From positions 372,001 to 436,000 of the IMG/VR virus record IMGVR_UViG_3300032782_000001: a stretch of 64,000 nt of DNA, one strand, 5' to 3'. Both the position numbers and the translations under genes were made by a program. This document shows, piece after piece, positions 1 to 64,000 of the stretch (position 1 is its first letter; every line of letters starts with the position of its first letter). The notes beneath the pieces are model-generated. The model had not been told where the DNA came from, searched no databases, and was given only the letters and a program-made list of their open reading frames with translations.

Positions 1-1359
1 CCCGATGAGACCACGGGCCCACTCCTTGTCGGTAATCGGAACATCATCCGTACCGGACTTTACGGAGGGGAGATTTCCAGTGGCAACAGCGGGAACAGGT
101 GGAGTAGAAGATCCGAAATTAATCTTTTTATCCAAGGACGTAAGATTCTCGTCAGAACTGAATTTGACTCCGTCAATTTCAAGAACTTTGGACTTGATTT
201 GAGGAATAGGTTTAGTCGCATCTTTCTGTTTAGCAGGAGGGGTAACAGGAAGAGGAAGAGCAGGAAGAGCAGGAGCAGGAGCAGGAGGAGCAGCTGTTAA
301 AGGTTCTGCAACAATAGAACTCGGTTCACGATTCTGAGTAGGCCGAAATGTCGGTCCGGTAGTTAACAGGGCTGCTTCGATATCAAATGCAGTTGGTTTA
401 TCAAGCTGGATCAGGACACGGACCAATTCAGACCAACCATGTAGTCGGTATTGGAAAAATCGAGTGGCTACAGGATACGTAGGTTTTGCTCCAATGTCAA
501 ATCGCATAGCACTAGAAATAGCGGAAACCATCTGATCCCGAATCCAAGATGGACTCTGCACTGCCACCAAAGAATCCAAAGATTCGAAGGCCTTCCTCGG
601 ATTTTGATCGATAAGAGATAAAATCCTGTCTATAGCCGAATAGTCATCGAATCGAAAAAACTCATTGGCGGAAGCTATGGTAATTGGGCCGCGCACGGAC
701 ATAGTGCTGAGAGCCCTAATGCAAGTCCGTGGGCATGAGTCCAACATGCGAACAACAATTTTCAAAGCTTCCGGATCAGCTTCCAGAGATTCTTGAGTAC
801 AAACTTGATGCAAACGTGCGAGAATTTCTTCGGGAAGAGGTGGGTGTACTGGATATTCCTCTACTCGAGATCGAATAGGAGCTTTGATTTTATGAGGCTC
901 TGTAGTACAGAGAATGACAGTAAGAAGCCTGTCTTCCATTGCTTTCAATAAAGCGTCTTGAGCTTGCGAAGTGAGCCGCTGCGCCTCATCAATTAAATAA
1001 ATGCGCCGACTTCCTTCATATTCAGTATCTCGGATCATCTCACGGATTTTATCTACTGTTCCTTGAGAAGCCGCATCAAGTTCCTCAACATCTTGAGATG
1101 TCTCTTGTAAGACGGATATACACGCATCACACTCCCCGCATGGTTCCCCGTCTGAAAGATCAGTACAAAGAATGGCTCTCGCAACAACGCGAGCCAATGA
1201 TGTTTTTCCGCAGCCTTTTGGGCCGCCAAACATCATAGATTGATCCGTTAGGGTCCCGTCTCGACTTCGAGTAAGAAGAAGTTGTACGATTCCCTGATTT
1301 CCGAGGACCTGGCTGAATTTCCTTGGCCTATATTTGAGGTCCAGAGGTGTTCCGCTCAC
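1..1359 (-). CDS. dnaX: DNA polymerase III gamma/tau-like clamp-loader ATPase (3' end runs off the window; absent from the ORF track)
   Basis: Manual translation from GTG at 1359: MSGTPLDLKYRPRKFSQVLGNQ..., Walker A GPKGCGKT, Zn cluster CTD...PCGECDAC, ELDAAS, Walker B IYLIDEAQRL, DALLKAMED, CTTEPHKI, then a Pro/Ala-rich linker. The frame is open to base 1. Confidence 0.9.
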   Translation of the reverse strand, partial: MSGTPLDLKYRPRKFSQVLGNQGIVQLLLTRSRDGTLTDQSMMFGGPKGCGKTSLARVVARAILCTDLSDGEPCGECDACISVLQETSQDVEELDAASQGTVDKIREMIRDTEYEGSRRIYLIDEAQRLTSQAQDALLKAMEDRLLTVILCTTEPHKIKAPIRSRVEEYPVHPPLPEEILARLHQVCTQESLEADPEALKIVVRMLDSCPRTCIRALSTMSVRGPITIASANEFFRFDDYSAIDRILSLIDQNPRKAFESLDSLVAVQSPSWIRDQMVSAISSAMRFDIGAKPTYPVATRFFQYRLHGWSELVRVLIQLDKPTAFDIEAALLTTGPTFRPTQNREPSSIVAEPLTAAPPAPAPALPALPLPVTPPAKQKDATKPIPQIKSKVLEIDGVKFSSDENLTSLDKKINFGSSTPPVPAVATGNLPSVKSGTDDVPITDKEWARGLIG

Positions 1360-1379
1360 GAAGAATATTACACTAGGAA

Positions 1380-2204
1380 TCAGAGAAGTCGGAATTTGTC
1401 TTTAATATCAGATACGAGAGTTGTGAACTTAGACGTTGCTGTAATACCAGGATGCCATGCTAAGTCCATTGCTGCAAGGTCATACTGAAAACGGATCTTG
1501 GATCCCGGGATAGGGGTTCCTGACCCATCTCGATCACGACCAATCAACCATAACGTATCTGCGATCGCAGATACAGCAGTGATGTCATGAGCCACGACAA
1601 AAATCGTGTTGCGTTCGTCCATTAACGCAACTTGAGAAATGAGATCGCAAGTCTTGTCCTTCATGAGAGGATCGAGACCCGTGAATGGCTCATCCATCAC
1701 AATGAAATGTTCACTACACAATAATTGTTGGATAATAGCGACGCGCTGCCGTTGACCACCTGAGAGTTGAGAAGGATACTCCGAAGCCTTCTCTGTGAGT
1801 CCAAACCGTTCCAGCATTTCCAAAGACCGATCTCGGGCCTTCCCATCCTGATCATGTTGTGAAGCTGCAACCAAAAGATTCCCTAGAACAGTTCGATGAC
1901 GGAGAAGCGGATAATTTTGAGCTACTACCCCAACCAACCCAGCTTCGACAAGAATACTTTTTCCATCACCATTATTGATGGTTACGCTTCCCGATGTGGG
2001 AGCTTGAAGACCAGACATGATTCGTGAAAGTTGGGTCTTCCCGATGCCAGAAGGCCCAAGGATGCCTACAATCTGCCCTTGTGTGCAGCCAGGCCGAACG
2101 ATATCTCGAACTTCGGCTTTGACATTTTGTAATATCTGCTTATCTCCGAATTTCAAGCAGATATCATTGACGGAGACCAAAACATCTTTGATTTCGTAAT
2201 CCAT
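1380..2204 (-). CDS. ABC transporter ATP-binding subunit (NitT/TauT-like)
   Basis: Walker A GPSGIGKT, signature LSGGQRQR, Walker B IVMDEPF, switch VVAHD. Confidence 0.93.
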   Translation of the reverse strand: MDYEIKDVLVSVNDICLKFGDKQILQNVKAEVRDIVRPGCTQGQIVGILGPSGIGKTQLSRIMSGLQAPTSGSVTINNGDGKSILVEAGLVGVVAQNYPLLRHRTVLGNLLVAASQHDQDGKARDRSLEMLERFGLTEKASEYPSQLSGGQRQRVAIIQQLLCSEHFIVMDEPFTGLDPLMKDKTCDLISQVALMDERNTIFVVAHDITAVSAIADTLWLIGRDRDGSGTPIPGSKIRFQYDLAAMDLAWHPGITATSKFTTLVSDIKDKFRLL

Positions 2205-2216
2205 TTGTATCTCAAT

Positions 2217-2996
2217 TCATTGACGTTCCCACGTCAGTTCAGAATATGGGCAAAGTATTCGTTTGAGCCAAGCAATGCCCCAGTCTTGGAAGATTCCGAC
2301 AGCCAGCACGGTGAGTTGGAGAGCAGCAATAGATGCCAGGTGAAAATGCTTATTCTGATTGAGGAGCATGGTTCCGATGCCGCCTTCGGATCTACTAATG
2401 CCTTCCACCATCGTTAGCATCATCCATCCCATTGCCGCATTCTGTCTGAGGACTTCGAGCGAATAATCAGCACGCCCAAGTATCACGACTTCTAGAATCG
2501 CCCGCCATTCACCCATACGGAGGGTTCGAGCATGGTCGAATTCTTCTCTCGGAATACTAGCAACGACTTCCGCCATTGAAGTCATGAAGAACGTGCTCAT
2601 CCCGAAGACGAGCAGAGACACTTTAAGCCAGTGGCCAGCACCGAACATAAGGGTGAACAGCACAACAAACCCGGTCATCCCGAAGAAACGGGCTTTAGAA
2701 AATGCGGCTACGATAGGCCGCATCGCGGGAAGAACCGTCAGATACGCCATGCCGATGGAGAGAACAGAAGATATGATGAGCGCTTGAAGATTTGTCATGA
2801 AGCTCGAGTAAAGCTCGTAGACGAGACCGTCGTTGCGAAACATCTCCACCCACGCGCTCGCTACTTGAGCCGGCCTCGGGATGAGCTCAGAAGGATAGAA
2901 ACTCCATACGAGCAAAGCGAGCCCGACTTGGAATAGAACGATGAACAGAATGACCCGACTCGATACGGGTCTATTTGGGCGGAACGCGTCAATCAT
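2217..2996 (-). CDS. ABC transporter permease (NitT/TauT-like)
   Basis: Several hydrophobic segments; EAA-like loop EEFDHARTLRMG; LTMVEGISRSEGGIG resembles the SsuC/TauC-type motif; adjacent to the ATPase. Confidence 0.85.
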   Translation of the reverse strand: MIDAFRPNRPVSSRVILFIVLFQVGLALLVWSFYPSELIPRPAQVASAWVEMFRNDGLVYELYSSFMTNLQALIISSVLSIGMAYLTVLPAMRPIVAAFSKARFFGMTGFVVLFTLMFGAGHWLKVSLLVFGMSTFFMTSMAEVVASIPREEFDHARTLRMGEWRAILEVVILGRADYSLEVLRQNAAMGWMMLTMVEGISRSEGGIGTMLLNQNKHFHLASIAALQLTVLAVGIFQDWGIAWLKRILCPYSELTWERQ

Positions 2997-4795
2997 CAGT
3001 TCGACGTGCCGAGAACGATGACCACGCGACGATTCTTCGAACGACCGTCTTCGTTTGCATTGGATGCCACCGGGTCATTCTGACCATGCGGGACAACAGT
3101 GAAGCGGGAATCCGGAAAATTCGTACTGGATTGCTTCTCGAGCCACACCTTGACGGCGTTAGCACGCGCCTGGGAGAGCTTCATATTGTTACCAGGATCT
3201 CCGGTGTTGTCAGTGTGACCATGGATCTCAATAGCGAGCTCGTCGGCCACAAGAAGACCGTTCTTAAGTTGCTGGAGCTGGACCTGAGCACTGGGATCGA
3301 ATGAAGCAGAGCCCGTTTGGAAATTGATGCTCCAATTCCTCTTCGACACAACTTTGGTAACGGGACCGCCGGTGAATTTCGGCATGTCTGCCGTGGCAAC
3401 AGCTGCCGTAGTGGAGATCTTTGGCTTAATAGCCTTCACGAACGAGAGATTCAGAATATCATCCACCTTAGGATAGTTCGGAACCAGCTTCGGATATTGC
3501 TGAACGACGATATCACCAAACACAGTGTACGTCGCTGCAAAAACATTCGCAGACCCCTCTGATAGACCAAAGAGTTCCTCGAGGTCAGCGTAATTGCTGG
3601 CATAGGAACCACCAAGATTCACCTGGACACCAGTCTTGTCCGCTTCTGTAGCGCCTTTGTAATATTTCTCCCAGTATGCCGCGTCCTTCTCTTTATAGAC
3701 CTCCGCAGAAATCTTGGCTGCATGAGAAAGAGCAGCCGGGAAGGACCTGACTTGATCACCACCTTCGCAAATAGCGGCCAGCATACCGATGATTTCATCC
3801 TTGTTGGCAGCATCCCACTTGCGGATGCCAATGATGGCTGACGGCATTTGACTCCGGTATTCCCTGGTCGAGACAATAGATACGAGTCCACCTTTGTTTT
3901 GGGCAACATTCACATCGCCGGGAGTCCAAGTAACAACGGCATTGACACAAACGTGTTTCTTCTCACCTGTGAGCTTGCCGTTTTGCACGACCTTGCGATC
4001 CTCACAGGCCCCAGTAATGTACTTCTGACCTGCTTCAATGAAGTCCGTAGCGTTGACCCAATTGAGTGCGTCTGGGTCCCACGTAGTTTCATCCGGGTTA
4101 TTCTTGATACCGTTGTCACCAGCCCACTTCATGGCGATATTCCAATCACCATCACGAATAACGCCGGCCACCAAGCCGCCAACTGATACTTTCGGGTGGT
4201 CCCTCCAGTCAGCAGGTCCCATGAATTTATCTTCTCCGCGAGAGTATCCGGTAGATCCAATAATTTCGGCTTGATACTCCTTGCCGATCTTGGAAAGCTC
4301 AGCATTGACGCCAGCAAGGAATGCTGCAGTCCCATCACCCATCAAAACGAGGAAATGAACCCCCTGCGTGGGTTGAGCATTGGATTTAAGTCCATTGGCA
4401 AAAGCCATGAGGCTGGCTGTCATCTTATTCGTATCATCTTCGCGGATAATGGATAAGTTCACCTTGTGCTGATCCATCAGCGAACCTTCGGTAGTGCTGG
4501 CACCACCATTGGCGAACAACATACCCATTTGCGAGTTCCAAGCCATGACTTGCATGCGGATCTCGGGAGCTGAAGACTTTGCCACCTTGGTGCCGGGCAG
4601 TTGGACAGGTGACGATGCCACGATCGTATTCGAACTGCCGACCTGAGGAAGGTCGGCAATTTTCGGGACCTCGGATTTAGTAGACGGAGGGCCGATCAGA
4701 CCGCGGTCTGCCGCGCATTTGAACCCGGCCACGAGACCGGCAAAGATGGAAGCTGCGAGGATGACGCGTGGCAGGGTCTTGATCTTGGTGGACAT
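2996..4795 (-). CDS. ABC substrate-binding protein fused to a C-terminal OmpA-like peptidoglycan-binding domain
   Basis: N-terminal TM/signal segment; central periplasmic-binding-protein-like region; C-terminal INFQTGSASF...IEIHGHTDNTGDPGNNMKLSQARANAVK...GRSKNRRV (OmpA-C motifs). Confidence 0.85.
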   Translation of the reverse strand: MSTKIKTLPRVILAASIFAGLVAGFKCAADRGLIGPPSTKSEVPKIADLPQVGSSNTIVASSPVQLPGTKVAKSSAPEIRMQVMAWNSQMGMLFANGGASTTEGSLMDQHKVNLSIIREDDTNKMTASLMAFANGLKSNAQPTQGVHFLVLMGDGTAAFLAGVNAELSKIGKEYQAEIIGSTGYSRGEDKFMGPADWRDHPKVSVGGLVAGVIRDGDWNIAMKWAGDNGIKNNPDETTWDPDALNWVNATDFIEAGQKYITGACEDRKVVQNGKLTGEKKHVCVNAVVTWTPGDVNVAQNKGGLVSIVSTREYRSQMPSAIIGIRKWDAANKDEIIGMLAAICEGGDQVRSFPAALSHAAKISAEVYKEKDAAYWEKYYKGATEADKTGVQVNLGGSYASNYADLEELFGLSEGSANVFAATYTVFGDIVVQQYPKLVPNYPKVDDILNLSFVKAIKPKISTTAAVATADMPKFTGGPVTKVVSKRNWSINFQTGSASFDPSAQVQLQQLKNGLLVADELAIEIHGHTDNTGDPGNNMKLSQARANAVKVWLEKQSSTNFPDSRFTVVPHGQNDPVASNANEDGRSKNRRVVIVLGTSN

Positions 4796-4823
4796 ATGGT
4801 CTCCGTATTGGTCTCCGTATTAT

Positions 4824-5864
4824 TTATCGCTTGGATTTCGGGGAGTCAAAGAGATCCGAAAAAGAACTAGCTTCTGCGGACTCAGCTTCAGATTCAGCTT
4901 GGATTTCTTGAGGGTCGGAAGTGGACTGGATACGAACCTTGTTCGAAGACTGTTCGGAAGGAGAGATCAAAAGCTTGTCAGCCTTCTTCTCCCATTCTTC
5001 GAACTGATCCAGAGCATCTTGCTCATACACTCCGTTCTCGAGATCCATAGTCTTAATGAATCCTTCGGACATATCCATGAAGAGTTCGATCTCTCCAATC
5101 TTCATGGCGTAGTCATCAGCCAAGTGTTCCATGGCTTGATCAAACATTGCGCGCTGATCACCTTCACCTTGAAGAATTTTCCGTGCTGAAGTGAAGGCCC
5201 CGTAACTCGCCTTAATGGCCGCACGCTCCTGCGTTTTGACTTCAATCTCACCTTCAATATCCTGAACCGTGAATTGTGAAACCTCATAATATTTCTTCAT
5301 CGCCTTCGACATAGCTTGCATCTTATTGTAAAGAGCCTGCAAGGTAATGTTGGACTTCTGAAGCCGTCCAGCTTGCCGTGACTGCAGGATAAAAGCAGGT
5401 TTCATATCCGCTTTATCATGAGCTTGCTTGGCGATTTGAAGAGAATGAAGTCGATTGGCTTCGTTCTTGTCGATGATCCCCTTGAGTTTAACCATTTGGC
5501 CATTGAGACTGGCCATAGATTTCCTCATATCGTCAAGGCGCTTGTTAAGATCTTCTGCATATCCCTTTAGGATACCGATAGGATCAATTTCAATGATCAA
5601 CCCCGTGATGAATCGCATCAAAGACTTCCAGCCGTAGGAAGCCAAGGTTCGAATGCGCTTGTCCGATACCAAGAACACCAAAAATGCGATTGCAGCTGCA
5701 AGAGCTGCAGCATGCAGCGTGTTTGTCAACAGGATGACGATGAAAGGAAGAGCGACGTAAAGCCCCCATCCGAGTGCTCCAAGTAAGAGAGCCAAGAAGA
5801 GAATACTGGTCTTGCCTTCGGGGCGTTGGAAGAATGTCTTATTCTCAGGAGTGGTCATGATCAC
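4824..5864 (-). CDS. Two-TM membrane protein with a long PspA/IM30-like coiled coil
   Basis: Two N-terminal hydrophobic helices, then EIDPIGILKGYAEDLNKRLDDMRKS (resembles the PspA N-terminal DP..L....DM pattern) and heptad-rich helices. Confidence 0.55.
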   Translation of the reverse strand: MIMTTPENKTFFQRPEGKTSILFLALLLGALGWGLYVALPFIVILLTNTLHAAALAAAIAFLVFLVSDKRIRTLASYGWKSLMRFITGLIIEIDPIGILKGYAEDLNKRLDDMRKSMASLNGQMVKLKGIIDKNEANRLHSLQIAKQAHDKADMKPAFILQSRQAGRLQKSNITLQALYNKMQAMSKAMKKYYEVSQFTVQDIEGEIEVKTQERAAIKASYGAFTSARKILQGEGDQRAMFDQAMEHLADDYAMKIGEIELFMDMSEGFIKTMDLENGVYEQDALDQFEEWEKKADKLLISPSEQSSNKVRIQSTSDPQEIQAESEAESAEASSFSDLFDSPKSKR

Positions 5865-6532
5865 ACCTTCCCGAAGGTGGCAAGTTTGTTCCGCCTATCA
5901 GTGAGTTGAGCATGGACAACTTGATACGCTGCCACGAATCCTTCCTTCACTGAAGTAATTTTCTGCTCATCAGCAGTCAGCGCGGCCGATTCTGCATCTC
6001 GTTGTTCCGACAAGCGCGAAATATCGGATTGAAGTTGCTGAATTTGCTCGTGTTTGGTTTTAATCTGAGTATCGAGTGACTCTATGGTCGCTTGACGACC
6101 ACCGACCTTGCGCTTGAGCTGCGCTTGAGTCTCGTCTTCGAATTCGCGGCCCTTCTGTTCGAGGATGCCGATGCATTTATCAAAATCACCAAGAAGAATT
6201 TCGACAGAATGGCCGTGTTTGGCCGCAAGCTTCATAGCGGCCTTCCAACGCGCCGATTCATCAGGAATCGAGTCTGCAAGAGTAGAAAGAGTGTCTTGAA
6301 GTTCCACATATCCGGGAGGAGCCGAAGACTCGATAGCAGCTTCAAGACGCTTCCGAGCTGCTCCATCATCAACAGAATGAATAATGGCGGGATGGGATTC
6401 TACATGTTGAGGCGCAGGAGTACCTGTCGGCGCTTCCGGATGTCCTTCCGGGACTTCTTCAACGAATGCTCCTTTGACAGAAGCCCAAATACTCTTTTTC
6501 TCACCCTTTCCAACAGGTTGGTCCATGTCCAT
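5861..6532 (-). CDS. Coiled-coil protein, first gene of the ABC/PspA-like operon
   Basis: Stop overlaps the next start (ATGA); heptad-rich C-terminal half; GAGGA RBS before the ATG. Confidence 0.7.
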   Translation of the reverse strand: MDMDQPVGKGEKKSIWASVKGAFVEEVPEGHPEAPTGTPAPQHVESHPAIIHSVDDGAARKRLEAAIESSAPPGYVELQDTLSTLADSIPDESARWKAAMKLAAKHGHSVEILLGDFDKCIGILEQKGREFEDETQAQLKRKVGGRQATIESLDTQIKTKHEQIQQLQSDISRLSEQRDAESAALTADEQKITSVKEGFVAAYQVVHAQLTDRRNKLATFGKV

Positions 6533-6589
6533 ATCCTCGATCGAACGTTTGCTCGTCCGAGGGACACATTACACCAACGTTCTCGGCAT

Positions 6590-6799
6590 TTACGTGTGCA
6601 TAATATTCCGAACCAGTGATAAATTGCAGTCGTCAATCAGATTGTGAAGTTTTTTGGAATGATTCCATGCCTGGTCAAATGTCTTATGAACAAGAACATA
6701 CCAAACCCATTGGTCGCCACAGTTGGGACACGAACAGAGGGTTCTAGTTTGAATAAGAACGAAAAACTCCCACTCGTGGGGTACTATTTTTGAAGGCAC
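6590..6799 (-). CDS. Small hypothetical protein with CSCPNC
   Basis: 69-aa ORF co-oriented with neighbours; Cys cluster. Confidence 0.35.
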   Translation of the reverse strand: MPSKIVPHEWEFFVLIQTRTLCSCPNCGDQWVWYVLVHKTFDQAWNHSKKLHNLIDDCNLSLVRNIMHT

Positions 6800-7281
6800 T
6801 TGGCAATCTCAACCAAACCTTCGTTCCACTGACCATTCCTCTCCGCCACTTCTGGGAATTCTTGTACTTCCGGGGGCCGGATACTCCACTTCATTTCTCC
6901 CGTCTTTTCGTCTTCTACGCCCACACATCGGGTCAAAAGATGATCAATGAGAGCAACCCGTTGATTCGGATTGAGGGGATTCCAAACATCAAGCGCAACT
7001 TCGAGAACGAAATCCGTTTGAACAAGGTGTTCAAACTTGCCGGACATCTTATAGACATTCCCGGCAACAGGATTTCCTCCGCGCTTGGAAGCTTTGCTAC
7101 GGCAAATATATCGGAATCTGGCATGAGCAAGCTCCGGATGGAATTTCGGAATAAGTTTGGAAGCAATCTGTTCTGCTGCTTCTGAATCACCAAACAGAAC
7201 TTTTTCCGGTACTTTCCGTTCCCGCTTGGAGCGGACTGCATCATTTTCATTCCCACTGTTCACGCTATTCACATGCGACAT
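6784..7281 (-). CDS. Putative phage metallopeptidase-like protein with a degenerate HExxH
   Basis: Start moved to ATG 7281 after GAGGG. DFVLEVALDVWNPLNPNQRVALIDHLLTRC and ...PPEVQEFPEVAERNG match the family pattern, whose usual HELxH reads HLLTR here. Confidence 0.6.
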   Translation of the reverse strand: MSHVNSVNSGNENDAVRSKRERKVPEKVLFGDSEAAEQIASKLIPKFHPELAHARFRYICRSKASKRGGNPVAGNVYKMSGKFEHLVQTDFVLEVALDVWNPLNPNQRVALIDHLLTRCVGVEDEKTGEMKWSIRPPEVQEFPEVAERNGQWNEGLVEIAKCLQK

Positions 7282-7288
7282 TTTTCCC

Positions 7289-8095
7289 TCACGCAGCAAG
7301 ACGGAACCGACGAGCAAATCCACTGTCTCCGACCTTTTTCCAAAGATCTCCCGGGTCCTTGTCTTTTGGACCAAGACACGGATATTTTACGTCGACCACA
7401 CTGTCGAAAAACGAACCATGGTGTTGAATAAAGTCACGGACACCTTTCCGTCCAGCTGAATCCATGTCTAAGCATAATACGACACGCTTCACGAACCTAC
7501 GTAAAAAACGTACTTGAGCGATGCTGGGGGAGCTCGTAGTAATCCCAATCACATTTGGAACTACAAGTCGTTCAATAATGAGATGGTCCCCAGGACCTTC
7601 TACGAGCCAAGCTTCTTTAGAAGACCAAATAGAACTAATACTGGAAGTAATTCCGAAGAAATAACCTTCTGGCCTACGTGAGACCATGAAACTGTCGTAA
7701 CTCTTCTCCGCGAGAGACCGAAGTTGGAAGCCAATGGCTGCTCCCGTGTAACTCGTCAGAGGGAATACAACATGATTCAAAATCCGGCGCCCTACAAACT
7801 GTTGCTTGGGAGCCCCATCTTCGACAATCTCCCATTTAGATGACCACCGTCGATATCGACAACTATCACACCACGCATGAGAAGAATCTCTATCGGAACA
7901 AATGGTTCCATGTCCAGGATTTTTGGACGGGTCTACATCAAATTCTCCGATGGTATACCCGAGACGATGCCTAGTCCATTGATCAGCACTAATTCCACGA
8001 CCTCGAAGATACTCTTGAGCTTCTTCACTTTGAAGAAGTCCTTGGTGGGACCAGTCAAGGAAATCGTCAACGAAGCTCAAGACAAAATAGGACAA
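7289..8095 (-). CDS. dnaG: DnaG-like DNA primase catalytic/TOPRIM domain without an N-terminal Zn-binding domain
   Basis: AQEYLRGRGIS...RLGY; VVFPLTSYTGAAIGFQLRSL; WLVEGPGD; LCLDMDSAGRKG (TOPRIM DxD); KDKDPGDL. Confidence 0.85.
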   Translation of the reverse strand: MSYFVLSFVDDFLDWSHQGLLQSEEAQEYLRGRGISADQWTRHRLGYTIGEFDVDPSKNPGHGTICSDRDSSHAWCDSCRYRRWSSKWEIVEDGAPKQQFVGRRILNHVVFPLTSYTGAAIGFQLRSLAEKSYDSFMVSRRPEGYFFGITSSISSIWSSKEAWLVEGPGDHLIIERLVVPNVIGITTSSPSIAQVRFLRRFVKRVVLCLDMDSAGRKGVRDFIQHHGSFFDSVVDVKYPCLGPKDKDPGDLWKKVGDSGFARRFRLAA

Positions 8096-8700
8096 AGCCC
8101 GATACCGGACTTAACGTTATGTAATAGGATACTCGTGTTGCCGCCCATGAACTGAGTATACATACCGACCATGTCAGGCCGCGAGAGGAACACGGGAAAA
8201 CTGACTTTGGAAGAAGTGATACGGCAACATTTTTTATATTTCAGGGTTGATTCTTTCAAACGAAACCATTTCCGAACAGTTGATTCCGACCAAGAATCAG
8301 GGACAAGGCAAACATGAGGTTGGGACTTCACACCACTCTGCCTCTGAACATAATCAAATGCAGCGGAAGCAGCATCCTTCCCTTGGAAAACATTTGGCCA
8401 TTTTTCTTCCATGGACAATTCTAGAGCTGCCGTCATCATGGGTCCAATAATGTCGTCCAGTCTATCTGGATCGTGTTCAAAAACCCCCGCCACAATCCCA
8501 CCACCCTGGAGAGGAACCAAGTTACCAAATTTTTGACCAGGTTTAGAAATCCAACGAATAGGGATGAATTTACCGCGACTAGTCGAAATAATAGCAGGCA
8601 GATGAGACTCTTTAGCAGGAGTCTCAATTACCGCTGGAATGGCAGAAACCCCTTTACGAGTTCGATGTAGATCGTGCTCGAGAATCTGCAAAAGAATCAC
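8077..8700 (-). CDS. Hypothetical protein
   Basis: 207-aa ORF packed in the replication operon. Confidence 0.6.
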   Translation of the reverse strand: MILLQILEHDLHRTRKGVSAIPAVIETPAKESHLPAIISTSRGKFIPIRWISKPGQKFGNLVPLQGGGIVAGVFEHDPDRLDDIIGPMMTAALELSMEEKWPNVFQGKDAASAAFDYVQRQSGVKSQPHVCLVPDSWSESTVRKWFRLKESTLKYKKCCRITSSKVSFPVFLSRPDMVGMYTQFMGGNTSILLHNVKSGIGLCPILS

Positions 8701-9278
8701 TAGACCTCGTTATCATCCCATAGGTTTTCCGGGAGTTCCGGCACGGGAGGGTCCTTTTCCATGGGAGCCGGACGATTTCGGATCCGAGAGAACCAGAGAC
8801 TCAAACGTTCCAAAATTGTCAAAGGATGGCTAGCAACGCGATCATCAAGAACCCATTGGAGAGCAGCAATATCACGGAAGTTATCATAGACATACTCATC
8901 GTCTTCGAGTTTTTCCATGAATTGTCGGCGAGCCTCTTCTTCGCCGACTTTGGCTTGGAAGTATTTGCAAGATTTAGCTATATCATCATTATCGCAAATA
9001 TCGCCACTCCAAGTAGATGGATTTTGTGAACCATACATACACAGACGAGTAGGAACCTGATCTTGGAGAACCACGAGCGTTACACTCTTGCGAGGAGAAC
9101 GCTCATATTCAATTTCAGGAACTCCGTTCCTTGAGTATTTCAAAGGAGAGAGGTTGGGCTGCTCGTGGTTATAAGTACAGTTACGGTGGCATCTCGCTTG
9201 AGATTCCTTTACGTGCTGCTTTGCATACCTGAGTCGAAGGTTCCGCAGCCGTCGGGAAATGGCTTCTTGAGACTTCAC
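8700..9278 (-). CDS. Hypothetical Cys-containing protein with a C-terminal hydrophobic patch
   Basis: 192-aa ORF in the operon; CHRNC and C...C...C...C residues. Confidence 0.6.
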   Translation of the reverse strand: MKSQEAISRRLRNLRLRYAKQHVKESQARCHRNCTYNHEQPNLSPLKYSRNGVPEIEYERSPRKSVTLVVLQDQVPTRLCMYGSQNPSTWSGDICDNDDIAKSCKYFQAKVGEEEARRQFMEKLEDDEYVYDNFRDIAALQWVLDDRVASHPLTILERLSLWFSRIRNRPAPMEKDPPVPELPENLWDDNEV

Positions 9279-9284
9279 CGAATC

Positions 9285-9923
9285 TCACCGTACGGTCTGA
9301 CGCCTGTGAAGACGTAAACTGTCCTCTTTACGAGCTTCGTAGGAAATGTGTGCGTGGTTGAGAAATTCGTCGTTGTGCGTCACCATAAGAATATTGACGC
9401 CCATTTCCTCTGCGAGTTGTCGCATGAAACTTCCGGCATACGGAACATAATGATTCGCAAGAGCATGCATCGATTCATCAAGGATGAGTAAATTGCCCAT
9501 CCCAGTACGAGCCATGATGGCTAAACGAAGAATGAGAGAAGCCACCAATACAGGGCCCCCACCGAAATTCGTAAGGGGATTGCCTTCTACATTGTCTTTA
9601 GTGCTTTCAATCGTAAATCTCATAGACAAGCGGTTATGCTTCATCTCTTGGCGAATGCGGAAGACAAGAGATTGATCATAAATCACGTGTGAAAGACCCG
9701 TCGTCACAAGTTGTGACATGGAGTCTACATTCTTACGAAGGGAATCTTCAAGCCACGATTTGAATACTTCCGAGCACTTCTGATCTAACTCAGCTTTATA
9801 TTTGAGATTATCAATTTCAGCTTCTTCATTTGAAATTTGAGTACGCAGAAGTTCTCTGTAAACAGAAAGTTTTTGAATTCCTTCCTTTACTTTCGCCATT
9901 CGTTCGATATCTGCGGAATTCAT
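9285..9923 (-). CDS. SbcC/Rad50-like ATPase, C-terminal half only
   Basis: Coiled coil, then signature-like NFGGG and Walker B LLILDESMHAL, plus ILMVTH. No Walker A. Confidence 0.75.
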   Translation of the reverse strand: MNSADIERMAKVKEGIQKLSVYRELLRTQISNEEAEIDNLKYKAELDQKCSEVFKSWLEDSLRKNVDSMSQLVTTGLSHVIYDQSLVFRIRQEMKHNRLSMRFTIESTKDNVEGNPLTNFGGGPVLVASLILRLAIMARTGMGNLLILDESMHALANHYVPYAGSFMRQLAEEMGVNILMVTHNDEFLNHAHISYEARKEDSLRLHRRQTVR

Positions 9924-11065
9924 TTACGTTCTTTCATACCTTGGAGGTAGTGATAAGCCCGCACCGGATCCCGATCCGGATGTTGAGAAAGTTCGAGAAT
10001 AGTTGGGGCATCTGGGTGTCCATATCGAATGGCGACTTCACCGCCCCCGATATATCTAATAATTGATGCCAAGAATCGAGCCGGAAAATCTCCCTGAATA
10101 CCGTCCCCTTCAATTATGGAGATAGGGATCTTGGAAAGCTCTTGATTCCCTGCTTGGAGTTCCAAATTGCCTTCTTTGCCGTCAACAGTGGATCGAGTAG
10201 TTCTAACGCTAACCCTCTGGGTGCCTTCCAGAGCCAGTAGAGCCCATTCTAAACTTTGGGCTAGCTTCTCTTGATCTGCAACCACCAATGTGCGAAATTT
10301 AGATCTATCAGTAACGGATAAAGGAGGCCGATTTCCGTTTACTTTGCTTAAAGCGAGGACCGATCCTGTACGCGGATCTTCCAAATAGAGACGCGCAGAA
10401 TCCTGAAAAATAGACACAGAATCACTACCACATTTCGCCAGGAATCCTTTGACGATTGGAACGTCATTACTTACCAGAGAAATATCGGATCGGAAAGTCG
10501 GTAGGAATGCAATTGAACCATAATAACGAGCGTTAGATATGGCGCATCCTTGATCCTTGTAAAAGTGGACCTGGTTTATGCGCATGTCCTCTTCAGTTTT
10601 GGTCTCACGGACCATAGCTGAGCATGAAACTTGTTTGAGTAGTAGATCAAAATCGGAAACACTAACTGATAAGCTATCACCGGCTACAGGCCGTGGAGGA
10701 ATTGGTGGCCTGCGAGAACTAGTGGAACGCTTCTTCAAAGTGGCTTGACGAATTTGCTCTGAATTGTGAGTATGAATGGATAGAGACTTATCATTCACAT
10801 TAATCGTCACGGAGTCCAAATCGGAATCGAAAAGAGCAGTCCGATCAACAGTGATGTAGAAATCATCCGAAATGTATCCGTCCGGAATCTTATCCAGAGG
10901 ATCTGCAAAAGTTTCCGCCCTAACAAACCTTCGTTTGTCAGCAGAAAATAAAATGAGTCGGTTGCTTGCGAACCTCAAACACAAGTCGTTTGTTTGAGGC
11001 TTCACGATTTTGGCAATCGCGAAACAACGACGTAAATCTTCTGGCGCAAACTTGAACTTCGGCAC
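9920..11065 (-). CDS. dnaN: DNA polymerase III beta-clamp-like protein
   Basis: 381 aa (beta-clamp size) with a three-lobed alpha/beta pattern (LILFSADKRRF, DLLLKQVSCSA...RINQVHF, LAQSLEWALLAL...GDFPARFLASIIRYI); context of DnaX, HolA and HolB. Confidence 0.6.
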   Translation of the reverse strand: MPKFKFAPEDLRRCFAIAKIVKPQTNDLCLRFASNRLILFSADKRRFVRAETFADPLDKIPDGYISDDFYITVDRTALFDSDLDSVTINVNDKSLSIHTHNSEQIRQATLKKRSTSSRRPPIPPRPVAGDSLSVSVSDFDLLLKQVSCSAMVRETKTEEDMRINQVHFYKDQGCAISNARYYGSIAFLPTFRSDISLVSNDVPIVKGFLAKCGSDSVSIFQDSARLYLEDPRTGSVLALSKVNGNRPPLSVTDRSKFRTLVVADQEKLAQSLEWALLALEGTQRVSVRTTRSTVDGKEGNLELQAGNQELSKIPISIIEGDGIQGDFPARFLASIIRYIGGGEVAIRYGHPDAPTILELSQHPDRDPVRAYHYLQGMKERK

Positions 11066-11066
11066 T

Positions 11067-11375
11067 TCAAGCCTTCTGAATTTCAGCCAGCATGGGTCGA
11101 ATAATCTTCTCGGCGGCTTCCAGCTCGGATCTATAGATCGTAAGCTTGGTACCGATCACTTCACTCATATGTCGGATGTCATCTTGGAGCTTGTCAGGTT
11201 CGAACCCCTCTTCCCGAGCCTGCTCCATATATGACTTGAGTGTTTGCTTACGCTCGGCTAACCGAGCTTCAATTTTATTCTTGTCTCGCTCGAGGCTGGT
11301 GCCTTTATCGGTAAGAGTCTTGTACAAGGCTTCGAGCTCGTCGATGCTCAACTCGGAGGGTGGACGTGTGTTCAT
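11067..11375 (-). CDS. Short coiled-coil protein
   Basis: 102 aa, heptad-rich, between the clamp and the nuclease. Confidence 0.65.
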   Translation of the reverse strand: MNTRPPSELSIDELEALYKTLTDKGTSLERDKNKIEARLAERKQTLKSYMEQAREEGFEPDKLQDDIRHMSEVIGTKLTIYRSELEAAEKIIRPMLAEIQKA

Positions 11376-11401
11376 ATGGCTAGAAGGATAGCATACACCC
11401 G

Positions 11402-12262
11402 TTACACCGGATCGAGATCGAAAATGGAACTTTCGATCCTGCTCCCACTTTCAACTTTCCGAGCTGCTACATGTTTACGCCCTTCTTCGCATCGATTCTG
11501 ATAATCACATCTTGAACATTCAGGACCAGTCTTTGGATCAAAAATTTTTAATTTGATCTTATTTGCTACTTCAAATGTCGTGTCGACATTTGCACGCATA
11601 GCATCAGCATCATACAATATCCATTGAATGGGTTCATCTGGGAATTTATAATGGAGGAATCCAAGCTTATCAGGTGCGACCCCGTATTTAATATAATAAA
11701 GTACAGAGTACCAAATCAGCTGCTCAGGGTCCACATACTTCTCTCTGTGTTTACTGCCTTTCCCGTCAATGATGGAAATGGGATTTTTAGTCCCATGGAT
11801 GAAATCAGCTTTCCCACCGAGTTTCAATGTAGACCCGTGTTTCGGGCTAGTGTAGATCAGTGTGAGGTCAACTTCGGATCTACTAGAATCGGTTAACAGC
11901 TTATGCTTCCTAATAACATCTAAGATTCTCGGTACCAGATTCCGCACTTCATCGACGGTTTTCAGGAATAGGTCCTTATACTCAGAAGTGTCAGCTTTTT
12001 CTTCCACGAAAATAGCTCGAGTAGCTGATTCAACGGAAGCAAGCGTCGTAGCTAGAACGTCTGGAGACATCCAAAACTGTCGGTTGTAAAACCATTCAAA
12101 GACTTTCCCCATAGACTTCCCAAACACAGTATCGTGAAGATTCCACTGCTGAGGGAGTCTCTGAATATATGAAAACATGTATTTACGTGGGCATGTCAAG
12201 TAGCACTTGCGACCTGAATAGCTCAGGTAAATATCATAATGGGGCCCGTTAGCCATGATCAA
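11402..12262 (-). CDS. PD-(D/E)XK RecB/Cas4-like nuclease
   Basis: LSYSGRKCYLTCPRKY, LGGKADFI, IIDGKGS, QLIWYSV, C-terminal CSRCDYQNRC. Confidence 0.85.
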   Translation of the reverse strand: MIMANGPHYDIYLSYSGRKCYLTCPRKYMFSYIQRLPQQWNLHDTVFGKSMGKVFEWFYNRQFWMSPDVLATTLASVESATRAIFVEEKADTSEYKDLFLKTVDEVRNLVPRILDVIRKHKLLTDSSRSEVDLTLIYTSPKHGSTLKLGGKADFIHGTKNPISIIDGKGSKHREKYVDPEQLIWYSVLYYIKYGVAPDKLGFLHYKFPDEPIQWILYDADAMRANVDTTFEVANKIKLKIFDPKTGPECSRCDYQNRCEEGRKHVAARKVESGSRIESSIFDLDPV

Positions 12263-12264
12263 CG

Positions 12265-13263
12265 CTACTCGTCGAGAGTCCCGGCCTCGGCGGCTTCGAG
12301 GATTTCTTCTATCCTAACTTTGACATCATCAGCCATGTTCGAATTCTTCAAATCTTCCAATCGGTTCCGGATACCGCCATCTTCAGGAGCTGAAGCTCCT
12401 GCTCGAAGCTGAACCAAGAAATCATTCAAAGACCTTCGCTCCGCATCCAATTGTTTCTTTTTCTCTAGGTCGAACACATTTAAAGCGTCCGCGTGCGGAA
12501 TGATGTGCTCTTCCACGTGGACTCCTCTGGAATCGCATTTAATAAGTGAAACTTTGGGTTTCCTCTCCATATTTTCAAAAGTCAGAGCGCCACGAGATAC
12601 TGCACCCAAATTCACGAATTTAATTCCAAGGTGTTCTTGAACGCCTTGATCTTTGTGATAATGGCCAAAGATATAAACATCAGGGCAACCATCGAATACC
12701 AAATCTCGATAATCAAAGATGTGCTCATGGAAGAAAGATTGGATCCGCTCTTCTGGAGCATAAGCAGCAAGAGCGTGGACGAATGCGATGGTGTAATCAG
12801 AGCCATCTTTCTTGCGGACAGAATCATGGAGGTGAGCTTCCTCCATACCGACCGTATATTCCACACCCACTACACGAACGCGAAGAGTGCCGGATTCAAA
12901 AGTTTCGTCTCGAAGTTGAGAGACAGCTCGAGACCGGAACAGGACGCCAAGAGGCTGCCTGGGGAGAGAATCCGGGTCATTACGGCTCATGTCATGGTTG
13001 CCCGCCACAGCAAAAGTGGGACACGAGCCTCCAGCATGAATTTTTGCAACGTGGCCTAACGTTGCCATTGTAGTCTTGTTTGCTTCTTTAACGTGGAAGA
13101 GATCCCCTCCACGTAGAACAGCATTGGCTTGGAAACGCCTGGCCATATCGGCTTGCCAAGCCAGCTTATCAAGGATTGCAGACCGATAATCGTCTTTCCG
13201 GAATCCCGGAGATAAATCGGCCAGATGTTCATCTGAGGAAGTGAGGAACCGGATTTCTGACAA
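12265..13263 (-). CDS. sbcD: SbcD/Mre11-like metallophosphoesterase
   Basis: DEHL, GGDLFH, AGNHD, FVH and FGHYH motifs. Start moved to TTG 13263 after GGAGG. Confidence 0.85.
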   Translation of the reverse strand: MSEIRFLTSSDEHLADLSPGFRKDDYRSAILDKLAWQADMARRFQANAVLRGGDLFHVKEANKTTMATLGHVAKIHAGGSCPTFAVAGNHDMSRNDPDSLPRQPLGVLFRSRAVSQLRDETFESGTLRVRVVGVEYTVGMEEAHLHDSVRKKDGSDYTIAFVHALAAYAPEERIQSFFHEHIFDYRDLVFDGCPDVYIFGHYHKDQGVQEHLGIKFVNLGAVSRGALTFENMERKPKVSLIKCDSRGVHVEEHIIPHADALNVFDLEKKKQLDAERRSLNDFLVQLRAGASAPEDGGIRNRLEDLKNSNMADDVKVRIEEILEAAEAGTLDE

Positions 13264-13282
13264 GATGACCTCCAGTAGGAGG

Positions 13283-13522
13283 TTACACCTCCATGATAAG
13301 GCGGACGTCAACGAGATCAGCTATTTCAGAACTGATCGGGACGCAGTCAGCCATGACACTCTTACACTTGTTGCAGACAAGCTCCCATCCGGAATGATAC
13401 TCTTTCATCCATTCCATGGATGCACCTAGTCCGCATATGCAAGTCCCGTTTACGATGATTCTGCCGTCTAAGAATCGATGAACGGAAGAATACGAACGAG
13501 GGAGTGCATTAAGCCGCGTCAT
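13283..13522 (-). CDS. Small Zn-ribbon-like protein
   Basis: ATG 13522 overlaps the recD stop; CIC...CNKC. Confidence 0.5.
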   Translation of the reverse strand: MTRLNALPRSYSSVHRFLDGRIIVNGTCICGLGASMEWMKEYHSGWELVCNKCKSVMADCVPISSEIADLVDVRLIMEV

Positions 13523-15743
13523 CACTCTTCGATTGAAGCTTTTGAAGTTCTTCAGAGATGAATGAGGAAAGCGCAGAATTCCGAACAGTTTCTCTATCAT
13601 TCGTGGTGGCAAACCTAAAAGCTCCCGGATCTCCGAAGATGAATACTTTCTTCTTCGCACGGGTAATCGCGGTGTAGATAAGATTTCGGTACAGCATTAC
13701 ACCGTACTTCATTGTCATGGGTAGAACAATATAGTCAAATTCCTGCCCTTGACACTTGTGCGCAGTACAGGCATATGCCACACGTAGAACATGACGAGCT
13801 TCTTCCACTTTAAAAGTGAAGATTTTGTCTACATATTTCGGAACGGTTGACTCAGAGTCAAACCAATCAAAAATTTTGACTTCAATTTCGTCATTCTTAA
13901 GAGAAATTCGCTGGACCTTTCCAACATCTCCATTGAAGACCATTCTATCATAATCATTCTTGATAATCATGACACGGTCTCCTTCATAGAGATCGGTCTC
14001 GCCATGACGAATCTTCGTAGTCTTGTCATATCCAGGGTTGAGGACTTCACGAAGTTCTAGATTCAGATTATTAACTCCTAAGATCCCGTCGTAGGTTGGA
14101 GCAATTACTTGGAAATTGGCATTCTTGGCCTTCATGTTGGAAGCCATGTCACAAATTTCCTCCATTACCCTGTCTTTATGATAGTGGAGGAATACAAATT
14201 CCGAATTTTGCTTGAAAGTCGTGTCCACGGGCTCACCACGAAGAATAGAATGAGCTACGGAGATAATGTCTGACTGCTTTTCTTGCCTGTAGATACGAGT
14301 TAATGACACGTGGGGGACAGATTCACAAGACATGAGATTGTTGAGAACATATCCAGGCCCAACAGATGGAAGTTGAGCTGAATCTCCAACCATGATGACA
14401 ATCGTGGAGGGAGATAAAGCAGATACTAGATGGAAGAAGGTAGCACCATCTACCATGCTCATTTCATCTACAATGACAGCATCTACGATGAACTTATTGC
14501 TGGAATCGAATTCCCATCCACCATCGCGCTTGAATCCCAACGCACGGTGAATGGTATATGCGGGTTTCCCAGTAACTTGGGAGAGTCGCTTAGCCGCGAT
14601 TCCAGTTGGAGACAATAAAGAATAGTTCAAATGAGCCTTCTCAAAAAGGTTGACGAAAGCCGAGATCAGAAGAGTTTTTCCTGTACCAGGATAACCGGAA
14701 ACTACGCAAAGACGCGAATCAGAAAGCAGCATGAAAGCCTGCCGCTGCTCTTCTGAGAGAACCAAGCCGCGACCCTTCTCGAAGGAAGAAAGGGTGTCTG
14801 CCAAATCTTTGAAAGGAAAAGGCTTCTGACTGGCAAATTCAGCCATACACTGGGCTGCAACCGATTCATGGTGCCAATTCCAAAATGGGTAAATGCGATC
14901 ATTGTCGCAAATTACGGCCTTGGACTCACGAAGTTGAGCTAAAGCCGTGTAGAATTCCGATTCAGATATATATTCACCATGAGAAAATGGCTGAAGTCCA
15001 TTGCGTCGGAACATTCGACGCGCGTGGTCAAGAATTTGGTCTGAACTTGCATACATGTGACCTTCTGATTGAGAAAGTTCGATCAGAGAATGTTGAACGA
15101 ATGCCTTAATACGCCGGGAATCATCTACCCCGATTCCAAGCTTGCGAGCAGCGATGTCGGCAGTTAAAAATCCGATTCCGGCGCAATCCGCGAGTCGATA
15201 CGGGTCTGACCGAGTAATATTCCTCGTATCAGTCCCGAATTTGGTATATACGGACTTAATTTGGGATGCAGTCAGTCCGAGTTCCGCCAAGAAAATAGCC
15301 ACAGTCCGGGTCTCGGAAGATTCTTTCCACTCCCGGATGATGGAATCAGCTTGAGGCTTCGTAAGAAAATCAAGAGATTGAATCGAATCAGCGTTAGTTT
15401 CGAGGACATGGAGAAGGTTGTCCCCATAAACTCCATAAAGTCGATTGGCTGTAACAGGACCAATCGTACGGACGTTGTTCATCAAGTAACTGACAATTCC
15501 AGCTTTCCCTTTTTCGGGAATGACTTCACATGAGGTGGCATTGAGCTGCCGACCATAAGTCGCATGCTCTTCGTATTTCCCAATAAATTTGGCCTTCAGA
15601 CCAACACTAAATGAGAAACCTGGGAAATTTCCTCGGACGGTTACTTCTGATTTCTTACCCTCCGGAATAGTCTTGAGGACATAATACCCATTCTCGCGCT
15701 TAGCGAAGAGGATACCACTGATCTTGCAGGTCAGTTCTTCCAT
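13509..15743 (-). CDS. recD: RecD2-like SF1B helicase
   Basis: N-terminal OB/HhH region (IGPVTANRL), Walker A GYPGTGKT, IVDEMSMVD, VGDSAQLPSVGPG, AYACTAHKCQGQE, LYTAITRAK. Confidence 0.93.
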   Translation of the reverse strand: MEELTCKISGILFAKRENGYYVLKTIPEGKKSEVTVRGNFPGFSFSVGLKAKFIGKYEEHATYGRQLNATSCEVIPEKGKAGIVSYLMNNVRTIGPVTANRLYGVYGDNLLHVLETNADSIQSLDFLTKPQADSIIREWKESSETRTVAIFLAELGLTASQIKSVYTKFGTDTRNITRSDPYRLADCAGIGFLTADIAARKLGIGVDDSRRIKAFVQHSLIELSQSEGHMYASSDQILDHARRMFRRNGLQPFSHGEYISESEFYTALAQLRESKAVICDNDRIYPFWNWHHESVAAQCMAEFASQKPFPFKDLADTLSSFEKGRGLVLSEEQRQAFMLLSDSRLCVVSGYPGTGKTLLISAFVNLFEKAHLNYSLLSPTGIAAKRLSQVTGKPAYTIHRALGFKRDGGWEFDSSNKFIVDAVIVDEMSMVDGATFFHLVSALSPSTIVIMVGDSAQLPSVGPGYVLNNLMSCESVPHVSLTRIYRQEKQSDIISVAHSILRGEPVDTTFKQNSEFVFLHYHKDRVMEEICDMASNMKAKNANFQVIAPTYDGILGVNNLNLELREVLNPGYDKTTKIRHGETDLYEGDRVMIIKNDYDRMVFNGDVGKVQRISLKNDEIEVKIFDWFDSESTVPKYVDKIFTFKVEEARHVLRVAYACTAHKCQGQEFDYIVLPMTMKYGVMLYRNLIYTAITRAKKKVFIFGDPGAFRFATTNDRETVRNSALSSFISEELQKLQSKSDDAA

Positions 15744-15802
15744 CTGTTACTGCCACGATCAATAGTACATCAAAAGCCCGCGAAATACAAGAAGGAAAGC
15801 TT

Positions 15803-16600
15803 TTACGAAATCCGAATCATATCATAGAATTCAGATTCGGTAATAATAGAAACCCCATATTTTTTGGCCTTCTGCATTTTGGAAGAGGTAAAGGATTGGT
15901 CCTCATTAGTAATGAGGTAAGTCAATCCAGATCCGACGGATTCTTTAACCGTCCCTCCAGCATTTAAAATATCTTTTTGTACTGCCTTACGTGGTTTAGA
16001 CGTGGCTCCCGTAATACAGAAAGATTTTCCGCTAAGAGGCCCGGAAATAGGTCGTTTCAAGTCTAGGACGGAAGCAAGGTCCAGAATTGCTTCTCTCCGT
16101 TCCTGGATTCCGGAGTATATTTGGCGAGCTGTTACTTCTCCTACGTTAGGGACTCGGAGCAAATCTTCAATCGAAGCTGAGAGGATCTTTTCTACAGTGT
16201 CCAACCCGGCCTGAACCATGTCAGTGGAAGTGGCGATACCCAAATTCTGAATATTGAGACCGGCCAACATGAGTTCAAGAGGAATAGACTTAGCCCGATG
16301 AAGAACTTCCCAACACTTCTGGGCTACTTTAACCCCAGAACAACATTCAGCCATGTCTTCAACATCCAGTCTGTACAGATCTGCAATGGAAGCGATGCGG
16401 GGATTATCCGGATCGGTCAAAGTATCAATGAAGGAATCTCCCCAGTGAAGTAAACCGAGTCGATTCACCCAAGCCTTGACCGAACCAGACAACCTGGACG
16501 GGCATCCTTTGGATCGACAATAGAGGAATTCTCCCTCTATCGTGGTTGGCCCAGCACAAGAAGGACAGGCATCAGGAATCTTGAAGAGCTCGGGCTCCAT
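15803..16600 (-). CDS. ligA: NAD-dependent DNA ligase, C-terminal part (Zn finger, HhH, BRCT)
   Basis: CPSC...YCRSKGCP Zn finger; IADLYRL; VPNVGEVTA HhH; BRCT GKSFCITG...GGTVKESV...LITNE...SSKMQKAKKYGV. Confidence 0.9.
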   Translation of the reverse strand: MEPELFKIPDACPSCAGPTTIEGEFLYCRSKGCPSRLSGSVKAWVNRLGLLHWGDSFIDTLTDPDNPRIASIADLYRLDVEDMAECCSGVKVAQKCWEVLHRAKSIPLELMLAGLNIQNLGIATSTDMVQAGLDTVEKILSASIEDLLRVPNVGEVTARQIYSGIQERREAILDLASVLDLKRPISGPLSGKSFCITGATSKPRKAVQKDILNAGGTVKESVGSGLTYLITNEDQSFTSSKMQKAKKYGVSIITESEFYDMIRIS

Positions 16601-16623
16601 GCCCGAGGTTACACGTAACAGAT

Positions 16624-17085
16624 TTAAGCCTGTTCTTGTTGCTCTTCAGCAGCCGGGGCAGGGGTCTCTTCTTCCACTTCAACGGGAACTTCGTAGACCT
16701 CTTCGGGCGCCGGGGGCGCCGGGGGTGCCCCGTGCTGCGGAGGACCGCCTTGAGGCGAACCATAGGCCATGTCGGATTCGGCCATCTGAAGCTTGCCGTC
16801 GTAGAATGCCTTAGAGAATTTCGAGAGTTCTTCGCCCAACGCCAGAACCTCTTCAGAAATCTTCTCGAGCTCTGAAAGCTCTCCACCAATGAAATCGCCC
16901 TGGAGGCGAGCCAGCTTGGCGTAAAGGACGTGAGTGTCCTTCAAGACGTCAGCAATGTAGGAGTTGACCCGTTGCCATTCAGCATCCCTATCCGTGGCTG
17001 CGGACCTAACGAGGTGCAGATTCCTGCGATCACGAAGCTCTTGGGCCACGCGATACGCCACAGTCGCAAAATTGGAAGCAGGCAT
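16624..17085 (-). CDS. Hypothetical coiled-coil protein with a Pro/Glu-rich tail, between the ligase halves
   Basis: Start moved to ATG 17085 after AGAGGA; 153 aa. Confidence 0.65.
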   Translation of the reverse strand: MPASNFATVAYRVAQELRDRRNLHLVRSAATDRDAEWQRVNSYIADVLKDTHVLYAKLARLQGDFIGGELSELEKISEEVLALGEELSKFSKAFYDGKLQMAESDMAYGSPQGGPPQHGAPPAPPAPEEVYEVPVEVEEETPAPAAEEQQEQA

Positions 17086-17153
17086 GCAGGTCCTCTTAGG
17101 AAGAGGCGCCACCAAAGGGCTATTTAGATATCGAACTAGTGTACCATAGGGGT

Positions 17154-18281
17154 ATGGACCGCAAAGAAGAATTGAAGAAACTAATCCAAGAAGCGCAAGA
17201 AGCTTACTACAATTTGGAACCCAAAGTATCGGACCAAGTTTATGACGCATGGGTTGATGAACTGACTCAGTTAGACCCCATTGCAACAGAAGTTACGGTC
17301 GTCGGGGCTCCGGTTCCACAGTTATCGGTCTGGGAGAAAGTTGCTCACGAGATCCCAATGGGGTCTCTCAATAAAGTTAATTCATTCGAAGAGTTCAAAG
17401 AGTGGGCTCAGAAAACCGGGGCGTCCACTTTGTTCATGACTCACAAAGTTGACGGGTCATCGATGGAATTAGTTTATAAGTCCGGCAAGCTTATCAGGTG
17501 CGTGACTAGAGGTGACGGCATCATCGGCGAAGATGTGACCGCCAATGTCATTCAAATCCCATCAGTGCCCAAACAATTAGAGGAACCGGTGGACGTCACT
17601 GTGCGCGGTGAAATTGTCATGTTCAAAAGCGTTTTCGAGAAAAAATATGCGGGAGTCTACGCCAACCCGCGCAATACCGCAGCAGCCAAGGTCCGCGAGA
17701 AGAAAGGAGGAGGAGAAACATGCCGAGATCTGGAATTTATAGCTTATTGGATGCAACTTGGAGACAATGCATTTCAACCGAAGACCGTGGTCTTCATGAT
17801 CGATTGGCTCGAAAGGCGGAAATTTAACATCCCAGAGTGCTCGGTCACAATCATCACCGAAATGGACCATATGTATCGACTTTATGAGTCCACTAAGAAA
17901 AATCGAGATTCAATCCCTTACGAAATCGATGGAATGGTGGTGTCTGTTAACAACCTCGATAGATTCGAAGAACTCGGGGAACTCAACATGCGTCCAAGAG
18001 GACAAATTGCGTGGAAATTTGACTCAGCGATGGGGATATCAAGGGTCATTGACATTAAATGGCAAGTTGGACTCACGGGACGAATTACTCCCGTCGCAAG
18101 CATTGAGCCTGTGAATATCGGTGGTGTAACAATTACAAGCGTCTCTCTCCATAACCTGACGTTATTCCGAGATCTTCGTCTCTCCCCCGGATCTCAAGTT
18201 CTCGTCTCCAGAAGAAATGACGTTATCCCATACATCGAAGCTAGGTTGGACGACAACAAAGCTGATGAGCTCAAGCAATGA
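17154..18281 (+). CDS. ligA: NAD-dependent DNA ligase, N-terminal part (Ia, adenylation, OB domains)
   Basis: YYNLEPKVSDQVYD, HEIPMGSLNK, KVDGSS (catalytic Lys), TRGDGIIGEDVT, VRGEI, NPRNTAA, YEIDGMVV, WQVGLTGRITPVA, RNDVIP; ends right after the OB domain. Confidence 0.93.
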   Translation: MDRKEELKKLIQEAQEAYYNLEPKVSDQVYDAWVDELTQLDPIATEVTVVGAPVPQLSVWEKVAHEIPMGSLNKVNSFEEFKEWAQKTGASTLFMTHKVDGSSMELVYKSGKLIRCVTRGDGIIGEDVTANVIQIPSVPKQLEEPVDVTVRGEIVMFKSVFEKKYAGVYANPRNTAAAKVREKKGGGETCRDLEFIAYWMQLGDNAFQPKTVVFMIDWLERRKFNIPECSVTIITEMDHMYRLYESTKKNRDSIPYEIDGMVVSVNNLDRFEELGELNMRPRGQIAWKFDSAMGISRVIDIKWQVGLTGRITPVASIEPVNIGGVTITSVSLHNLTLFRDLRLSPGSQVLVSRRNDVIPYIEARLDDNKADELKQ

Positions 18282-18499
18282 CACGACCTCGACATGAAGC
18301 AGCTAAGACTCGACTCAATCTGCAGATTCCAGACGGCTTCCGGGAAACACTAGAAAATGTTCGAAAGAAAACCGACGCGGCCTCCATAACAGAGGTAATC
18401 ATTAAAGCAGTTCGGGTATATGAAGCAATAAGTAAGTCCAACGCCAGGTTGATACTGAGGTATCCTGACGGAATGGAAAAAGAAGTTTGGGTGATCTAA
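18278..18499 (+). CDS. Ribbon-helix-helix-like DNA-binding protein
   Basis: RLNLQIPD...LENVRKKTDAASITEVIIKAV pattern; ATGA overlap with the ligase-N stop. Confidence 0.6.
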   Translation: MTRPRHEAAKTRLNLQIPDGFRETLENVRKKTDAASITEVIIKAVRVYEAISKSNARLILRYPDGMEKEVWVI

Positions 18500-19014
18500 A
18501 GTTCGTAAATACCAATATACGGTAAATTTCGATATCTCTCATCGAAATCCAATCCATACCCAACAACAAAATGATCTTCAATAGTGAATCCGAGATAATC
18601 GATCGGAACCTCAACCTTCTTACGAGAAGGTTTGTGTAAGAGTGCGCAAACTGCAATGCTGGACGGATTCCTTGCTTGAAGCACTGATAAAAGATAATGA
18701 ATCGTAAGTCCAGTATCGATAATATCTTCTACCAACAAAATGTGCCTGCCTTCTATCGGTTTCACCAAATCGGCAGTGATCCGGACTTCTCCGGAAGATG
18801 AGAGAGAATTTCCGTATGAACTGGCTGCTAGAAAATCGATGGTCATGCTGGGAGAATCGATGGCTCGGACCAAATCAGCCAGAAAGATGAAAGAACCTTT
18901 CAAGACACCAATTACAGTCAAAAGTTGGCCGTCATAACGTTTCCGGATTTCTTCCCCAAGAGTGGAGACTCGGAGAGAAATATCGCTAGCAGAGAGAAGT
19001 TCCTGCATAGTCAA
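18496..19014 (-). CDS. hpt: Hypoxanthine-guanine phosphoribosyltransferase
   Basis: IGVLKGSFIFLADL, SSYG, LLVEDIIDTGLT (PRPP loop), FVVGYGLD...YRNLPYI. Confidence 0.95.
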   Translation of the reverse strand: MTMQELLSASDISLRVSTLGEEIRKRYDGQLLTVIGVLKGSFIFLADLVRAIDSPSMTIDFLAASSYGNSLSSSGEVRITADLVKPIEGRHILLVEDIIDTGLTIHYLLSVLQARNPSSIAVCALLHKPSRKKVEVPIDYLGFTIEDHFVVGYGLDFDERYRNLPYIGIYEL

Positions 19015-19271
19015 CTCACTTTATTTCCTTGAGCGGCGGCCGTCATCTCTTCAATAGTTTGAAGAGATTCAAACGAAATCATTGTAATTCGAACTTTCTT
19101 ACCAAGCAATGTGGCTAGCGCCGCTTGTGGATCGAATCCTATGCCATCATCGTCCACTAATACCAAATGACCAGTTTTACCATCAAGGGTAACCGTTCCA
19201 TCACGGAGTACCCCCGCATCAAAGCCGTGTTGGAACCTGTCACCATCATTATCGTAATCGATTTCGGCCAT
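19011..19271 (-). CDS. Hypothetical acidic protein
   Basis: 86 aa; YGTA motif 8 nt upstream of the ATG. Confidence 0.6.
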   Translation of the reverse strand: MAEIDYDNDGDRFQHGFDAGVLRDGTVTLDGKTGHLVLVDDDGIGFDPQAALATLLGKKVRITMISFESLQTIEEMTAAAQGNKVS

Positions 19272-19318
19272 ATGTAACGGTACGCAGAAAATTCGGGAAG
19301 ACGAATGTATTAAGGGGA

Positions 19319-19768
19319 ATGAGCAAGGCCGCCGATCGAATCCCCTATCACCTTCGTCCCCAAGTCACCAGGCCGAGTGTTCTCGTCCTGCACGAGAAGC
19401 ATGGAAAACAATATTTCTATGTGCCTGATGAAGAAGCTTTGTTCAAAGCGGCACTAGAAGTCTTGAAAGCAAGAAATTGCGCTCATTATTATTACAAGCC
19501 AGAACATCCTAAAGACCCGGGCATTACGAAAGAACAAGTCGAAGCTTTGCCAGAAGTGATGAAGGCCGAAGGCAAGAAGAAGCTTTCCACATACGATCAG
19601 GAAATTCGGCAATATGAGGACTGCTTGAGAATGTATGAAACGATCCAAAAGACAATCGAGGAGGGAGATGGGAGGGCAGCTTGGCGTATTCTCCGAGATC
19701 GAAACGACGGGGAGTATGAGCGGGTTTCCCTCGAACCTGTACTCCAACCCGGTGATTACAAACGGTAA
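19319..19768 (+). CDS. Hypothetical protein
   Basis: 149 aa; ATGTAT 8 nt upstream of the ATG. Confidence 0.65.
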   Translation: MSKAADRIPYHLRPQVTRPSVLVLHEKHGKQYFYVPDEEALFKAALEVLKARNCAHYYYKPEHPKDPGITKEQVEALPEVMKAEGKKKLSTYDQEIRQYEDCLRMYETIQKTIEEGDGRAAWRILRDRNDGEYERVSLEPVLQPGDYKR

Positions 19769-20083
19769 TCAAACGGTTGTGTAATTACCGGGAATATATA
19801 TTCCACTCACATGATCTCGCATGGCTTCAGCATGCTTGCGCCCTTCTTCAAGAACTTCCATCATGTCGGCATGGAAAGCTGCTTCGTCGAAGGCAACGTT
19901 ATGCTCTCGCCAATGACGATTGCACATAGATCTGAACATGTCTTTCTCCGCATCCCCTGATGGGTTGCAAATAGGACAATGGTCAGATGGAGGCTCGAAT
20001 GGCAATTCGAGCTGCACGGGAAGCGTGTCGTATCGCTTCATGAGCATCCAGATGAAGATCCGCATTGCATGCACAAATAACAA
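19769..20083 (-). CDS. Hypothetical protein with CPIC...C..H
   Basis: Follows nrdJ; putative Zn ligands. Start uncertain. Confidence 0.4.
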   Translation of the reverse strand: MLFVHAMRIFIWMLMKRYDTLPVQLELPFEPPSDHCPICNPSGDAEKDMFRSMCNRHWREHNVAFDEAAFHADMMEVLEEGRKHAEAMRDHVSGIYIPGNYTTV

Positions 20084-22857
20084 GTCCCGTTACGCCTTGT
20101 CATGGCTCCGCAAGAACCACACGGCGGTGCATCCAGATCCATAAGAGAAGGCCTGGAAACAGATTCCGGAGAACTATCGGGAGGAGATGACGATGGAGAA
20201 TCTGCTCCATTCATCAATTTATGATCCAATCCGGAGTTAGATCCACCGAAGTAACGCACGTCCAAAAGTTTGAACAAATAGTCATAGAGACTATCCGCGA
20301 ACCTGATGTTAGGATTGCTAGTGAATCCGGCAGGTTCGAATTTCGTGTGCACAAAGCTGCGAATGAGCTTTTCGAGAGGAACTCCGTATTGGAGTGCAAT
20401 ACTCATGAGTTGGGTGAATCCATCGATGAGTCCACCCATTGTCGAACCGTTCTTGCCGAGTTTGAGAAACACTTCACCTAGAGTCCCATCAGGGTACTCA
20501 CCCATAATGATATAACCCTTGTGACCACTGATCTCAAATCGATGCCTGTGAGCAGTAATATCCTCCGGCATATGCTTGCGACGCGCGATAGACGCATCTG
20601 ATTGAATAGCCTTGTTCTCATCCTTCTTGGTCGCGAGTGGTTGAGAAAGCTTGCATCCGTCGCGATACAAGGCAACGCATTTCAGTCCGAGCTTCCAGCT
20701 CTCAAGATAAATGTCAGCGATCTCCTGGGTTGTAACACTCCTCGGAAGATTAACTGTCTTACTTTGAGCGCAAGTGATGAGTGGCTGGATGGCAGCCATC
20801 ATCTTAATGTGCGCCATCGGTGACAAATACCTCCCCGATGGTCCCGACGGCATTGCGCAGTCAAAGACTGGAAGATCCCTATCTTTCAGATGAGGAGCTC
20901 CTTCAATATGTCCCTTCTCTTCGAGATGAGCGCAGATGGATTCCACTTGATCGTCCGTATATCCGAGCCTGACTAATGCTTCGGGGACTACTTCGTTGAC
21001 GAGCTTCATGAAACCGCCGCCCACGAGAGATTTGTAAGAGATAAGAGAGAATGCCGGTTCAATACCAGTCGTGTCCATCCCCATAAGGAAGGAAATGGTG
21101 CCGAGAGGGGCTTGCAGGGTGGCCTGTGAAACGTAGAAGCCGTATTTCGAACCGAGATCCATGACGTCGTTCCAAGCCTTGTGACTGTGCGCAACCACTT
21201 CGGCCCCCAGAGGGTCAGAACGAAGACTCGGCCGACGCAAAATATCGGCATTTGCCACATTATGCATTGCCATGACATGCATCATAGAATCTCGGTTCTT
21301 CTCGAATTCTTCAAACGGACCAACACGAGCAGCCAACTGAGCTGCCGTCTTGTAGACAACAGCAGTCATGAGACTAGCAAGACGAGCCGCTACAGCTCGG
21401 CCTTCGTCGGAATCGTACGAATATCCGAGCTTCATGAGAAGAGCTCCGAGGTTCCCATAATTCGTACCGATAGGTCGAAGCTTGAGAGAATTCTGACGGA
21501 TCTTCTCAGTCGGATAATCGGCCTTATCCACAATCGCCATCTGAGCGGTGCTGAAGACTCGAACAGCTTGTTCGAACCTATTGTAGTTGAAAGCCAATAT
21601 CCCCCGATCTTGATCGAAGAATTTCGTCAGATTGATTGCACATAGATTGCAGGCAGTATCATCCACATGCAAGAATTCTGAGCATGGGTTGGAGGAATTG
21701 ATCCGACCAGATTCCGGAGTGGTGTGCCATCGGTTGATATGATCAGTGAATTGAACGCCCGGATCCCCACAAGTCCAAGCTGCTTCAGCAATTTCATTCC
21801 AGAGATCACGAGCCCGATAGGATTTGACAATGCGACCGGTTAGACGCTCGTGAGTGTCCCACATTCCATCCATTACGACGGCCCGCATGAACTCGTCAGG
21901 AATTGATACGGAATGATTGGCATTCTGATATGACACCCATTTATAAGCCGAATTGGGATCATCGTAAGCAGCGCTATAGCCGCATTTCTCGATGAGATCG
22001 TGAGCCCTGCGCTCCTCGATGGCTTTGCAGCGGATGAAACCAGGTCGGCCATCTTGAGTTTCAAGAATATCCGGGTGGTTCATATCGAGAACCACCATCT
22101 TAGCTGCATTGCGGGTGGAACCACCAGACTTCATTGCCTTAGCACCCTTGTCGTGCTCTTCCATCCAGCCAAGCGGTCCACAAACGTAAGCCCCCGAAGA
22201 GAGCTTCTCATAAGAGGAACGGATCTTAGACAGGTTGGCTCCTGAACCGGAACCGCCAGCAAAAATGACCTTTTCTGATTGAGAAAAGGCATTGATCGAT
22301 TCGAGGGTATCTTCAACCCCCGAGATGAAACATGCGGATGCCGCTTGCCGACGCCCAGGAACCCCTAAGTTAAACCAGACAGGAGAATTGAACGCACCGT
22401 ATTGATGCAATAGGGAATAAAGCAGTTCTTCTTCAAAGACTACTGCGTCTTGATCTGAATTGAAGAATCCTTGGTCATCCGCCCAAAGACGAAGAGTAGA
22501 AGCAACACGACTGAAAAGTTGTTTGACGGAGTTTTCTTTTACCCCATCAATGTAGCGGAAATACTTGCTGGCAACCACGTCGATAGTGTTCTGGTTCCAC
22601 CAATCGGGTACTTCCACGTCTCGTTGTTGGAATTTGATATCTCCATTCGGTCCGCGAATTTCGGCGGTGGCAGTCTTCCATTGAATCTCTTCAAACGGAT
22701 GAATACCTTCGCTAGTGAATACCCTTTCCCACTTTCCGGAGGCCAAAGCATCAGCGTTTTTCGGATCTCGGGCGAGTGCAATGACGTTGCTCCTGTATGG
22801 AGTCTCAATCGCCAGGGTTCCGTTAGCGGCGACGCTTACCATTCTGTGCCTCCTCAC
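20038..22857 (-). CDS. nrdJ: Class II (adenosylcobalamin-dependent) ribonucleotide reductase
   Basis: FNSPVWFN, ASACFI, GGSTRNAAKM, NSSNPCSEF (thiyl Cys), ACNLCAIN, APLGTISF, QSKTVN, YRDGCK, C-terminal TSCPD-like domain and CGSC...CMQCG ribbon. Confidence 0.95.
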   Translation of the reverse strand: MRRHRMVSVAANGTLAIETPYRSNVIALARDPKNADALASGKWERVFTSEGIHPFEEIQWKTATAEIRGPNGDIKFQQRDVEVPDWWNQNTIDVVASKYFRYIDGVKENSVKQLFSRVASTLRLWADDQGFFNSDQDAVVFEEELLYSLLHQYGAFNSPVWFNLGVPGRRQAASACFISGVEDTLESINAFSQSEKVIFAGGSGSGANLSKIRSSYEKLSSGAYVCGPLGWMEEHDKGAKAMKSGGSTRNAAKMVVLDMNHPDILETQDGRPGFIRCKAIEERRAHDLIEKCGYSAAYDDPNSAYKWVSYQNANHSVSIPDEFMRAVVMDGMWDTHERLTGRIVKSYRARDLWNEIAEAAWTCGDPGVQFTDHINRWHTTPESGRINSSNPCSEFLHVDDTACNLCAINLTKFFDQDRGILAFNYNRFEQAVRVFSTAQMAIVDKADYPTEKIRQNSLKLRPIGTNYGNLGALLMKLGYSYDSDEGRAVAARLASLMTAVVYKTAAQLAARVGPFEEFEKNRDSMMHVMAMHNVANADILRRPSLRSDPLGAEVVAHSHKAWNDVMDLGSKYGFYVSQATLQAPLGTISFLMGMDTTGIEPAFSLISYKSLVGGGFMKLVNEVVPEALVRLGYTDDQVESICAHLEEKGHIEGAPHLKDRDLPVFDCAMPSGPSGRYLSPMAHIKMMAAIQPLITCAQSKTVNLPRSVTTQEIADIYLESWKLGLKCVALYRDGCKLSQPLATKKDENKAIQSDASIARRKHMPEDITAHRHRFEISGHKGYIIMGEYPDGTLGEVFLKLGKNGSTMGGLIDGFTQLMSIALQYGVPLEKLIRSFVHTKFEPAGFTSNPNIRFADSLYDYLFKLLDVRYFGGSNSGLDHKLMNGADSPSSSPPDSSPESVSRPSLMDLDAPPCGSCGAMTRRNGTCYLCMQCGSSSGCS

Positions 22858-23737
22858 TCAAACGAACGATTTCAGATTCCAACCCGTATCGCGCAAGCGT
22901 GTTCCCACGTTTGTGCATGATGTCCAAATCACACAAAGTGTTAAGGCTGGACATCAAAGACGCAGAAGCCCATAAACCGAGTCGCGGGAGCACCATTTTC
23001 TTATATAGGAAAGGGTGGATGCCAAGACGCTCGGCGACGTCGGGAACCTTCCCGTCGACTAAAGTCTGCAATCTGATCTGTTGCACTACGTGACGCTGCA
23101 TGTAGGCCAGAATCCATCCAGTTTCGTCCCCGTTCTCTTGGAGCTTGTCGTGGAATGCCAGAGCCCGGATGGTTTGACCTTCGCATATGGCGTCAATGAT
23201 CTGCTTGGGGGTTAACTCGGCGGAGAAGCACATCACGAGACGTGCCTTCTCAGGCAGAACCGTGCCACCCTTAGGGGTTATTACCGAAAGTTTCCTGATC
23301 TCCGATGAGATCTTTCGCAGACCGTTTCCGCAATTCACAAAAAGCGCACCCGCTACCCGGCTTAGATCTATGTTGAGAGCCTCTCCTTCCTTCAAAATCC
23401 ACTTGATGACATCATTATTATCATCGAATGTCTTAAGTTTTGGAAAATTGTGAACTCGGCGTGCACGCGAATCAGATAAAATCTTCTTTCCAGCAGAAAC
23501 AGCAATGACAACATCATTACCAGTGGGTATGTAAGGAATTTCTGAGACATCCCATAAAATGAAGGAGCGCGTTCCTCCATCTACCGTGGTCATTTGTACC
23601 TCTTCGAGGTACTCGTTAAGTCCTTTCGGGAGAGTATACTCAGCGGTGTGAGATGTCAGAGAAGCATGAGCTTCTTCTCTGGCTGCGCGTTCTTTTAAAA
23701 ACTCTTCCTCACCATTAATTAGGATCAACGACGCCAC
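22823..23737 (-). CDS. holA: DNA polymerase III delta subunit-like
   Basis: LILINGEEEFLKER, WILKEGEAL, GNGLRKISSEIRKL, QIIDAI...AL pattern; adjacent to holB. Confidence 0.8.
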   Translation of the reverse strand: MASLILINGEEEFLKERAAREEAHASLTSHTAEYTLPKGLNEYLEEVQMTTVDGGTRSFILWDVSEIPYIPTGNDVVIAVSAGKKILSDSRARRVHNFPKLKTFDDNNDVIKWILKEGEALNIDLSRVAGALFVNCGNGLRKISSEIRKLSVITPKGGTVLPEKARLVMCFSAELTPKQIIDAICEGQTIRALAFHDKLQENGDETGWILAYMQRHVVQQIRLQTLVDGKVPDVAERLGIHPFLYKKMVLPRLGLWASASLMSSLNTLCDLDIMHKRGNTLARYGLESEIVRLSEEAQNGKRRR

Positions 23738-23758
23738 GGGAAAATGACATTACACCTA

Positions 23759-24586
23759 TCAGTGGTGTCGATTCAGACAGGCTCTATACCAATGAATTTC
23801 TGCATTCAAAGAAGGATTTTTAAACAAATCAGAGGCCAAGCGGAGGAAATTTCGCATCATTGAAACAACGCCAGAATTGGAACGAAGTTCCGAGACTGCA
23901 ACGGAAATAGTATGACAAATAGCATCTCGCTCTACGGAGCGACCACTCTTAAGAGATGAAATCAACTCGGGAACAGGAATTTGTACTGGGTCCACCTGAC
24001 CTAGCATAATTTGCACACACAACTTGCAGAAACTATGATATCGTTGATCATTCAAAAATAAACCGTAGAAACCCGGGCGACCTCTCGACATCATAATTGC
24101 GTTATCATCTAGCCTATGCACAGTAGACGCATATTCATGCATCTCGGACTCGCTCAAGGGAGTCCATCTAATGATGTTTTCCAATCGATTCTGAAGCGCT
24201 GGTAATAAACATCCTTCATCTTCAAGGACCAAGAACACTCGACAATGAGCTGGAGGTTCTTCTAATAGTTTTAATAGTGCATCTTGCGCAGGTTCTGTTA
24301 GGAAATCTGCGTTATCTACCAAGACCGCTTTGAAAGGACTAAATAGAGGACCAGATTGTAGAAATTCTCTGGCTTCCCGGATTCCATCTACAGTAGTTTC
24401 TGCAACTGACAAATCGGTTTCAGAAACCGCGTCAGAGAGCAACCGTGATAAGTAGAGGTATTTACCTACGTGTGATGGTCCGGAAAGGACGACGACCCTA
24501 GCCGGAGTCCGATGATTTACCAGGAGGGAGACTTCGTGCCTCGCTAGGGAATTGCCGTAAATCTCTGTCTTTTCCTGATCCTCCAC
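23759..24586 (-). CDS. holB: DNA polymerase III delta-prime subunit-like
   Basis: LSGPSHVGK, VLVDNADFLTEPAQDALLKLLEEPP, LLPALQNR. Confidence 0.88.
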   Translation of the reverse strand: MEDQEKTEIYGNSLARHEVSLLVNHRTPARVVVLSGPSHVGKYLYLSRLLSDAVSETDLSVAETTVDGIREAREFLQSGPLFSPFKAVLVDNADFLTEPAQDALLKLLEEPPAHCRVFLVLEDEGCLLPALQNRLENIIRWTPLSESEMHEYASTVHRLDDNAIMMSRGRPGFYGLFLNDQRYHSFCKLCVQIMLGQVDPVQIPVPELISSLKSGRSVERDAICHTISVAVSELRSNSGVVSMMRNFLRLASDLFKNPSLNAEIHWYRACLNRHH

Positions 24587-24707
24587 GGAAAACCTCTCGA
24601 ATTACCACTGTTACTTCGAAGATACATTTGCAGGGAAGACAGGTCATACGATTGACCTGACCTGTGGAATCCAAGGGACCACCACAATGAGGGCAAAAGA
24701 ATATCAC
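24498..24707 (-). CDS. Small Zn-ribbon protein
   Basis: CPHC...CLPC; the C-terminus overlaps the holB start. Confidence 0.45.
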   Translation of the reverse strand: MIFFCPHCGGPLDSTGQVNRMTCLPCKCIFEVTVVIREVFRGGSGKDRDLRQFPSEARSLPPGKSSDSG

Positions 24708-24708
24708 A

Positions 24709-24909
24709 TCAGCAAGCAGTAAAAGCTCCCCCTACAGGGACATTCCAACTGAATCCGCATTTGACGCATTTGTACATGACGTTATGTGCGCCGTCTTGAC
24801 TCAATTTGTAAACATTCCGACTATCACAGGCCTGACCGCGAGTGAGTTGATCAGTTCCTCGCTTGCATGCCACAAGGACGATAGGATGTTCTTCGTTTTG
24901 GTCATTCAT
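24709..24909 (-). CDS. Small Zn-ribbon protein
   Basis: C...C...YKCVKCGFSW; start at ATG 24909. Confidence 0.55.
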   Translation of the reverse strand: MNDQNEEHPIVLVACKRGTDQLTRGQACDSRNVYKLSQDGAHNVMYKCVKCGFSWNVPVGGAFTAC

Positions 24910-25249
24910 TGGGAATACCCCTTCCAGCAAACTCTACTGCAACACGTGCTCGAATGCGCGTTTCAGCTTGCATCAGAGTTTCTGAAGGAAACATTCTGAG
25001 CGTAGAAGTCTGAGCGATTTGTTTAATAATGTCAAAGTCCGACTTGACGATCGTCAGGGGTTCCTTCTTAAGTGGGGGAACCCATAGTTTTACAATTTCA
25101 GGCCCAGAAGCAGGAGAAGTTACCAGAACTTGAAGTTTCCCTAACATCAGGGAAATTATTACCGACGGGAAAGTTGTAACTGCAAATTCTTGGGTAGCAG
25201 GACGGATTCGGCGCCCAGCCGCAAAGCGGTCGCCAATAATCCCATCCAT
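24902..25249 (-). CDS. Hypothetical protein
   Basis: 115 aa, packed in the operon. Confidence 0.55.
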   Translation of the reverse strand: MDGIIGDRFAAGRRIRPATQEFAVTTFPSVIISLMLGKLQVLVTSPASGPEIVKLWVPPLKKEPLTIVKSDFDIIKQIAQTSTLRMFPSETLMQAETRIRARVAVEFAGRGIPNE

Positions 25250-25250
25250 A

Positions 25251-26522
25251 TCAGATCCAAGCGCGGAAGACTGAATCAGCGATCTTATGAATCACTGAAG
25301 CCGTTTGGCCCTGACCATCAGCCTCCTCAGCCCCGGCTCCACCACCCTTTTCTTCCTTGGCAAGCTCAGCTTCGAGGGTCTTACCCTCTTTCTTAAGCTC
25401 ACCTTCAAGTTTCTTGATGAGATTTTGGATCCTCGGCTCCCCGTCTTTCTTGTCCTTGCGAGCCTTGAGAATCGTGCGATAATCGCGACCGCGTTGATAG
25501 TCAATACCCTTTTGGGCCTTCGCCTTCTCGATTCCTCGAACCTCCTTCGGAGTGGTTCCAGAGAAGAACTCCTCCTTGAGAGCTTCGTAGTCACCTGGCG
25601 TCATATTGGTGTCGATGAATTTCCAGATTTCATTTAGAAGCTTCTTGCGAAGATCACCGAGATAAGCCGCCCACTTGAGGTTGACTTTGCCTTGAATCTT
25701 TTTCTCGTCTAGTCCAGGATTCTTCTTCTTAATCTCCGGGCCCCATTTGGCGTAGAAGTCATTCCAAACTTCAGGATAGTTCTCCCGAAGAAAAGACGAC
25801 TGGTTCATATTCTCTTTGATATCAGAACCGAACCCGCCAACGTTGTGCTCGAAAACCATATCGAACACAGCGCCGGTATCTTTGGACAACGAGGCTTTAA
25901 GATCAGGGAGATAGTCGTCGATGAGGTCGTAAAACTCCTTGAGCGCGGCCTGATCATCAAGGGCCTTTCCGAGCATCGTCTCATCGGATGTCGGCATGCG
26001 GGCCTCACCACCTTCGGCGCCGCCTCCTCCCTCAGGACGAGTCCCGAAGGCGTCATCAACCGACTTTTCTTTCTTCTTACGACGCTGAGTATCGATGGAT
26101 TTCGAGATTGATTTCGTACGTAAATTGGAATAGATCGCATCAAGTGCGTCTTGCCAATTATCGAAATCCTTGCTGAAGTCCCAAGGCTTCGCCCCATGCT
26201 CCTTGCCGCGTGGAACCCTGACTTTTTCTCCGGTCTCTTCGTCGACCTCGTCAACGAACTTGGTGCCGGTGGTCAGATAACTCAGGAAATCCTGAATCGT
26301 GTCCATCGCCCGTTGATCGTCGTTCTGGTTTTGACGGCGAGAGATGGCCATCATCTTGTGGCCGATTGACGCCGGCTGTACGTCAATATTCTGACCCGGG
26401 AATTGGTTTTTCAGGAGGTTAATGATCGCCCTCCCGAAGCCAGTCTCGACATCAGCATAGAGCTGGAACATAGCCAGGATCAGCCTGATCGAAGGCGCGA
26501 CTCGAGATACAAAGGGTCCCAT
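25251..26522 (-). CDS. Hypothetical protein with a sigma-70 region-2-like segment
   Basis: AMDTIQDFLSYL...WDF...IYSNLRTKSISKSIDTQRRKKKEKSVDD resembles the sigma-2 D..QD...N...D..RR...S.D pattern; Lys/Glu-rich tail. Confidence 0.4.
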   Translation of the reverse strand: MGPFVSRVAPSIRLILAMFQLYADVETGFGRAIINLLKNQFPGQNIDVQPASIGHKMMAISRRQNQNDDQRAMDTIQDFLSYLTTGTKFVDEVDEETGEKVRVPRGKEHGAKPWDFSKDFDNWQDALDAIYSNLRTKSISKSIDTQRRKKKEKSVDDAFGTRPEGGGGAEGGEARMPTSDETMLGKALDDQAALKEFYDLIDDYLPDLKASLSKDTGAVFDMVFEHNVGGFGSDIKENMNQSSFLRENYPEVWNDFYAKWGPEIKKKNPGLDEKKIQGKVNLKWAAYLGDLRKKLLNEIWKFIDTNMTPGDYEALKEEFFSGTTPKEVRGIEKAKAQKGIDYQRGRDYRTILKARKDKKDGEPRIQNLIKKLEGELKKEGKTLEAELAKEEKGGGAGAEEADGQGQTASVIHKIADSVFRAWI

Positions 26523-26548
26523 CGTGCCTTCGATCAGGCACTAAAGGG

Positions 26549-28192
26549 CTAGGTCGAGGAGCCGCCGCCTTGTCGGATGTCACGGATAACGCGCCGGTTG
26601 ATGGCCGCGTTCACCCTTTCCAAAGAGACCCCCAACTTCAGGCTGATCTCGTCGGCTTCCATGCCTGCATCGTACATGAAACACACAAGGTCGGTCCTTG
26701 CAGCAACACACGGACCAAAAGTTTCGTCACCAATGATTTGCTCTGGCGTACATCCGTGCTTGTCACAAACATCACGCATGGCCTGGTCGACGTCCACAAG
26801 AGCAAGACGCCTGGTGATCTCGTCCCTGTGAGCACGGAGTTTGGCCATTGCAGAAGCCCGTAAGCGATTCACCTTCTGCAATGGCTTACCGCTGATCCCT
26901 GCATAGTCCTTGGCACTCATCTCTCCGAGGTCGAGAGACCGAATGACGGCTTCCTCGTCAGGCGTCAATCCAGCAGACGCCATGACTGCTGCCAGATCCT
27001 TACGGATCTCGACCTGACTGAATTGATTTTGCGAACCGGGATCACGAAACACCCGTTGACGACCCGTAGGGTCGTCAACATCTTCAGATTCCCAAGCAAC
27101 AGTCTCAGAGTCTCCAATTTCCGGAGAGAGACCGTTATTGAAAACCATAGTGGGCATATCGTCGCCACGCGAGATACGCTTGAAACTGTTGACGACTTCA
27201 TGATCGATGATCAGTTCTGCGTACTTGAGAAGACCTGCATCGATACCCGGTGCCACCCCATTCGGACCAGGAGGTCGCATGATGTGAAGAGGAGTGAATG
27301 CCGCATCCCCGGTTGACCGGAGCATATTGGTCTTTTTCCAGCCACGAAGCATGGGCTTCAGCTGCCGGTCATTCCATCGAAGCCTCGCGACTTTATCACG
27401 AATGGAAGGATGATTCCAGCCTCCGGGCTTGCTCCTATCCAAAGCGAGAGAAATGCCACGATCCTTGAGAAGTTTCAGTCCGTGTTCACAAGCCGGACAT
27501 GCAACGATCACGTGGTTATTGTAATGGCTAGCACAATAACCACGGCTGAAATGACGCCGAGGACAAGCGTTGCCAGCAGCATCAACATATGAACACACCG
27601 GCCCGTGGGGCTTGGGGTCCTCCACAACCTTGATACATTCATGCTCAGTGAGCTCAGCAGGCTTCAACCGACCCTGCCTATACATGGATTCAAGGATCCC
27701 GTAGGAACCGGCGGGATATCCAAGGAGCCTGAGGACATCATCACTGCTGATCGTGTGTCCTTGAATGGAATAGTAATAACGGGCGTAGTCGAATTTGGCA
27801 AAATCCAAAATATCAGACACACGCCAAAGTGAATCCGGACAAGACCGGACGCACGTCTTGGCCTTCATGCAGTGCTTGTTCTGGCACAGCGTAGGGCCAA
27901 CGTTGACAGGCAACAACGAACCAATGAAGACAATCGAAGCTCCGCCAAGCATGCGTTGAGCTTGAGACCGATCCACGATCTCATGGCGAAGATGCTTGAA
28001 AAACCACCGACCAATGAAGTCTTTGGTCAGGAGGCGAACCCGCACGTCCTGCGCGGCATCGGGGATCCTCTCCTTATCACGCTTGAACTTGCGCGAGACC
28101 TTCGAGAGGATCCACGCATGCCACTGACTCAGAAATGACTGGTTCGTCGGGATCGCGACAGTCTGATATTGCATGTAGCCTCCACGCGGCAA
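26549..28192 (-). CDS. Sigma-factor-like protein with a large Cys-rich insert and a C-terminal DnaA domain-IV-like HTH
   Basis: N-terminal RIPDAAQDVRVRLL (sigma-2-like); LTPDEEAVIRSLDLGEMSAKDYAGISGKPLQKVNRLRASAMAKLR (sigma-4-like); VCDKHGCTPEQIIG...VAARTDLV...ISLKLGVSLERV. Confidence 0.55.
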   Translation of the reverse strand: MPRGGYMQYQTVAIPTNQSFLSQWHAWILSKVSRKFKRDKERIPDAAQDVRVRLLTKDFIGRWFFKHLRHEIVDRSQAQRMLGGASIVFIGSLLPVNVGPTLCQNKHCMKAKTCVRSCPDSLWRVSDILDFAKFDYARYYYSIQGHTISSDDVLRLLGYPAGSYGILESMYRQGRLKPAELTEHECIKVVEDPKPHGPVCSYVDAAGNACPRRHFSRGYCASHYNNHVIVACPACEHGLKLLKDRGISLALDRSKPGGWNHPSIRDKVARLRWNDRQLKPMLRGWKKTNMLRSTGDAAFTPLHIMRPPGPNGVAPGIDAGLLKYAELIIDHEVVNSFKRISRGDDMPTMVFNNGLSPEIGDSETVAWESEDVDDPTGRQRVFRDPGSQNQFSQVEIRKDLAAVMASAGLTPDEEAVIRSLDLGEMSAKDYAGISGKPLQKVNRLRASAMAKLRAHRDEITRRLALVDVDQAMRDVCDKHGCTPEQIIGDETFGPCVAARTDLVCFMYDAGMEADEISLKLGVSLERVNAAINRRVIRDIRQGGGSST

Positions 28193-28301
28193 TTGCCTTG
28201 CCTATCGGAGTAACTGCGGGATGTCCACATCGCCTGCGGACGAAGGAACCACTTTAACATGCCTTATTCTCTAAGTCAACTATTTCGTGATCGGCGATGG
28301 T

Positions 28302-29132
28302 TTAGCTGGAAGAGCCGACCACCGGGAGAAAAGCCGACGGATTGGGAAGGATTGGTGGAGCCGGCGCGAGCAGCTGCATGACTACGGCATCGGAAAACGG
28401 AACGGGGTGATCGGTGAGCCATGTGACGGCTTTCTCTACGCGAACCTTGGATGAATTTCGGCCTTCAAGACAATTGCCCGCGGTATAAGCCGACAATCTC
28501 TCAAGGACCGGTAGATTCCGGCACACGGTGAAAGAGCTCGAAGCCATCCGAAGTCCGGCGCGGAAGCAGTTGCGCCTATCCGAAATCAGATCTTCTCCAC
28601 TCCACCCCCGACTCGTGTCCTTAGTGAACTCGTACCCCTCCTTCGTGAGGGCAATACGCAAGTCAGTTTTGCCAGTTGCGGGGTTTGGTTTTCCGAGCTG
28701 AACTTGAACCATGCACCAAGAACGGCCTCCGTCCCCTCGAGCTTGAGGACCGAGGTTCAAATCTACGTCCTTGCGATAACCACTTTCGAACAGAGCGATA
28801 GATGCCAAGAGAGCCGCGGTGCGGGCTCGACCAAATTTTCCAGGAAAAAGAGGTTTCTCCTGGGGATCATAAGCCACAGCAATGATGGATTCCGCAATTT
28901 CTCCGTAACGAACGATTCCTTCGTCGTGAGTTTCTTTCGCGCCTGCAATGAAACTACGACCTGGCGGTGACCAAGACGCCATGCGATCCACCATCCACTG
29001 GCGAAGATCGGAAATGTCAGGTGAAGCACTTGCGGGTCGGCTAAAAAGCATCGCCACAAGAGCCAAGAAGCCGGCAAAAAGCCGCGCGCGATTCTTCTGC
29101 ATTGCAATCTCCTGTCGCTGCGAAAAAGTCAA
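28302..29132 (-). CDS. Secreted lysozyme-fold/lytic transglycosylase-like protein
   Basis: Signal peptide (FLALVAMLFSRPASA); LASIALFESGY (catalytic Glu-Ser), GDGGRSWCMVQ, LSAYTAG. Confidence 0.6.
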   Translation of the reverse strand: MTFSQRQEIAMQKNRARLFAGFLALVAMLFSRPASASPDISDLRQWMVDRMASWSPPGRSFIAGAKETHDEGIVRYGEIAESIIAVAYDPQEKPLFPGKFGRARTAALLASIALFESGYRKDVDLNLGPQARGDGGRSWCMVQVQLGKPNPATGKTDLRIALTKEGYEFTKDTSRGWSGEDLISDRRNCFRAGLRMASSSFTVCRNLPVLERLSAYTAGNCLEGRNSSKVRVEKAVTWLTDHPVPFSDAVVMQLLAPAPPILPNPSAFLPVVGSSS

Positions 29133-29270
29133 CTACGAGTCGACTTCCAATGGACGACGCCCACTCGAGGAGATGGAGAGACGCCGCTCGAATCCTATAC
29201 TTGTAAGTATAGGATCCTGTTGAGAAGTCATGCTTAAAGCATGATCAAGCTGCTTTGTCAACCGAACTAT

Positions 29271-29693
29271 TTACACATCACGTGTTGAACGTCGGGTTTT
29301 TCCTGACGGTTCTGGTGAACTTCGATGGTCCTCTACGGGACTTAATTCAAGATATTGAGAGAATCCCATTATTGATGATTTCTGAGTGGAATAAATGCAC
29401 TTCCTCCTCAAAACTTTGTAGGGCCCATCTATGGTCCGAACACGCTTCGGATCTTTGGGATTCCGAAGAGCCATTCTGAATTCGATTTCGGTACCTTCTG
29501 GGATCAGAGGCATGTCAGCTCTGAACTCAAAATGCACCGGAACATCGAGGAACACCAGAAAAGTTCTTACGAGACCTGATCCACACGCTTCTTCTAATGC
29601 CATTGCACTTTCTGAATCCGACTCCGCCGTTTCCACTGCTTGCTCCGCTGCTGGATGCTCACTACTTGTCGAAAGAACGAAGAAAAGGATCAA
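29271..29693 (-). CDS. Hypothetical protein
   Basis: 140-aa ORF; start uncertain. Confidence 0.45.
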   Translation of the reverse strand: MILFFVLSTSSEHPAAEQAVETAESDSESAMALEEACGSGLVRTFLVFLDVPVHFEFRADMPLIPEGTEIEFRMALRNPKDPKRVRTIDGPYKVLRRKCIYSTQKSSIMGFSQYLELSPVEDHRSSPEPSGKTRRSTRDV

Positions 29694-29990
29694 AAAGATC
29701 AGGAGAAAAGATGGAGGCTACGAGCTCAAGTCCCGGCTGCCATCTAAACAGCATTGGGTCTCTTCAAGCCGAGAGTCCCAAGGCCAAATTCCAGATCTGA
29801 TCTTCAGGTAAAAACCTCCGTCCGAAGAACGAGAAGAAGCTGGGTGGATCCGAAGATCCGGCTCTGAACCCAAACCGCCTCACGTAGGGAGATTCCATGG
29901 CAGTGTATCGTCATGTAATGCTCCCTCGGTCCTTCCATCGCGAAGCCCACCCTACAGTAGCCACGCCTCTTGTGATTCCGAAAGCATGAC

Positions 29991-30785
29991 GTGACTGCAA
30001 AGAATTCGAAAGCAAAAAGAACCGTTAGCGTAGCAGAGCGCGAGGAAGCGCTCAAGAAAGCCTTGGATGAGGCTACTCAACGCATGGCCACAGGCAAGAA
30101 GGAACGGGAGTATTTTCGACCCCTCTTGGAAGAATTGGTTCGCAATAATGCAATTCCTGTGGAGCTATTGCAGTTTGTTCCGGTTCGAGCCTCGGAAGCT
30201 GGTAAAACAAGGTTTGACCAGCTTTATGACGCGGCCATGTTGTTGGCATTCCCGGGGTATAGGAAGGAAACTCTTCAAAGGCTTTTAGCTCCTGGTGAAT
30301 CTGTAAAAACTGGCACGAAGATTTGGAGAGTGACATTTCCTGAGAAATTTGGTCTATCGCATGTGCTGATTCGAGCAGAATCTTTCCAAGAAGCTTTTGC
30401 TCTCGGCTGCGATTATGCTTGTCGAGTTTCATTACGAATGAACAAACGAATACCAGTCGATTTGACAGTCCGTGTCATGATTGTGACGGAAAGGGCTCTG
30501 CGCCGGAAACTCGATATGAGATGGGCGAATCGGGTACAAAGGCGTAAGCAACTTCAGCTCGAAGCTCGTATATATACTCCAAAAGAACTTGCTGGAGCCA
30601 GAATGGCTGCCATCGGACATCCGAAAGATCCGAAGAGAAGCTTGGCTAGATATGTAGAAGCAAAAGATCTGCAGAGTATTTTGAAATCAAAAGGACTCAC
30701 CAAGGTTTCGGCTGTTGAGGCAGAAATCCCGAAGAAAGAACTCGTCATTGATACCGGTCCAGGGATTCCAAAGATTCGTGGGTAA
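29991..30785 (+). CDS. Hypothetical basic protein upstream of purZ
   Basis: 264-aa ORF co-oriented with purZ. Confidence 0.65.
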   Translation: MTAKNSKAKRTVSVAEREEALKKALDEATQRMATGKKEREYFRPLLEELVRNNAIPVELLQFVPVRASEAGKTRFDQLYDAAMLLAFPGYRKETLQRLLAPGESVKTGTKIWRVTFPEKFGLSHVLIRAESFQEAFALGCDYACRVSLRMNKRIPVDLTVRVMIVTERALRRKLDMRWANRVQRRKQLQLEARIYTPKELAGARMAAIGHPKDPKRSLARYVEAKDLQSILKSKGLTKVSAVEAEIPKKELVIDTGPGIPKIRG

Positions 30786-30829
30786 CTGGCTCTTGTAATG
30801 TTCGTCCAGTCTGGAGGCGGAAGAGAAAA

Positions 30830-32017
30830 ATGCAAGATGGGAAGCTCAATATTCTGCTGGATTGCTTCTGGGGTTCTAGCGGAAAGGGCAAAACGTCCGC
30901 CTTCTTGGCGGATAGATTCAACGTCACTCACGTCTCCAGCTCCAACTTCCCGAATGCTGGTCACACCGCTCTGTTTGAAGACGGAACGAAGTTCGTTGCA
31001 AAAGCCATCCCGACGGCTGCCATCCTCAAGAAAGTGAAAGGAATGGGGATGGAATGCTGGATTACTCCTGGTTCTGGATTCTCATGGGGCCAACTTTGTA
31101 AGGAATGGAAAGAAGCTGGATATCCCGAAATTCGAATCCATGAGCGTGCGAGCATCGTTACAGACGATCACGCTAAGCGGGAACGTGAAGGTGCGGATTC
31201 AACCATGCATATTGCATCCACAATGCAAGGTTCGGCCGCAGCCATCGTAGATAAAATCCTTCGACGAGCTGACTGCAAACTCGCTTGGAATGATCATGAA
31301 GAAATGAAGAGGCAGTTTAGTCATCTCTTCGAAAGCAAGACAGCACGATCCTCAGATTCAATTTCTGTGATCCGGGCGGACGAATTCCGCAAGTGCGTCC
31401 AGGAAACTGTGATGACAAGGGGCCACATGTGGCTCCACGAGGGATCGCAAGGTTATGCTCTCTCTATCGATCACGGATCGCACTATCCACAATGCACTTC
31501 ACGTAATTGCACTGTGCAAGCGGCGCTCGATCACCTCGCAATGCCGCCACGATCTCTGGGAGATGTTTACCTCAATTTGAGGACGTTCCCCATTCGAGTT
31601 GGAAACGTTATGGGAGATGACGGGCAACAGAAGGGGTACTCCGGTGACTTCTATCCGGACTGTGAAGAAATGACTTGGGAACAGGTCGCTTCTGAATCTG
31701 GAATGCCTGCCGAAGAAGCCAAAGCGCTTGCTGAAAGAGAACGTACGACTGTGACCAAGCGTATCCGTCGCGTTTGTACTTTTTCGTTCATCGGACTCCG
31801 AGACGCAGTCGTGACCAATGGAGCCACGAAGCTCGTTCTCAATTTCGTCCAATATCTAGATTGGAATGATCATGGATTGCGCGGCGGAAAAGAAGCCTTC
31901 GAGAAGCTCTCCAAGAAGAGCAGGAAATTCATCGATAAAATCGAAGCCACCACCAATGTTCCTGTAGTCCTCATCGGAACCGGTGCGGCACACGAAGACA
32001 TGATCAGTCTGTTATAA
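30830..32017 (+). CDS. purZ: PurZ-type adenylosuccinate synthetase homologue (N6-succino-2-amino-dAMP synthetase candidate)
   Basis: WGSSGKGK (Ser in place of the PurA catalytic Asp of GDEGKGK), FPNAGHT, IASTMQG, HEGSQGY, YPQCTSRN, RTFPIRVGN, ERTTVTKRIRRV, LNFVQY in place of TKLD. Confidence 0.8.
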   Translation: MQDGKLNILLDCFWGSSGKGKTSAFLADRFNVTHVSSSNFPNAGHTALFEDGTKFVAKAIPTAAILKKVKGMGMECWITPGSGFSWGQLCKEWKEAGYPEIRIHERASIVTDDHAKREREGADSTMHIASTMQGSAAAIVDKILRRADCKLAWNDHEEMKRQFSHLFESKTARSSDSISVIRADEFRKCVQETVMTRGHMWLHEGSQGYALSIDHGSHYPQCTSRNCTVQAALDHLAMPPRSLGDVYLNLRTFPIRVGNVMGDDGQQKGYSGDFYPDCEEMTWEQVASESGMPAEEAKALAERERTTVTKRIRRVCTFSFIGLRDAVVTNGATKLVLNFVQYLDWNDHGLRGGKEAFEKLSKKSRKFIDKIEATTNVPVVLIGTGAAHEDMISLL

Positions 32018-32023
32018 TCTTTT

Positions 32024-32269
32024 GTGGTTGAAAATACGTCAGCGCTTGCGCACGTTCTGTGCGGAACTTGCGTCGGAGAATTCGAACGCCACTGCGGTTA
32101 TTTCGAATCTTCCAAGAGAAGAAGTTCAGTCCAGTCTCTCCAAAAATTCGAGACCGGGACCAGAGCATTCTGTTGTAATTGCGGACAGGATGACTGGGTA
32201 ATGGCAGTTTGCCGTTTAAAAACCAATAACGACATTTGTGATGGAAATCACATTGAAGTGGATTTGTGA
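32024..32269 (+). CDS. Small Cys-rich protein
   Basis: CGTC...HC...FCCNCG...VC...IC. Confidence 0.5.
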   Translation: MVENTSALAHVLCGTCVGEFERHCGYFESSKRRSSVQSLQKFETGTRAFCCNCGQDDWVMAVCRLKTNNDICDGNHIEVDL

Positions 32270-32523
32270 TTATGGAAGATAAACCTCGAATTTTCGGTGC
32301 AGGAGTTTTCACCGCAGCTGTAAGTATGAGAGGGATGACTCTTTATGTTGGAACACAAGAAATCCAGTTCGTTAAATCAATGAATTTGGAAGGAGACGCT
32401 GAGTCCGGCGTCATGAAACTGGAGATTTCATTCCCTCTGAGTCATGAACCGAAAGTAATGGAAGAAATTGAGCTGAATATGCGAGCAGCTCGGAAGCTTC
32501 CTTGGGTTGTAGTTAAACAATGA
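32266..32523 (+). CDS. Hypothetical protein
   Basis: 85 aa; GTGA overlap with the previous gene. Confidence 0.55.
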   Translation: MIMEDKPRIFGAGVFTAAVSMRGMTLYVGTQEIQFVKSMNLEGDAESGVMKLEISFPLSHEPKVMEEIELNMRAARKLPWVVVKQ

Positions 32524-33099
32524 TTAATTTGCCGATCGAGGCTCTTCTTTTCGCTTACGCTTCAAGTGTATACCGATTTGATCTGGATTGGAAATCATAT
32601 ATTCATAACATGATTTGAAATATCCCTGGACAGGATGTGCTGCATCCTTGCGCATCAAGGCTTCCAAGACCAACATTCCGGATTTAGTGTCAGACCAAAT
32701 CCAGTCTTCGTCAATAGGTACGCCCGGAGATTGTTGGCTCCATACGTTCCCATAAGGAAACATGAGTAAGATGTATTCCATTTTGCTCAAATGAGGCCGG
32801 GGAAGCGGAACATAGCTTTCCTGACGTTTGATTGATAAGAATATCCCAGGAGGCAACACCAGACCGTTTGGAGTATTGGAAACCCACCTTTTGATGCTCA
32901 TCCATTTGACTTCAGGAGTCTTAATGTGCATCCGCTTCCGGCATGTCAGTGAACAATTGTAAAGCGCTGATGGAGACAGGCCACATAGCCAAGGGCGAAA
33001 ATCTGCGGGCACGCCCGTAAATGAGTGCAAGGATTTAATAGAAGGAATCTGGATAGTCGAAATCCGCCGTTGTACAATCGTTTTCACGTTCGAATCCAT
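32524..33099 (-). CDS. Hypothetical protein
   Basis: 191-aa ORF. Confidence 0.55.
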   Translation of the reverse strand: MDSNVKTIVQRRISTIQIPSIKSLHSFTGVPADFRPWLCGLSPSALYNCSLTCRKRMHIKTPEVKWMSIKRWVSNTPNGLVLPPGIFLSIKRQESYVPLPRPHLSKMEYILLMFPYGNVWSQQSPGVPIDEDWIWSDTKSGMLVLEALMRKDAAHPVQGYFKSCYEYMISNPDQIGIHLKRKRKEEPRSAN

Positions 33100-33114
33100 A
33101 GATGAGGCTCCCTA

Positions 33115-34452
33115 ATGTCCGAACAACAGACCGAGATCTTCTGCCTTACGGACCATACGGGTGCTCCATTGAGCCCCGCGAAACAAGCGACTGTACTTGC
33201 GAAATATTCACGGTCTCCGGAGTCTGCCAAAGAACTCTTGGCCAAACTTTCGGCCGAAGAAGCGGATAAATTCCAGGAAAAGTGGGTTGTGAGTTATGGC
33301 CATAAGAGTGTGGCAGAACTCGCTACCGCGCCTGTATGCCTCGAGCGAATTTCTATCGTGGCATCCAAATTCTTCGAATCTTGGCAAAGGCCTGGATACT
33401 CGGAAAAGAGTACAAGGTACCAGGCTTTCTCTCGAGATTCCTTCGTCACGCCGCCTGGTGGCCCTGAGACCATGGCAAAATTCGCCGCCAGGTTCTACGA
33501 TGCATACGATCGTCTCAATGAGAGAATGACGGCACGATGCGCCAAACTCATGAATCTGCCAGAGTCCGACAGGACTGTGAAGGCTAGAGCGTTTGATAAC
33601 CTCAGGTACCTGTTGCCTGCTGGAACTGGAACGAACGTCGCTATTGTCGCCAACATGTGCGACTTGCGAGAAATGATCGTCAGGGCTCGGGGCCACAACA
33701 ATTCTGAATTCCGTCTCATCGGGGACAAAATCCACGATGCAGTAGGAGAAGTTGCCCCCACTTTAGTAAAACATACTGAACCGGATGCTTTCGAACCAGT
33801 CGTAAAAGGACTCGGGAACATTAGCCCGAAATTCAGTTTTGAAGCTCCGGATTGGTACGTGGACCTCCACAAGCCATTCTTGCTGCCCGATCCTGCGTTG
33901 ACTCAAAAGTCATTTGAATCGACAATCGCAGATCGGCACGGAATGAGTTGGTCAGCGTTCTGCAAGCACATGGACTCTCGCCCAGAACACCGACACGTAC
34001 CCAAAGTCTTCCGATCCATTCGGATCGCTTTTGACATTATGATGGACTACGGCGCATACCGAGATCTACAAAGGCATCGGCGTTGTGAGCAATATGCAGA
34101 GCCATTGTCTATTCACTACGGGTATTTAGTGCCAGATGACATTCTCGGATCCGATCTTGAGAATGAATATCGAGAAGCTATGGAGGCTATTTGGGCATAT
34201 GACGACGATTCTGTCGTTCACGACGCAGACTTTATGCAGTATATGATTCCCCTTGGCTATCTGCATAGGTCCGTATTTGATATGGACCTGGAGCAACTCT
34301 ACTATATTTCAGAACTCCGAACCAAGCCGCAAGGCCATATTTCGTATAGGCGAGTAGCTTACGAAATGTATCGGCTCGGTAAAGAGAGGTTCCCGCAAGC
34401 CATGCAGTGGTGTCGAGCTATTTTACCGGCTTCAATCGGGAAGCATACTTGA
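33115..34452 (+). CDS. thyX: FAD-dependent thymidylate synthase-like protein (tandem ThyX domains)
   Basis: SYGHKSVAELA, YSEKSTRY, ARAFDNLRYLLP, and second-domain YRDLQRHRR and ELRTKPQGHISYR. Confidence 0.8.
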   Translation: MSEQQTEIFCLTDHTGAPLSPAKQATVLAKYSRSPESAKELLAKLSAEEADKFQEKWVVSYGHKSVAELATAPVCLERISIVASKFFESWQRPGYSEKSTRYQAFSRDSFVTPPGGPETMAKFAARFYDAYDRLNERMTARCAKLMNLPESDRTVKARAFDNLRYLLPAGTGTNVAIVANMCDLREMIVRARGHNNSEFRLIGDKIHDAVGEVAPTLVKHTEPDAFEPVVKGLGNISPKFSFEAPDWYVDLHKPFLLPDPALTQKSFESTIADRHGMSWSAFCKHMDSRPEHRHVPKVFRSIRIAFDIMMDYGAYRDLQRHRRCEQYAEPLSIHYGYLVPDDILGSDLENEYREAMEAIWAYDDDSVVHDADFMQYMIPLGYLHRSVFDMDLEQLYYISELRTKPQGHISYRRVAYEMYRLGKERFPQAMQWCRAILPASIGKHT

Positions 34453-34769
34453 GTCTTGAGGCCGTATCGTTTGGTATGAAAGAGTTCCAAGCTCAACTTG
34501 CTAATACTGGCAAGGATATGGAAGAAGTCGTACAATTGATTATCGAGCTTTACGATCGATATGATCAGGTAAGATTCCCGTTCCAATTCAAGAGTAGAGA
34601 ACCCCAAGCAGAGTTGGAACAAGTTGGCGGATACAGGACGCCACCTCGGAGGGTACCTCTACCTAGACCCACTTTTATGGAACGTGCTCGCAAAGAAATA
34701 GTCATTACTGCTAATAGAATCACAGTTTTTATTTTGAATATTATGACACTTTGGATGTTTCAGCGGTGA
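34407..34769 (+). CDS. Hypothetical protein with a C-terminal hydrophobic segment
   Basis: ORF after thyX; start uncertain. Confidence 0.45.
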   Translation: MVSSYFTGFNREAYLSLEAVSFGMKEFQAQLANTGKDMEEVVQLIIELYDRYDQVRFPFQFKSREPQAELEQVGGYRTPPRRVPLPRPTFMERARKEIVITANRITVFILNIMTLWMFQR

Positions 34770-35101
34770 GATTTGGGATAAACCATGTCTTGATGGAAAG
34801 TCGTGGTTTCCCGTTCGTGCAGAATTGGCTGATGAAAAATCTTCGTGACTTTCCGATAAAGAGACCCTGAATCGGGATCGATAACGGGGACTTCCGCGAT
34901 AGTGATGCAAGGTCCATCTTTTTCGGCCCTTTCGGCCGATTCGACGGACAGTTTGATCTTATCGACAGGAACCCGTCCGTAACCACCGATTACGGAACAC
35001 AAAACTTTTTTGCCGCTACGCAGCGTAAGCGGACTTGCCCCTCGCTCCGGGCAGTTTACGGCTACGCGACATTTAGTACATTCGAGTTGTAGGACGTTCA
35101 T
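34760..35101 (-). CDS. Hypothetical protein with CxxC...C
   Basis: 113 aa. Confidence 0.55.
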   Translation of the reverse strand: MNVLQLECTKCRVAVNCPERGASPLTLRSGKKVLCSVIGGYGRVPVDKIKLSVESAERAEKDGPCITIAEVPVIDPDSGSLYRKVTKIFHQPILHERETTTFHQDMVYPKSHR

Positions 35102-35143
35102 TTACTAGACGTTACCGCGCTGAAACGTTTTTGAACGGGTTCT

Positions 35144-36028
35144 GTGAACATGAGCATCAGGCAATTCGTACCCCCGAAGTCTCTTAGTTCAATGAGGGAA
35201 ATCGGGAGGTCCATGAGTGATAAGGGATTCTTTGAAATTGACCTCGTGGAGGCCAATATTACATGGACGAATGCGTTCACACTGCAAAAATTGGGATTGA
35301 CTTCTGAACAGGTCAGAAGCATGACAATGTTTGATATCGTCCCTGTGGATCTCCATGATCCGATTCGGGACCATCTAGAAGATCACGCTTCAGGAAAACC
35401 AAAAAAATTCGCTATTTGGCCAGTTAAAACTTCCACTGGGAAAATTTCGTGGTGGTACATCTTTGACTCCAAAGTGGAATTTCCAATAAGCTGGTCATGT
35501 GCTGAATTCGTCCAGGAAACTGACGTGGATGGACCAGCTTATACTTTCATGCGCATCACTATGATGAACGCAAATAGTTATGGAACACTCCATAATCGCG
35601 TTCAAGAGTTGGATTCTTGGATCCATGATCAAGTTTCGCGTCTAGATGAAAAAGACGCTGATCACGACAAAGCTCTCTCGGAACTAAGTGAGAGAATGAA
35701 ACATGTTGTGAATGCTGCCACTCGTGCAGCTTCGACATCTCTCGAAGCTGCGTCAGCTGTTAAGGACTTAAAAGAGTCTCTGAAAGAGCAACTAGAAAAA
35801 CATGAAGAAGAAATCCTTAAATTAATTAGCACGGACGTTCATCACGACAGAAGGATGGAAGCGTTCGAGAAACACGTTAAAACTACTACAGACGTTGCAA
35901 TCAAGTCTATTACAACTCAAGCGGATAAAGCCGGAAAAGGACTTTCTCGGAAAGTCACGATTCCCGTATCCACAATTGCAGCGATTGCCACTATTATTCA
36001 GTGGCTGATTCAGCATTTCCTGAAATAG
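35144..36028 (+). CDS. PAS-domain protein with coiled coil and C-terminal TM anchor
   Basis: FFEIDLVEANITWTNAFTLQKLGLTSEQVRSMTMFDIVP (PAS-like); heptads; terminal VSTIAAIATIIQWLI. Confidence 0.65.
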   Translation: MNMSIRQFVPPKSLSSMREIGRSMSDKGFFEIDLVEANITWTNAFTLQKLGLTSEQVRSMTMFDIVPVDLHDPIRDHLEDHASGKPKKFAIWPVKTSTGKISWWYIFDSKVEFPISWSCAEFVQETDVDGPAYTFMRITMMNANSYGTLHNRVQELDSWIHDQVSRLDEKDADHDKALSELSERMKHVVNAATRAASTSLEAASAVKDLKESLKEQLEKHEEEILKLISTDVHHDRRMEAFEKHVKTTTDVAIKSITTQADKAGKGLSRKVTIPVSTIAAIATIIQWLIQHFLK

Positions 36029-36053
36029 TTCAATATCTTGCGTATCGCAAGAT

Positions 36054-36680
36054 ATGATCTACACTATCGGTCACAGCGTCCTTCCTAAAGAAGAATTCCT
36101 CCGACTCATCCGAGGAAAAGTGGATACTGTCATCGATGTTCGGTCTCATCCGAACTCCAAATGGCCACACTTTCGGAAGGAATCGTTGGAGAAATGGCTG
36201 CCTGAAGCAGGCATTGGATATGAATGGTGGCCTGAACTCGGTGGTTGGGACGCCAGGCACCTGCCTCTGGTTGAAACGTTTCCCGATGTGGACCTTGCTG
36301 CCTATGCCAAGGGCAAATTCCCGAAGCAACGTATTGCAAAAAACGCCGAGCCGCCAGCAGAGCAGCTTGCATTACTAAAGCCGCAATGGACTAATATCGG
36401 CCTACGTGATTACGCTTCTTTCACCAGCTTGGATGAATTTCTCGAAGGCGCAGACAGATTAATGGCGCGAGGAGAATCCGGTTCCGTTGGAATCATGTGT
36501 TGTGAGGTTCTGCCCTGGAAATGTCACAGGTCAATGATTTCGGACTATCTGGCATTTCGACAAGTGGACTCTGTTCACATGCAACCGAAGCCCAAGGCAC
36601 ATTCCCAAATGCTTGGGAATAGATTGGAACGCTATTCAGTCTCCATTTTGGAGGCTTGGAAAGCTTGGAAAGGCATTTAG
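36054..36680 (+). CDS. DUF488-family protein
   Basis: IYTIGHS, VIDVRSHP, LGG, IMCCEVLPWKCHRSMISDYL. Confidence 0.85.
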   Translation: MIYTIGHSVLPKEEFLRLIRGKVDTVIDVRSHPNSKWPHFRKESLEKWLPEAGIGYEWWPELGGWDARHLPLVETFPDVDLAAYAKGKFPKQRIAKNAEPPAEQLALLKPQWTNIGLRDYASFTSLDEFLEGADRLMARGESGSVGIMCCEVLPWKCHRSMISDYLAFRQVDSVHMQPKPKAHSQMLGNRLERYSVSILEAWKAWKGI

Positions 36681-36703
36681 TGTAACGTCGGAGCGGAGGC
36701 TCC

Positions 36704-37315
36704 ATGGACGTTTATCTCGTTAGTTCTCGAAGGCTCGATTGTGCACACCAGAATGTCTACGAGACGAAAGTCGTCTGTGGGAATTTGGAATCAGCCCGTC
36801 GGGCTGCTAAGAGTCTGTGTAGCGATCTCGACGGGTTATTCAACGAAACAGTTAAGAACGTCGAGTGGGAATATGACGTTGGAGGTGATCATCCGGTCAG
36901 AGTAACCAAGACGATGCTTAACGGTCATTGTGATCTCGGTATTGAAGAACTTTGCGCAATTTCTTCTCAGATCGCTTTGGAGCATGGGTGGAAGAATGAT
37001 TTCCCCACTCAGTCACTTTTAACTGTAACTGAAATTGCAGAAGCTGTTGAGGAATTCCGTGATCATCGGGGACTGAACGAGATCTGGTACAGCCACACCG
37101 TCAAGTCCAATAACGGAAAGACGAAGACTATTTCGGAAGTCTCGGCGGATACACCAGGAGCAAAACCCGAAGGTATCCCTGTAGAACTTGGAGATGCCAT
37201 TATTCGGATTTGTGATTGGTGTGGACAAAACGCCATTGATCTCCTGACTGCAATTCGCATCAAGGTCGAGTATAATCGGACCCGACCTTTCAGGCACGGG
37301 GGTAAGGCCATTTAG
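36704..37315 (+). CDS. MazG-like NTP pyrophosphohydrolase with an N-terminal extension
   Basis: LTVTEIAEAVEEFR...GIPVELGDAIIRICD...IKVEYNRTRPFRHGGK. Confidence 0.8.
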   Translation: MDVYLVSSRRLDCAHQNVYETKVVCGNLESARRAAKSLCSDLDGLFNETVKNVEWEYDVGGDHPVRVTKTMLNGHCDLGIEELCAISSQIALEHGWKNDFPTQSLLTVTEIAEAVEEFRDHRGLNEIWYSHTVKSNNGKTKTISEVSADTPGAKPEGIPVELGDAIIRICDWCGQNAIDLLTAIRIKVEYNRTRPFRHGGKAI

Positions 37316-37500
37316 TGAGTCTAACATTTTCTTCGTTAGAGGCGGAAATTCTCCATAGCTTGATCATGGGGATCAAGCGAATGGAGCGCCACAGCCCTGC
37401 AACCATTGGTGGCAGCGGATGGTGTACTCTTGAAATCGGATTCCGTGAAACTCGGATAAGAGCCCCGCAAGGGAATGATGACTCAAGAAAAAACTACTAA
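37315..37500 (+). CDS. Small hypothetical protein
   Basis: GTG start overlapping the previous stop; 61 aa. Confidence 0.4.
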   Translation: MSLTFSSLEAEILHSLIMGIKRMERHSPATIGGSGWCTLEIGFRETRIRAPQGNDDSRKNY

Positions 37501-37508
37501 ATCAAGGT

Positions 37509-37766
37509 GTGGATTGGTGGAGGATGGAAGTCATCTGGGGAAATGACGAGAATCACACCCTTCTCGGGATTATGGATCTTAGACGGACCCGTTACGAAGC
37601 GGGAGAACTGGACTCAATAATTCAAAAAATAAGTGCTTTGATGCGTGCGGAAGAGTTGAAAGAGATGGAACGAGTAGTTTCGCGACTCGTCCGTATGAAA
37701 GTCTCTGATGATGATATCAGAAGAACACTAAACGAAGCACTCGTTCGTGATGTAATGGACACATGA
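37509..37766 (+). CDS. Hypothetical protein ending in RDVMDT
   Basis: 85 aa; carries the shared C-terminal motif. Confidence 0.6.
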   Translation: MDWWRMEVIWGNDENHTLLGIMDLRRTRYEAGELDSIIQKISALMRAEELKEMERVVSRLVRMKVSDDDIRRTLNEALVRDVMDT

Positions 37767-38554
37767 CACTCCCGTTGAAATATCCGGAGTCCATGGTGGA
37801 TGAAAAGGAAAAATTCCTGTTTGCCATCCGATTTTCTCTGGAATTTCTGATGCGGGGATATTTAGCAAAAGTAGTCGTTGGGGAACCTGGAAAGGTTATT
37901 GAAGCTGTCCAGAAGATGGAACTTAATGATATCTGCAATTTGGCTCAGTTCTGCAAAGAAGCCCAATCTAATTCCGAAATAATGAAGGTCATCCAAAAAC
38001 GCATCCTGGAATCCAAAGATGGTTTCCACATTCGTAGGCTCGCCATCGTTCCGGGTGTGAATGTGGAGTATCTTCAGTCCGTCGATTTAGATAACTGGGA
38101 TGATAAATCGGGACGTTACAATTATTCAAACGTAGATTTTATTGTCAGTGCTTGGACTTACATCAGAGGACATAATTCTAAGAAACTCACAGAGTTCGTA
38201 GTTAAGCATGGCTATCCGAACACCATGTTCAATTTGTGCAGGGATGATCCGCAGGTAAATCGAATGGATGCCGCAAGATTCGTTGTGGCTAAGAAAGATC
38301 TTTACATTCTCCTTAAAATGGTCCAGGCGAGTATGATCAGTCTTCAAGAAGCAGAAGACCTAGTTGCTGAATCAGAAGACCCTGGTATTTGGTATTCCTT
38401 TGCCAAAAATTTTGAAGGGATAAACATTCCTCGACTAGAAAAATTAATGTTCGAGAAGGGACGAGATCCCTACAAATCTTGGTTCCGAGATTATATCCCG
38501 GGAGCCAATCTCATTCGAGACTGGCAAATTGTAGCAGAAGTGATGGAATCGTGA
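37763..38554 (+). CDS. Helical-repeat-like hypothetical protein ending in AEVMES
   Basis: 263 aa; carries the shared C-terminal motif. Confidence 0.7.
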   Translation: MTLPLKYPESMVDEKEKFLFAIRFSLEFLMRGYLAKVVVGEPGKVIEAVQKMELNDICNLAQFCKEAQSNSEIMKVIQKRILESKDGFHIRRLAIVPGVNVEYLQSVDLDNWDDKSGRYNYSNVDFIVSAWTYIRGHNSKKLTEFVVKHGYPNTMFNLCRDDPQVNRMDAARFVVAKKDLYILLKMVQASMISLQEAEDLVAESEDPGIWYSFAKNFEGINIPRLEKLMFEKGRDPYKSWFRDYIPGANLIRDWQIVAEVMES

Positions 38555-38836
38555 TTATTTACAAGTCGTCTCTAACTCACCACACGACTTGATCGACACC
38601 CAACAACTCGGCTTAATGGACAAGCCGTTATTTTGAACGTATTCACAATCTTTGCGACACGAATCAGGATCGCTGGGTGTTGATCCTTTTGCCTCAGGGC
38701 AACCAAGAACTTTCAGGTGATCGCAAGCTTCACCACAAGAAGCCGTGTCAGTGGGCTGTACGGGAACAAGGGGTGCTTCCGGAGCTGGACACCCATTGCA
38801 GCCCATAACAAGCAAAAGTAGTAGGAATCGCTTCAT
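38555..38836 (-). CDS. Small Cys-rich putative lipoprotein
   Basis: Start moved to ATG 38836 (ATGA overlap); MKRFLLLLLVMGC lipobox-like; seven further Cys plus CNGC. Confidence 0.65.
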   Translation of the reverse strand: MKRFLLLLLVMGCNGCPAPEAPLVPVQPTDTASCGEACDHLKVLGCPEAKGSTPSDPDSCRKDCEYVQNNGLSIKPSCWVSIKSCGELETTCK

Positions 38837-39714
38837 GATGCCAAGTCTCCTTGGAAGACAAGTCCGTTGGTCGGAACCCATGGGTCGTTCGCAAATCCGG
38901 ACACAAACCATCCGGGGTCGAGGAGAGCATAACCACCGTCACCCCAATCTGTACCCCAAGAATTACGAATCTTAATGTTGTTCCCAATTTTGCCCATTGC
39001 CATGATACAATGTTGGCCAATGACTTTCTCTGTGATGTTCCAAGGTTCTCCTTGAGGCGGAGGAATAACCTGGTTCCCTGAAGCTTTGTAGAAAGCTTCA
39101 GTCACTGGAATACCGAAACAGACCGGATGGCGACCGCCGATTGCACTTTGAATATCGGACAGCATTCCATCCGCAATGGAATCAATACGATAATATGAAT
39201 GGAGCTTATTGTTCAAAGCATACCAGGTAGCTTTGATATCAGGACGAACGTTGACTTTGTCAGGCGTATACGGCCACAAACTTTCAGGACAAATTCCAAA
39301 TACGTTCATGGCTTGGAAAGCCGCCTTGACTGACATTCCCTTGTCAAGGTTTGTGAGATTGTGGATCCCGTCCACCGTCATTATGGAACGACCATTGTAA
39401 TAAATTTGATTCCTGGAAATTTGAACTTGTGTCAATCCATCCAGTCCATTGCAAAGCTCAATTGCGTCGGCTGACGCGTTAGCCACGCAAGAACTTTCCC
39501 ACAATTGGTTGGAAACCTCCGTGCACCACTGTTGGAGATCTACATCACCAGCCGTAACGCTCAAAACTGGTAAAAGGTCTTTGGAAAAGATCTTATCACC
39601 GTCTGTGACGACGCTTGGCATGAATCCACCAATTTCGGTCCTTAAAATCATATCGGAATTCTCGATAAAAGCTTTTGACTGTGAAGATTCGAAACGTTTA
39701 TGCTGATATGACAT
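38833..39714 (-). CDS. Papain-like (C1) cysteine peptidase
   Basis: NQLWESSCVANA (Gln and catalytic Cys), GICPESLWPY, GQHCIMAMG (His), IRNSWGTDWGDGGY (Asn). Confidence 0.9.
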   Translation of the reverse strand: MSYQHKRFESSQSKAFIENSDMILRTEIGGFMPSVVTDGDKIFSKDLLPVLSVTAGDVDLQQWCTEVSNQLWESSCVANASADAIELCNGLDGLTQVQISRNQIYYNGRSIMTVDGIHNLTNLDKGMSVKAAFQAMNVFGICPESLWPYTPDKVNVRPDIKATWYALNNKLHSYYRIDSIADGMLSDIQSAIGGRHPVCFGIPVTEAFYKASGNQVIPPPQGEPWNITEKVIGQHCIMAMGKIGNNIKIRNSWGTDWGDGGYALLDPGWFVSGFANDPWVPTNGLVFQGDLAS

Positions 39715-40053
39715 GTGAGGATCGTGAAGATCGCTGCCGGATTAGCCGGCGTGAGCTACGGTGTTCTTTCAGCTTACGCTGATAGAACCGACTCACAGAA
39801 TGAATTCTTGCACCAGAAGCTTCAAAAGGAGCTAGAAGGACTCGGCTATTCTCCAGTGGAATCCATCGGAGAATGGGAAGGAGTACCGGAAAAATGCTGG
39901 GTCGTACCAAACATTAATATTTCTGAATTTGTGGAATTGGCTCGAAGATATGAACAAGAAGCCGTTATTGTGTGCGCCCGAGGAGGAAGGCCGAGAATTT
40001 TGAAAGTCGGAGGGGTACCGAAGCCTCCTGTTTCACGTCCTATGAGCGAATGA
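39715..40053 (+). CDS. DUF3293-like protein
   Basis: SAY...QNEFLHQKLQKEL...GEWEG..E...ELARRYEQEAVI pattern. Confidence 0.55.
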   Translation: MRIVKIAAGLAGVSYGVLSAYADRTDSQNEFLHQKLQKELEGLGYSPVESIGEWEGVPEKCWVVPNINISEFVELARRYEQEAVIVCARGGRPRILKVGGVPKPPVSRPMSE

Positions 40054-40063
40054 AGATTGAGTC

Positions 40064-40732
40064 ATGGGTTATTACTACCGCATGCGAGCCAGGGATGTAG
40101 ACAGCGCCTCTATCTTGTACAGGAGTTGGGTAGTACCCAATATGCCGGATTTCCAAGCCACTCTCTACACGGGACCCAAATCTGGCGGCAGCCCATTGGC
40201 GGATGTCACCGTAGCTGCAAAATGGAAGTCAGGAATCCCGGATAACCAAATTGCAAACTTCAGTCTTGTTGATTTTCTGTTCACCAATAGCGTGCCTTCG
40301 AATGGATCTGGTAATTTCACTGTAGGAAGTAAATTTACTCCCATCAGATCTTGTAAAGCTATCGGGGTTCGGTTTTATTGGGGAGCGGCCAATAAGGCAT
40401 TGAAAATTTCAATTTGGGATGTCGGAGCTGCGTCAAGAATGACTTTTGATGGGTTCGTAACGGGAGTGGCAGGAGTCTATAGAGTCCCGTTCACCAGTAT
40501 TCAAACTTTGACTCCGTTCAAGTCATACGCTGTCACTGTGTATCAAACAGATGGTGCTAATTACACTAATCAAACTAGTGTTGCCGCGGAGCCAGGATCT
40601 GAAACGACAATTGCGAGTCCATTATTTTTCTACACCAATTTCAAGTCCTTTATCGCTGGAGACGGGAACCCAACGAGCACAGCTGGCTCAGAGAGATACC
40701 CTGTAGAACCCTTACTGGTAGGAACTGGATGA
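40064..40732 (+). CDS. Beta-rich DUF4082-like protein (possible virion/receptor-binding), paralogue 1
   Basis: FTVGSKFTP...AIGVRFYW...LKISIWD, Thr/Ser/Gly-rich; paralogous to the next gene. Confidence 0.6.
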   Translation: MGYYYRMRARDVDSASILYRSWVVPNMPDFQATLYTGPKSGGSPLADVTVAAKWKSGIPDNQIANFSLVDFLFTNSVPSNGSGNFTVGSKFTPIRSCKAIGVRFYWGAANKALKISIWDVGAASRMTFDGFVTGVAGVYRVPFTSIQTLTPFKSYAVTVYQTDGANYTNQTSVAAEPGSETTIASPLFFYTNFKSFIAGDGNPTSTAGSERYPVEPLLVGTG

Positions 40733-41409
40733 CCATTTATTACAAAATGAGAGGTCGGGATGTGGATGCGCCATCCCTTACTTTCCGGTCATGGGTAGTC
40801 GCCAATATACCTGACTTGACTGGAGCACAGTATACAGGACCCAAGTCTGGCGGAAGTGCACTTGCGGATGTGTATATATCGAGCGTCAGAGACGATGGGG
40901 GTATTCAGACAGACACTGTCCCTGACTTTAGTCCCGTGAACTTCATGATGGCAAACAGTAACCCTGTTTCCAACTCATCATTAAATCAAGGAAGCGGCAC
41001 TGCCTTCCGAGTCACTAGAGCTTGTAGCTTGCTCGGTATTCGATTCTACTGGGCAGTTTCTTCTAAAACTGTCAAGCTTTCTCTTTGGAATTTGAACACA
41101 AGTGCCCGTGTAAATTCTATCACGGTGTTCGTTCCAACCGCGGGTCTATACTCCTTCTATTTCTCTTCCCCCATAAGCCTCACCCCATTTGTCCAATACT
41201 CAACCGTAGCGTGGGAGACTGACTCTGGCGCTTTCTACACAACGCAGACCAGCCTTCCAACTGTTCCGTCAGTTCCATTTTTCTCAGGTCCATACCTTAT
41301 TTGGACCAATTTCAAAATCTATGGGACTAATGATACGGTTCCGAATACAACAGCTGGCTCTGAAAATTATCCAACAGAGCCGATCATTATAGGGAACACT
41401 CAGCCATAG
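40729..41409 (+). CDS. Beta-rich DUF4082-like protein, paralogue 2
   Basis: YYKMRGRDVD...YTGPKSGGS...GIRFYW...TAGSENYPTEP, matching paralogue 1. Confidence 0.6.
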   Translation: MTIYYKMRGRDVDAPSLTFRSWVVANIPDLTGAQYTGPKSGGSALADVYISSVRDDGGIQTDTVPDFSPVNFMMANSNPVSNSSLNQGSGTAFRVTRACSLLGIRFYWAVSSKTVKLSLWNLNTSARVNSITVFVPTAGLYSFYFSSPISLTPFVQYSTVAWETDSGAFYTTQTSLPTVPSVPFFSGPYLIWTNFKIYGTNDTVPNTTAGSENYPTEPIIIGNTQP

Positions 41410-41976
41410 TCATCGGTGGAAACCGAATAAATCCACGATTTCATCCCATCCGACTACTCGACGAAGATGGGATTCTCGGCGATTATATGGAGTGTCCCAA
41501 AGCAATGCGTGGCCGTTAGGATGATGTAAACCCCATTTCTCCACGTTGTCCGGTTTATCATCGACTAGTCCATGGCCTGCGACCGCATATTTCCGGAAAC
41601 AGTGAATGATTTCGTCCTGACGAGCATTAAAATGATGAGATAACCATTCATTGCGTTCCTGCATCCATGTTTTACTAATATGGTGTGGAGTAGTAACAAA
41701 TAATATCTCCACATCTGGAATAGAGCGGAGCTTTTCTACGGCTTTTTGAGCCTCAGGAAAAGGCTTCAAAGAAGAAGCGAATCCGGGCTCCGCAATCCCG
41801 TTATTACAAGCGGCCTTCATTTCGGCAGTGGGAAGAACATCAGTCACATCCCAGGTAGTGAATGCACTCATTTCCAATCGGATTCCAAAGAGATCATTGA
41901 TGAGATCTCGGGCTGCCTCGTGGAAGTCACCTAAAACTCCATCGACATCCAACAAGAGACGCCTATGTAAACTCAT
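41410..41976 (-). CDS. HAD-family 5'(3')-deoxyribonucleotidase
   Basis: LLLDVDGVLGDF, FVTTP, RNEWLSHHF, LVDDKPDN, LLWDTPYNR; start at ATG 41976. Confidence 0.88.
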   Translation of the reverse strand: MSLHRRLLLDVDGVLGDFHEAARDLINDLFGIRLEMSAFTTWDVTDVLPTAEMKAACNNGIAEPGFASSLKPFPEAQKAVEKLRSIPDVEILFVTTPHHISKTWMQERNEWLSHHFNARQDEIIHCFRKYAVAGHGLVDDKPDNVEKWGLHHPNGHALLWDTPYNRRESHLRRVVGWDEIVDLFGFHR

Positions 41977-42491
41977 GACGACATTACGACTTCGACGCAG
42001 CAAGAGCGCCATAGTTCAACAAGATCTTCCAATTCCATGTCTTTGGCTGGACCAATCAGTGCGGTTCTGATCATTTCTACCCCTCTAGCATGCTCTTCAG
42101 ATCGACGCCTGGTTGCCCGTTTCTCGATGAGGACCATGGCTTTCCCATAAAGCCCATTGGTGGGTGCTTCTTGGATCGCTTTGTCAGAGCGTTCTCTGAT
42201 TTCCGCCAGAAGCTTATCCATGGCGGCTCTCACGGATTTGGGTTTCAGGACAAAACGTTTGAATCGAGGATTGTACTGATGAATGATCTTCAGTTCAAGC
42301 TCCCTATCTGAATAGGAACAAGATACCCATTTCATTTTCGGGAGTCCGACGTCCAAAAGAACGGATGTGTGATAGAATTGGGAAAGATCTTGATTCGCTT
42401 GAATGTTGTTCGGAGGAACAAAGCGTACGCGTGCTAAAATAATCTTCGTTTGGGATAGCTTCTGAATCAGGAATTCGGCAGTTTTTGCCAT
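41973..42491 (-). CDS. Hypothetical protein ending in EVVMSS
   Basis: 172 aa; ATGTAT 9 nt upstream; variant of the shared C-terminal motif. Confidence 0.65.
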   Translation of the reverse strand: MAKTAEFLIQKLSQTKIILARVRFVPPNNIQANQDLSQFYHTSVLLDVGLPKMKWVSCSYSDRELELKIIHQYNPRFKRFVLKPKSVRAAMDKLLAEIRERSDKAIQEAPTNGLYGKAMVLIEKRATRRRSEEHARGVEMIRTALIGPAKDMELEDLVELWRSCCVEVVMSS

Positions 42492-42527
42492 CTCAGATCA
42501 ATACATTCCTGGTACCGTGGAGATACG

Positions 42528-43640
42528 ATGATCACGATTCTGGACATAGGCTGGGGAACGTATAAACAATATGAAGGGCCCTTTTTCAGGGGGGTCATTC
42601 CTTATTCTCTCGGGGCCACATATACGGAAGATCAACGGACGATGGCAGTTATCACCGCCACGGAAGGTGGACATTACGATGCCATTAACATGTATGATAG
42701 ATGCATTCTTTCCTCTGGTCTGATTCAATGGTGTGAAGCTGGTCAATTTTCAGTTTCGGATATGCTTGGAGCCGTGGCAGAAATGGATTCTTCTGCATTG
42801 GCTCCTTTGACTCAGTATTTGACGAGTATTGGCTTGAGCTTCAAGAAGAATGACAAAGGCAGGTGGCGATTCTTCTTCCCCGACGCACGAGGGGAAGTAG
42901 ACAGGCTGGATGAACAACAACAACTCTTCCTGTTCAAGTCCAATGGACAGCAGGGGACTTGGGACGATTCTTCTAAAGAATATGCTAAAGGTTGGGCTGC
43001 TGCCGTCGCCAGCGTATTCCAAAGTACGATCGCTCAGCAAGCTCAAATCCGGTATACGATCCCAAGGCTCATGGGATTTGTCTTGCCTCAAGCAATGACT
43101 ACGCTATGGGGAACCGAATCTGGTACTCCTACTGGCCCAGGGGACTGGAGAGCTGCCGCTAGAGCCGCATATTTGTCGTTTGCTGCAAATAACCCGACTT
43201 ATGCAAACCAATCATTGCAGTCATACGTATCGGAAGCTGGAGCGGCGCAATGGAATTCAGATTGGGTTGTAGGTATGTTACAAGCTCTGACCTTTGATCC
43301 TGGAGTCATCATTTATCCCGCCAGATATGATGCCATCAGGCCCGTGATCGAGAAGCTCTACGGCGTAGATCTTCCTGATTTTGATCAAGAATTGAAGGAT
43401 TGGCATGATGGCAATGCCAATCGTGTTCCCGGTTATCCTCCGTCAGGAATGCATACGACGAAAGAAATTCAGCAAGCTCTCATCAAGCTCGGATTTGATA
43501 TTGGTCCAACGGGGGCTGACGGTCAGTATGGTCCAAAAACTAAGGATGCCGTTATGGTGTTTCAGAAACTCCACGGACTCAAGGCCGACGGTATTGTTGG
43601 GGTAAATACCTGCGCGGCCCTGTTCGCATTGTCGTCATGA
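42528..43640 (+). CDS. Putative endolysin: lysozyme-like N-terminus plus C-terminal peptidoglycan-binding domain
   Basis: ITATEGGHYDAINMYD...SSGLIQW; C-terminal IQQALIKLGFDIGPTGADGQYGPKTKDAVMVFQKLHGLKADGIVG (PG_binding_1). Confidence 0.75.
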   Translation: MITILDIGWGTYKQYEGPFFRGVIPYSLGATYTEDQRTMAVITATEGGHYDAINMYDRCILSSGLIQWCEAGQFSVSDMLGAVAEMDSSALAPLTQYLTSIGLSFKKNDKGRWRFFFPDARGEVDRLDEQQQLFLFKSNGQQGTWDDSSKEYAKGWAAAVASVFQSTIAQQAQIRYTIPRLMGFVLPQAMTTLWGTESGTPTGPGDWRAAARAAYLSFAANNPTYANQSLQSYVSEAGAAQWNSDWVVGMLQALTFDPGVIIYPARYDAIRPVIEKLYGVDLPDFDQELKDWHDGNANRVPGYPPSGMHTTKEIQQALIKLGFDIGPTGADGQYGPKTKDAVMVFQKLHGLKADGIVGVNTCAALFALSS

Positions 43641-43837
43641 GCAATTCACTGGATTCCAAGACCGTAAAAGAAATTCTGGAAGGACCAGACGACGAGCTTC
43701 TGCATGTGGTTCTAATCCTGTCCAAAGAGTCTCGGAAGCGAATGAACGCCAAAATGGCGGACCCGGAATACAGATCCAAACTCAGTGATGGTATGCAGAA
43801 GATTTTCGCTTCTAGAAATCCAGCTCCAAAGCTTTAA
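43637..43837 (+). CDS. Small hypothetical protein
   Basis: ATGA overlap with the endolysin stop. Confidence 0.5.
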   Translation: MSNSLDSKTVKEILEGPDDELLHVVLILSKESRKRMNAKMADPEYRSKLSDGMQKIFASRNPAPKL

Positions 43838-44336
43838 CGGGAGCAGTACGCTCAAATTCCTCTACGATTCTCTGTTCCAATATAGGACGCATAAAATTAG
43901 CAGCCTGATCCCATGCTTCAATAGTCTGTTGGAGACGGTCGGGTGATACTCCGTCCCAGTTTTCAAGCAATGCTTTTGTAGCTTCTAGCACATCGCGGAG
44001 AGTATCTGCCACATCCGGTGGCGGGATTCGTTCCCACTTCGGAGCGAGAAGCTCAAATCGGACCCAGTTCTTTTTCTCTGAACCGTCGTAAGGCTCATGC
44101 CAGTATTGGAGATTGGCTTCTGCCGGTTCCCCATTTTGTTTCAACGTAGGATTGATGCGGACCAATCCAGAAATACGAACAAAATCACCGATTTTGAGTT
44201 TGGATCCGGGTTCAATCTCAAAGTTGTATGCTTGATTAAGCATAGCACATTCGACCGTAACCACCCATCGGGTCTGGCCTTCCGTCAGGAACCGTACTCG
44301 ACCTTCACGGGGGGCTACACTGAATGTTTCAAGCAT
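43812..44336 (-). CDS. Hypothetical protein
   Basis: 174 aa; ATGTAT 9 nt upstream. Confidence 0.6.
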   Translation of the reverse strand: MLETFSVAPREGRVRFLTEGQTRWVVTVECAMLNQAYNFEIEPGSKLKIGDFVRISGLVRINPTLKQNGEPAEANLQYWHEPYDGSEKKNWVRFELLAPKWERIPPPDVADTLRDVLEATKALLENWDGVSPDRLQQTIEAWDQAANFMRPILEQRIVEEFERTAPVKALELDF

Positions 44337-44448
44337 GTGTCAAGAATACATCGGAGTCATATTAGATCCAGCCCAAATCGGGTCCGCCTTAATAATACAA
44401 AGATCTCATGACCAAATCTGGTCGCATTCTATTGTCGAATATTATTAG

Positions 44449-44688
44449 ATGGAATGCCATATTTTGTGGAGTCCGGAGCCAGGAGTCTGCAGCTCATGCG
44501 GACGCAGGTCATCCCAAGTCCGTAGGTTCACTACTGGGACCACACATGAAATGTATTGCTTTCCTTGTTGGAACGGGGCACAAGAATCGTGTCTCGTGAG
44601 TAGTCTGGATTGGGAAGAAAACGAGAACGTGATCTTCCGAATCGGAGGAATAGAGCGTGGAACCGCACAAGGAGCTGTCTGCCATTGA
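44449..44688 (+). CDS. Small Cys-rich protein
   Basis: CSSC...YCFPC; overlaps the next gene. Confidence 0.4.
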   Translation: MECHILWSPEPGVCSSCGRRSSQVRRFTTGTTHEMYCFPCWNGAQESCLVSSLDWEENENVIFRIGGIERGTAQGAVCH

Positions 44689-45355
44689 GAAGTTCCGACC
44701 GGATCTGAAAAGCGGTCCACACGCTTATTTTTCCAAAGCTTTAGAATTCGCTCGAGCGAATTATTCTGAACAGATGGAGGAAATTGCCTCCGTCCAATTC
44801 CAAAAAGTTTCTCAGGAATATTTCTTCAGAGAGTATATCTGGGTAGTCCACGCAACAGGATTCTCGGCTAAGGCTGTCGGCAAATTCATGCCCAAGCTAA
44901 TTCAAGCATACGGTCCATGGAATTGTCTTCCAGATCTTCCGTTCCCCCAAGCCTTCGAACGAGTGAAGATTGTCTGCAATAATCCACAGAAATCTAAGGC
45001 TATTTATGCAATGGCCAAACTCATGTGCGACGAAATGTTCCGTAAAGATGGAACCGCAGTTCCATGGGAGGAATTCCGAAGAAACCGGCTTTCTTCACCT
45101 GAATTATTGGCGAAACTTCCCTATGTGGGGAAAGTGACATGTTTCCACCTCGGCAGGAACATCGGGTTATTGGAATGTGTGAAGCCTGATCTTCATCTCA
45201 TTCGAATGGCAGAATATTGGGGCTTCAAGAATTGTGAAGAGATGTGTCGCGCGGTCAGGCCAGAAGGAATGCCACTCGGGATCGTGGACCTTGTTTTTTG
45301 GTACGCAGCGTCTACGTTTGGAACTTTGGAAGTAAGGAAGGATGGCCAGCGCTAA
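44657..45355 (+). CDS. Helix-hairpin-helix DNA glycosylase-like protein
   Basis: LAKLPYVGKVTCFHLGRNIG...VKPDLHLIR...VDLVFW (HhH-GPD-like). Confidence 0.6.
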   Translation: MEPHKELSAIEKFRPDLKSGPHAYFSKALEFARANYSEQMEEIASVQFQKVSQEYFFREYIWVVHATGFSAKAVGKFMPKLIQAYGPWNCLPDLPFPQAFERVKIVCNNPQKSKAIYAMAKLMCDEMFRKDGTAVPWEEFRRNRLSSPELLAKLPYVGKVTCFHLGRNIGLLECVKPDLHLIRMAEYWGFKNCEEMCRAVRPEGMPLGIVDLVFWYAASTFGTLEVRKDGQR

Positions 45356-45783
45356 CTATCCATGACTTCATAGATAGGCCACAGATTAATAATTAAATCT
45401 GCCGCATCTTCAGAGCTGATATCCCTGAAATTCGGATACTCTATCCGGAAATTTGGTTGAGCTTTGTCATAAATTTGGGTTTTAATTTGCTCTGGCTTCC
45501 CGATAGGATCGGGAAGCGATAGGTGAATCCCCCAAATTTGCTTCCATTCTAAATGACAGATTTCGAATTCAAATGTGAGTTCGAGCCCGCCTAGAAGACA
45601 AATGGCTTCGTCATTATTATTTTTCTCTCCTTTAAGAAAAACTCTGGATGAAATCCAATCCCACCGTTCCTTCACAATCTTGCCAGCCAAAAGTCGGATT
45701 TCAGGGTCCAATTCGCTAATATCGATCACTGGTTCTCCATTATTCAGGACTCCATCACTTCCCAGATAATATTCATCGGACAT
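45352..45783 (-). CDS. Hypothetical protein ending in YEVMDS
   Basis: Shared C-terminal motif; start uncertain. Confidence 0.6.
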   Translation of the reverse strand: MSDEYYLGSDGVLNNGEPVIDISELDPEIRLLAGKIVKERWDWISSRVFLKGEKNNNDEAICLLGGLELTFEFEICHLEWKQIWGIHLSLPDPIGKPEQIKTQIYDKAQPNFRIEYPNFRDISSEDAADLIINLWPIYEVMDS

Positions 45784-45986
45784 TCTTCAGGCTCATCCCC
45801 CACCGGAACAGTGGAGTCACACCATTCACAATGACCCAAACCGTTAGCTTGACGTAAAACACGATGGCCTTTCCCAAAAGCAATCTCATCCAATTTCTTG
45901 AAAATAAGTTCGTCTTCAGCCGATTTAATTTGTTCTCGCGCAGATATAACTGCCGCAGAATGTATAGGCAAAGGTTGACGTGCCAT
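45744..45986 (-). CDS. Hypothetical protein ending in WEVMES
   Basis: 80 aa; CEWC...C; shared C-terminal motif. Confidence 0.55.
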   Translation of the reverse strand: MARQPLPIHSAAVISAREQIKSAEDELIFKKLDEIAFGKGHRVLRQANGLGHCEWCDSTVPVGDEPEECPMNIIWEVMES

Positions 45987-46957
45987 GCGAGACTGTACGG
46001 TCGGTCGTGCGTCACCACATCTTCTGTTTCAGTGGGTACTCGGGCGTCGGCAAAGATGAATGCGCCGGGCATCTCGTTCGAACGAGACAGGCAATTCACA
46101 CTGGGCTTGCAGACCCTGCCAAACGCCATATGGCAGATCTCTACGGATTCACCAAAGAACAGCTCTTCGGACCGAGTCATTTTCGCAATGCAGGCGATCC
46201 GAGATATCCGAAGAATGTTATTCGAAATCTCGGATTCCAATACTTTGATGGTCAAGTAGAGTTGCGAGATGTTGTAGGAGAACTTCGTGATGGCAAACGC
46301 TATATCATCGTAGAAACAAGAAATCTCCCTGGAACAGAACCAGTTCCAGGGAAGCCAGGTTGGCCGGCTGTTCCGCGGCAACCTCTCCAACTCGGGAAAG
46401 CTCGATACTTCATCGAAAACGATCATCCGAATTTCTTCTTGTCGCCTCGTGAGGCGCTGCAACTCTACTGCAATCTCATGAACGATCTCTATCTCGATTC
46501 ATGGATTCGCAAGGGTATTGAAGTTCATCAACAACTTGCCGAAATCCATCAGCAAGATGGAAAGGAAGTCTTCATGCGTCATAGTTACGATCGCATGATG
46601 GGCGTAATCGTGAATGACGTGCGGGAAGGTACCAATTGGAAAACGTCAGATGGGAACTTCTTTACATGCTTTTCTGATTTCCGCCACCGACACGAAATCT
46701 CCCTCGTCAGAGCGTTCAAAGCTGAGTATACTCCAGTCGTGATTCGCGTGAAGCACCCGAAGATTACAATGCCCCCATACGATCATCGTTCAGAGACGGA
46801 ACAAGCTAGTATTCCGGATTCTGCATTCGACTTCGTCATCGATAATGACGGGAGTCTCCAAGAGCTCTACACAAAGGTCGAGAAGATCGTAGAAACGGTC
46901 ATTGCATCTGACGGTTGGAGGCTTCGAGGGCGGAGCTTATATGAGGAGGCCTCGTGA
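45980..46957 (+). CDS. Deoxynucleoside monophosphate kinase-like
   Basis: FSGYSGVGKD, GLADPAK, PREALQ, SDFRHRHE, HRSE, FDFVIDNDGSLQELY. Confidence 0.85.
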   Translation: MPCETVRSVVRHHIFCFSGYSGVGKDECAGHLVRTRQAIHTGLADPAKRHMADLYGFTKEQLFGPSHFRNAGDPRYPKNVIRNLGFQYFDGQVELRDVVGELRDGKRYIIVETRNLPGTEPVPGKPGWPAVPRQPLQLGKARYFIENDHPNFFLSPREALQLYCNLMNDLYLDSWIRKGIEVHQQLAEIHQQDGKEVFMRHSYDRMMGVIVNDVREGTNWKTSDGNFFTCFSDFRHRHEISLVRAFKAEYTPVVIRVKHPKITMPPYDHRSETEQASIPDSAFDFVIDNDGSLQELYTKVEKIVETVIASDGWRLRGRSLYEEAS

Positions 46958-48000
46958 CGATTGATATTGAGAAACTCAAGGCAGTCACCGACATTTATTG
47001 CCATGCATCATGCCCGGACGGCCTATCATCGGCAATGCTTTGTGCAGCAGCATTTTCAATGCTCGGGAGCAAGCCGAAGATTTGGTTCATCCAGTATGGA
47101 ACCGAGAAGATGCTGAAGATGGAGGCCAGACCAAACCAGCTCTTCGTCGACATCACGCCTCCTCTCGAGCGATGGGAAGAATGGAAGGAACACTCACCCA
47201 TTGTTCTTGACCATCACAAGACTGCTCGGAAGGCCACGGAAGGACTCGGAGGCATTTACGGGACCGAGACCCAATCCGGAGCTTCACTGGCTTACGAACA
47301 TGTCTTTGAACCATTGTTCAAAGACGACTTTAGTGAGAGTGAGTACGCTGATTGGAAAAACCTCGCCGAGCTCGCACCCATTCGGGATACCTGGCAAGAT
47401 TCACATGAGCGCTGGGTTGAAGCTACTGGAATGGCTCACGCGCTCATGCAGAATAACCCTTATGAACTCGTGGATGCGGCCCGTGAAGGGAAAGTAGACT
47501 TCCAAGAGCTCTTCAAGCAGGCGAAGCGCGAAGGAGATCGGATTGATTTCAAGGCCAGAAAATTGGCCGAAAACGCTTATTTCGATCAGATCCAGTGTCT
47601 CGGAGTGAATTACCTTCTCGGGGTATTTAATTGCACTGAGAAGCTCATCTCGGATGCTGCGAACACGCTCCTAAGGCATGGGTGCGACATCGCTGTTGCC
47701 TATTTCATGCTTTGTGAAGACGGAGGTCCGAAGATTTCAATCTCCATCCGAACCAATGGAGAGATTTCAGCAGAAATCTTAGCCGCTCATAACAAGGGCG
47801 GAGGACATGACAAAGCTGCGGGCTTCAGGATTGACGATGGTCTGAATGCCTCAGTCAAGTCAATTGTTCAAGTCATCAAGCAGTCTGTCTGGAATACTAA
47901 AACCCAAAGTGTGAAGCCTGATGACGGACGAGAGCGTAAAACCAAAGACATGGTTTTGCAATCTTTGCAAGAGGCTAAGCCAGGTAAGAAACGGAGCTAA
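46954..48000 (+). CDS. DHH/DHHA1 phosphoesterase
   Basis: YCHASCPDG, FVDIT, VLDHHKT, SGASLAY, ISIR, GGGHDKAAG. Confidence 0.88.
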   Translation: MTIDIEKLKAVTDIYCHASCPDGLSSAMLCAAAFSMLGSKPKIWFIQYGTEKMLKMEARPNQLFVDITPPLERWEEWKEHSPIVLDHHKTARKATEGLGGIYGTETQSGASLAYEHVFEPLFKDDFSESEYADWKNLAELAPIRDTWQDSHERWVEATGMAHALMQNNPYELVDAAREGKVDFQELFKQAKREGDRIDFKARKLAENAYFDQIQCLGVNYLLGVFNCTEKLISDAANTLLRHGCDIAVAYFMLCEDGGPKISISIRTNGEISAEILAAHNKGGGHDKAAGFRIDDGLNASVKSIVQVIKQSVWNTKTQSVKPDDGRERKTKDMVLQSLQEAKPGKKRS

Positions 48001-48023
48001 GCCTCTTGTCGCCCGGTTAGGCG

Positions 48024-48935
48024 ATGCGCCGCCATACGAGTGCCGTAGTCACGCCTGACGACATTCGACAGTATGTCAAAGGTAAGAATAAGAGCATCCG
48101 TGTAACGGATGATAAGGATGGGGCTGTCAACGTCGAGTCAGCTCAATTCGATTTTAGTTTCAAACCCAAAAATTTCAAATGGCACGTCCGAATCGAAGCA
48201 ACGGACGATCCTTCTGACGCAGACGAAAAAGTCACGCCCGATCCGGTGAAATTCATCGCCGGGTTCCTTGGGGCTGGTGTTCCAGGCGGTGAACATTTCG
48301 AGAAAATGTCTGCGGGTCCAGATGAATTTTCCGGACTCCTCAGGCATCTAGCCTCTCGGGTGGAATCTGGTTCTCTTGGGCCCAGGAAGCTTAGCGCCAT
48401 GCTAAGGCGTGCCGCTGTCATCCCTAATATCAACCTTCTCCGTCGCATCGTGGCAGCTGTAGCCAGGACAGCGGCCGGTCAAGAGACTTCTCTTGCGGAA
48501 GTCAAAAAGTTACAAGAGGAGATGAAAAATAAGGGTTGGAAAGTCAAAGAGACTGAGACTGACGCTGGACTGCCTGAACTTACTGTCGATGTCTCCGGAA
48601 TCTACGAGGCCAAAATCCGAGCTGAAAGCATCTCTTACGCCTATGAGATGAAGACTCTTGGATTCCCCGAATTCGACGAAAAGGGCGACACGGAAGACCC
48701 TATTTCAACGATTCGAGCATATGCCAAGAGGGACGATATAAGTACGGCTTTGGACGAAAAGAAAAAGAGAGAAGAACTGGAAACCGGAAGGACCGAACCT
48801 GCCCCCGGCACCGTTCCCTCCCACGGTCTACCAGCTCTCCAACCTCAGAAAACGATCAAGGACGAAGAGCTAGGAGACACCGCCCGTCCTGAACCAATCC
48901 GGACCGACAAGACCGCCCCCGCTAAGCGTAAGTGA
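48024..48935 (+). CDS. Hypothetical protein with an internal duplication
   Basis: DEKVTPDPVKFI versus DEKGDTEDPISTI end two similar halves; central LRHLASRVES helix. Confidence 0.65.
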   Translation: MRRHTSAVVTPDDIRQYVKGKNKSIRVTDDKDGAVNVESAQFDFSFKPKNFKWHVRIEATDDPSDADEKVTPDPVKFIAGFLGAGVPGGEHFEKMSAGPDEFSGLLRHLASRVESGSLGPRKLSAMLRRAAVIPNINLLRRIVAAVARTAAGQETSLAEVKKLQEEMKNKGWKVKETETDAGLPELTVDVSGIYEAKIRAESISYAYEMKTLGFPEFDEKGDTEDPISTIRAYAKRDDISTALDEKKKREELETGRTEPAPGTVPSHGLPALQPQKTIKDEELGDTARPEPIRTDKTAPAKRK

Positions 48936-48960
48936 TTCCTACCATCACGTACATGATTAT

Positions 48961-49347
48961 ATGAACTGGGAAAACCAGGCAAGGTCCCATGTCGAGTCCG
49001 GACTACTTGAAATCCATCTCAAGCCCGAAGAATCTTACGAGCTTTGCCAGGTTATTCAGACCCGGATCCGTCAAATCTCCCATCGTGATATTCCGCAGGA
49101 AATCGATTTCCGATTGGTTTCCACACTTGCACGATTCGGTTGCAGTTTGACTAGGTCCAATTCTTTGCAGGATTTGTCCTACGAAGATGTTACTGAGTTA
49201 CTCAAACTGTTTTGGAGCCCCAAAATTCGGGAAGTAGAAAAAGAACTCCAATTCGCCCTTGCGGTATTTGTTTTGAGGCAAACCGGTCCTATTGACCCCG
49301 TATGGCAAGATCAGATTTCGAAAGAAATGATTGACATTCTCGGTTAG
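48961..49347 (+). CDS. Hypothetical protein
   Basis: 128 aa; ACGTAC 8 nt upstream of the ATG. Confidence 0.6.
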   Translation: MNWENQARSHVESGLLEIHLKPEESYELCQVIQTRIRQISHRDIPQEIDFRLVSTLARFGCSLTRSNSLQDLSYEDVTELLKLFWSPKIREVEKELQFALAVFVLRQTGPIDPVWQDQISKEMIDILG

Positions 49348-49628
49348 CTTTCCATCACATCCACAATGATCACCATCTCTGGAATGAGAGAATCCAGAGG
49401 AAACCAATATTTTTCCCAGCCGATGGCAAACGATGAGTGAATTTTGAGGAGAACGAAACTCGGATCGGTCTCCGTTATTTCCCAAGAGAAATGTTCGATT
49501 TGAAGCAATAACTTCATCTCATACAGAGTTCTCTCAATAAGTTGGCCTGTCAGTGGATTCTTCCACCCTCCTAGCCCGCCAACATTTGCACTAGCGAGTG
49601 ATTTGAAAAGGGCGGTTTCAGTGCTCAT
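49344..49628 (-). CDS. Hypothetical protein ending in VDVMES
   Basis: 94 aa; shared C-terminal motif. Confidence 0.6.
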   Translation of the reverse strand: MSTETALFKSLASANVGGLGGWKNPLTGQLIERTLYEMKLLLQIEHFSWEITETDPSFVLLKIHSSFAIGWEKYWFPLDSLIPEMVIIVDVMES

Positions 49629-49906
49629 GATTCCATGACTTCAATTACGGGAATCATGTGAGGACGAAGTTCAGCCAAACCGAACTTCCCCGTTTCGGTA
49701 GTGGACTCCGCAAAACCCCACGTCCAGTGGATTTCCACATAGCCTTCGCCTGCCAGCTCACTAACATTCTTCCAACTGGTTATGGTATTGACTGACTTCA
49801 TGACAGTCAAAATAGTTGTCACACGTTCTACGGCATCGCGCCAAGGAGAAGATCCAACATCACATCGAGCAAGATGGATCTTCATTTGGATGGATGTCAC
49901 AATCAA
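49625..49906 (-). CDS. Hypothetical protein ending in IEVMES
   Basis: 93 aa; shared C-terminal motif; ATGA overlap with the next gene. Confidence 0.6.
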   Translation of the reverse strand: MIVTSIQMKIHLARCDVGSSPWRDAVERVTTILTVMKSVNTITSWKNVSELAGEGYVEIHWTWGFAESTTETGKFGLAELRPHMIPVIEVMES

Positions 49907-49937
49907 GACAATACACCCATTAAACTGACGAATCAGG

Positions 49938-50336
49938 CTATTTCGCCAATATTCTAACTATCGTCCCAAATAGTGTTTCGAAATTAATGGGCTTTGCGAG
50001 CCGCTCATCTGGAAGTATTGGAGTTAGATTGCGAGCAGAAGACGAAATTTTGATGGTTTTCTCATTGGCTGCCGTCATTAAAATGATCGGAATATTGCAC
50101 ATTTCTGACTGACGGATTCCAGCCAAAAAGGCCATTCCATCCATTCTTGGCATCATTACGTCAAGAAGAATAAGGTCCGGCTTCGGACCGGGTGCATAAA
50201 GAAGATTAAATGCTTCAATTCCATCCGCCGCTTCAGATGTCACATAGCTATGCTCGTTCAAAGCCATGCAAATAGTTTCCCTCAGATCCGTGTCATCTTC
50301 CACTACAAGGATCCGGATTTTTTCCATTTGGTCCAT
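49938..50336 (-). CDS. Stand-alone response-regulator receiver (CheY-like)
   Basis: ILVVEDD, PDLILLDVMMPRMDG (phospho-Asp), IILMTA, LAKP. Confidence 0.93.
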   Translation of the reverse strand: MDQMEKIRILVVEDDTDLRETICMALNEHSYVTSEAADGIEAFNLLYAPGPKPDLILLDVMMPRMDGMAFLAGIRQSEMCNIPIILMTAANEKTIKISSSARNLTPILPDERLAKPINFETLFGTIVRILAK

Positions 50337-50426
50337 CCCATGTTGAATTACACAAATGCAAAATTTTTACAAATAACTTGAAACTGTGACTATGTCTAGG
50401 ACGCTGAGTGTGTGAACAAGTAATCG

Positions 50427-51239
50427 TTATACCTGTCGACAAAAAACGTCGGCGAATGCTACGAAATTAGGGGATCCGGCAGGTGGCACAGCAAAAGTAA
50501 CATGCGTGAATGCTTGCCGGAATCCCGGCTCAGAAAGAATGTCCCGGAAAATGCCTGCAACGACTTCCGGATCATTACCGAAAACACCGCACCCCCAGGC
50601 GCCGAGAACCGCTACGCCTGATTGAAGTGCCATCGCTGTCAAGACATGACGTGCTCGTTTACGGAAGACTTTCACTACTTGTGTACAGGCAGACGGCGGA
50701 AGTGCACTTGCATTAGGCGCAGGACATGTGACGACCGACAGAAAATACGGACGGTCAACCGTCTGATAGTCAGACGTACGGAAGAACGGAACAGACGGAG
50801 AAACCGCCAGCGCGTCCGAATAAAGAGGACTATTCGTCGCCCGATGTGACTCGTAAAGCTGTGGCACCGTTTCAAGACAAGAGAAAAGAACGGACTGACG
50901 ACAAAGATCTTCTTCCTGCGCCTTGGCACCTCGGAGGAAACCACCACCCGGATGCTTTCCTGAAGCAAAATTCAGAAGACACGGCTCTTCACCGAGATGA
51001 GAAAGCCTAAAACCGGCGTCTGAAGAAGTTTCCGACGTCACCTCGACGAAAAGCCTGGAACAACGAACCGGAATCTCTTGAGTAGAAAGAGTATCCGGAA
51101 AATGAACAATAGTGCCCTGGATCGCTTGTCGAACTTCCGCCTCAATGAGAACGGGGCCGCGCGGTCCGAGATATCGACCAGACGTGGCAACTTCGACGTT
51201 CTCTTGGGCAATCTTGATGTAATTCACCCAGCACCCCAA
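50427..51239 (-). CDS. Bacterial-type poly(ADP-ribose) glycohydrolase (TIGR02452/DUF2263-like macrodomain)
   Basis: LNFASGKHPGGGFLRGAKAQEEDLCRQS, VVTCPAPN, VLGAWGCGVFGNDP. Confidence 0.9.
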   Translation of the reverse strand: MGCWVNYIKIAQENVEVATSGRYLGPRGPVLIEAEVRQAIQGTIVHFPDTLSTQEIPVRCSRLFVEVTSETSSDAGFRLSHLGEEPCLLNFASGKHPGGGFLRGAKAQEEDLCRQSVLFSCLETVPQLYESHRATNSPLYSDALAVSPSVPFFRTSDYQTVDRPYFLSVVTCPAPNASALPPSACTQVVKVFRKRARHVLTAMALQSGVAVLGAWGCGVFGNDPEVVAGIFRDILSEPGFRQAFTHVTFAVPPAGSPNFVAFADVFCRQV

Positions 51240-51401
51240 TTCTTACACGGCCATTGCTCTGAATTCACGAACCAAGGAGCGAAATCATTCCACTCCAAAA
51301 CCAAATCAATGGCCGCAATAGCCTCCCGAAACTTGGTCAAACGTTGCTGTTGCTCCGGCGTCATTTCATTCCAAGAAGGAGCGTGGGGAAACTGAGAAAG
51401 G

Positions 51402-51686
51402 TCAAGATGAGCCGGAGCCGTTTGAACATCCTGGTGCGAGCCGGCGCTTTCGCCTTTCACGCTCCCGGTTCCTACGTTGTTCCATTGACTCTTCGGTGTG
51501 AGTTGTGCCGAGGGTGGGCGGGCAACGGTGACAACGACGTACCGAACTTTCCTTGTTCGGCGACTGACGCTCCACCTCATGGCCGCACTCAAGTACGTCG
51601 TAAAACCGCCCGTCCTTCTCGACATTGCCTTTGACCTCACGACTTGGAGCCCTCCATCCGCCGGTATGGACAGGACTTCTTGACAT
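51402..51686 (-). CDS. Small Cys/His protein
   Basis: YDVLECGHEV...RRCHRCPP. Confidence 0.5.
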   Translation of the reverse strand: MSRSPVHTGGWRAPSREVKGNVEKDGRFYDVLECGHEVERQSPNKESSVRRCHRCPPTLGTTHTEESMEQRRNRERERRKRRLAPGCSNGSGSS

Positions 51687-51718
51687 GGAAAAAATGATAC
51701 ATCAAGGGTGCCGCAAAA

Positions 51719-52102
51719 TTATGACATCATGACCCGCCAAACCGTCAAAAGACTTTCCCCCTCCGGATACCCACGAATTCGAGCCTCCAAAATTTCCCGA
51801 AGCCTGCCCGCTTCAACTTCAAACTCATCGACGGAAAGATGACGCGAAGCGACGCTCATGCCGGGCTCGTGGAACGGGAAAATAAAAGGCGTTCCGGCCG
51901 TCTCAATGGCCCGCGGGAGTGCCGCCATCATTTCCAAATCTTCCAAGACGTAGAAATAGTAAAGAAGATGGCCCTCTGCTTCCGCACGCTGGCGTAGCTC
52001 CCGAAACGGAACGACGAGCGCTGAAATTAATTTCTTCCTGCCCTCATCTGTCGCCATGCTGTGACGAATTAGCGCCTCCTTGGCCGACCTCTCCAACCTC
52101 AT
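51719..52102 (-). CDS. Hypothetical protein ending in WRVMMS
   Basis: 127 aa; variant of the shared C-terminal motif. Confidence 0.6.
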   Translation of the reverse strand: MRLERSAKEALIRHSMATDEGRKKLISALVVPFRELRQRAEAEGHLLYYFYVLEDLEMMAALPRAIETAGTPFIFPFHEPGMSVASRHLSVDEFEVEAGRLREILEARIRGYPEGESLLTVWRVMMS

Positions 52103-52344
52103 GGCTTCGCCTGATTTCGAGGATCAGCCTCACAAAGATGCGCCGCCTTCGTCCCACAAACCGCACAGGTGACATCTACCTGGCAACGCTTGTGGTGGCC
52201 CTCCCAAAACCACGTGAAGACGAGCCAGGCTAAAATTAGGAGGTCCGCCACCAACGCCAAAACGGCGACCAACAACGTAGGTTCCATTCCAAATTCTACG
52301 CCGAAGGACCCAAGGAACCGAGAAAAATCGCTTCCCCGTCCCAA
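52099..52344 (-). CDS. Small membrane protein
   Basis: LLVAVLALVADLLILAWLVFTWFW TM segment; C-terminal C...CAVC...C. Confidence 0.55.
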   Translation of the reverse strand: MGRGSDFSRFLGSFGVEFGMEPTLLVAVLALVADLLILAWLVFTWFWEGHHKRCQVDVTCAVCGTKAAHLCEADPRNQAKP

Positions 52345-52350
52345 AAAGAT

Positions 52351-52899
52351 TTAATCGAATGCCTTCTGGACCGCCGGATCCAATACCCGCGCTCCCCAAA
52401 CATCGGCCAACACGATCTTGGCCCTGATCGATAACCCTAATAAAACGGAACAATCTTCACACGGCAGACAATCATTGTCATCCCGGTGCGACGCCGCCCG
52501 ATGTTCTCGATAAGCCCTGTCCGCCACCTCATACCAAGCAAACACACCCGCTGACAACCGCTCCACTATCCGAATATGACCGGAACCACCCTCGCAAACA
52601 GACACCCTCTGAGGATCTCGATTCGCCAAATGCTCCCACGCCGCCGCCAATCCATCTTCTACTGCATCACATTCGACCGATACACCCCCGACAGGCGACG
52701 ACACATAGACCCCGAACCACATATCAGCCCCAACATCAGCATCCGCCTGAAAATCGAACGCCAACGAAAGAACAATAGCCGTCGTTAAATCCTCCATCAC
52801 CTTCAACCCCATCCGACGAAATATCCGAAGCCGGCGCTCCTCCGCCTCCCGAACACCATCCACCCGACAAGTGCAAACCATTGGAAGACTTTCTGACAT
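52351..52899 (-). CDS. Hypothetical protein
   Basis: 182 aa. Confidence 0.5.
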   Translation of the reverse strand: MSESLPMVCTCRVDGVREAEERRLRIFRRMGLKVMEDLTTAIVLSLAFDFQADADVGADMWFGVYVSSPVGGVSVECDAVEDGLAAAWEHLANRDPQRVSVCEGGSGHIRIVERLSAGVFAWYEVADRAYREHRAASHRDDNDCLPCEDCSVLLGLSIRAKIVLADVWGARVLDPAVQKAFD

Positions 52900-53189
52900 A
52901 AGCTAACCTGAAAACCCACGAGCACGGAAATCGCAATCCCCGATGTGGTCCTTCTCCCGACAACATTTGTAAAACCCGCGAGTCTTGGGACACTCGCGAG
53001 CTTTAGAATCCTCTTGATACGGCCAAGGATCAAAAGTTATCGAATGCCAAAACTTTCCCCAAAAACTCATGTGGAATATTACAATCTGAATTTCTTGAGA
53101 AACGATTATCGGAACGCCACGTTCTCCACAGCATATCTAAAGGACCCGGAAAACTCCAGTAAATTGATTCCTCTCCCCAAAGGAAGGCT

Positions 53190-53492
53190 TTAGAGAGGAG
53201 TTCTCTCGAGCTTCATGCAGGCAGAATCATCCACTAACTGGACCTTCATGCCTGCAGGAGCTATCGCAACCCAACCCGGATAAACGTGCTCAGAAATGAG
53301 CACATCCGCTCCCCACAAAGTCCCGCGAATACCCAAGTCCAAATGCTCCTTGTGCGTGGTCCGGTCAAATTGGTCTGGGGGAAGATTATCAATATCTGAT
53401 TGATGCATGAACAAAGTCCCCACCCTCAATCGCTGAGATTCCATCCACGCAAATTTGTCCGCCAACAAATGAAGTAGGTCGGTTCCAGTCAT
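53190..53492 (-). CDS. Hypothetical protein
   Basis: 100 aa; GTLWGADVLISEHVYPG segment. Confidence 0.55.
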   Translation of the reverse strand: MTGTDLLHLLADKFAWMESQRLRVGTLFMHQSDIDNLPPDQFDRTTHKEHLDLGIRGTLWGADVLISEHVYPGWVAIAPAGMKVQLVDDSACMKLERTPL

Positions 53493-53511
53493 GGAACTAC
53501 TTTACCTATAT

Positions 53512-54927
53512 CTAAAGCCTATCTTCTGCAAAAACGTATCCACGCTCTCCGAATTTCACTCGCATGACTTCCATGATCCATGCTTTCCGGAAATTCCGGA
53601 AAGAAGCAAACTCTCGAAGTCTCCTAAATTCAGTCATAAGTACGTTATCTGCGATCCTGTGAACTTCCACCAAATGCCCATCAATGTAAGAGACGGTCCT
53701 TTCTGAAGTGGGGAATACAAAAGAACAATTCGCACAGATGCGATCACCAGATCGCATCACCAGACCGCAACTTGGACACATCTTCGTAGACGCAGATGCA
53801 ATGAGACCGCGTCCAACGAACAAATCATAAGATCTGACATGATCGGGTAAACCATGACGCAGAGCATTTCCGGAGTGATCGAGGATCACAGGAGGAGCCG
53901 GAATGCTGGCTGAAACATACTCCGGACGCATGCATCGACATGCCTGCTGCATATAGAGAGTTCGGGACAAAGTCGGTCGAGCTAAGATTACACATTTCAA
54001 TTCCGGACAATCCCATCCTTCGGAGAGCACCAAACAATTGGAAAGAACTTTGATATCACCTCTCAAGAACGATTCGAAGAATTTCCGCCTGGTCTCATCA
54101 GGAGTATCACTGTCAATATGTTCTGCAGTGACATCCGCACCTCGAAACGCTCGGACGATAGACTTGGAGTGTTCGACCCCCACCGCGAAACAGATGGTTG
54201 GACGACCGAAAGCGTGAGTTCGATAATGAGATATAATGTCTCCAACCAAATCAATGTCGTTCATGATCGCGTTTAACTGTGTCTCATCATAGTCCCCTCG
54301 AACGACTTTCAACCTGGCAAGGGCGGAGAGATTAGCGTATGGACGCGTAAACACACGCGGCCTCACTAAGTATCCATATTGAATTAATCTGGTAACTTCC
54401 TCACCGACAATGATTTCATCGAAGTCATTCCCGAGACCTTGTCCATCATAACGCCATGGAGTCCCCGTGAGTCCGAGAATTTTGGCTTCCGGATAAGCCG
54501 AGATGACTCGACGAGTGGATGCGTTGGGAGCTCGATGAGCCTCATCGACAATGATAATGTCGAAATGAGCGAATGCTTCATCCTCCATTTGGTTCAAAAA
54601 AGTATGGAGGGAACTAACCTGGATGGGTGCTCCGGGCTTGTTGGAAAAGGCTTTGTCGTCGCCAGAAGGGTTGGCCATAACGAGCCCGATGTCGTTCGGA
54701 TCGATCCCCTCTTGGACGAATTTCTGTAATGCTTGCCTTACGAGCTCCCGCCGATGAGCCAAAAATAAAATACGGAGACCAGCCGCAGCTGCGCGCTGCG
54801 AAACCAAAATAGCTACAAACGTCTTGCCGGCTCCCATATGCAAGACATACAGGATGCGCCGCACTCGCGTCCAAGCATCAAAGATCCGACGGACAGATGA
54901 GTCCTGATAATATCGGGCCTTATTCAT
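53512..54927 (-). CDS. SF2 DEAD/DEAH-like helicase with a C-terminal Zn ribbon
   Basis: Start moved to ATG 54927. MGAGKT, LAHRRELVRQ, IIVDEAHR, LGLTGTP, VLSEGWDCP, QQACRCMRP, CPSC...CANC. Confidence 0.9.
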   Translation of the reverse strand: MNKARYYQDSSVRRIFDAWTRVRRILYVLHMGAGKTFVAILVSQRAAAAGLRILFLAHRRELVRQALQKFVQEGIDPNDIGLVMANPSGDDKAFSNKPGAPIQVSSLHTFLNQMEDEAFAHFDIIIVDEAHRAPNASTRRVISAYPEAKILGLTGTPWRYDGQGLGNDFDEIIVGEEVTRLIQYGYLVRPRVFTRPYANLSALARLKVVRGDYDETQLNAIMNDIDLVGDIISHYRTHAFGRPTICFAVGVEHSKSIVRAFRGADVTAEHIDSDTPDETRRKFFESFLRGDIKVLSNCLVLSEGWDCPELKCVILARPTLSRTLYMQQACRCMRPEYVSASIPAPPVILDHSGNALRHGLPDHVRSYDLFVGRGLIASASTKMCPSCGLVMRSGDRICANCSFVFPTSERTVSYIDGHLVEVHRIADNVLMTEFRRLREFASFRNFRKAWIMEVMRVKFGERGYVFAEDRL

Positions 54928-56455
54928 CGCCAACCCATGGGCAAACGTACGTCCGATTGCCTTCGATCTTCCAACCTGGGAGAGGATTGATTTTGAAGTG
55001 GAAGAACTGAGAAGCGCTAATCTTCTTCCATGAATTTGACTTCGCGTGTTTCCCGCATGTGGGAATATAGAGGCGAGCTTTGGACCAAAACATTGTCGCA
55101 TGATTGGAACACTTGACGCATTTCCAAATGACGACAGTGACTTCCTTGTCATTGGACTCTTGGACTACAGCCTTTCGTCCTTTGTGGTTACCGGCTAAGA
55201 CCAATACGATATCACCAGGTTCCAAAGCAAATTGCGGAAAGCTGCTGTACGCTTCTCGCATGATCGCAGATGACTTTTCGTAGTCATTGCGTTTAATCAA
55301 TGATTCCAGAGACGAACGACGCTGCTTCGCCAGCTTCGCGACAGCCCGATGGATCAGTTTAATGTCGCGAACATGCTCGGCGAGTTTCTTGCGATTGACC
55401 GCCATTTCTTCATGGCGCCGTTTCGCTTCTTGTTCCCGTCGTTCCCGTTTCTCTTGAAGAGCCCGATTTCGCTTATCCTTCCGAAGTTTTTCTGCTTCCA
55501 GCTTCTCCTGATGTTTCTTAGTTGCTTCTTCAGCCCTTTGCCGGCCGGAATTGTGCCAATCTTCCCAGGCTTCTTGGAGACCTTTTTCGAAGTCGCTAAT
55601 GAATAGCTCGGGTCGATGCCCCCAATTTGGGATCCGACCGCCCGGGATGGAGGCGTACAAATTCAACAGTCTATTTTTCTTGGAGGAATTGCGAATGAAT
55701 TGGAGGCTATACACTAAATGTTGACGTACGCGTTCTGCAGATCCTCCTTCACCTTGAGTGGCTTCAGACTTAATCGGCGGACATTTATTCAACGACCGCC
55801 CAGCCTCCGCGTATGTCATCGGCTCTCCGAAGAACCCGAAACATGCGAGCAGGCAATACCACTGCCGTGTAGTAAGAAGCTTCAAGACGCCGCGAATAGT
55901 GTTAATGGTGCGGAGAACATCTTTCGGGTGAACATCTAGAGAATGTTCATTTCCGCAATCTACTACACGGCAATGATATGACAAATTATCGTGAACGAAT
56001 GGAAGCTTCTTGTTGGCAATTTCTGGCCAAATTTCTTCCGGGATTTGACCGAGACCTTCAGCAAGCCGCTTGGCGGAGGCCTTCCAATCACCTCGCTTGT
56101 CATCCCATGGACTTTCACGACCGTGTTCATAAGAAGAGATAACGTCGTTCGGTAGTTCGGTTAGTCGAGAGACGGATGTGATACTGTCGTGCCCTAAACT
56201 ATTGCGCAATTGGAAAATGCGATTGCGTTTATGAGATGACTTGGAAGGCGGTTCTCCTCGGATTTTGAGAGGATGGATAGCAACCGATGTGTCCATCCCC
56301 GATTCCACTCGACGTACGAACCTGTCGGCTGACACTCCGAAGATGAATTCGACGTCTTCGGCCGTCATCTTCTCGCCAAACACTTCCCAATTGCGAGTGT
56401 TAAGCGTTCGATCGCAGCCGATTGGCTCTTCGGACGGCTTGTCCTCGGAGTTCAT
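54920..56455 (-). CDS. Multidomain regulator: XRE-like HTH, sigma-4-like HTH, coiled coil, KOW-like and Cys/His motifs
   Basis: SITSVSRLTELPNDVISSYEHG; LTTRQWYCLLACFG...MTYAEAGRSL...SAERVRQ; LEPGDIVLVLAGNHKGRKAVV; CVKC...CGKH. Confidence 0.6.
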   Translation of the reverse strand: MNSEDKPSEEPIGCDRTLNTRNWEVFGEKMTAEDVEFIFGVSADRFVRRVESGMDTSVAIHPLKIRGEPPSKSSHKRNRIFQLRNSLGHDSITSVSRLTELPNDVISSYEHGRESPWDDKRGDWKASAKRLAEGLGQIPEEIWPEIANKKLPFVHDNLSYHCRVVDCGNEHSLDVHPKDVLRTINTIRGVLKLLTTRQWYCLLACFGFFGEPMTYAEAGRSLNKCPPIKSEATQGEGGSAERVRQHLVYSLQFIRNSSKKNRLLNLYASIPGGRIPNWGHRPELFISDFEKGLQEAWEDWHNSGRQRAEEATKKHQEKLEAEKLRKDKRNRALQEKRERREQEAKRRHEEMAVNRKKLAEHVRDIKLIHRAVAKLAKQRRSSLESLIKRNDYEKSSAIMREAYSSFPQFALEPGDIVLVLAGNHKGRKAVVQESNDKEVTVVIWKCVKCSNHATMFWSKARLYIPTCGKHAKSNSWKKISASQFFHFKINPLPGWKIEGNRTYVCPWVGDE

Positions 56456-56555
56456 TCAACCAAGTACACCCCCGATTGGAGAATTTAGGACTCCATGACA
56501 GATCGCACGCGCATAAACTACGAACCGGAAGCCTTCATCGGCTGTACCTTGCCAC

Positions 56556-57275
56556 ATGGAAACCTTCCGAGGTCGCCCATTGACCGAGACTGAAATTCAA
56601 TGGCGAACCGAAGGCCGATGCATTGGATGCGGAGCTCCCGCCCGGAAAGTCAAAATGAAAGACGGGACCATTCGCCCTGATATGGAATGCAAAGATTGCT
56701 ACGGATCCAGGAATTCATACCCTTCCGGAGGCAATTCATTCCGTGAGTTCGGTGCTTCTCGAGCATCTGTTGGACATGAATATCGATCCCGGCTTGGTTA
56801 CTCTTCCCGAGCCGGCGGAGCCCCACGACAACCCGGAGAAGAAACTGCCACCCAGAAAACCGAAGTTTGGTTGTCTACCCCGGAGCCCAAACTCCTTCCC
56901 TCACCAGAACCGCCCTTCCAAATCACCCCCTCCAGGGTAAAAATCGTGCATATGCGGTGGTCTGGAATGTCTATCGCCGACATCGCACATGAACTTCGTC
57001 TATGGGTGCCAAACGTCCGACATGTTCTTCAGAAACTTCGAGCCTCTAAAAGTACCATCCCAGACTGGGCCCAAGACTGGTTAAGGCAGGAAGTTTATAG
57101 CCGAGATCAACCCGACCATCTGACCCGCAAACATGAAGAAACCCTTCAACACACCATCTCCCAACTTCTCAGCCGCGGCATCCCAAAAGTAGTCATCCTG
57201 GAAACCCTCGGACTCCATTCGGAACGCGACGCGTCCCTCATGGAACCCTGCGGTTGCTTCTCCGACCAAACATAA
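56556..57275 (+). CDS. Zn-finger plus HTH protein
   Basis: CIGC...CKDC; IVHMRWSGMSIADIAHELRLWVPNVRHVLQKL. Confidence 0.65.
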   Translation: METFRGRPLTETEIQWRTEGRCIGCGAPARKVKMKDGTIRPDMECKDCYGSRNSYPSGGNSFREFGASRASVGHEYRSRLGYSSRAGGAPRQPGEETATQKTEVWLSTPEPKLLPSPEPPFQITPSRVKIVHMRWSGMSIADIAHELRLWVPNVRHVLQKLRASKSTIPDWAQDWLRQEVYSRDQPDHLTRKHEETLQHTISQLLSRGIPKVVILETLGLHSERDASLMEPCGCFSDQT

Positions 57276-57431
57276 GATCGTTCAATTACCCCGAACGACG
57301 TTCCGAACCAGGCACTACCCCCTAGAAAAGGGATCGTCCACGCAAAAATCGAACGAATACTTTGAAGCGCTCAGGGACCCAATTTTCCCTGTGCATGAAC
57401 TTCCCCATCCAAAAAGATTTACCTCGTCACT

Positions 57432-57498
57432 CCCTCCCCCTCTCCCCTATCCCATACCCTCCCACCCCCATACTACTCCCCCTATCCCTATTTATCCC
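57432..57498. repeat. Pyrimidine/C-run low-complexity tract (G-runs on the minus strand)
   Basis: ccctccccctctcccctatcccataccctcccacccccatactactccccctatccctatttatccc: at least 10 runs of 3 or more C. Confidence 0.85.
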
Positions 57499-57842
57499 TA
57501 CTGGGTGGCCATGGGGGCGAGGGCCCGCATCTCCGGGATGTCGTAGTAGCAGACCGGCCCGTAGCAGTTCGGGGGCGTCGGCGCGGGGCGCCAGCTCCGG
57601 GCCGCGGCGGGCCTTTCCGCGCGCTTGGCGGTCGTCGGGCGGGTCTCGGGCCGCGGGAAGATCGGAGACGCTCCCGGGGCCACGTAGACGGCCGGAGCGA
57701 CCGGTTCGGGCTTCGGCGCTTCCTGGACGGGGGTCGGATCGGGCTGGCGCGTCCCGTAGATGCGCAGTTCGCCTTGGAAGAGCGAGGGGCCGAAGGCGTA
57801 GGCGGCGAGGCCGAGGACCAGCAGGACGAGGAACGTCTTCAT
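57498..57842 (-). CDS. Small secreted or membrane-anchored Pro/Ala-rich protein
   Basis: MKTFLVLLVLGLAAYAFG signal/TM; promoter motif 8 nt upstream. Confidence 0.75.
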   Translation of the reverse strand: MKTFLVLLVLGLAAYAFGPSLFQGELRIYGTRQPDPTPVQEAPKPEPVAPAVYVAPGASPIFPRPETRPTTAKRAERPAAARSWRPAPTPPNCYGPVCYYDIPEMRALAPMATQ

Positions 57843-57894
57843 ATCTCCGGATACGGCGGACGGGGCCGGACTTGTCGCCCGGCCCCGCGGCCCG

Positions 57895-58155
57895 TCACTC
57901 GGGCAGAACGGCCAGGGCGGCGCGGAAGAGGGCCGGGCGGCCGGTCATGAAGACCCAGGGCGCCCCGTCTTCCTCGTCGCCTTGACGGAACAGGGCGACG
58001 CAGGAGTTGCCCCGGGCGACGAGGCCAACCGCGTTCCCCTTGAGGTCAGGGCCGGCGTGCCCCTGGTTGACGTTGATCTTGGGGTCACCCGAGACCTTCA
58101 CTTGGTACTCGCGACCCGAGAACACGAACGAACCCTCGAAGGACCATTTGCTCAT
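57895..58155 (-). CDS. Small early-type hypothetical protein
   Basis: ATG 58155, 8 nt after the promoter motif; 86 aa. Confidence 0.7.
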   Translation of the reverse strand: MSKWSFEGSFVFSGREYQVKVSGDPKINVNQGHAGPDLKGNAVGLVARGNSCVALFRQGDEEDGAPWVFMTGRPALFRAALAVLPE

Positions 58156-58207
58156 GGGTTGCAATACGGCGAGGGCCGCCAGGTTTCCCCAGCGGCCCTC
58201 GGTCCGT

Positions 58208-58435
58208 CTAGCAGCGCTCCATGCGGCGCGCCCACCGCTCGTAGTCCTCGACCTGCTCCTCCGTCATCTTGGGGACGAGAGGAGTCCGGGAGCCAGACTC
58301 GTCCTCGTACTCGAGCGTGTCGCCGTGCGAGGCCATGTTCGGGCTGACGCATTGCCCGATGGGTGCGTGCTTGACGAGCCGGGTCAGGGGCTTGGCCGTG
58401 CGGTCTGCGTCGAGACGTGCCTTCTTCGTGTCCAT
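58208..58435 (-). CDS. Small hypothetical protein, paralogue of 60439-60627
   Basis: GGAGGTG RBS plus promoter motif; KARLDADRTAKP...VKHAPIGQCV...LEYEDE. Confidence 0.75.
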   Translation of the reverse strand: MDTKKARLDADRTAKPLTRLVKHAPIGQCVSPNMASHGDTLEYEDESGSRTPLVPKMTEEQVEDYERWARRMERC

Positions 58436-58506
58436 CGTCGTCACCTCCGACCTGGAATACGACAAGAGGGACCGGACTTGCGCCCGGTCCCCTGGGTCCT
58501 GGTGGG

Positions 58507-58725
58507 CTATTCGCCCTTGGCCGCTTTCCTTCCTGCTTCGGTGACCCTGATGTTGCCTTCCGCGTCCTCTTCGAGCATGCCGCGGCGCAGCAATGCTTCG
58601 TGCGTCACGATGTTCTGGTGGTGCGTCGGGCGTCGCATGCCGATCTTGGTCTTTTGACCCTTGTTGCTGTCTTCGACCCCGACGCACCATTTGAGATCTT
58701 CGAGCATCCGCTGGCTGAGCTTCAT
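58507..58725 (-). CDS. Small winged-helix-like hypothetical protein
   Basis: RBS plus promoter motif; EALLRRGMLE...IRVTEAGRKA. Confidence 0.7.
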   Translation of the reverse strand: MKLSQRMLEDLKWCVGVEDSNKGQKTKIGMRRPTHHQNIVTHEALLRRGMLEEDAEGNIRVTEAGRKAAKGE

Positions 58726-58774
58726 CCCGTCACCTCCGGGGCAGAATACGCCCCGGAGCGCGGAATTTGCGGCT

Positions 58775-59011
58775 TTAGGGCACTTCCATCCGGACGGTGA
58801 TTTGGTCGTCCTTCCCTTCCCATCCGTCCGGGTGCGCGTCGTAGAAGCCATCCCGGACTTCGAGGTTGCCCACGAGGACGCCCGACTCGTCCTGCTCGGT
58901 GTGGAATTCCCCGACCGCCGTATGCCACGCCACGATGTTCTTAGCGCGTCGGATCGCTTCGTCCGACGTCATGGTGTCCGGCTTCTCGATCCCGATGAAG
59001 ACCATTTCCAT
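58775..59011 (-). CDS. Small hypothetical protein
   Basis: RBS plus promoter motif; 78 aa. Confidence 0.7.
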   Translation of the reverse strand: MEMVFIGIEKPDTMTSDEAIRRAKNIVAWHTAVGEFHTEQDESGVLVGNLEVRDGFYDAHPDGWEGKDDQITVRMEVP

Positions 59012-59062
59012 CTCGTCACCTCCAGCCAGGAATACGGCCGGAGGTGCGAGATTTACAGGCCT

Positions 59063-59278
59063 TCAGGCTGCGAACCGGGTTGCTTCCTCGGCGAAGACCG
59101 AGAGAACGTCGGCCGCTTCCTCGAGTTCGGTCTCGAGGAAATCGACCTGTGCCTGGTTGTATTCCAAGTCCTCGTAGTCGGTGTAGCCCTCCGCGTCCGT
59201 GGACGCTGCGTGAGCCGCCTCGTACGCATCCCCGATGGCCATTCCGAGCAGCGAATCCCTGGCGATCACCTTCTCCAT
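59063..59278 (-). CDS. Small acidic hypothetical protein
   Basis: RBS plus promoter motif; ATG 59278. Confidence 0.7.
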   Translation of the reverse strand: MEKVIARDSLLGMAIGDAYEAAHAASTDAEGYTDYEDLEYNQAQVDFLETELEEAADVLSVFAEEATRFAA

Positions 59279-59364
59279 TGTCGTCACCTCCGACCAGGAA
59301 TACGACGGAGAACGCAGGATTTACAAGTCTGAAGCGGCGCGCGGCGGATTTCTGCTCTGCCCGG

Positions 59365-59436
59365 AGGATCCGGCGGGATTCGAACCCGCGACCATGGGGT
59401 TAAAAGCCCCTAGCTCTACCCCTGAGCTACGGATCC
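59365..59436 (-). tRNA. tRNA-Lys (anticodon UUU)
   Basis: Cloverleaf: acceptor GGATCCG/CGGATCC, D arm GCTC-AGGGGTA-GAGC, anticodon loop CT-TTT-AA, T arm GCGGG-TTCGAAT-CCCGC. One A-A mismatch at the top of the anticodon stem; no encoded CCA. Confidence 0.93.
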
Positions 59437-59438
59437 AA

Positions 59439-59454
59439 TGTTTCACGTGAAAAC
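59439..59454. promoter_or_regulatory. parS-like site
   Basis: TGTTTCACGTGAAAAC versus consensus TGTTTCACGTGAAACA (14/16); intergenic. Confidence 0.5.
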
Positions 59455-59457
59455 ATC

Positions 59458-59487
59458 GGGACGGCGGGTGTAGTGACCCGCCGTCCC
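59458..59487. terminator. 12-bp GC hairpin after the 59499-59684 gene
   Basis: gggacggcgggt-gtagtg-acccgccgtccc. Confidence 0.55.
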
Positions 59488-59498
59488 TTGGGGTTGTG

Positions 59499-59684
59499 TC
59501 AGCCCACGCCGTAGACCGCCATGTGCTCGATCCACGGATGGACGCGGACCCCACGCTTGGTCGGGGGCGGCGGTTCCGTGGCCCATGCCGCGTACGCCTT
59601 GCAGTCTTCGCACTCCCCGCAAGGCTCCGGCTCGCCCGTGCAGACCTTGGAATCCTCGACCGGCGCATTGAACCTCGTGTTCAT
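59499..59684 (-). CDS. Small Cys-containing protein
   Basis: RBS plus promoter motif; C...PCGECEDC. Confidence 0.7.
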   Translation of the reverse strand: MNTRFNAPVEDSKVCTGEPEPCGECEDCKAYAAWATEPPPPTKRGVRVHPWIEHMAVYGVG

Positions 59685-59726
59685 CGTCATCACCTCCGAC
59701 CATGAATACGGCCGGAGGCGACGGAT

Positions 59727-59999
59727 TTACACCTCGCGGATTTGGTCTCGCGCCTCGCGCTTGTGGAACTGGCGACGCACCTTGCCCACCAGCTGCTTGA
59801 CGCGGTGCGTCGACCGACCACCAGTAGCGGCAGTGCTGTAGCGGTCGAGGTGGCCGTCGCGGAAGGTCGCGCAGATCTCCGAGCCGAAGTGGCCGGCTTG
59901 GAAGCGTTGACCGATCGTCATCTTCGGATGGTTGCGCGACGGCTCCGAGAGCCACTTCGTGTACCGCATCGTGGGAACCTTGCGCGTCGTCCTTGCCAT
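59727..59999 (-). CDS. Small basic hypothetical protein
   Basis: RBS plus promoter motif; ATG 59999. Confidence 0.7.
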   Translation of the reverse strand: MARTTRKVPTMRYTKWLSEPSRNHPKMTIGQRFQAGHFGSEICATFRDGHLDRYSTAATGGRSTHRVKQLVGKVRRQFHKREARDQIREV

Positions 60000-60004
60000 C
60001 TCGA

Positions 60005-60193
60005 TCACCTCCGTTTCTGAGTACGCGACCGAGAGTTGGACTTGCAACTCCAAAACACCGTCAAGTACGGGCCGACGTACGAGCGGTCTGACTTCAGGAG
60101 CTTGTTGCCCATCTTCTCGAGAAAGGCGTCAATCTCCTCGTCCGAGTCGAAGCGCTTGCTGTGCTCGTAGTCCACCCCATCCAACATTGGCAT
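60005..60193 (-). CDS. Small hypothetical protein
   Basis: RBS plus promoter motif; ATG 60193. Confidence 0.6.
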   Translation of the reverse strand: MPMLDGVDYEHSKRFDSDEEIDAFLEKMGNKLLKSDRSYVGPYLTVFWSCKSNSRSRTQKRR

Positions 60194-60255
60194 GTTGTCA
60201 CCTCCAATTTGGAATACGACGGAGAAGGCCGGACTTGCGCCCGGCCCTTGCCCGA

Positions 60256-60390
60256 TCAGCCCACAGGCCCGCGCACCTCGCAGGCGAGCCAGACCAGACC
60301 GTGCCAGACCCCCTGGCGCCGGAAGTACGCGATCCAGCCCCCGAACTCCTCCGAAACGAGCCGCGGCAACCGCACGAGACGAGAAACCAT
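60256..60390 (-). CDS. 44-aa microprotein (below the ORF-track cutoff)
   Basis: GGAGGTG RBS plus promoter motif; MVSRLVRLPRLVSEEFGGWIAYFRRQGVWHGLVWLACEVRGPVG. Confidence 0.65.
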   Translation of the reverse strand: MVSRLVRLPRLVSEEFGGWIAYFRRQGVWHGLVWLACEVRGPVG

Positions 60391-60438
60391 GTCCGCCACC
60401 TCCGGCCGAGGATACGACCGGAGGTGGCGGATTTGCGG

Positions 60439-60627
60439 TCAGGTGAGCTTGGTGCGGAGCCCGTCCTCGTCCTCGTACTCGAGGTCCGTGAGGTGCGTGT
60501 GCGGTCCGACGCACTGGCCGACGGGCACGTGCTTGACGATTCGCGTCTTCGGCTTGGCGGTCTTGTCCGCGTCGAGACGGGCCTTCTGGCAGAGCGTGTC
60601 GTAGTCGTCCAAGAGCTTCGTGTTCAT
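60439..60627 (-). CDS. Small hypothetical protein, paralogue of 58208-58435
   Basis: RBS plus promoter motif; KARLDADKTAKP...VKHVPVGQCV...LEYEDE. Confidence 0.75.
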   Translation of the reverse strand: MNTKLLDDYDTLCQKARLDADKTAKPKTRIVKHVPVGQCVGPHTHLTDLEYEDEDGLRTKLT

Positions 60628-60689
60628 CGAATCACCTCCGACTGAGAGTACGGCGGAGAGGGCCGGACTTGCGCCCGGCCCCCGGCCCT

Positions 60690-60929
60690 TCAGGGCGCCT
60701 CGACCATCAGGTCCAGAAACGCCTGGCCATCCGGCGTAAGCGCTTCGGCGTCCACGAAGCCCACAGCCGTCTGCCGGGTCCGCAAGTCGGCCGTCTGTCC
60801 CTCGGCCGTCTCGCCCACGGTGAGGCGGTCCGAGAAGAGGCCGGCCTGCGTCCCATCCGCCCAACAGACCGCGATCGTCAGGCCCAGGCCCAGGCTGTCC
60901 GCGAACACCGCCTTGTTCGTCAATTTCAT
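60690..60929 (-). CDS. Small hypothetical protein
   Basis: RBS plus promoter motif; ends ALTPDGQAFL (wHTH-like). Confidence 0.7.
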   Translation of the reverse strand: MKLTNKAVFADSLGLGLTIAVCWADGTQAGLFSDRLTVGETAEGQTADLRTRQTAVGFVDAEALTPDGQAFLDLMVEAP

Positions 60930-61024
60930 CGTCGTCACCTCCGACCAGGAATACGGCAGGACGGGCGGGATTTACACGACGCGGGCCGGGTTGTAAATCC
61001 CCCGGCCCGCGTCGTATTCGGATC

Positions 61025-61375
61025 TCAGTGGCAGCGGAGCGTAACCGTCCGGCTGCCCCACGCGCCCTGGCCGCTGCCGGGCTTCGCGTTCCAGAGCGCA
61101 CCGACCTCTCGGGTCTCGCCGTCGTTGCAGGGGGCCGCTTGCACGTGGACCGCCTTGGGCGCGGGGCGCGGCTTGGACGCCACGATCGTGATCGGGATCT
61201 CGAGGGGCGCGGGCTCGTCGTGGGCCTTCTCGGGCGCCGGTGCGGGCTTGGGCGCCTCCTGCGTGGCCACGGGCGCCGCCTTGGCCGTGGGCTCCACGAA
61301 CGTGCTTCCGAGCCAGACGCTCGCGGCCGCCGCCAGGATCCACGCGCCGATCGTCGCCATCGTCTTCTTCGTCAT
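61025..61375 (-). CDS. Small secreted or membrane-anchored Pro/Ala-rich protein
   Basis: RBS plus promoter motif; TM IGAWILAAAASVWLG; PA-rich linker; C-terminal C...C domain. Confidence 0.7.
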   Translation of the reverse strand: MTKKTMATIGAWILAAAASVWLGSTFVEPTAKAAPVATQEAPKPAPAPEKAHDEPAPLEIPITIVASKPRPAPKAVHVQAAPCNDGETREVGALWNAKPGSGQGAWGSRTVTLRCH

Positions 61376-61555
61376 GATCATCACCTCCATCCCCCGATAC
61401 GACGACGAGCCGCAGACTTCCGAACCCGGCAGGCCTATGCAAATTGTTGCAAGTTGGAAGTATTGGAGGACGGAGGGGGCTTGCGTGTCTCGTTCCAATT
61501 GCAAGACATGACGATGCCCAGACTCCGTAAATTGGAGCCCGGGCATCGTATGCGT

Positions 61556-61738
61556 TCAGCGGCAGCCGCGTGCGTTGAACCGCGGGTCTCGCTCGTGGTT
61601 CTTCTGCCACGTGGTGGGCCGCTTGGCTCCTGCGTCGCGCGGCGCGCTGGCGAGGAGCCTTTCGTAGAAGCCGGGCTCCTTGTCGTGGCAGCCTTCGGGC
61701 GGCGAGCATCGCAACGTGTCGGGTTCTTGGTCGTCCAT
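61556..61738 (-). CDS. Small hypothetical protein
   Basis: RBS plus promoter motif; ATG 61738; 60 aa. Confidence 0.55.
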   Translation of the reverse strand: MDDQEPDTLRCSPPEGCHDKEPGFYERLLASAPRDAGAKRPTTWQKNHERDPRFNARGCR

Positions 61739-61846
61739 CGCGTCACCTCCGCCCACGCATACGACGACGAGCCGCAGACTTCCGAACCCGGCAGCGGGCC
61801 GCAAATTGTGCTGTGGGTGCCGTATCACTGGTTGGAGGTGACGACA

Positions 61847-62374
61847 ATGAACCAGGACATCGACACGCAGGTTTCGGATTCTCTCTTCGGCGCGGCTCTC
61901 GTTCAGGCGGTTCTCGCGGAGCCCGAGACCACGGAGCCCTGCCCCGCGACGGCCCGCTCGGCCAAGCCCGCGGAAATCCAGCCCGCCACGGCGTACTCCA
62001 AGTCGGAGGTGACGACGATGAACCAGAACAGCTACCCGTTCCGCAGCAAGGCCCAGATCGCAGCAGCTCTCGCCGAAAGCGCGCCCTTCCGCCTCGAGTG
62101 CCTCGGCATCCTGTTCGATCGCCAGACGGCGTACGAACAGAGCTCCGAGACCACGCTCAACCGCAACCGCCAGGGCTTCATGAGCTCGCACGCCGTCCAC
62201 GGCTGCCGCATCGCCAAGAAGATGCGGGCCGGCGAGGAGCTCACCGCCGAGGATCTCGATCGCGTCGCGACGATCGTGCCGCGCTACACCCGCCAGCTCG
62301 CCGAGCACTTCCGCCACGAGGCGGTTGCGGCGAACCCGGCCCTCAAGGCGGCGGCCGCAGTCTTCGGGGTCTGA
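61847..62374 (+). CDS. Hypothetical protein with a second in-frame start at 62018
   Basis: Two promoter-plus-GGAGGTG cassettes give ATG 61847 and ATG 62018 in the same frame; both begin MNQ. Confidence 0.7.
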   Translation: MNQDIDTQVSDSLFGAALVQAVLAEPETTEPCPATARSAKPAEIQPATAYSKSEVTTMNQNSYPFRSKAQIAAALAESAPFRLECLGILFDRQTAYEQSSETTLNRNRQGFMSSHAVHGCRIAKKMRAGEELTAEDLDRVATIVPRYTRQLAEHFRHEAVAANPALKAAAAVFGV

Positions 62375-62420
62375 GATCGGACCAGGGGGGCGCGTAACCG
62401 GAAGGCCGGTACGCGCCCGG

Positions 62421-62470
62421 CCAACAGCCAAAGCACGATTCCAATATTGGAATCGTGCTTTGGCTGTTGG
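62421..62470. repeat. Perfect 50-bp palindrome (no loop)
   Basis: ccaacagccaaagcacgattccaat|attggaatcgtgctttggctgttgg. Confidence 0.95.
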
Positions 62471-62542
62471 ATTTCTGTCTCTTCGGTTTTCGTCGTCTCG
62501 TAGATCCGTCGGTCCGCGGCGTATCCCAGATCGGAGGTGACG

Positions 62543-62815
62543 ATGACGACGATCGAAAGCGCCGTTTACAAGCCGTTGGAGCAGGACGAGCAGCCGGGCA
62601 TGCCGACCTTCCGCGTGAAGGGTGTGTACGATGGGGCTCCGTTCGAAGGGGAACTGTCCGTCGAGGTCGACGGACGGGACATCGAGTGGAAGGGAACGCC
62701 TGACCCGGACGGCCCGGATTGGAACTCCGGGATGTGTGCTGCCATCATCGAGGAGCTCTGGAGTCTTCCCGCTTGGGAAGACGCCCGGTCGGAGCACGGC
62801 GAGTACATGGGCTGA
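62543..62815 (+). CDS. Small acidic hypothetical protein
   Basis: RBS plus promoter motif; ATG 62543. Confidence 0.7.
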   Translation: MTTIESAVYKPLEQDEQPGMPTFRVKGVYDGAPFEGELSVEVDGRDIEWKGTPDPDGPDWNSGMCAAIIEELWSLPAWEDARSEHGEYMG

Positions 62816-62860
62816 ACAGACATGCCGGAGGGATCTGAATGATCCCTCCGGCATGTCTGT
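62816..62860. repeat. 20-bp perfect inverted repeat with a 5-nt loop
   Basis: acagacatgccggagggatc-tgaat-gatccctccggcatgtctgt. Confidence 0.95.
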
Positions 62861-62983
62861 ATTGGGGGATCTGTAAGTTTCTCCATACCTACGTGTATAT
62901 TTACACGTTGCCTCCGGCCGTGGACGCACGGGTGACGAGTGGCGGAGCTGCCTGAAGCCGGATAAAGGGGACAGCCGCTCTTT

Positions 62984-63020
62984 ATCTATGGCAGGGATCA
63001 CGGCGATCCCTGCCATAGAT
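62984..63020. repeat. 16-bp perfect inverted repeat with a 5-nt loop
   Basis: atctatggcagggatc-acggc-gatccctgccatagat. Confidence 0.95.
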
Positions 63021-63041
63021 CTTTGGTAAAATCCTTAGGTC

Positions 63042-63368
63042 ATGACGCCGAGCCAGGTTGCCCAGTCCCTCCGCCACATCGCTTCCAAGATCGACAACTC
63101 CAAGTTGCCCGACCGGACTTTGGTCGCGCGCGACCTGCGCGGTTTGCTCACGCAGATTGCGCAGGAGCAAGAGGAGTGCGGCATGGGTGGGGTTGCCCAA
63201 CAGCAGCAGGGTCAGCAGGAGCAGCAGGCTCTTCCGAAGTCCGGCGTCGGCCAGCAGATGCTCATGGAGGCCATCAGCGAGCTTCAGGACGCTGCGAAGT
63301 CCGGCGACCACAGCAAGTTCGAGAAGGCTCTCGCCAAGGTCAACGGCGCCAAGGCGAAGGCTGGCTGA
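63042..63368 (+). CDS. Hypothetical Gln-rich helical protein
   Basis: 108 aa; LRHIASKIDN helix; QQQQGQQEQQ; flanked by related hairpins. Confidence 0.7.
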   Translation: MTPSQVAQSLRHIASKIDNSKLPDRTLVARDLRGLLTQIAQEQEECGMGGVAQQQQGQQEQQALPKSGVGQQMLMEAISELQDAAKSGDHSKFEKALAKVNGAKAKAG

Positions 63369-63420
63369 AATATCTGGCAGGGATGAAAGAAAACCCTGCC
63401 GGATACTCGGGCGTCGCGGT

Positions 63421-63531
63421 TTACGATCCGTAGTACCAGAGCGGGATGCGCTTGTAGACGCCAGGTCCCTGGATGACGTACCAGGGCTTGTTGTTGATGA
63501 TCTGCACTTCCCCATTGATCTTGTTCGGCAT
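63421..63531 (-). CDS. 36-aa microprotein (below the ORF-track cutoff)
   Basis: GGAGGTG RBS plus promoter motif; MPNKINGEVQIINNKPWYVIQGPGVYKRIPLWYYGS. Confidence 0.65.
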   Translation of the reverse strand: MPNKINGEVQIINNKPWYVIQGPGVYKRIPLWYYGS

Positions 63532-63679
63532 CGCGTCACCTCCACTGTTCGGGTACGCGGCGAATCCGTCGATCTATGGCAGTATTCAGTTTGATCTATG
63601 CCAGATAGTCGTCAAGCCGGCCAGGAACCCATTCCCAGTCGGCTTGACGGTGGCGACGACGCCAACTCTTTTAACGATT

Positions 63680-63758
63680 GCTGATAGGCGGGAGTCGAAC
63701 CCGCCGCCGCGTACCACCTGACCGGTTTCTCGCCGACGAAAGCGTTACTCCCTGTCAG
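63680..63758 (-). ncRNA. tRNA-like element (T arm plus possible acceptor stem; no canonical D or anticodon arm)
   Basis: GCGGG-TTCGACT-CCCGC T arm, followed by CTATCAG that can pair with upstream CTGACAG (6/7). Confidence 0.4.
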
Positions 63759-64000
63759 GTTCGTCAGTTACGCGACCCGAAGCCCCGGATCGTGCTATTG
63801 CGCGCGGTAGTGGTCCAGACTGCGGCCTCTTGGGTTGTCTTCCCTTGGTGAGGCGCCGCGTGTCTCTTGCACTGCCGCGCTAAGTTTTTACGTCGACTAG
63901 AGGAAGATCTCGCGGAGCTCAGACAAGACCTTCTTGCGATCCTTCGACGAGAGCTCCTTCCGCGTACCTGTTGTTCTCTTCGTAGACTTCGACCACGGAC

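What the first reader, a model, noticed from the sequence alone, without database searches (positions are those of the whole stretch)
1271..58169. A YGTAH element sits exactly 8-9 nt before many start codons: probable leaderless transcription from one -10 element
Seen: NYGTAH followed by 8 nt then the start codon for dnaX (1368-73), ligA-C (16609-14), 19271, 19319, 48961, 56455, 56556, 57842 and 58155. The gap is 9 nt for ligA-N (17139-44), 42491 and 44336. Most have no Shine-Dalgarno. The same GTA core is the -10 box of the GC-rich early cassettes. Inference: one (probably phage or ECF-type) sigma specificity, with transcription starting at or next to the start codon in the core genome.
Basis: partly seen in the sequence, partly recalled or inferred. 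Interest (0 to 1): 0.6.

Follow-up and report, generated by a model that had tools for sequence, protein, structure and literature searches.

The report
Leaderless-gene promoters in a huge phage
In this 436-kb phage about one gene in five has a short GTA-containing promoter box exactly 12-13 bases before its start codon, so its mRNA probably begins at the start codon itself; this way of expressing genes is known from Deinococcus-Thermus bacteria and Thermus phages, and here it turns up with a new box in a clade of huge wetland phages.

Summary
Across the genome, GTA lies 12 or 13 nt before the 5'-most start codon of 80 of 533 genes, against 11.3±3.3 in shuffles. Two other complete huge phages (393 and 427 kb) show the same peak. 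The state is conserved between orthologues of about 50% identity whose upstream DNA is otherwise unalignable.

It is yGTAnnGT, a TAnnnT -10 hexamer always preceded by G. A second grammar is A(A/G)(A/G)T-N15-GTA.

In the GC-rich arm the boxed form sits exactly 12 nt before GGAGG(TGA). In the core genome it sits 12 nt before ATG or GTG. Position +12 from the G is therefore the likely transcription start.

Divergent genes 16-20 nt apart share one palindromic GTAC or GTAnnnTAC core, which fits a double-stranded promoter element.

The phage encodes an RpoD-like sigma and a small ECF-like sigma. No RNA polymerase was detected.

Leaderless transcription is well supported but only indirectly, because no RNA data exist. 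'One sigma specificity' is doubtful: T at +6 is 79-86% in unboxed sites and 22-35% in boxed ones.

The closest known cases are the leaderless promoters of Thermus phages φYS40 and Lalka27a and of Deinococcus-Thermus genomes.

The parts
1365..1371 (-). GTAATAT -10-like element, 12 nt before the GTG start (1359) of the dnaX-like clamp-loader gene; no upstream box
   Evidence: orthologue in G001 also has GTA at -13
12262..12268 (-). GTAGCGT element, 12 nt before ATG 12256 (284-aa gene; second in-frame start candidate)
   Evidence: G001 orthologue has GTAACGT at -12
16606..16612 (-). GTAACCT element, 12 nt before ATG 16600 of the ligase C-terminal half (HhH + BRCT)
   Evidence: conserved as GTATTCT in G001 and GTAAATT in G002
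17141..17147 (+). GTACCAT element, 13 nt before ATG 17154 of the ligase N-terminal half (adenylation + OB)
   Evidence: G001 and G002 orthologues carry GTACCAT and GTATCTT at -12
19277..19313 (.). Back-to-back pair in a 47-nt divergent spacer: GTACCGT (19283-19277, minus strand) before ATG 19271, and GTATTAA (19307-19313, plus strand, with an AAAA/AAAT box) before ATG 19319
   Evidence: the 19271 orthologues in G001 and G002 keep GTA at -12
34464..34470 (+). GTATCGT element, 12 nt before ATG 34476
36023..36048 (+). Boxed leaderless promoter: AAAT (36023-36026), N15, GTATCGC (36042-36048), ATG at 36054 (DUF488 protein)
42498..42504 (-). GTATTGA element, 13 nt before ATG 42491
44343..44349 (-). 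GTATTCT element, 13 nt before ATG 44336
   Evidence: orthologues in G001 and G002 keep GTATCTT and GTATTGT
45992..46001 (.). Shared palindromic GTAC core of a bidirectional pair: 20 nt between ATG 45986 (minus strand) and GTG 46007 (plus strand); reads GTACAGT on one strand and GTACGGT on the other
48930..48955 (+). AAGT box, N15, GTACATG; ATG at 48961
53499..53505 (-). GTAAAGT element, 13 nt before ATG 53492
56461..56550 (.). Divergent pair in a 100-nt spacer: AAAT box (56486-56483), N15, GTACTTG (56467-56461) before ATG 56455 (minus strand, 511-aa KOW / sigma-r4-like protein); and GTACCTT (56544-56550) before ATG 56556 (plus strand)
57848..57873 (-). AAGT box, N15, GTATCCG, 12 nt before ATG 57842 (114-aa ORF with a signal-peptide-like N-terminus). 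A GGAG also lies 4-7 nt before the ATG, so this site is ambiguous
58161..58186 (-). AAAC box, N15, GTATTGC, 12 nt before ATG 58155
58435..62545 (.). GC-rich arm: 16 units of A(A/G)(A/G)T-N14-CGTAy-N8-GGAGGTGA-N4-5-ATG, about one per 260 bp, each before a small gene. G of GTA at 58460, 58749, 59035, 59303, 59709, 60024, 60217, 60415, 60651, 60954, 61400, 61762 (minus strand) and 61460, 61822, 61993, 62521 (plus strand)

Best explanation
GTA is the core of a promoter -10 element. In promoter numbering it is G-13 T-12 A-11 when the gap puts ATG 13 nt from the G, and one base closer in the commoner 12-nt class.

The host RNA polymerase core, carrying a sigma-70-family factor, opens the DNA there. 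It starts RNA 12-13 nt after the G. The likeliest factors are the phage's own RpoD-like 400-aa sigma and/or its small 221-aa ECF-like sigma.

In roughly 100 core genes that nucleotide is the A or G of the start codon. The mRNA then has no 5' leader and no Shine-Dalgarno, and must be translated by the leaderless route.

In the GC-rich arm the same geometry puts the start on the first G of GGAGGTGA. That gives a 13-nt leader which begins with the ribosome-binding site.

Two promoter grammars share the core:
- a boxed form, A(A/G)(A/G)T-N15-GTA, used with the SD leader in the arm and leaderless for about 20 core genes;
- an unboxed -10-only form, yGTAnnGT, used leaderless for about 85 genes.

**Shown:** the motifs, their positions and statistics, their conservation, and the sigma genes.

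**Inferred:** that they are promoters, where RNA starts, and which sigma reads which class.
For: 1. **Position-specific enrichment.** 80 genes against 11.3 expected; GTAnnnT 58 against 2.9.
2. **The element is a TAnnnT hexamer.** TAnnnT at this place is preceded by G in 37 of 37 and 21 of 25 cases.
3. **The two-part form has a sharp spacing optimum.** AAAT-N15-GTA occurs 98, 95 and 171 times, against about 45, 40 and 120 at neighbouring spacings, in the three genomes.
4. **The same boxed element sits at one fixed distance from two different functional starts.** These are GGAGG at +12 (31-32 sites in G000, 11 each in G001 and G002) and ATG/GTG at +12 or +13.
5. **Relatives.** G001 (393 kb) and G002 (427 kb, 40% GC) show the same peaks: 60+23 of 475 genes and 75+41 of 603. 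A 43-kb piece of the 485-kb GenBank phage LR745208.1 shows 6 of 49 genes at -12.
6. **Orthologue conservation.** The leaderless state is conserved among orthologues of about 50% amino-acid identity (odds ratio 7.5, p = 6e-7; odds ratio 5.4, p = 2e-4). Only GTAnnnT and its distance are kept.
7. **N-termini agree.** In 33 of 36 orthologue pairs that both carry the motif, the N-termini agree within 4 residues.
8. **Enriched where a promoter is needed.** The motif is found at 28-40% of genes at divergent junctions, against 10-15% of co-directional genes with 15 nt or less of spacer. SD frequency does not change between these contexts.
9. **Shared cores at divergent pairs.** Divergent start codons 16-20 nt apart share one GTAC or GTAnnnTAC core. 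That is the symmetric bidirectional -10 arrangement, with starts 18 bp apart and -7T/-11A reciprocally paired, as described in PMC10268837.
10. **Free-standing GIY-YIG homing endonuclease genes carry the element**.
11. **Start codons.** ATG 81%, GTG 19%, no TTG.
12. **Polymerase and sigma inventory.** Two sigma-70-family genes are conserved in all three phages. No RNA polymerase beta, beta' or T7-type domain was found.
13. **Mapped precedent.** The same geometry has been mapped by experiment elsewhere. Thermus phage Lalka27a has TANNNT, and late TAGGGT, with starts six nt downstream on the initiator A/G. D. radiodurans has TANNNT about 6-7 bp before about one third of ORFs.
Against: - No transcript 5' end has been seen. 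The only runs holding this DNA are two DNA metagenomes.
- GTAnnnT alone has little information, with thousands of copies in the genome. It cannot be a sufficient promoter, so something else must contribute.
- 10-15% of tightly packed co-directional genes also carry it. This is unusual for promoters but known for T4 late genes.
- Some genes have GTAnnnT at -15/-16, meaning a 2-4 nt leader or a different start.
- The host is unknown, so its ability to translate leaderless mRNA is unknown. The phage encodes no IF1, IF2, IF3 or S21 that could favour this route.
- Several large proteins of 1,200-2,200 aa have no family match. An unrecognised phage RNA polymerase cannot be excluded.
- My gene calls are home-made, from ORF length and hexamer score.
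Confidence: 0.7

Rival explanations
1. One sigma reads everything. A single phage or host sigma recognises the GTA core. The upstream box and the T at +6 are interchangeable helper elements, just as a good -35 or an extended -10 can compensate for a weak -10 in sigma-70 promoters.
For: - The GTA core and the distance to the presumed start are identical in all classes.
- The boxed leaderless sites are intermediate, with T at +6 in 38-60%.
- Compensation between promoter elements is established for sigma-70 (general knowledge).
Against: - T at +6 is at background in boxed sites and at 79-86% in unboxed sites, in three genomes.
- Arm sites add CGTATy, which core sites lack.
- The phage carries two different sigma-70-family genes plus a protein made of two region-4 domains, all conserved in the relatives.
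Confidence: 0.25
2. An RNA-level translation signal. GUAnnGU, 12-13 nt before AUG, is a non-Shine-Dalgarno ribosome-binding or factor-binding site on a leadered mRNA, not a promoter.
For: - The fixed distance to the start codon resembles an RBS.
- It occurs in some tightly packed co-directional genes.
- No RNA data exclude it.
Against: - In the arm the same element keeps its distance to GGAGG, not to ATG.
- It is coupled to a box 15 nt further upstream at a sharp spacing.
- It is symmetric on both strands at divergent pairs 16-20 nt apart, where each gene's 'leader' would lie inside the other gene.
- It is depleted where spacers are short, although SD is not.
- It has the TAnnnT form of a -10 hexamer.
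Confidence: 0.07
3. An RNA processing site. A phage or host endoribonuclease cuts long transcripts 9 nt after GUA, producing leaderless or SD-first mRNAs after transcription.
For: - It would also explain the fixed distance to both ATG and GGAGG.
- About a third of the arm units lie in strong hairpins with GTAT in the loop.
Against: - The conserved upstream box at N15 and the strand-symmetric cores at divergent gene pairs are properties of double-stranded DNA.
- Divergent genes must each have a promoter, and none other is visible in 16-50 nt spacers.
- Canonical TTGACA/TATAAT-like promoters are scarcer than in shuffled sequence: 40 against 66-87.
Confidence: 0.05
4. An artefact of gene calling or composition, for example in-frame stop codons or Val codons upstream of wrongly called starts.
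For: GTA followed by A or G at -13 makes an in-frame TAA/TAG, which the 'first start after a stop' rule favours. Smaller bumps are seen at -16 and -7.
Against: - The main class (-12) is out of frame for a stop codon, and shows 51, 60 and 75 genes against about 6.
- GTAnnnT at -13 is 3-8 times the equivalent frame positions.
- The state is conserved in orthologues, and N-termini are flush.
- The result holds at 40% and at 50% GC.
Confidence: 0.02

Closest known systems
Leaderless middle and late promoters of Thermus phages (φYS40; Lalka27a late TAGGGT promoters)
   Same: - A -10-type TAnnnT element with no -35.
- The start lies six nt downstream, on the A or G of the initiator codon.
- Promoters are dense, sitting before many genes.
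- Back-to-back promoters occur in divergent spacers.
- Promoter consensus differs between temporal classes (bioRxiv 10.64898/2026.04.20.719267).
- The unboxed class here (GTAGGGT, GTAGCGT, GTAGAGT...) closely resembles TAGGGT.
   Different: - Here a G directly before TA is invariant.
- Lalka27a's conserved C at -25 is not seen here.
- A boxed class (A[A/G][A/G]T at -31 to -28) exists here.
- The genomes are 390-485 kb, from wetlands, with unknown hosts.
- They carry their own RpoD-like and ECF-like sigma genes. By my recollection of the φYS40 abstract, that phage relies on host sigma-A; the paper is not held.
- No starts have been mapped here.
The '-10 region adjacent to ORFs' pattern of Deinococcus-Thermus genomes (Zhong et al. 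2025, PMC12340547; de Groot et al. 2014)
   Same: - TANNNT about 6-7 bp before the ORF.
- About 30% of genes there, about 20% here.
- It coexists with a GGAG RBS class.
- It is shown to act as a promoter giving leaderless mRNA.
   Different: - That is a property of cellular genomes read by host RpoD. Here it is a phage clade with a private G-TAnnGT variant and its own sigma genes.
- Whether the host belongs to that phylum is unknown.
ECF (group 4) sigma promoters (-35 'AAC', -10 'CGT'; for example B. subtilis sigma-W TGAAAC-N16-CGTA, from memory)
   Same: - The arm units read A(A/G)(A/G)T ... CGTAT, a short -10 with CGTA and no T at -7.
- There is a required upstream box.
- The phage has a 221-aa two-domain sigma whose only (weak) structural matches are ECF sigmas.
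   Different: - The box is AAAT/AAGT, not AAC.
- The box-to-CGTA spacer is 14 nt rather than 16-17.
- The sigma falls below the ECF superfamily cut-off (33 against 42.9 bits).
T4-type late transcription (gp55 sigma; -10-only TATAAATA promoters before many late genes) and T4 middle promoters (MotA box at -30 plus a -10)
   Same: - A -10-only class placed before many genes, including genes inside co-directional arrays.
- A second class with a box centred near -30.
- Phage-encoded sigma-like factors acting on host polymerase core (general knowledge).
   Different: - The sequences differ.
- T4 late mRNAs have leaders and SD.
- No gp55, gp33 or MotA homologue was looked for by name.
Symmetric bidirectional -10 promoters (Warman et al. 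2021, as summarised in PMC10268837)
   Same: - Divergent starts 17-21 bp apart share one -10 core.
- With GTAnnnTAC, the -7T and -11A of each strand pair with each other, exactly as described for the 18-bp class.
   Different: - Here both products are leaderless protein-coding mRNAs.
- The symmetry extends to the G (GTAC, GTAnnnTAC).

Membership tests
Promoter -10 element placed for leaderless mRNA (Deinococcus-Thermus / Thermus-phage type) | TAnnnT hexamer ending 5-7 nt before the start codon | tested here: met
   GTAnnnT at -12/-13 in 58 5'-most starts against 2.9 expected. That leaves 5 or 6 nt between the hexamer and ATG.
Promoter -10 element placed for leaderless mRNA (Deinococcus-Thermus / Thermus-phage type) | No Shine-Dalgarno between the element and the start; ATG or GTG start | tested here: met
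   69 of 80 sites lack an SD-like 4-mer. Start codons are ATG 65, GTG 15, TTG 0.
Promoter -10 element placed for leaderless mRNA (Deinococcus-Thermus / Thermus-phage type) | Primary transcript 5' end on the first base of the start codon | not testable with these tools
   Only two DNA metagenome runs hold the sequence; there is no RNA run.
Promoter -10 element placed for leaderless mRNA (Deinococcus-Thermus / Thermus-phage type) | The element acts as a promoter, so it is found at heads of transcription units | tested here: met
   Found at 28-40% of genes at divergent junctions, against 10-15% at spacers of 15 nt or less. Both genes of divergent pairs 16-50 nt apart carry it. This evidence is indirect.
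ECF sigma promoter | -35 'AAC' and -10 'CGT' separated by about 16-17 nt | tested here: not met
   The box is AAAT/AAGT/AGAT and lies 14 nt before CGTA. CGTA itself is present in 93% of arm units.
ECF sigma promoter | A cognate ECF sigma (sigma-2 plus sigma-4 domains) encoded nearby or in the genome | tested here: inconclusive
   A 221-aa protein has region 2 at 30 bits (over Pfam's cut-off) but falls below the ECF superfamily cut-off. The model has two helical domains and a linker, with pLDDT 65. The best Foldseek hits are ECF sigmas at E 0.08-1. There is no PDB sequence hit.
Extended -10 promoter (TGnTATAAT) | TG at -15/-14, one base away from the hexamer | tested here: not met
   The G directly abuts TA (position -13). 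The base before it is T in only 43-64% of unboxed sites.
Canonical sigma-70 -35/-10 promoter | TTGACA-N16-18-TATAAT-like sites, enriched before genes | tested here: not met
   40 sites with 2 or fewer mismatches, against 66-87 in shuffled genome. There is no cluster.
Symmetric bidirectional -10 promoter | Divergent starts about 18 bp apart with -7T/-11A reciprocally paired | tested here: met
   Four GTAnnnTAC pairs with 16-17 nt between start codons in G002. GTAC pairs with 20 nt between starts in G000 (two, one of them in the window at 45986/46007) and in G001. The geometry is as in PMC10268837. The starts themselves are not mapped.
Phage with its own RNA polymerase (T7-, N4- or phiKZ-type) | A recognisable RNA polymerase gene | tested here: inconclusive
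   There are no Pfam RNAP beta, beta' or T7-type matches. However, the T7-type control rang nowhere, and six proteins of about 1,200-2,200 aa have no or no informative PHROG match.

The most novel reading that the evidence does not exclude
A clade of 390-485-kb phages runs a private promoter code, an obligatory G at -13 in front of TAnnGT, read by its own fast-evolving RpoD-like sigma. That sigma has K or R where E. coli sigma-70 has the -12-contacting T440.

The clade would couple this code to a programmed change in how translation starts. Arm genes are made from mRNAs that begin at the Shine-Dalgarno. A fifth of the core genes are made from leaderless mRNAs.

The temporal programme would then be set jointly by sigma choice and by the cell's capacity for leaderless translation. 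The hairpins that pair the promoter spacer (CCTCC) with the SD would silence read-through copies of arm genes.
Probability: 0.2. Interest if true: 0.7.

Novelty: new variant of a known kind. Interest (0 to 1): 0.5.

Why it matters
- **Annotation.** If the starts map as predicted, this gives a simple rule (GTAnnGT-N5/6-ATG) for fixing start codons and transcription units. It would apply to a whole clade of uncultivated huge phages, where gene callers trained on Shine-Dalgarno will misplace about a fifth of the starts.
- **Range of the mechanism.** It would extend leaderless expression, so far documented for Thermus phages and a few bacterial phyla, to phages of 0.4-0.5 Mb that carry their own sigma factors.
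- **Host clue.** It points to a host that can translate leaderless mRNA well.
- **Synthetic parts.** The short, strictly spaced elements would be compact parts for synthetic biology. This includes a 9-bp bidirectional core that would drive two leaderless genes.

Tried and rejected
- **RNA evidence.** The look-up of sequencing runs found only two DNA wetland-metagenome runs. Read laying was therefore not used, since contigs or DNA reads cannot show RNA starts.
- **Nearest phages by DNA.** None were found in GenBank phages.
- **Relatives of the 511-aa KOW protein.** None in IMG/VR.
- **Relatives of the small sigma in bacterial genomes.** None, so there is no host clue. The host stays unknown.
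- **Phage translation factors that might favour leaderless initiation.** IF1, IF2, IF3 and S21 are all absent.
- **Phage RNA polymerase.** No beta, beta' or T7-type domain was found. The largest proteins are a collagen-like tail fibre, a baseplate protein and unknowns.
- **Canonical sigma-70 promoters as the 'real' early promoters.** They are depleted, not enriched.
- **Upstream stop codons as the source of the signal.** This explains part of the raw -13 count only.
- **Functional split of promoter classes.** Unboxed sites precede DNA polymerase, clamp loader, ligase halves, homing endonucleases, glycosyltransferases and a tail fibre alike. The classes therefore do not map simply onto 'replication' against 'structure'.
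- **φYS40 paper.** PMC1885378 is not held. What I say about it rests on the Lalka27a preprint's citation and on my memory of its abstract.

Full report
**What the window is.** The window is bases 372,001-436,000 of a single 436,316-bp contig. That contig is an IMG/VR virus record with direct terminal repeats, rated complete. It was assembled from a wetland metagenome. It carries 48 tRNA genes and a tmRNA. About 50 kb is a GC-rich arm at roughly 60% GC (genome 430 kb through the ends to 45 kb; window 58-64 kb). The remaining core is about 48% GC. Window genes include a dnaX-like clamp loader, a RecD2-like helicase, a class II ribonucleotide reductase, ThyX, and an NAD-ligase split into two genes. 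I called 534 genes with a home-made ORF and hexamer-score procedure covering 87% of the genome.

**The observation.**
- Genome-wide, GTA begins 12 nt before the 5'-most start codon of 51 genes and 13 nt before 29 more. Other upstream offsets have about 5-8 each, and internal in-frame start-like codons show no peak.
- Dinucleotide shuffles of the upstream 60 nt give 11.3±3.3 against 80 observed. In the window alone the figures are 1.9 against 12.
- Allowing the second to fourth start candidates adds about 25 more, giving about 106 genes, or 20%.
- 69 of the 80 have no SD-like 4-mer. Their starts are ATG (65) or GTG (15), never TTG.

A T lies six bases after the G in 58 of 80 sites.
- The element is therefore G + TAnnnT. 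When TAnnnT lies at this position it is preceded by G in 37 of 37 and 21 of 25 cases.
- One artefact had to be weighed. In the 13-nt class, GTA+A/G makes an in-frame stop, which my start rule favours. GTAnnnT at -13 still exceeds the equivalent frame positions 3-8 fold in three genomes, and the 12-nt class is immune to this bias.

**A second element and a second context.** In a subset of sites an A-rich box sits 15 nt upstream of GTA.
- AAAT-N15-GTA occurs 98 times against 40-65 at other spacings. The same N15 spike is present in the two relatives.
- Listing these sites shows two contexts. In the GC-rich arm the unit reads cgyAA(A/G)TyCG...CGTATy-N8-GGAGGTGA-N4-5-ATG.
- GGAGG begins exactly 12 nt after the G of GTA in 32 of 46 boxed sites. 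In G000, 31 of the 49 boxed sites that have a GGAG within 40 nt have it at exactly +12.
- In the core the same boxed GTA lies 12-13 nt before ATG/GTG itself, for 18-22 genes.
- The box is A(A/G)(A/G)T. Among the 107 GTA-N9-GGAG sites, against about 33 expected, AAAT occurs 32 times and AAGT 17 times.
- The window's GC-rich end holds 16 such units in 4.2 kb.

One element thus keeps a fixed distance to two different things: the first G of a Shine-Dalgarno, or the first base of a start codon. This is the strongest internal argument that position +12 from the G is where RNA begins. It also argues that GTA is not a ribosome-binding signal.

**Two grammars, not one.** Sites with the box have T at +6 at background level (22%, 26% and 35% in the three genomes). 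Sites without the box have it in 82%, 86% and 79% (p = 1e-10, 1.5e-7, 2.6e-5).
- Arm units add C before the G (93%) and T after GTA (84%).
- Unboxed sites read yGTAnnGT.
- So either two sigma specificities share a core, or one sigma uses compensating elements. I favour two.

**Sigma and polymerase inventory.**
- A 400-aa RpoD-like sigma with regions 1.2, 2, 3 and 4.
- A 221-aa sigma with region 2 and a second helical domain. Its only structural matches, though weak, are ECF sigmas.
- A 321-aa protein made of two region-4 domains.
- All three are conserved in the relatives, at 31-34%, 58-61% and 62-69% identity.
- No RNA polymerase subunit or T7-type polymerase was detected. Several large proteins remain unassigned.
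- Canonical TTGACA/TATAAT-like sites are half as frequent as in shuffled sequence.
- In region 2.4, all three phage RpoD-like sigmas have K or R where E. coli sigma-70 has T440. Two of them have H for Q437. From memory, these are the residues that read position -12. I regard this as a lead for the G-13 requirement, not as a test.

**Relatives.** An exact-pattern scan of IMG/VR with the arm unit found two other complete huge phages: G001 (393,220 bp, 49.7% GC) and G002 (426,960 bp, 40% GC).
- I fetched both genomes.
- They show the same peaks. G001 has 60+23 of 475 genes and G002 has 75+41 of 603, and most of these carry T at +6.
- Among 174 and 152 reciprocal-best orthologues (median 51% and 47% identity), the leaderless state is shared far more often than chance predicts (odds ratio 7.5, p = 6e-7; odds ratio 5.4, p = 2e-4). 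The upstream alignments keep nothing except GTAnnnT and its distance.
- Orthologue pairs that both carry the motif have flush N-termini, 33 of 36 within 4 residues. Among the other pairs, 23% are off by 10 or more residues.
- A 43-kb stretch of the 485-kb GenBank phage LR745208.1 (RNR 42% identical) also shows 6 of 49 genes with GTA at -12.

**Promoter or RNA signal?** Several observations point to a double-stranded DNA element at heads of transcription units.
- The motif is found before 28-40% of genes at divergent junctions. It is found before only 10-15% of co-directional genes with 15 nt or less of spacer. SD frequency is flat across these contexts.
- Both members of many divergent pairs with only 16-50 nt between their start codons carry it.
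- With 20 nt between the starts, the two elements share a GTAC palindrome. This occurs in the window at 45986/46007, at genome 340756/340777, and once in G001.
- With 16-17 nt between them, they share GTAnnnTAC (four cases in G002). There the T at -7 and the A at -11 of one strand pair with the A at -11 and the T at -7 of the other.
- That is exactly the symmetric bidirectional promoter described for bacteria, with starts 18 bp apart (PMC10268837).
- Free-standing GIY-YIG homing endonuclease genes also carry the element.

**Function of the genes served.** The unboxed class precedes DNA polymerase, the clamp loader, both ligase halves, homing endonucleases, glycosyltransferases, a sugar epimerase and a tail fibre. 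The boxed leaderless class precedes RtcB, a nicotinamide phosphoribosyltransferase and unknowns. No simple functional split emerges. The timing of the arm genes is untested.

**Comparison with what is known.**
- Thermus phage Lalka27a: all promoters contain TANNNT. Late ones are TAGGGT with no -35. Starts lie six nt downstream. [quoted passage not shown]
- Deinococcus-Thermus genomes: TANNNT lies about 6-7 bp before about 30% of ORFs and acts as the promoter for leaderless mRNA (PMC12340547).
- The present case matches both in geometry and in the TAnnGT flavour.
- It differs in five ways: the obligatory G; the boxed class and its use in front of an SD-first leader; the phage-encoded sigmas; genome size and habitat; and the lack of any RNA evidence.
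- It fails the tests for an extended -10 (the G is at -13, not TG at -15/-14), for a canonical -35/-10 promoter and for a textbook ECF promoter (box sequence and spacing).
- Two full-text searches for leaderless expression in jumbo or huge phages found no report of such a system.

**Verdict.** Leaderless transcription from a GTA-containing -10 element is the best explanation. I put it at about 0.7, limited by the absence of mapped 5' ends and of a known host. 'One sigma' is doubtful. It is a new variant of a known kind of system, of moderate interest.

Noticed in passing
Whole genome G000. In the window: genes 37763-38554(+), 45744-45986(-), 49344-49628(-), 49625-49906(-): 45 of 534 predicted proteins end in ...MES-stop, and about 30 more in MDS, HES, MEA, MNS or MSS. 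The consensus tail is (I/V)(V/I)xx(V/I)MES, often preceded by CxxC. Codons vary synonymously, so the conservation is at protein level. These are mostly small proteins with no Pfam match. The same tail is frequent in G001 (17) and G002 (42). The stop is mostly TGA. Function unknown: it could be a shared C-terminal module or a targeting signal.
   Followed up: partly
Genome 139122-139296 (outside the window); tRNA cluster at genome 97-115 kb; tmRNA at 141433-141807; window 59363-59436: There are 48 tRNA genes and a tmRNA (tag ANDNGALRIAA). Two adjacent tRNAs have anticodon UCA, which ARAGORN calls 'SeC'; they may be opal suppressors. This is notable because most MES-tail genes stop at TGA. A lone tRNA-Lys(UUU) sits in the GC-rich arm inside the window.
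   Followed up: no
Window 15803-16600(-) and 17154-18281(+): The NAD-dependent DNA ligase is split into two genes on opposite strands: adenylation + OB, and HhH + BRCT. Each has its own leaderless-type element. The split is conserved in G001 and G002.
   Followed up: partly
Arm units, for example window G-of-GTA positions 58749, 59035, 59709, 60415; genome 142, 16981, 21186, 44994: About a third of the arm promoter units lie in a strong inverted repeat (dG -19 to -33 kcal/mol over 37 nt). The promoter spacer carries CCTCC/CACCTCC, which pairs with the downstream GGAGG(TGAC), and GTAT sits in the loop. In a read-through RNA this would hide the SD. An RNA started at the local promoter would lack the 5' arm. 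The same is seen in G001 (327100).
   Followed up: partly
Genome 369397-370362(-), just upstream of the window; window 26549-28192(-) and 54920-56455(-): A conserved 321-aa protein consists of two sigma-70 region-4 domains with no region 2. Two large window proteins (547 and 511 aa) have weak region-4-like HTH matches, and the latter also has a KOW motif. These are candidates for reading the A(A/G)(A/G)T box or for acting as co-factors.
   Followed up: partly
Whole genome: Canonical sigma-70-like promoter sequences (TTGACA-N16-18-TATAAT with 2 or fewer mismatches) are about half as frequent as in shuffled sequence: 40 against 66-87. This suggests avoidance.
   Followed up: partly
Genome 1-45 kb and 430-436 kb (window 58-64 kb): The arm is at roughly 60% GC, against about 48% for the core. 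It is packed with small genes, each with its own promoter and a near-perfect SD (GGAGGTGA). G001 and G002 have equivalent promoter-dense regions (G001 320-350 kb, G002 175-225 kb), even though G002 is 40% GC overall.
   Followed up: partly
Genome 206736-207656(-) and 222912-223769(-): Free-standing GIY-YIG homing endonuclease genes lie inside the large minus-strand gene block, each with its own GTAGGGT-type leaderless element.
   Followed up: no
Genome 213925-220413, 235210-240468, 272277-276950, 192091-196641 (all minus strand): Four proteins of 1,500-2,200 aa have no PHROG match at all. A 2,424-aa collagen-like tail fibre lies at genome 303504-310778.
   Followed up: no

What the first reader, a model, noticed from the sequence alone, without database searches (positions are those of the whole stretch)
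1380..6532. Five-gene envelope operon: coiled coil, TM-PspA-like protein, SBP-OmpA fusion, permease, ABC ATPase
Seen: five tightly coupled genes (ATGA or 1-bp overlaps) on one strand. The binding protein carries both an N-terminal anchor and a C-terminal OmpA peptidoglycan-binding domain. The upstream protein has a PspA/IM30-like N-terminal motif after two TMs. Known: PspA/ESCRT-III proteins protect or remodel membranes; OmpA-C binds peptidoglycan. Inference: this is not a plain nutrient importer. It may be a phage-borne envelope-sensing or repair machine (membrane stabilisation, superinfection exclusion, or wall-fragment or nucleobase uptake).
Basis: partly seen in the sequence, partly recalled or inferred. 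Interest (0 to 1): 0.7.

Follow-up and report, generated by a model that had tools for sequence, protein, structure and literature searches.

The report
Megaphage PspA-linked wall-tethered ABC transporter module
A 436-kb phage carries a conserved five-gene cassette that joins a membrane-anchored relative of the bacterial membrane-repair protein PspA, with its coiled-coil partner, to an ABC importer whose binding protein is tied to the cell wall; this kind of cassette is already described from genome comparisons but has never been tested.

Summary
Five co-directional, tightly packed minus-strand genes lie at 1380-6532, in the replication-gene block of a 436,316-bp phage genome with terminal repeats.

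- **4824-5864 is a divergent PspA/ESCRT-III protein.** It sits behind an N-terminal two-helix membrane hairpin. Pfam misses it, but its family profile aligns end to end with Pfam-positive bacterial PspAs (HHalign 95%, E 2e-8). The AF2 model's best solved-structure matches are Vipp1.
- **5861-6532 is a coiled-coil partner.** It is homologous to the gene that precedes PspA in the bacterial versions.
- **The other three genes form an ABC importer.** They encode an NMT1/THI5-type binding protein fused to an OmpA peptidoglycan-binding domain, a permease and an intact ATPase.
- **The five genes travel together.** 36 of 41 evaluable IMG/VR loci have this layout, as do Lak phage and LR756500.

Acidobacteriota, Myxococcota and Armatimonadota carry a longer version that adds a membrane-anchored Snf7 and an AAA+ ATPase. 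That bacterial operon was described in 2024 (PMC11237479). PspA next to ABC transporters in huge phages was reported in an October 2026 preprint.

Function and ligand remain untested.

The parts
6533..6783 (-). 251-bp intergenic leader upstream of the first gene. A terminator-like hairpin (6766-6782) follows the stop of the upstream metallopeptidase gene, and the leader is the presumed promoter region of the module.
   Evidence: Sequence read; hairpin listed; upstream gene is PF18894 phage metallopeptidase. The promoter role is an inference; no convincing sigma-70 match was found.
5861..6532 (-). P0001, 223 aa: conserved coiled-coil partner of the PspA-like protein. It has a short N-terminal helix, a disordered linker, three short helices and one ~110-residue helix.
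   Evidence: AF2 model, pLDDT 87.1. Family found directly upstream of the PspA-like gene in 38 of 41 viral loci. HHalign with the bacterial gene that precedes PspA: 94.9%, E 4.7e-8. No PDB fold match; only uncharacterised AFDB clusters match.
4824..5864 (-). P0002, 346 aa: membrane-anchored divergent PspA/IM30 (ESCRT-III superfamily) protein. It has two N-terminal hydrophobic helices (about residues 19-67), then a PspA-like domain (residues 76-295) and an acidic, low-confidence tail.
   Evidence: The family has 1066 clusters at 50% identity.
2996..4795 (-). P0003, 599 aa: N-terminal signal peptide or signal anchor, a Pro/Ser-rich linker, an NMT1/THI5-like (NitT/TauT type) substrate-binding domain (about residues 60-470) and a C-terminal OmpA-like peptidoglycan-binding domain (492-589).
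   Evidence: PF00691 at 63.6 bits. The Atlas structure search gives TM 0.72-0.74 to NMT1+OmpA clusters. The Lak-B7 counterpart hits NMT1_2, NMT1 and OmpA above their cut-offs. The D529, N537, L540, R544, A545 motif is invariant in 37 homologues.
2217..2996 (-). P0004, 259 aa: ABC importer permease, type I, binding-protein-dependent family. One gene, so presumably a homodimer.
   Evidence: BPD_transp_1 at 18.4 bits, below cut-off; NCBIfam SaoP and NtrB weak; phrog_6743 E 7.5e-13; 31% identical to the LR756500 counterpart, E 1e-40; four or more hydrophobic segments.
1380..2204 (-). P0005, 274 aa: ABC ATPase with Walker A (GPSGIGKT), LSGGQ signature, Walker B plus Glu (FIVMDE) and H-loop all intact, followed by a conserved extension of about 50 residues at the C-terminus.
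   Evidence: Sequence; PF00005 at 89.8 bits; best NCBIfam matches are sulfate, phosphonate, sulfonate and taurine-type ATPases; 35% identical to the LR756500 counterpart including the C-terminal part.

Best explanation
**Shown.** The region is a phage-borne, five-gene, streamlined version of a conserved envelope cassette that links a PspA-family (ESCRT-III superfamily) protein to a peptidoglycan-tethered ABC importer. The gene order is:
1. a coiled-coil partner (P0001);
2. a PspA-like protein anchored in the inner membrane by an N-terminal helical hairpin (P0002);
3. an NMT1/THI5-type binding protein fused to an OmpA-like wall-binding domain (P0003);
4. a permease (P0004);
5. an ATPase (P0005).

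The bacterial versions (Acidobacteriota, Myxococcota, Armatimonadota) use a soluble PspA and add a membrane-anchored Snf7-like protein and a two-domain AAA+ ATPase. The phage version lacks both.

**Inferred mechanism.**
- The module is expressed with the replication genes around it and inserts into the host inner membrane.
- Positive residues flank both ends of the P0002 hairpin, so its PspA domain should face the cytoplasm. There, with P0001, it would polymerise on and stabilise or reshape the inner leaflet, preserving membrane integrity and proton-motive force during the long megaphage infection.
- On the periplasmic side, the OmpA domain would fix the binding protein, and so the transporter, to the wall. 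The ATPase would drive uptake of a small, still unknown solute.

Whether the two halves touch physically, or only act at the same time, is not known.
For: **Phage context**
- The record is a 436,316-bp virus genome with terminal repeats.
- The flanking genes are a clamp loader, a phage metallopeptidase, a primase, a PD-(D/E)XK nuclease and a RecD-like helicase.
- Ribonucleotide reductase and an endolysin-like protein lie elsewhere in the window.

**PspA assignment of P0002**
- The AF2 model has a helix pattern of 56, 77, 36 and 18 residues, which to my knowledge resembles PspA/Vipp1 helices 1 to 5.
- Foldseek PDB ranks 1-7 are all Vipp1 (E 4e-3, TM by target 0.31-0.58).
- PspA, LiaH, YjfJ and VIPP1 appear in the AFDB Swiss-Prot search.
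- VIA-align gives rmsd 2.0-3.8 A over 122-156 residues to PspA and Vipp1.
- 7 of 56 family members hit PF04012, the most frequent family among them.
- HHalign against bacterial PspAs gives 95.3%, E 2.3e-8 over 204 columns. Cross-family controls gave 1-45%.

**Partner P0001**
- HHalign with the bacterial gene that precedes PspA gives 94.9%.

**Synteny**
- The same module is present in LR756500, a 620-kb contig and Lak-B7.
- In IMG/VR it is present with the dyad directly upstream in 36 of 41 evaluable loci.
- A 133-kb contig flanked by bacterial-looking genes carries it too.
- Bacterial operons have the partner, PspA, SBP-OmpA, permease, ATPase, a 300-330-aa protein and an AAA+ ATPase. This matches the operon listed in PMC11237479.

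**Transporter**
-.
Against: - P0002 itself gives no PF04012 hit, even at E <= 1.
- Fold matches to long helical hairpins are unspecific. BAR and I-BAR domains score as high or higher with VIA-align (Z 11-12 against 10.3-10.8), and the Foldseek E-values are only about 1e-2.
- The permease match to BPD_transp_1 is below Pfam's cut-off.
- The binding domain has no sequence relative among solved structures, so the ligand is unknown.
- Every functional statement rests on genomic context. No RNA data were found.
- The phage module lacks the AAA+ ATPase that the bacterial systems presumably use for turnover.
Confidence: 0.6

Rival explanations
1. It is a plain auxiliary nutrient importer (NitT/TauT-type uptake of, for example, a sulfonate, nitrate, bicarbonate or pyrimidine precursor). 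The two upstream coiled-coil genes would be unrelated neighbours.
For: The ATPase, permease and NMT1-like binding domain are ordinary importer parts. The ATPase matches phrog_293, a family filed under auxiliary metabolic genes. The module sits among nucleotide-metabolism genes.
Against: The dyad sits directly upstream in 36 of 41 viral loci across binding-protein identities down to about 36%. Bacterial operons keep a PspA and the partner next to the same transporter. The binding protein always carries a wall anchor, which is unusual for a freely diffusing nutrient receptor.
Confidence: 0.12
2. It is a conflict or lysis-related module: superinfection exclusion, an anti-defence device, or control of lysis timing through membrane sealing.
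For: PspA-type proteins counteract membrane lesions (established knowledge of the Psp response). The OmpA-like domain resembles the MotB-type part of the Zorya ZorB models. P0001 gives a faint hit to the Rz-like LysB model (E 0.042).
Against: PADLOC gives only generic domain hits, and the LysB hit is not significant. The endolysin-like gene is 37 kb away (42528-43640). The same cassette sits in bacterial chromosomes beside housekeeping genes. ABC importers are not part of known lysis cassettes (own knowledge).
Confidence: 0.12
3. P0002 is not an ESCRT-III/PspA relative but a generic membrane-anchored coiled-coil or BAR-like protein. The PspA signal would be coiled-coil compositional noise.
For: BAR and I-BAR domains and axonemal coiled coils top the VIA-align list. 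Pfam gives no PspA hit for P0002. Iterated profiles of coiled coils can drift.
Against: - The un-iterated family HMM already hits bacterial Pfam-positive PspAs at E down to 6e-6.
- HHalign is end to end (residues 76-295 against 11-224) at 95%, while four other coiled-coil families from the same loci score 1-45%.
- PF04012 is the commonest Pfam hit among family members.
- P0002 occupies the same operon slot as PspA in the bacterial versions.
Confidence: 0.1
4. The region is bacterial DNA wrongly joined to a phage contig.
For: The binding protein is 54-58% identical to Acidobacteriota proteins.
Against: G+C here (0.47-0.51) matches most of the window. Phage replication genes flank it on the same strand with 20-nt spacing. 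The same module is found in many independent huge-phage assemblies, including the Lak-B7 record, deposited as a complete genome. The window's protein falls in an all-viral clade.
Confidence: 0.02

Closest known systems
Bacterial PspA / PBPB-OmpA / permease / ABC-ATPase / TM-Snf7 / double-AAA+ operons (Ravi et al., mSystems 2024, PMC11237479; example OGG56892.1)
   Same: An unnamed gene is followed by PspA, then a signal-bearing binding protein fused to OmpA, then a permease and an ABC ATPase, in the same order. The phage proteins are homologous to each of these five.
   Different: The phage PspA carries its own N-terminal membrane hairpin. The membrane-anchored Snf7-like gene and the AAA+ gene are absent from the module and from 40 of 41 viral loci. 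Only a generic 498-aa classical AAA+ is encoded about 60 kb away.
Huge-phage PspA loci next to complete ABC transporters (Yuan and Chen, bioRxiv 10.64898/2026.10.24.761521)
   Same: The preprint reports 189 PspA genes in 184 huge phages. Fifteen of them lie next to a binding protein, a permease and an ATPase, and are read as membrane-stress management.
   Different: I could not check whether those 15 loci are this family, because no supplement is held. In the passages I read, the preprint does not mention the OmpA fusion, the membrane hairpin on PspA or the conserved coiled-coil partner. My survey finds at least 39 IMG/VR loci of this one type.
PspA (E. coli), Vipp1/IM30 (cyanobacteria, plastids), LiaH (Bacillus)
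   Same: The helical hairpin architecture and the overall domain length are shared. The solved or predicted structures of these proteins are among the best matches.
   Different: To my knowledge these proteins are soluble or peripheral and bind membranes through an amphipathic helix 0. P0002 is integral through two transmembrane helices. It scores below Pfam detection, has family motifs of its own (RPEGK near the N-terminus, IDPIG at 93-97, invariant D274) and an acidic tail.
NitT/TauT-family ABC importers with NMT1/THI5-type binding proteins (for example TauABC, SsuABC, NrtABCD, ThiXYZ)
   Same: One permease, one ATPase and one NMT1-fold receptor. The ATPase's best NCBIfam matches include the aliphatic-sulfonate, taurine and nitrate ATPases of this family, alongside sulfate, phosphonate and other importer ATPases.
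   Different: The receptor is fused to an OmpA-like wall anchor and is too divergent for Pfam NMT1 or any solved structure by sequence. The substrate is unknown.
OmpA-like peptidoglycan anchors on inner-membrane machines (MotB/PomB, TssL, YiaD, Pal)
   Same: The C-terminal domain matches these at E 1e-10 to 1e-25. The conserved Asp/Arg motif is, to my knowledge, the one that binds peptidoglycan.
   Different: Here the anchor is attached to a solute receptor rather than to a stator, a secretion-system part or a lipoprotein.

Membership tests
PspA/IM30 family (Pfam PF04012; ESCRT-III superfamily), for P0002 | Match to the curated family model above its cut-off (33.9 bits) | tested here: not met
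   No hit for P0002 at E <= 1. No PF04012 match anywhere in the phage genome, although the same search rings in 13 of 14 control genomes. 7 of 56 family members hit at E <= 0.01, best 3.2e-5.
PspA/IM30 family (Pfam PF04012; ESCRT-III superfamily), for P0002 | Profile-level homology over the whole domain to proteins that do pass the family model | tested here: met
   HHalign of 45 phage-type against 26 bacterial PspAs: 95.3%, E 2.3e-8, 204 columns, P0002 residues 76-295 against PspA 11-224. The bacterial set passes PF04012 at 71 and 56.7 bits. Controls gave 1-45%.
PspA/IM30 family (Pfam PF04012; ESCRT-III superfamily), for P0002 | Long helix 1 / helix 2+3 hairpin followed by helices 4 and 5 | tested here: met
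   The AF2 model has helices at 95-150, 155-231, 237-272 and 282-299, with pLDDT above 90 in the hairpin. Vipp1 takes Foldseek ranks 1-7. Rmsd is 2.0-3.8 A to Vipp1 and PspA. Caveat: BAR domains score equally well, so the fold alone does not discriminate.
PspA/IM30 family (Pfam PF04012; ESCRT-III superfamily), for P0002 | N-terminal amphipathic helix 0 that binds the membrane | tested here: inconclusive
   Helix 69-93 aligns with Vipp1 residues 2-23 (model 72-228 against chain 2-157), but it is preceded by two transmembrane helices. Its amphipathicity was not measured.
PspA/IM30 family (Pfam PF04012; ESCRT-III superfamily), for P0002 | Self-assembly into rings, rods or carpets, and membrane binding or remodelling | not testable with these tools
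   Needs purified protein, electron microscopy and liposome assays.
PspA-linked PBPB-OmpA ABC operon (PMC11237479) | PspA gene directly upstream of a signal-bearing binding protein fused to OmpA, followed by a permease and an ABC ATPase | tested here: met
   Window order; published operon string.
PspA-linked PBPB-OmpA ABC operon (PMC11237479) | Membrane-anchored divergent Snf7 protein in the operon | tested here: not met
   No homologue of the bacterial 300-330-aa protein in the phage genome; present in 1 of 41 viral loci against 48 of 57 bacterial loci. P0002 is not that protein (HHalign 3.5%).
PspA-linked PBPB-OmpA ABC operon (PMC11237479) | Two-domain classical AAA+ ATPase (N-terminal copy inactive) in the operon | tested here: not met
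   Absent from the module. The only genome hit is a 498-aa single-AAA protein about 60 kb away, 29% identical over the AAA core. Present in 1 of 41 viral loci.
Type I ABC importer, NitT/TauT family | ATPase with intact Walker A, Q-loop, LSGGQ, Walker B-Glu and H-loop | tested here: met
   Motifs read in the translation; PF00005 at 89.8 bits.
Type I ABC importer, NitT/TauT family | Permease of the binding-protein-dependent family (PF00528) | tested here: inconclusive
   18.4 bits against a cut-off of 26.4; SaoP 30.7 and NtrB 21.3 bits, far below their cut-offs. An EAA-like stretch (EEFDHARTLRMGEW) is seen by eye.
Type I ABC importer, NitT/TauT family | NMT1/THI5-fold periplasmic binding protein | tested here: met
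   The Atlas predicted-structure search gives TM 0.72-0.74 to NMT1+OmpA clusters. The Lak-B7 counterpart passes NMT1_2 and NMT1. P0003 itself has no Pfam NMT1 hit.
OmpA-like peptidoglycan-binding domain (PF00691) | Family model above its cut-off, with the conserved Asp and Arg of the wall-binding motif | tested here: met
   63.6 bits against a cut-off of 27.2. D529, N537, L540, R544 and A545 are invariant in 37 homologues. Actual binding was not tested.
Known anti-phage defence systems (PADLOC) | Match of the proteins to system-specific models | tested here: not met
   Only the generic OmpA-like part of ZorB and ABC-domain hits.

The most novel reading that the evidence does not exclude
The membrane-integrated PspA plus its coiled-coil partner would be a self-sufficient, AAA+-independent ESCRT-III-type machine that megaphages deploy to take over host inner-membrane maintenance. 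It would be physically docked to a wall-fixed ABC importer, so that membrane repair or remodelling and solute uptake are coupled at one envelope-spanning site.

The cassette may also have diversified mainly in huge phages and been passed to bacteria. In the binding-protein tree, 76 of the 77 bacterial sequences (plus one IMG/VR sequence) form one shallow clade nested among deep viral branches. That sampling is biased, however: only the best 80 of 318 bacterial hits were kept.
Probability: 0.15. Interest if true: 0.75.

Novelty: new member of a known kind. Interest (0 to 1): 0.5.

Why it matters
PspA/Vipp1 proteins are the bacterial branch of the ESCRT-III membrane-remodelling superfamily. How they are targeted and what they cooperate with is still largely open.

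This cassette offers a compact, naturally minimised version: five genes, with no AAA+ ATPase and no second ESCRT-III protein. The PspA is fixed in the membrane, and the cassette is genetically locked to a wall-tethered transporter. It is widespread in the largest known phages. The P0002 family alone has 1066 clusters at 50% identity, and Pfam's PspA model (PF04012) does not detect P0002 itself.

Such a small system could be rebuilt in the laboratory to test two questions. Does a phage stabilise its host's membrane during a long infection? Is membrane remodelling mechanistically coupled to solute transport, as comparative genomics proposed in 2024?

For annotation, it shows that counts of phage PspA genes made with the Pfam model alone would miss this subfamily.

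Tried and rejected
- **Pair prediction.** Complex prediction on P0002(68-320) with P0001(50-223) returned no verdict. It is not evidence either way.
- **Locus searches with P0002.** The search for related loci with the P0002 alignment had no stretch conserved enough, and the single-protein scan of IMG/VR found nothing. I reached the viral loci through the binding protein instead.
- I rebuilt it without that row.
- **P0002 against solved structures by sequence.** The profile gave only insignificant coiled-coil hits.
- **VIA-align on the P0002 model.** It did not separate PspA/Vipp1/Snf7 from BAR domains, so I rest the assignment on profile homology, not on fold alone.
- **P0001.** No Pfam, NCBIfam or PDB fold assignment. 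Only uncharacterised AFDB clusters matched. It is not detectably related to PspA (HHalign 32-45%).
- **Ligand of the binding protein.** Neither the single sequence nor a 17-sequence profile of residues 60-475 found any solved structure. One alignment attempt failed on a wrong reading frame.
- **Expression.** Only two DNA runs from wetland metagenomes hold the region, and no RNA run was found. I did not lay reads.
- **Defence-system membership.** PADLOC gave only generic domains.
- **P0002 as the bacterial membrane-anchored Snf7.** Rejected (HHalign 3.5%).
- **Promoter scan.** No convincing site upstream of the module.

Full report
**1. What is there**

The window is bases 372,001-436,000 of a 436,316-bp virus record with direct terminal repeats. 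On the minus strand, five ORFs occupy 6532 to 1380:

| Name | Coordinates | Length |
|---|---|---|
| P0001 | 5861-6532 | 223 aa |
| P0002 | 4824-5864 | 346 aa |
| P0003 | 2996-4795 | 599 aa |
| P0004 | 2217-2996 | 259 aa |
| P0005 | 1380-2204 | 274 aa |

The junctions are as follows:
- P0001/P0002: a GTGA overlap, or a 2-nt gap if P0002 starts at its nearby ATG.
- P0002/P0003: a 28-nt spacer holding a duplicated ATACGGAGACCA.
- P0003/P0004: a 1-bp TGATG overlap.
- P0004/P0005: a 12-nt spacer.

Upstream lies a 251-bp gap that begins with a terminator-like hairpin after a phage metallopeptidase gene. Downstream, a clamp-loader gene starts 20 nt after the ATPase stop.

The neighbourhood is a replication and nucleotide-metabolism block. 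It holds a primase, a PD-(D/E)XK nuclease, a RecD-like helicase, ribonucleotide reductase and thymidylate synthase. G+C of the module (0.47-0.51) matches most of the window.

**2. The transporter half**

P0005 is an ABC ATPase (PF00005, 89.8 bits). Walker A, LSGGQ, Walker B-Glu and the H-loop are all visible in the translation. Its best curated matches include sulfate, phosphonate, sulfonate and taurine ATPases.

P0004 is a multi-helix membrane protein. Its matches to the binding-protein-dependent permease family are weak and below cut-off.

P0003 has three parts:
- An N-terminal hydrophobic segment. I could not decide whether it is a cleaved signal peptide or an anchor, and there is no lipobox.
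- A domain of about 410 residues that Pfam does not recognise. The predicted structure held in the ESM Atlas matches NMT1/THI5 plus OmpA clusters at TM 0.72-0.74.
- An OmpA-like domain (63.6 bits). Its Asp/Arg wall-binding motif is invariant in 37 homologues.

The Lak-B7 counterpart passes Pfam NMT1_2, NMT1 and OmpA. That links this clade to ordinary NitT/TauT receptors. No solved structure is related by sequence to the binding domain, so the ligand cannot be inferred.

**3. The PspA half**

P0002 has no significant Pfam or NCBIfam hit, yet it belongs to a large family of 1066 clusters at 50% identity.

An AF2 model built on 56 family members (pLDDT 80.6) shows the following:
- two N-terminal hydrophobic helices;
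- a helix at 69-93;
- a 56 + 77-residue hairpin with pLDDT above 90;
- helices of 36 and 18 residues;
- a low-confidence acidic tail.

Fold comparisons point to PspA/Vipp1 but are not specific:
- Foldseek against the PDB puts seven Vipp1 entries first (E 4e-3 to 2e-2, TM by target 0.31-0.58).
- AFDB Swiss-Prot returns PspA, YjfJ, LiaH and VIPP1 among BAR-domain proteins.
- VIA-align does not separate them. BAR and I-BAR score Z 11-12, while PspA, Vipp1 and Snf7 score Z 10.3-10.8 at rmsd 2.0-3.8 A.

Because the fold is not specific, I tested homology by sequence profiles:
- PF04012 is the commonest Pfam hit among family members, 7 of 56.
- The un-iterated family HMM reaches bacterial Pfam-positive PspAs at E down to 6e-6.
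- HHalign between 45 phage-type proteins and 26 bacterial PspAs gives 95.3% and E 2.3e-8 over 204 columns. It aligns P0002 residues 76-295 with PspA residues 11-224.
- Four other helical families from the same loci serve as controls and score 1-45%.

Positive charges flank both ends of the hydrophobic hairpin, so the PspA domain should face the cytoplasm. This topology is an inference.

P0001 (AF2 pLDDT 87.1) has a short N-terminal helix, a disordered linker, a small helical head and one helix of about 110 residues. It has no match in the PDB. It is homologous (HHalign 94.9%, E 4.7e-8) to the unnamed gene that precedes PspA in the bacterial operons.

**4. Do the five genes belong together?**

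I fetched 48 IMG/VR loci and 80 bacterial loci through the binding protein. I classified all ORFs with profiles built from the window and from one Thermoanaerobaculia locus.

Of the 41 viral loci with enough upstream sequence:
- all 41 have the permease and the ATPase;
- 39 have the membrane-anchored PspA;
- 38 have the partner;
- 36 have the dyad directly upstream;
- only one has the Snf7-like gene or the AAA+ gene.

The module is also present in the following records:
- huge phage LR756500, whose trio is 31-35% identical;
- a 620-kb JGI contig;
- Prevotella phage Lak-B7;
- a 133-kb contig flanked by a hybrid sensor kinase and pyruvate formate-lyase genes, most likely a bacterial chromosome.

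Ralstonia phage RsoM2USA has only the dyad within 6 kb. The dyad is therefore the tighter unit.

In the bacteria sampled (Acidobacteriota, Myxococcota, Armatimonadota and others), the full form has seven genes: the partner, a soluble PspA, SBP-OmpA, a permease, an ATPase, a 300-330-aa protein and a 570-616-aa AAA+ ATPase.

**5. Comparison with what is known**

That seven-gene bacterial string is the one listed in the supplement of PMC11237479: X, PspA, SIG+PBPB+OmpA, TM permease, ABC-ATPase, SIG+TM+Snf7, and inactive-AAA+AAA. The authors proposed a link between ATP-dependent membrane remodelling and solute transport.

A preprint of October 2026 reports 189 PspA genes in huge phages, 15 of them beside complete ABC transporters.

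The window's locus is thus a member of a kind already noticed by comparative genomics. This analysis adds several points:
- The phage form is a fixed five-gene variant with a membrane-integrated PspA that Pfam misses.
- It has a conserved partner protein homologous to the bacterial 'X' gene.
- It lacks the Snf7-like and AAA+ components.
- It is common in megaphages.

**6. Mechanism**

Shown: composition, homology, synteny and intact ATPase motifs.

Inferred, following established PspA/Vipp1 biology: P0002 with P0001 coats or reshapes the cytoplasmic face of the host inner membrane and preserves its integrity during infection. Meanwhile the wall-fixed receptor feeds a small solute to the permease-ATPase pair.

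Physical coupling of the two halves is unproven. A pair prediction for P0001 and P0002 gave no verdict. No RNA data exist for the region.

Rivals are listed with their tests in the Rival explanations section:
- a plain importer;
- a conflict or lysis device;
- a non-ESCRT coiled coil;
- an assembly chimera.

None fits the conserved synteny as well.

**7. Evolution**

In a quick maximum-likelihood tree of 120 binding proteins, the window's protein lies in an all-viral clade of 8 (support 99). 76 of the 77 bacterial sequences, plus one IMG/VR sequence (L016), form one shallow clade (support 100) nested among deep viral branches.

Only the best 80 of 318 bacterial hits were kept, and the root is a midpoint. 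The direction of transfer is therefore open.

**8. Verdict**

The novelty is modest (a new member of a known, computationally defined kind), the interest is moderate, and function and ligand are untested.

Noticed in passing
window 30830-32017 (+): The best curated match is PurZ, the succino-amino-deoxyadenylate synthase of 2-aminoadenine (Z) DNA phages. NF038379 scores 198 bits, below its cut-off of 300 but above all PurA models; phrog_1211 gives E 5e-54. The phage may replace adenine in its DNA.
   Followed up: partly
window about 56000-64000: G+C rises to 0.58-0.66 against 0.45-0.51 in the rest of the window. The ORFs there overlap on both strands and have no PHROG or NCBIfam match. A tRNA-Lys(ttt) lies at 59363-59436 on the minus strand. 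This is the right end of the terminally repeated genome. It could be a foreign island or an assembly issue; I did not examine it.
   Followed up: no
own genome G000 313359-314855 (L135 871-2367), outside the window: A 498-aa classical AAA+ ATPase (PF00004, 112 bits), 29% identical over the AAA core to the AAA+ partner of the bacterial PspA-ABC operons. Whether it serves the PspA-like protein is unknown.
   Followed up: partly
window 4796-4823 (-): The 28-nt spacer between the PspA-like gene and the binding-protein gene is almost entirely a tandem 12-nt direct repeat, ATACGGAGACCA twice. Each copy carries a GGAG ribosome-binding-like core.
   Followed up: no
L002 (Ralstonia phage RsoM2USA, gp55-gp54), locus coordinates 5344-6909: This cultivated 344-kb phage carries the partner plus membrane-PspA dyad (E 6e-28 and 2e-71 to the family profiles). 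Both are annotated as hypothetical proteins, and no ABC trio lies within 6 kb. It could serve as an experimental entry point.
   Followed up: partly
L068 (MAG labelled Chitinimonas sp., 27.9-kb contig) and L016 (IMG/VR contig, 479 kb): L068 has the phage-type five-gene module and groups next to the viral clades, so it may be a phage contig binned into a bacterial MAG. L016 is filed as viral but has the bacterial gene order and sits inside the bacterial clade.
   Followed up: no
window 6784-7374 and 7289-8095 (-): The phage metallopeptidase ORF (PF18894) and the primase-like Toprim ORF overlap by 86 nt as listed from their longest TTG starts. The true start of the metallopeptidase gene is probably further in.
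   Followed up: no

What the first reader, a model, noticed from the sequence alone, without database searches (positions are those of the whole stretch)
15803..18281. NAD-ligase split into two divergent genes that one inversion at in-frame GAGCTC sites would rejoin
Seen: the N half (17154-18281, +) ends after the OB domain as ...NDVIPYIEARLDDNKAD-EL-KQ*. The C half (16600-15803, -) starts MEP-EL-FKIPDACPSC. Both EL pairs are the palindrome GAGCTC (18267-18272 and 16586-16591) in the same codon phase. Inverting 16586-18272 gives ...DNKADELFKIPDACPSC..., a continuous LigA with a 20-aa OB-to-Zn linker, close to the about 22 aa recalled for E. coli LigA. The other junction would read MEPELKQ*, still overlapping the start of the RHH gene at 18278. 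Each half now has its own YGTA promoter motif and neither is decayed. Inference: either a fixed inversion that left a working two-chain ligase, or a reversible switch.
Basis: partly seen in the sequence, partly recalled or inferred. Interest (0 to 1): 0.85.

Follow-up and report, generated by a model that had tools for sequence, protein, structure and literature searches.

The report
Phage DNA ligase split by inversion

Summary
The N half (17154-18281, +) holds the Ia, adenylation and OB domains. The C half (15803-16600, -) holds the Zn finger, HhH and BRCT domains. A conserved 153-aa gene lies between them, and GAGCTC sits in frame at 16586 and 18267.

The window comes from a 436-kb IMG/VR phage contig. 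Twenty-seven related loci show the same layout, split at the same OB|Zn linker. Four related loci, and all five outgroup loci that pair ligA with RecD2, carry a fused ligA.

The GAGCTC pair is not supported as the crossover site. No relative has it, no inverted repeat exceeds chance at any junction, and 5% of cross-locus tail/head pairs share an in-frame dicodon. An independent assembly at 41x depth shows only the split form.

Two-subunit NAD+ ligases split at this same linker are already known in T5-like phages (PDB 9HU3/9I5I). This case is therefore an independent variant made by inversion.

One result is unexplained. Fused and split loci are interleaved on the N-half, C-half and RecD2 trees (AU tests on N-half and RecD2, p<0.001), which suggests that the same inversion recurred.

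The parts
17154..18281 (+). ligA N half (subunit A-like): domain Ia, nucleotidyltransferase with KxDG (THKVDG), OB fold; ends 13 aa after the conserved IPYIE
   Evidence: Pfam; alignment to E. coli LigA 4glx/2owo residues 10-388; phrog_3869 positions 8-384
15803..16600 (-). ligA C half (subunit B-like): Cys4 Zn finger, HhH, BRCT; starts 9 residues before the first Cys
   Evidence: Pfam; alignment to T. filiformis LigA 1dgs 401-658 and to 9hu3 chain B; phrog_3869 positions 387-653
16624..17085 (-). middle gene (153 aa): two-helix hairpin core plus disordered acidic tail; always lies inside the inverted segment; function unknown
   Evidence: Ortholog next to ligA in all 31 related loci, split or fused; alignment A2; model pLDDT 77 with helices 4-62 and 67-95; no Pfam, PHROG or fold match
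17086..17153 (.). divergent control region between the middle gene and the N half: CAAAGGGCTA (17113-17122) and TGTA (17140-17143), 10 nt before the ATG; the middle gene has a GAGG-type ribosome site instead
   Evidence: Motif conserved upstream of ligA/N half in 18 of 20 loci
16601..16623 (-). 23-nt leader of the C half with TGTA at 16610-16613 (- strand), 9 nt before the ATG
   Evidence: YGTA at this distance in 16 of 16 split loci
16586..16591 (.). GAGCTC in codons 4-5 (E-L) of the C half
   Evidence: also present in L002/L003 (QEL), absent from the other relatives
18267..18272 (.). GAGCTC in the N-half tail (E-L), 3 codons before the stop
   Evidence: absent from the N tails of all 10 relatives examined
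13509..15743 (-). RecD2-type helicase, the conserved downstream neighbour of ligA (fused) or of the C half (split)
   Evidence: Pfam; synteny
18278..18499 (+). 73-aa gene whose ATG overlaps the N-half stop (ATGA); variable flank, not conserved in relatives
   Evidence: no Pfam family

Best explanation
This is an NAD+-dependent DNA ligase encoded as two polypeptides. An ancestral single ligA, which lay upstream of recD2 and divergent from a small acidic-tailed gene, was cut in the flexible OB-to-Zn-finger linker by an inversion of about 1.7 kb. The inversion carried the small gene plus the N half. The N half (Ia, adenylation, OB) kept the original promoter. The C half (Zn, HhH, BRCT) acquired its own start codon and a YGTA start-proximal signal just after the small gene's stop.

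The arrangement is old and fixed in this phage. It is inferred, not shown, that the two proteins assemble on nicked DNA into a working ligase, as the two subunits of T5-like phage ligases do. The in-frame GAGCTC sites at the two junctions are a coincidence of this genome and not a recombination site.
For: Domains are complementary with no loss. KxDG, the Ia residues and the Cys4 Zn finger are present.

The window is part of the 436-kb contig IMGVR_UViG_3300032782_000001. Twenty-seven related split loci at 43-76% identity have the identical layout and split point. 117 of 122 protein clusters in the clade end after OB.

Fused relatives differ by exactly one inversion, and their divergent upstream neighbour is the ortholog of the middle gene at 69% and 58% identity. 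Outgroup loci have fused ligA followed by recD2.

Both halves evolve like recD2: dN/dS is 0.03-0.07 where dS can be computed for the C half, the middle gene and recD2; dS was saturated for every comparable N-half pair, whose amino-acid identities match recD2's. YGTA lies 9-10 nt before the ATG of 16 of 16 C halves and 18 of 20 N halves.

Precedent: PDB 9HU3/9I5I hold a 339-aa chain 'DNA ligase (NAD+)' and a 248-aa chain 'DNA ligase subunit B', split at the same linker and homologous to Demerecviridae subunits A and B.

Assembly: one 73-kb Logan contig at depth 41 matches 15500-19000 with 0 differences and no joints. A second sample bridges 18209-18387.
Against: There are no added dimerisation tails: the N tail is 1-13 aa and the C head is 2-8 aa.

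Only contigs were available, not raw reads, so a rare fused form in the population is not excluded.

Fused loci are interleaved with split loci on the trees. The arrangement has therefore not been fixed across the whole clade.
Confidence: 0.78

Rival explanations
1. The 1.7-kb segment is a reversible switch. It flips at the GAGCTC pair (or at other sites) within the phage population and toggles between a one-chain and a two-chain ligase.
For: Inverting at the GAGCTC sites would restore a frame with a linker one residue longer than that of natural fused P0056. Fused and split states are interleaved on the N, C and RecD2 trees, and AU tests on N and RecD2 reject a single clade for either state. 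Six of 16 loci share a dipeptide between the N tail and the C head, against 13% across loci (p=0.014, post hoc).
Against: No relative has the GAGCTC pair. Inverted repeats at the junctions are at chance level in 15 split and 4 fused loci. DNA-level in-frame matches are not enriched. Only one orientation is assembled, in two samples. The closest fused/split pair is 72% identical with saturated dS. Many 90% clusters seen on 6-12 contigs are always in one state.
Confidence: 0.05
2. The two halves no longer work together. The N half acts alone (self-adenylation or another nucleotidyl transfer), and the C half acts as a separate DNA-binding or BRCT scaffold protein.
For: There are no added interaction modules. 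The halves have separate expression signals. In some loci extra genes separate the parts (L105, L114, L109/L111).
Against: The halves are always retained together and adjacent in 27 split loci and evolve at similar rates. Fused relatives nested among them imply the same function. The T5-type enzyme is deposited as a two-chain entry.
Confidence: 0.1
3. The split is an assembly error or a decaying pseudogene, and the real gene is fused.
For: None found beyond the a priori possibility.
Against: An independent Logan assembly gives the same sequence at depth 41 with no joints. The same layout occurs in 27 other contigs from different samples. Both ORFs are intact and conserved.
Confidence: 0.01

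Closest known systems
Two-subunit NAD+-dependent DNA ligase of T5-like phages (Demerecviridae; 'NAD-dependent DNA ligase subunit A/B'; PDB 9HU3, 9I5I; PHROGs 3359 and 3498)
   Same: Split at the same OB|Zn-finger linker. Subunit A ends a few residues after the OB fold, and subunit B starts a few residues before the first Cys. The domain content is the same.
   Different: Identity is only about 25% (L015), weaker than to bacterial LigA, so the origin is independent. The T5-type genes lie on the same strand with small ORFs between them (Vibrio phage Ceto gp62/gp59). Here the halves are on opposite strands because of an inversion, with a conserved unrelated gene between them. That the PDB entries come from a T5-like phage is inferred from homology to Ceto, not read from the entries.
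Canonical single-chain bacterial and phage LigA (E. coli 2OWO/4GLX; phiKZ-like phage LigA)
   Same: All domains and catalytic motifs are the same, at about 35% identity. The nearest fused relatives are 56-61% identical, with the same neighbours.
   Different: Here the chain is broken in the OB-Zn linker and encoded by two genes.
Phage genes split by insertion of a homing-endonuclease gene (seen here for ligA in L027)
   Same: The same linker is the break point in L027, where a 271-aa LAGLIDADG-like ORF lies between the same-strand halves.
   Different: The window has no endonuclease gene between the halves, and the halves are on opposite strands.
Site-specific invertible segments (Hin/Gin/Cin, fim switch, shufflons)
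   Same: An inversion changes which coding sequences are joined.
   Different: There are no inverted repeats at the ends, and no mixed orientations in the assemblies. The state is stable within species-level clusters.

Membership tests
NAD+-dependent DNA ligase (LigA) | Adenylation domain with the KxDG lysine, plus an OB fold | tested here: met
   PF01653 5e-51 and PF03120 1e-22. THKVDG aligns with E. coli ELKLDG.
NAD+-dependent DNA ligase (LigA) | N-terminal Ia domain that binds NMN (the mark of NAD+ use) | tested here: met
   Residues 6-60 align with E. coli 10-70; the Y, D, Y and D positions are kept and H23 is replaced by Y. PF22745 Nlig-Ia is listed for this protein.
NAD+-dependent DNA ligase (LigA) | Cys4 Zn finger, HhH and BRCT C-terminal modules | tested here: met
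   They are present, but on the separate C-half protein.
NAD+-dependent DNA ligase (LigA) | NAD+-dependent nick sealing | not testable with these tools
   Needs an enzyme assay.
Two-subunit NAD+ ligase (T5 type) | Two separate genes broken between the OB fold and the Zn finger, both conserved | tested here: met
   conservation.
Two-subunit NAD+ ligase (T5 type) | Common descent with T5 subunits A and B | tested here: not met
   The N half is closer to bacterial LigA (5e-49) than to 9hu3_A (1e-23). The nearest relatives include fused genes at 56-61% identity.
Two-subunit NAD+ ligase (T5 type) | Physical heterodimer | not testable with these tools
   No multimer prediction or assay was available.
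Invertible DNA switch | Inverted repeats at the segment ends | tested here: not met
   scores are at the level of random window pairs (median P 0.69).
Invertible DNA switch | Both orientations present in one population | tested here: inconclusive
   Only the split form appears in contigs of two runs. Contigs drop rare variants, and raw reads were not available.
Invertible DNA switch | Dedicated recombinase nearby | not tested
   The genes examined next to the segment are RecD2, a phosphoribosyltransferase and small unknown genes. The rest of the window was not scanned for recombinases.

The most novel reading that the evidence does not exclude
The same inversion of [middle gene + ligase N half] has gone back and forth several times during the diversification of this huge-phage clade. 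One-chain and two-chain LigA would then be interchangeable states, reached through a mechanism that leaves no inverted repeat. The mechanism could be microhomology-based, or a low-frequency programmed flip not visible in assemblies.
Probability: 0.45. Interest if true: 0.65.

Novelty: new variant of a known kind. Interest (0 to 1): 0.5.

Why it matters
The result shows that the OB-to-Zn linker of LigA is a natural break point reached by at least three routes: an inversion here, a homing-endonuclease insertion in L027, and the T5-type split. That gives natural two-chain ligases to compare with their own fused sisters (56-72% identical), which is useful for understanding how LigA closes around DNA.

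If the interleaving of fused and split forms reflects repeated inversions, it would be an unusual case of a gene's architecture toggling at one site with no recognisable recombination signal.

The conserved YGTA motif 9-10 nt before start codons also hints at an uncharacterised, probably near-leaderless expression signal in these uncultivated huge phages.

Tried and rejected
1. GAGCTC as the crossover site is rejected. The site frequency is ordinary. The pair is absent from relatives. An in-frame shared dicodon occurs in 1 of 16 loci against a 5.4% null. The mean in-frame identical run is 4.1 against 3.8.

2. Longer inverted repeats at the junctions were not found, by exact matching or by local alignment, in split loci or fused loci. 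The repeat finder gives nothing at the junctions.

3. Misassembly is rejected.

4. Sigma-70 promoters and intrinsic terminators in 15600-18700 are at or below the level of shuffled sequence.

5. No function was found for the middle gene: no Pfam or PHROG family, ESM Atlas returns only unnamed viral clusters, and Foldseek against PDB gives no match with E<=0.001.

6. Close relatives among deposited phage genomes: none by DNA, and protein hits are all about 35% identical or less.

7. Literature on split or two-subunit LigA: six searches found no paper that describes it. The precedent therefore rests on PDB chain names and GenBank annotations.

8. A single origin of the fused or the split state is rejected by AU tests. 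Replacement of the module by flanking recombination is unlikely, because the N half, which lies inside the inverted segment, also shows the interleaving.

Full report
OBSERVATION

The N half runs to the stop at 18279-18281. The ORF listing starts it at a GTG at 17139, but the ATG at 17154 is the start shared with relatives, and a conserved motif precedes it. The C half is 15803-16600 on the minus strand.

Pfam places the adenylation domain (5e-51) and the OB fold (1e-22) on the N half, and HhH plus BRCT (4e-14) on the C half. The Cys4 Zn finger is visible at the start of the C half and aligns with residues 401 onward of solved LigA structures. The N half aligns with E. coli LigA residues 10-388, including KxDG and domain Ia. 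The full-length ligase profile phrog_3869 (656 positions) is matched 8-384 by the N half and 387-653 by the C half, so nothing is missing.

GAGCTC is present in frame at 16586-16591 and 18267-18272.

WHERE IT COMES FROM, AND THE RELATIVES

The window is part of the 436,316-bp IMG/VR contig IMGVR_UViG_3300032782_000001. Deposited phage genomes hold nothing close: there is no DNA match, and proteins are about 35% identical.

The protein database holds a large clade of N halves of 358-412 aa at 55-68% identity, many on contigs of 200-400 kb. A few fused proteins of 630-657 aa sit among them. In 10 IMG/VR loci the order is always RecD2(-), C half(-), middle gene(-), N half(+), with the break at the same place: after ...NDVIPYIE.NLD and before F.IPD.CP.C. 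Seventeen further split loci show the same layout. Some of these have extra genes inserted between the parts.

THE INVERSION IS REAL HISTORY

The fused relatives are P0056 (L012, L013), P0049 (L014), P0108 (L096) and P0122 (L099, L100). All have middle gene(-) | ligA(+) RecD2(+), with the clamp-loader delta' and ribonucleotide reductase genes upstream. The divergent neighbour of fused ligA is the ortholog of the window's middle gene, at 69% and 58% identity.

Every flanking gene of L012 is collinear with the window, and only [middle gene + N half] is turned round. The two tblastn pieces of fused P0056 abut at residues 367/368, which map to window 18266 and 16588.

More distant loci (L050, L052, L058, L071, L072) have fused ligA followed by recD2, so the fused form is ancestral to the wider group.

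THE GAGCTC PAIR IS A COINCIDENCE

- The site occurs 24 times in the window, against 20 expected.
- None of 10 relatives has it in the N tail. Only L002/L003 have it in the C head.
- The best inverted match between junction windows is at the level of random window pairs in every split locus, by exact matching and by local alignment (median P 0.69). The same holds in the four fused loci.
- An in-frame shared dicodon between the last 12 codons of the N half and the first 12 of the C half occurs in 1 of 16 loci. The rate in cross-locus pairs is 5.4%.

ASSEMBLY AND POPULATION

One Logan contig of 73 kb, at depth 41, from the probable source sample covers 15500-19000 with no difference and no joint. 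A second wetland sample holds a near-identical strain at about 3x, with a contig that bridges 18209-18387. Only contigs were available, so rare inverted molecules cannot be excluded.

Across the database, no fused protein is more than 72% identical to a split one. Clusters seen on 6-12 contigs are always in one state. Synonymous sites are saturated even between sister loci. This argues against a switch that flips at appreciable frequency.

FUNCTION

Both halves are conserved about as well as recD2. Where dS can be computed away from the high-GC pairs, dN/dS is 0.03-0.07 for the C half, the middle gene and recD2; dS was saturated for every N-half pair in that group, so the N half rests on amino-acid identities similar to recD2's. 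In the high-GC pairs it is 0.27-0.39 for the ligase halves against 0.43-0.52 for recD2.

Each half has its own conserved signal. YGTA lies 9-10 nt before the ATG in 16 of 16 C halves and in 18 of 20 N halves or fused genes. CAAAGGGCTA lies about 12 nt further upstream of the N half. The middle gene instead has a GAGG-type ribosome site.

A working two-chain enzyme is inferred from this conservation and from precedent. PDB 9HU3 and 9I5I contain a 339-aa chain 'DNA ligase (NAD+)' and a 248-aa chain 'DNA ligase subunit B'. These are close homologs of gp62 and gp59 of the T5-like Vibrio phage Ceto, at 1e-101 and 2e-57, which GenBank annotates as subunits A and B. PHROGs also has separate families for the two halves.

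The T5-type break is at the same linker, but the genes lie on one strand, and the proteins are only about 25% identical to the window's (L015). The origin is therefore independent.

A third route to the same break appears in L027. There a LAGLIDADG-like ORF lies between same-strand halves.

In the 50%-identity library, about a quarter of the best 150 LigA relatives are N halves that end after the OB fold. A tree of 267 sequences needs 32 changes of state.

THE UNEXPLAINED PART

Within the window's clade the fused genes do not form a group.

- On a careful tree of 88 N-half regions, the five fused proteins need five changes, four of them forced by well-supported branches. For example, P0108 pairs with split P0097 at 100/97, and P0049 pairs with P0028+P0043 at 97/86.
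- The neighbouring recD2 gives the same picture. L014 (fused) is sister to L006 (split) at 100/100 in the first tree and 100/99 in the larger one.
- AU tests on the N half and on recD2 reject both 'all fused in one clade' and 'all split in one clade' (p = 0.0001-0.0007).
- If re-fusion is forbidden, 7 to 18 independent identical inversions are needed. If it is allowed, one split and about four re-fusions suffice.
- The linkers of the fused genes differ in length (5-16 aa) and in sequence, as expected for separate re-joinings.

I found no sequence feature that would direct such recurrence. One weak, post hoc hint exists: 6 of 16 split loci share a dipeptide between the N tail and the C head, against 13% in cross-locus pairs (p = 0.014). 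There is no matching enrichment at the DNA level.

THE MIDDLE GENE

It has a 70-aa conserved core that is predicted as a two-helix hairpin, followed by a disordered acidic tail. No family or fold match was found. Its function, and any role in the ligase or in the inversion, are unknown.

VERDICT

The inversion is supported as an ancient event that produced a fixed two-gene ligase, probably a two-subunit enzyme. The GAGCTC crossover and a population-level switch are not supported.

Two-subunit LigA is already known in T5-like phages. This is therefore a new variant of a known kind, made by inversion and widespread in a clade of huge phages. The possible repeated toggling between one-chain and two-chain forms is the one interesting open question.

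Noticed in passing
window 17113-17143 and 16610-16613 (-); the same positions in L002-L024, L075, L096-L099: YGTA lies 9-10 nt before the ATG of ligase halves (16/16 C halves, 18/20 N halves) and of about half of the recD2 genes. CAAAGGGCTA lies about 12 nt further upstream of the N half. The middle gene has a GAGG-type ribosome site instead. In the window, 40% of YGTA-N8-10-ATG/GTG sites open ORFs of 60 aa or more, against 26% of all starts. This looks like a phage-specific promoter that would give near-leaderless mRNAs.
   Followed up: partly
L027:1739-4528: A more distant ligA is split at the same OB|Zn linker, but its halves are on one strand with a 271-aa LAGLIDADG-like ORF (2928-3740) between them.
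   Followed up: partly
L099:2836-6855; L005, L010, L104, L108 RNR; L006 and L009 RecD2: The ribonucleotide reductase of several relatives is 1300-1340 aa, with intein and LAGLIDADG domains. RecD2 of L006 (1514 aa) and L009 (1105 aa) carries large in-frame insertions. The window's own copies are uninterrupted.
   Followed up: no
window 18278-18281; L097:9113-9116; L075:7095-7098: The N-half stop overlaps the ATG of the next gene (ATGA) in three split loci, although the downstream genes are unrelated to each other.
   Followed up: partly
L105, L114 (between the middle gene and the N half); L109/L111 (between the C half and the middle gene): Extra DNA of about 0.8-2 kb is inserted between parts of the split locus in some relatives, so the parts need not be adjacent.
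   Followed up: no
window 16627-16720 and the C-terminal tails of all middle-gene orthologs (alignment A2): The middle protein ends in a long, poorly conserved Glu/Pro/Gly-rich acidic tail of the kind found on phage single-strand-binding or DNA-mimic proteins.
   Followed up: partly
window 17517-17550: Short GC-rich contigs from both runs match only this 34-nt stretch of the adenylation domain and then diverge. These are ligA genes of other organisms in the sample, not alternative junctions.
   Followed up: yes
last 7 aa of N halves and first 8 aa of C halves in 16 split loci: Six loci share a dipeptide between the N tail and the C head of the same genome (EL, DQ, EV, LE, EA, EA), against 13% in cross-locus pairs (p = 0.014, post hoc). 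It is not matched at the DNA level.
   Followed up: partly
window 18496-19014 (-): A phosphoribosyltransferase gene of HPRT type lies in the variable flank next to the N half. It is shared with L005 but not with most relatives.
   Followed up: no
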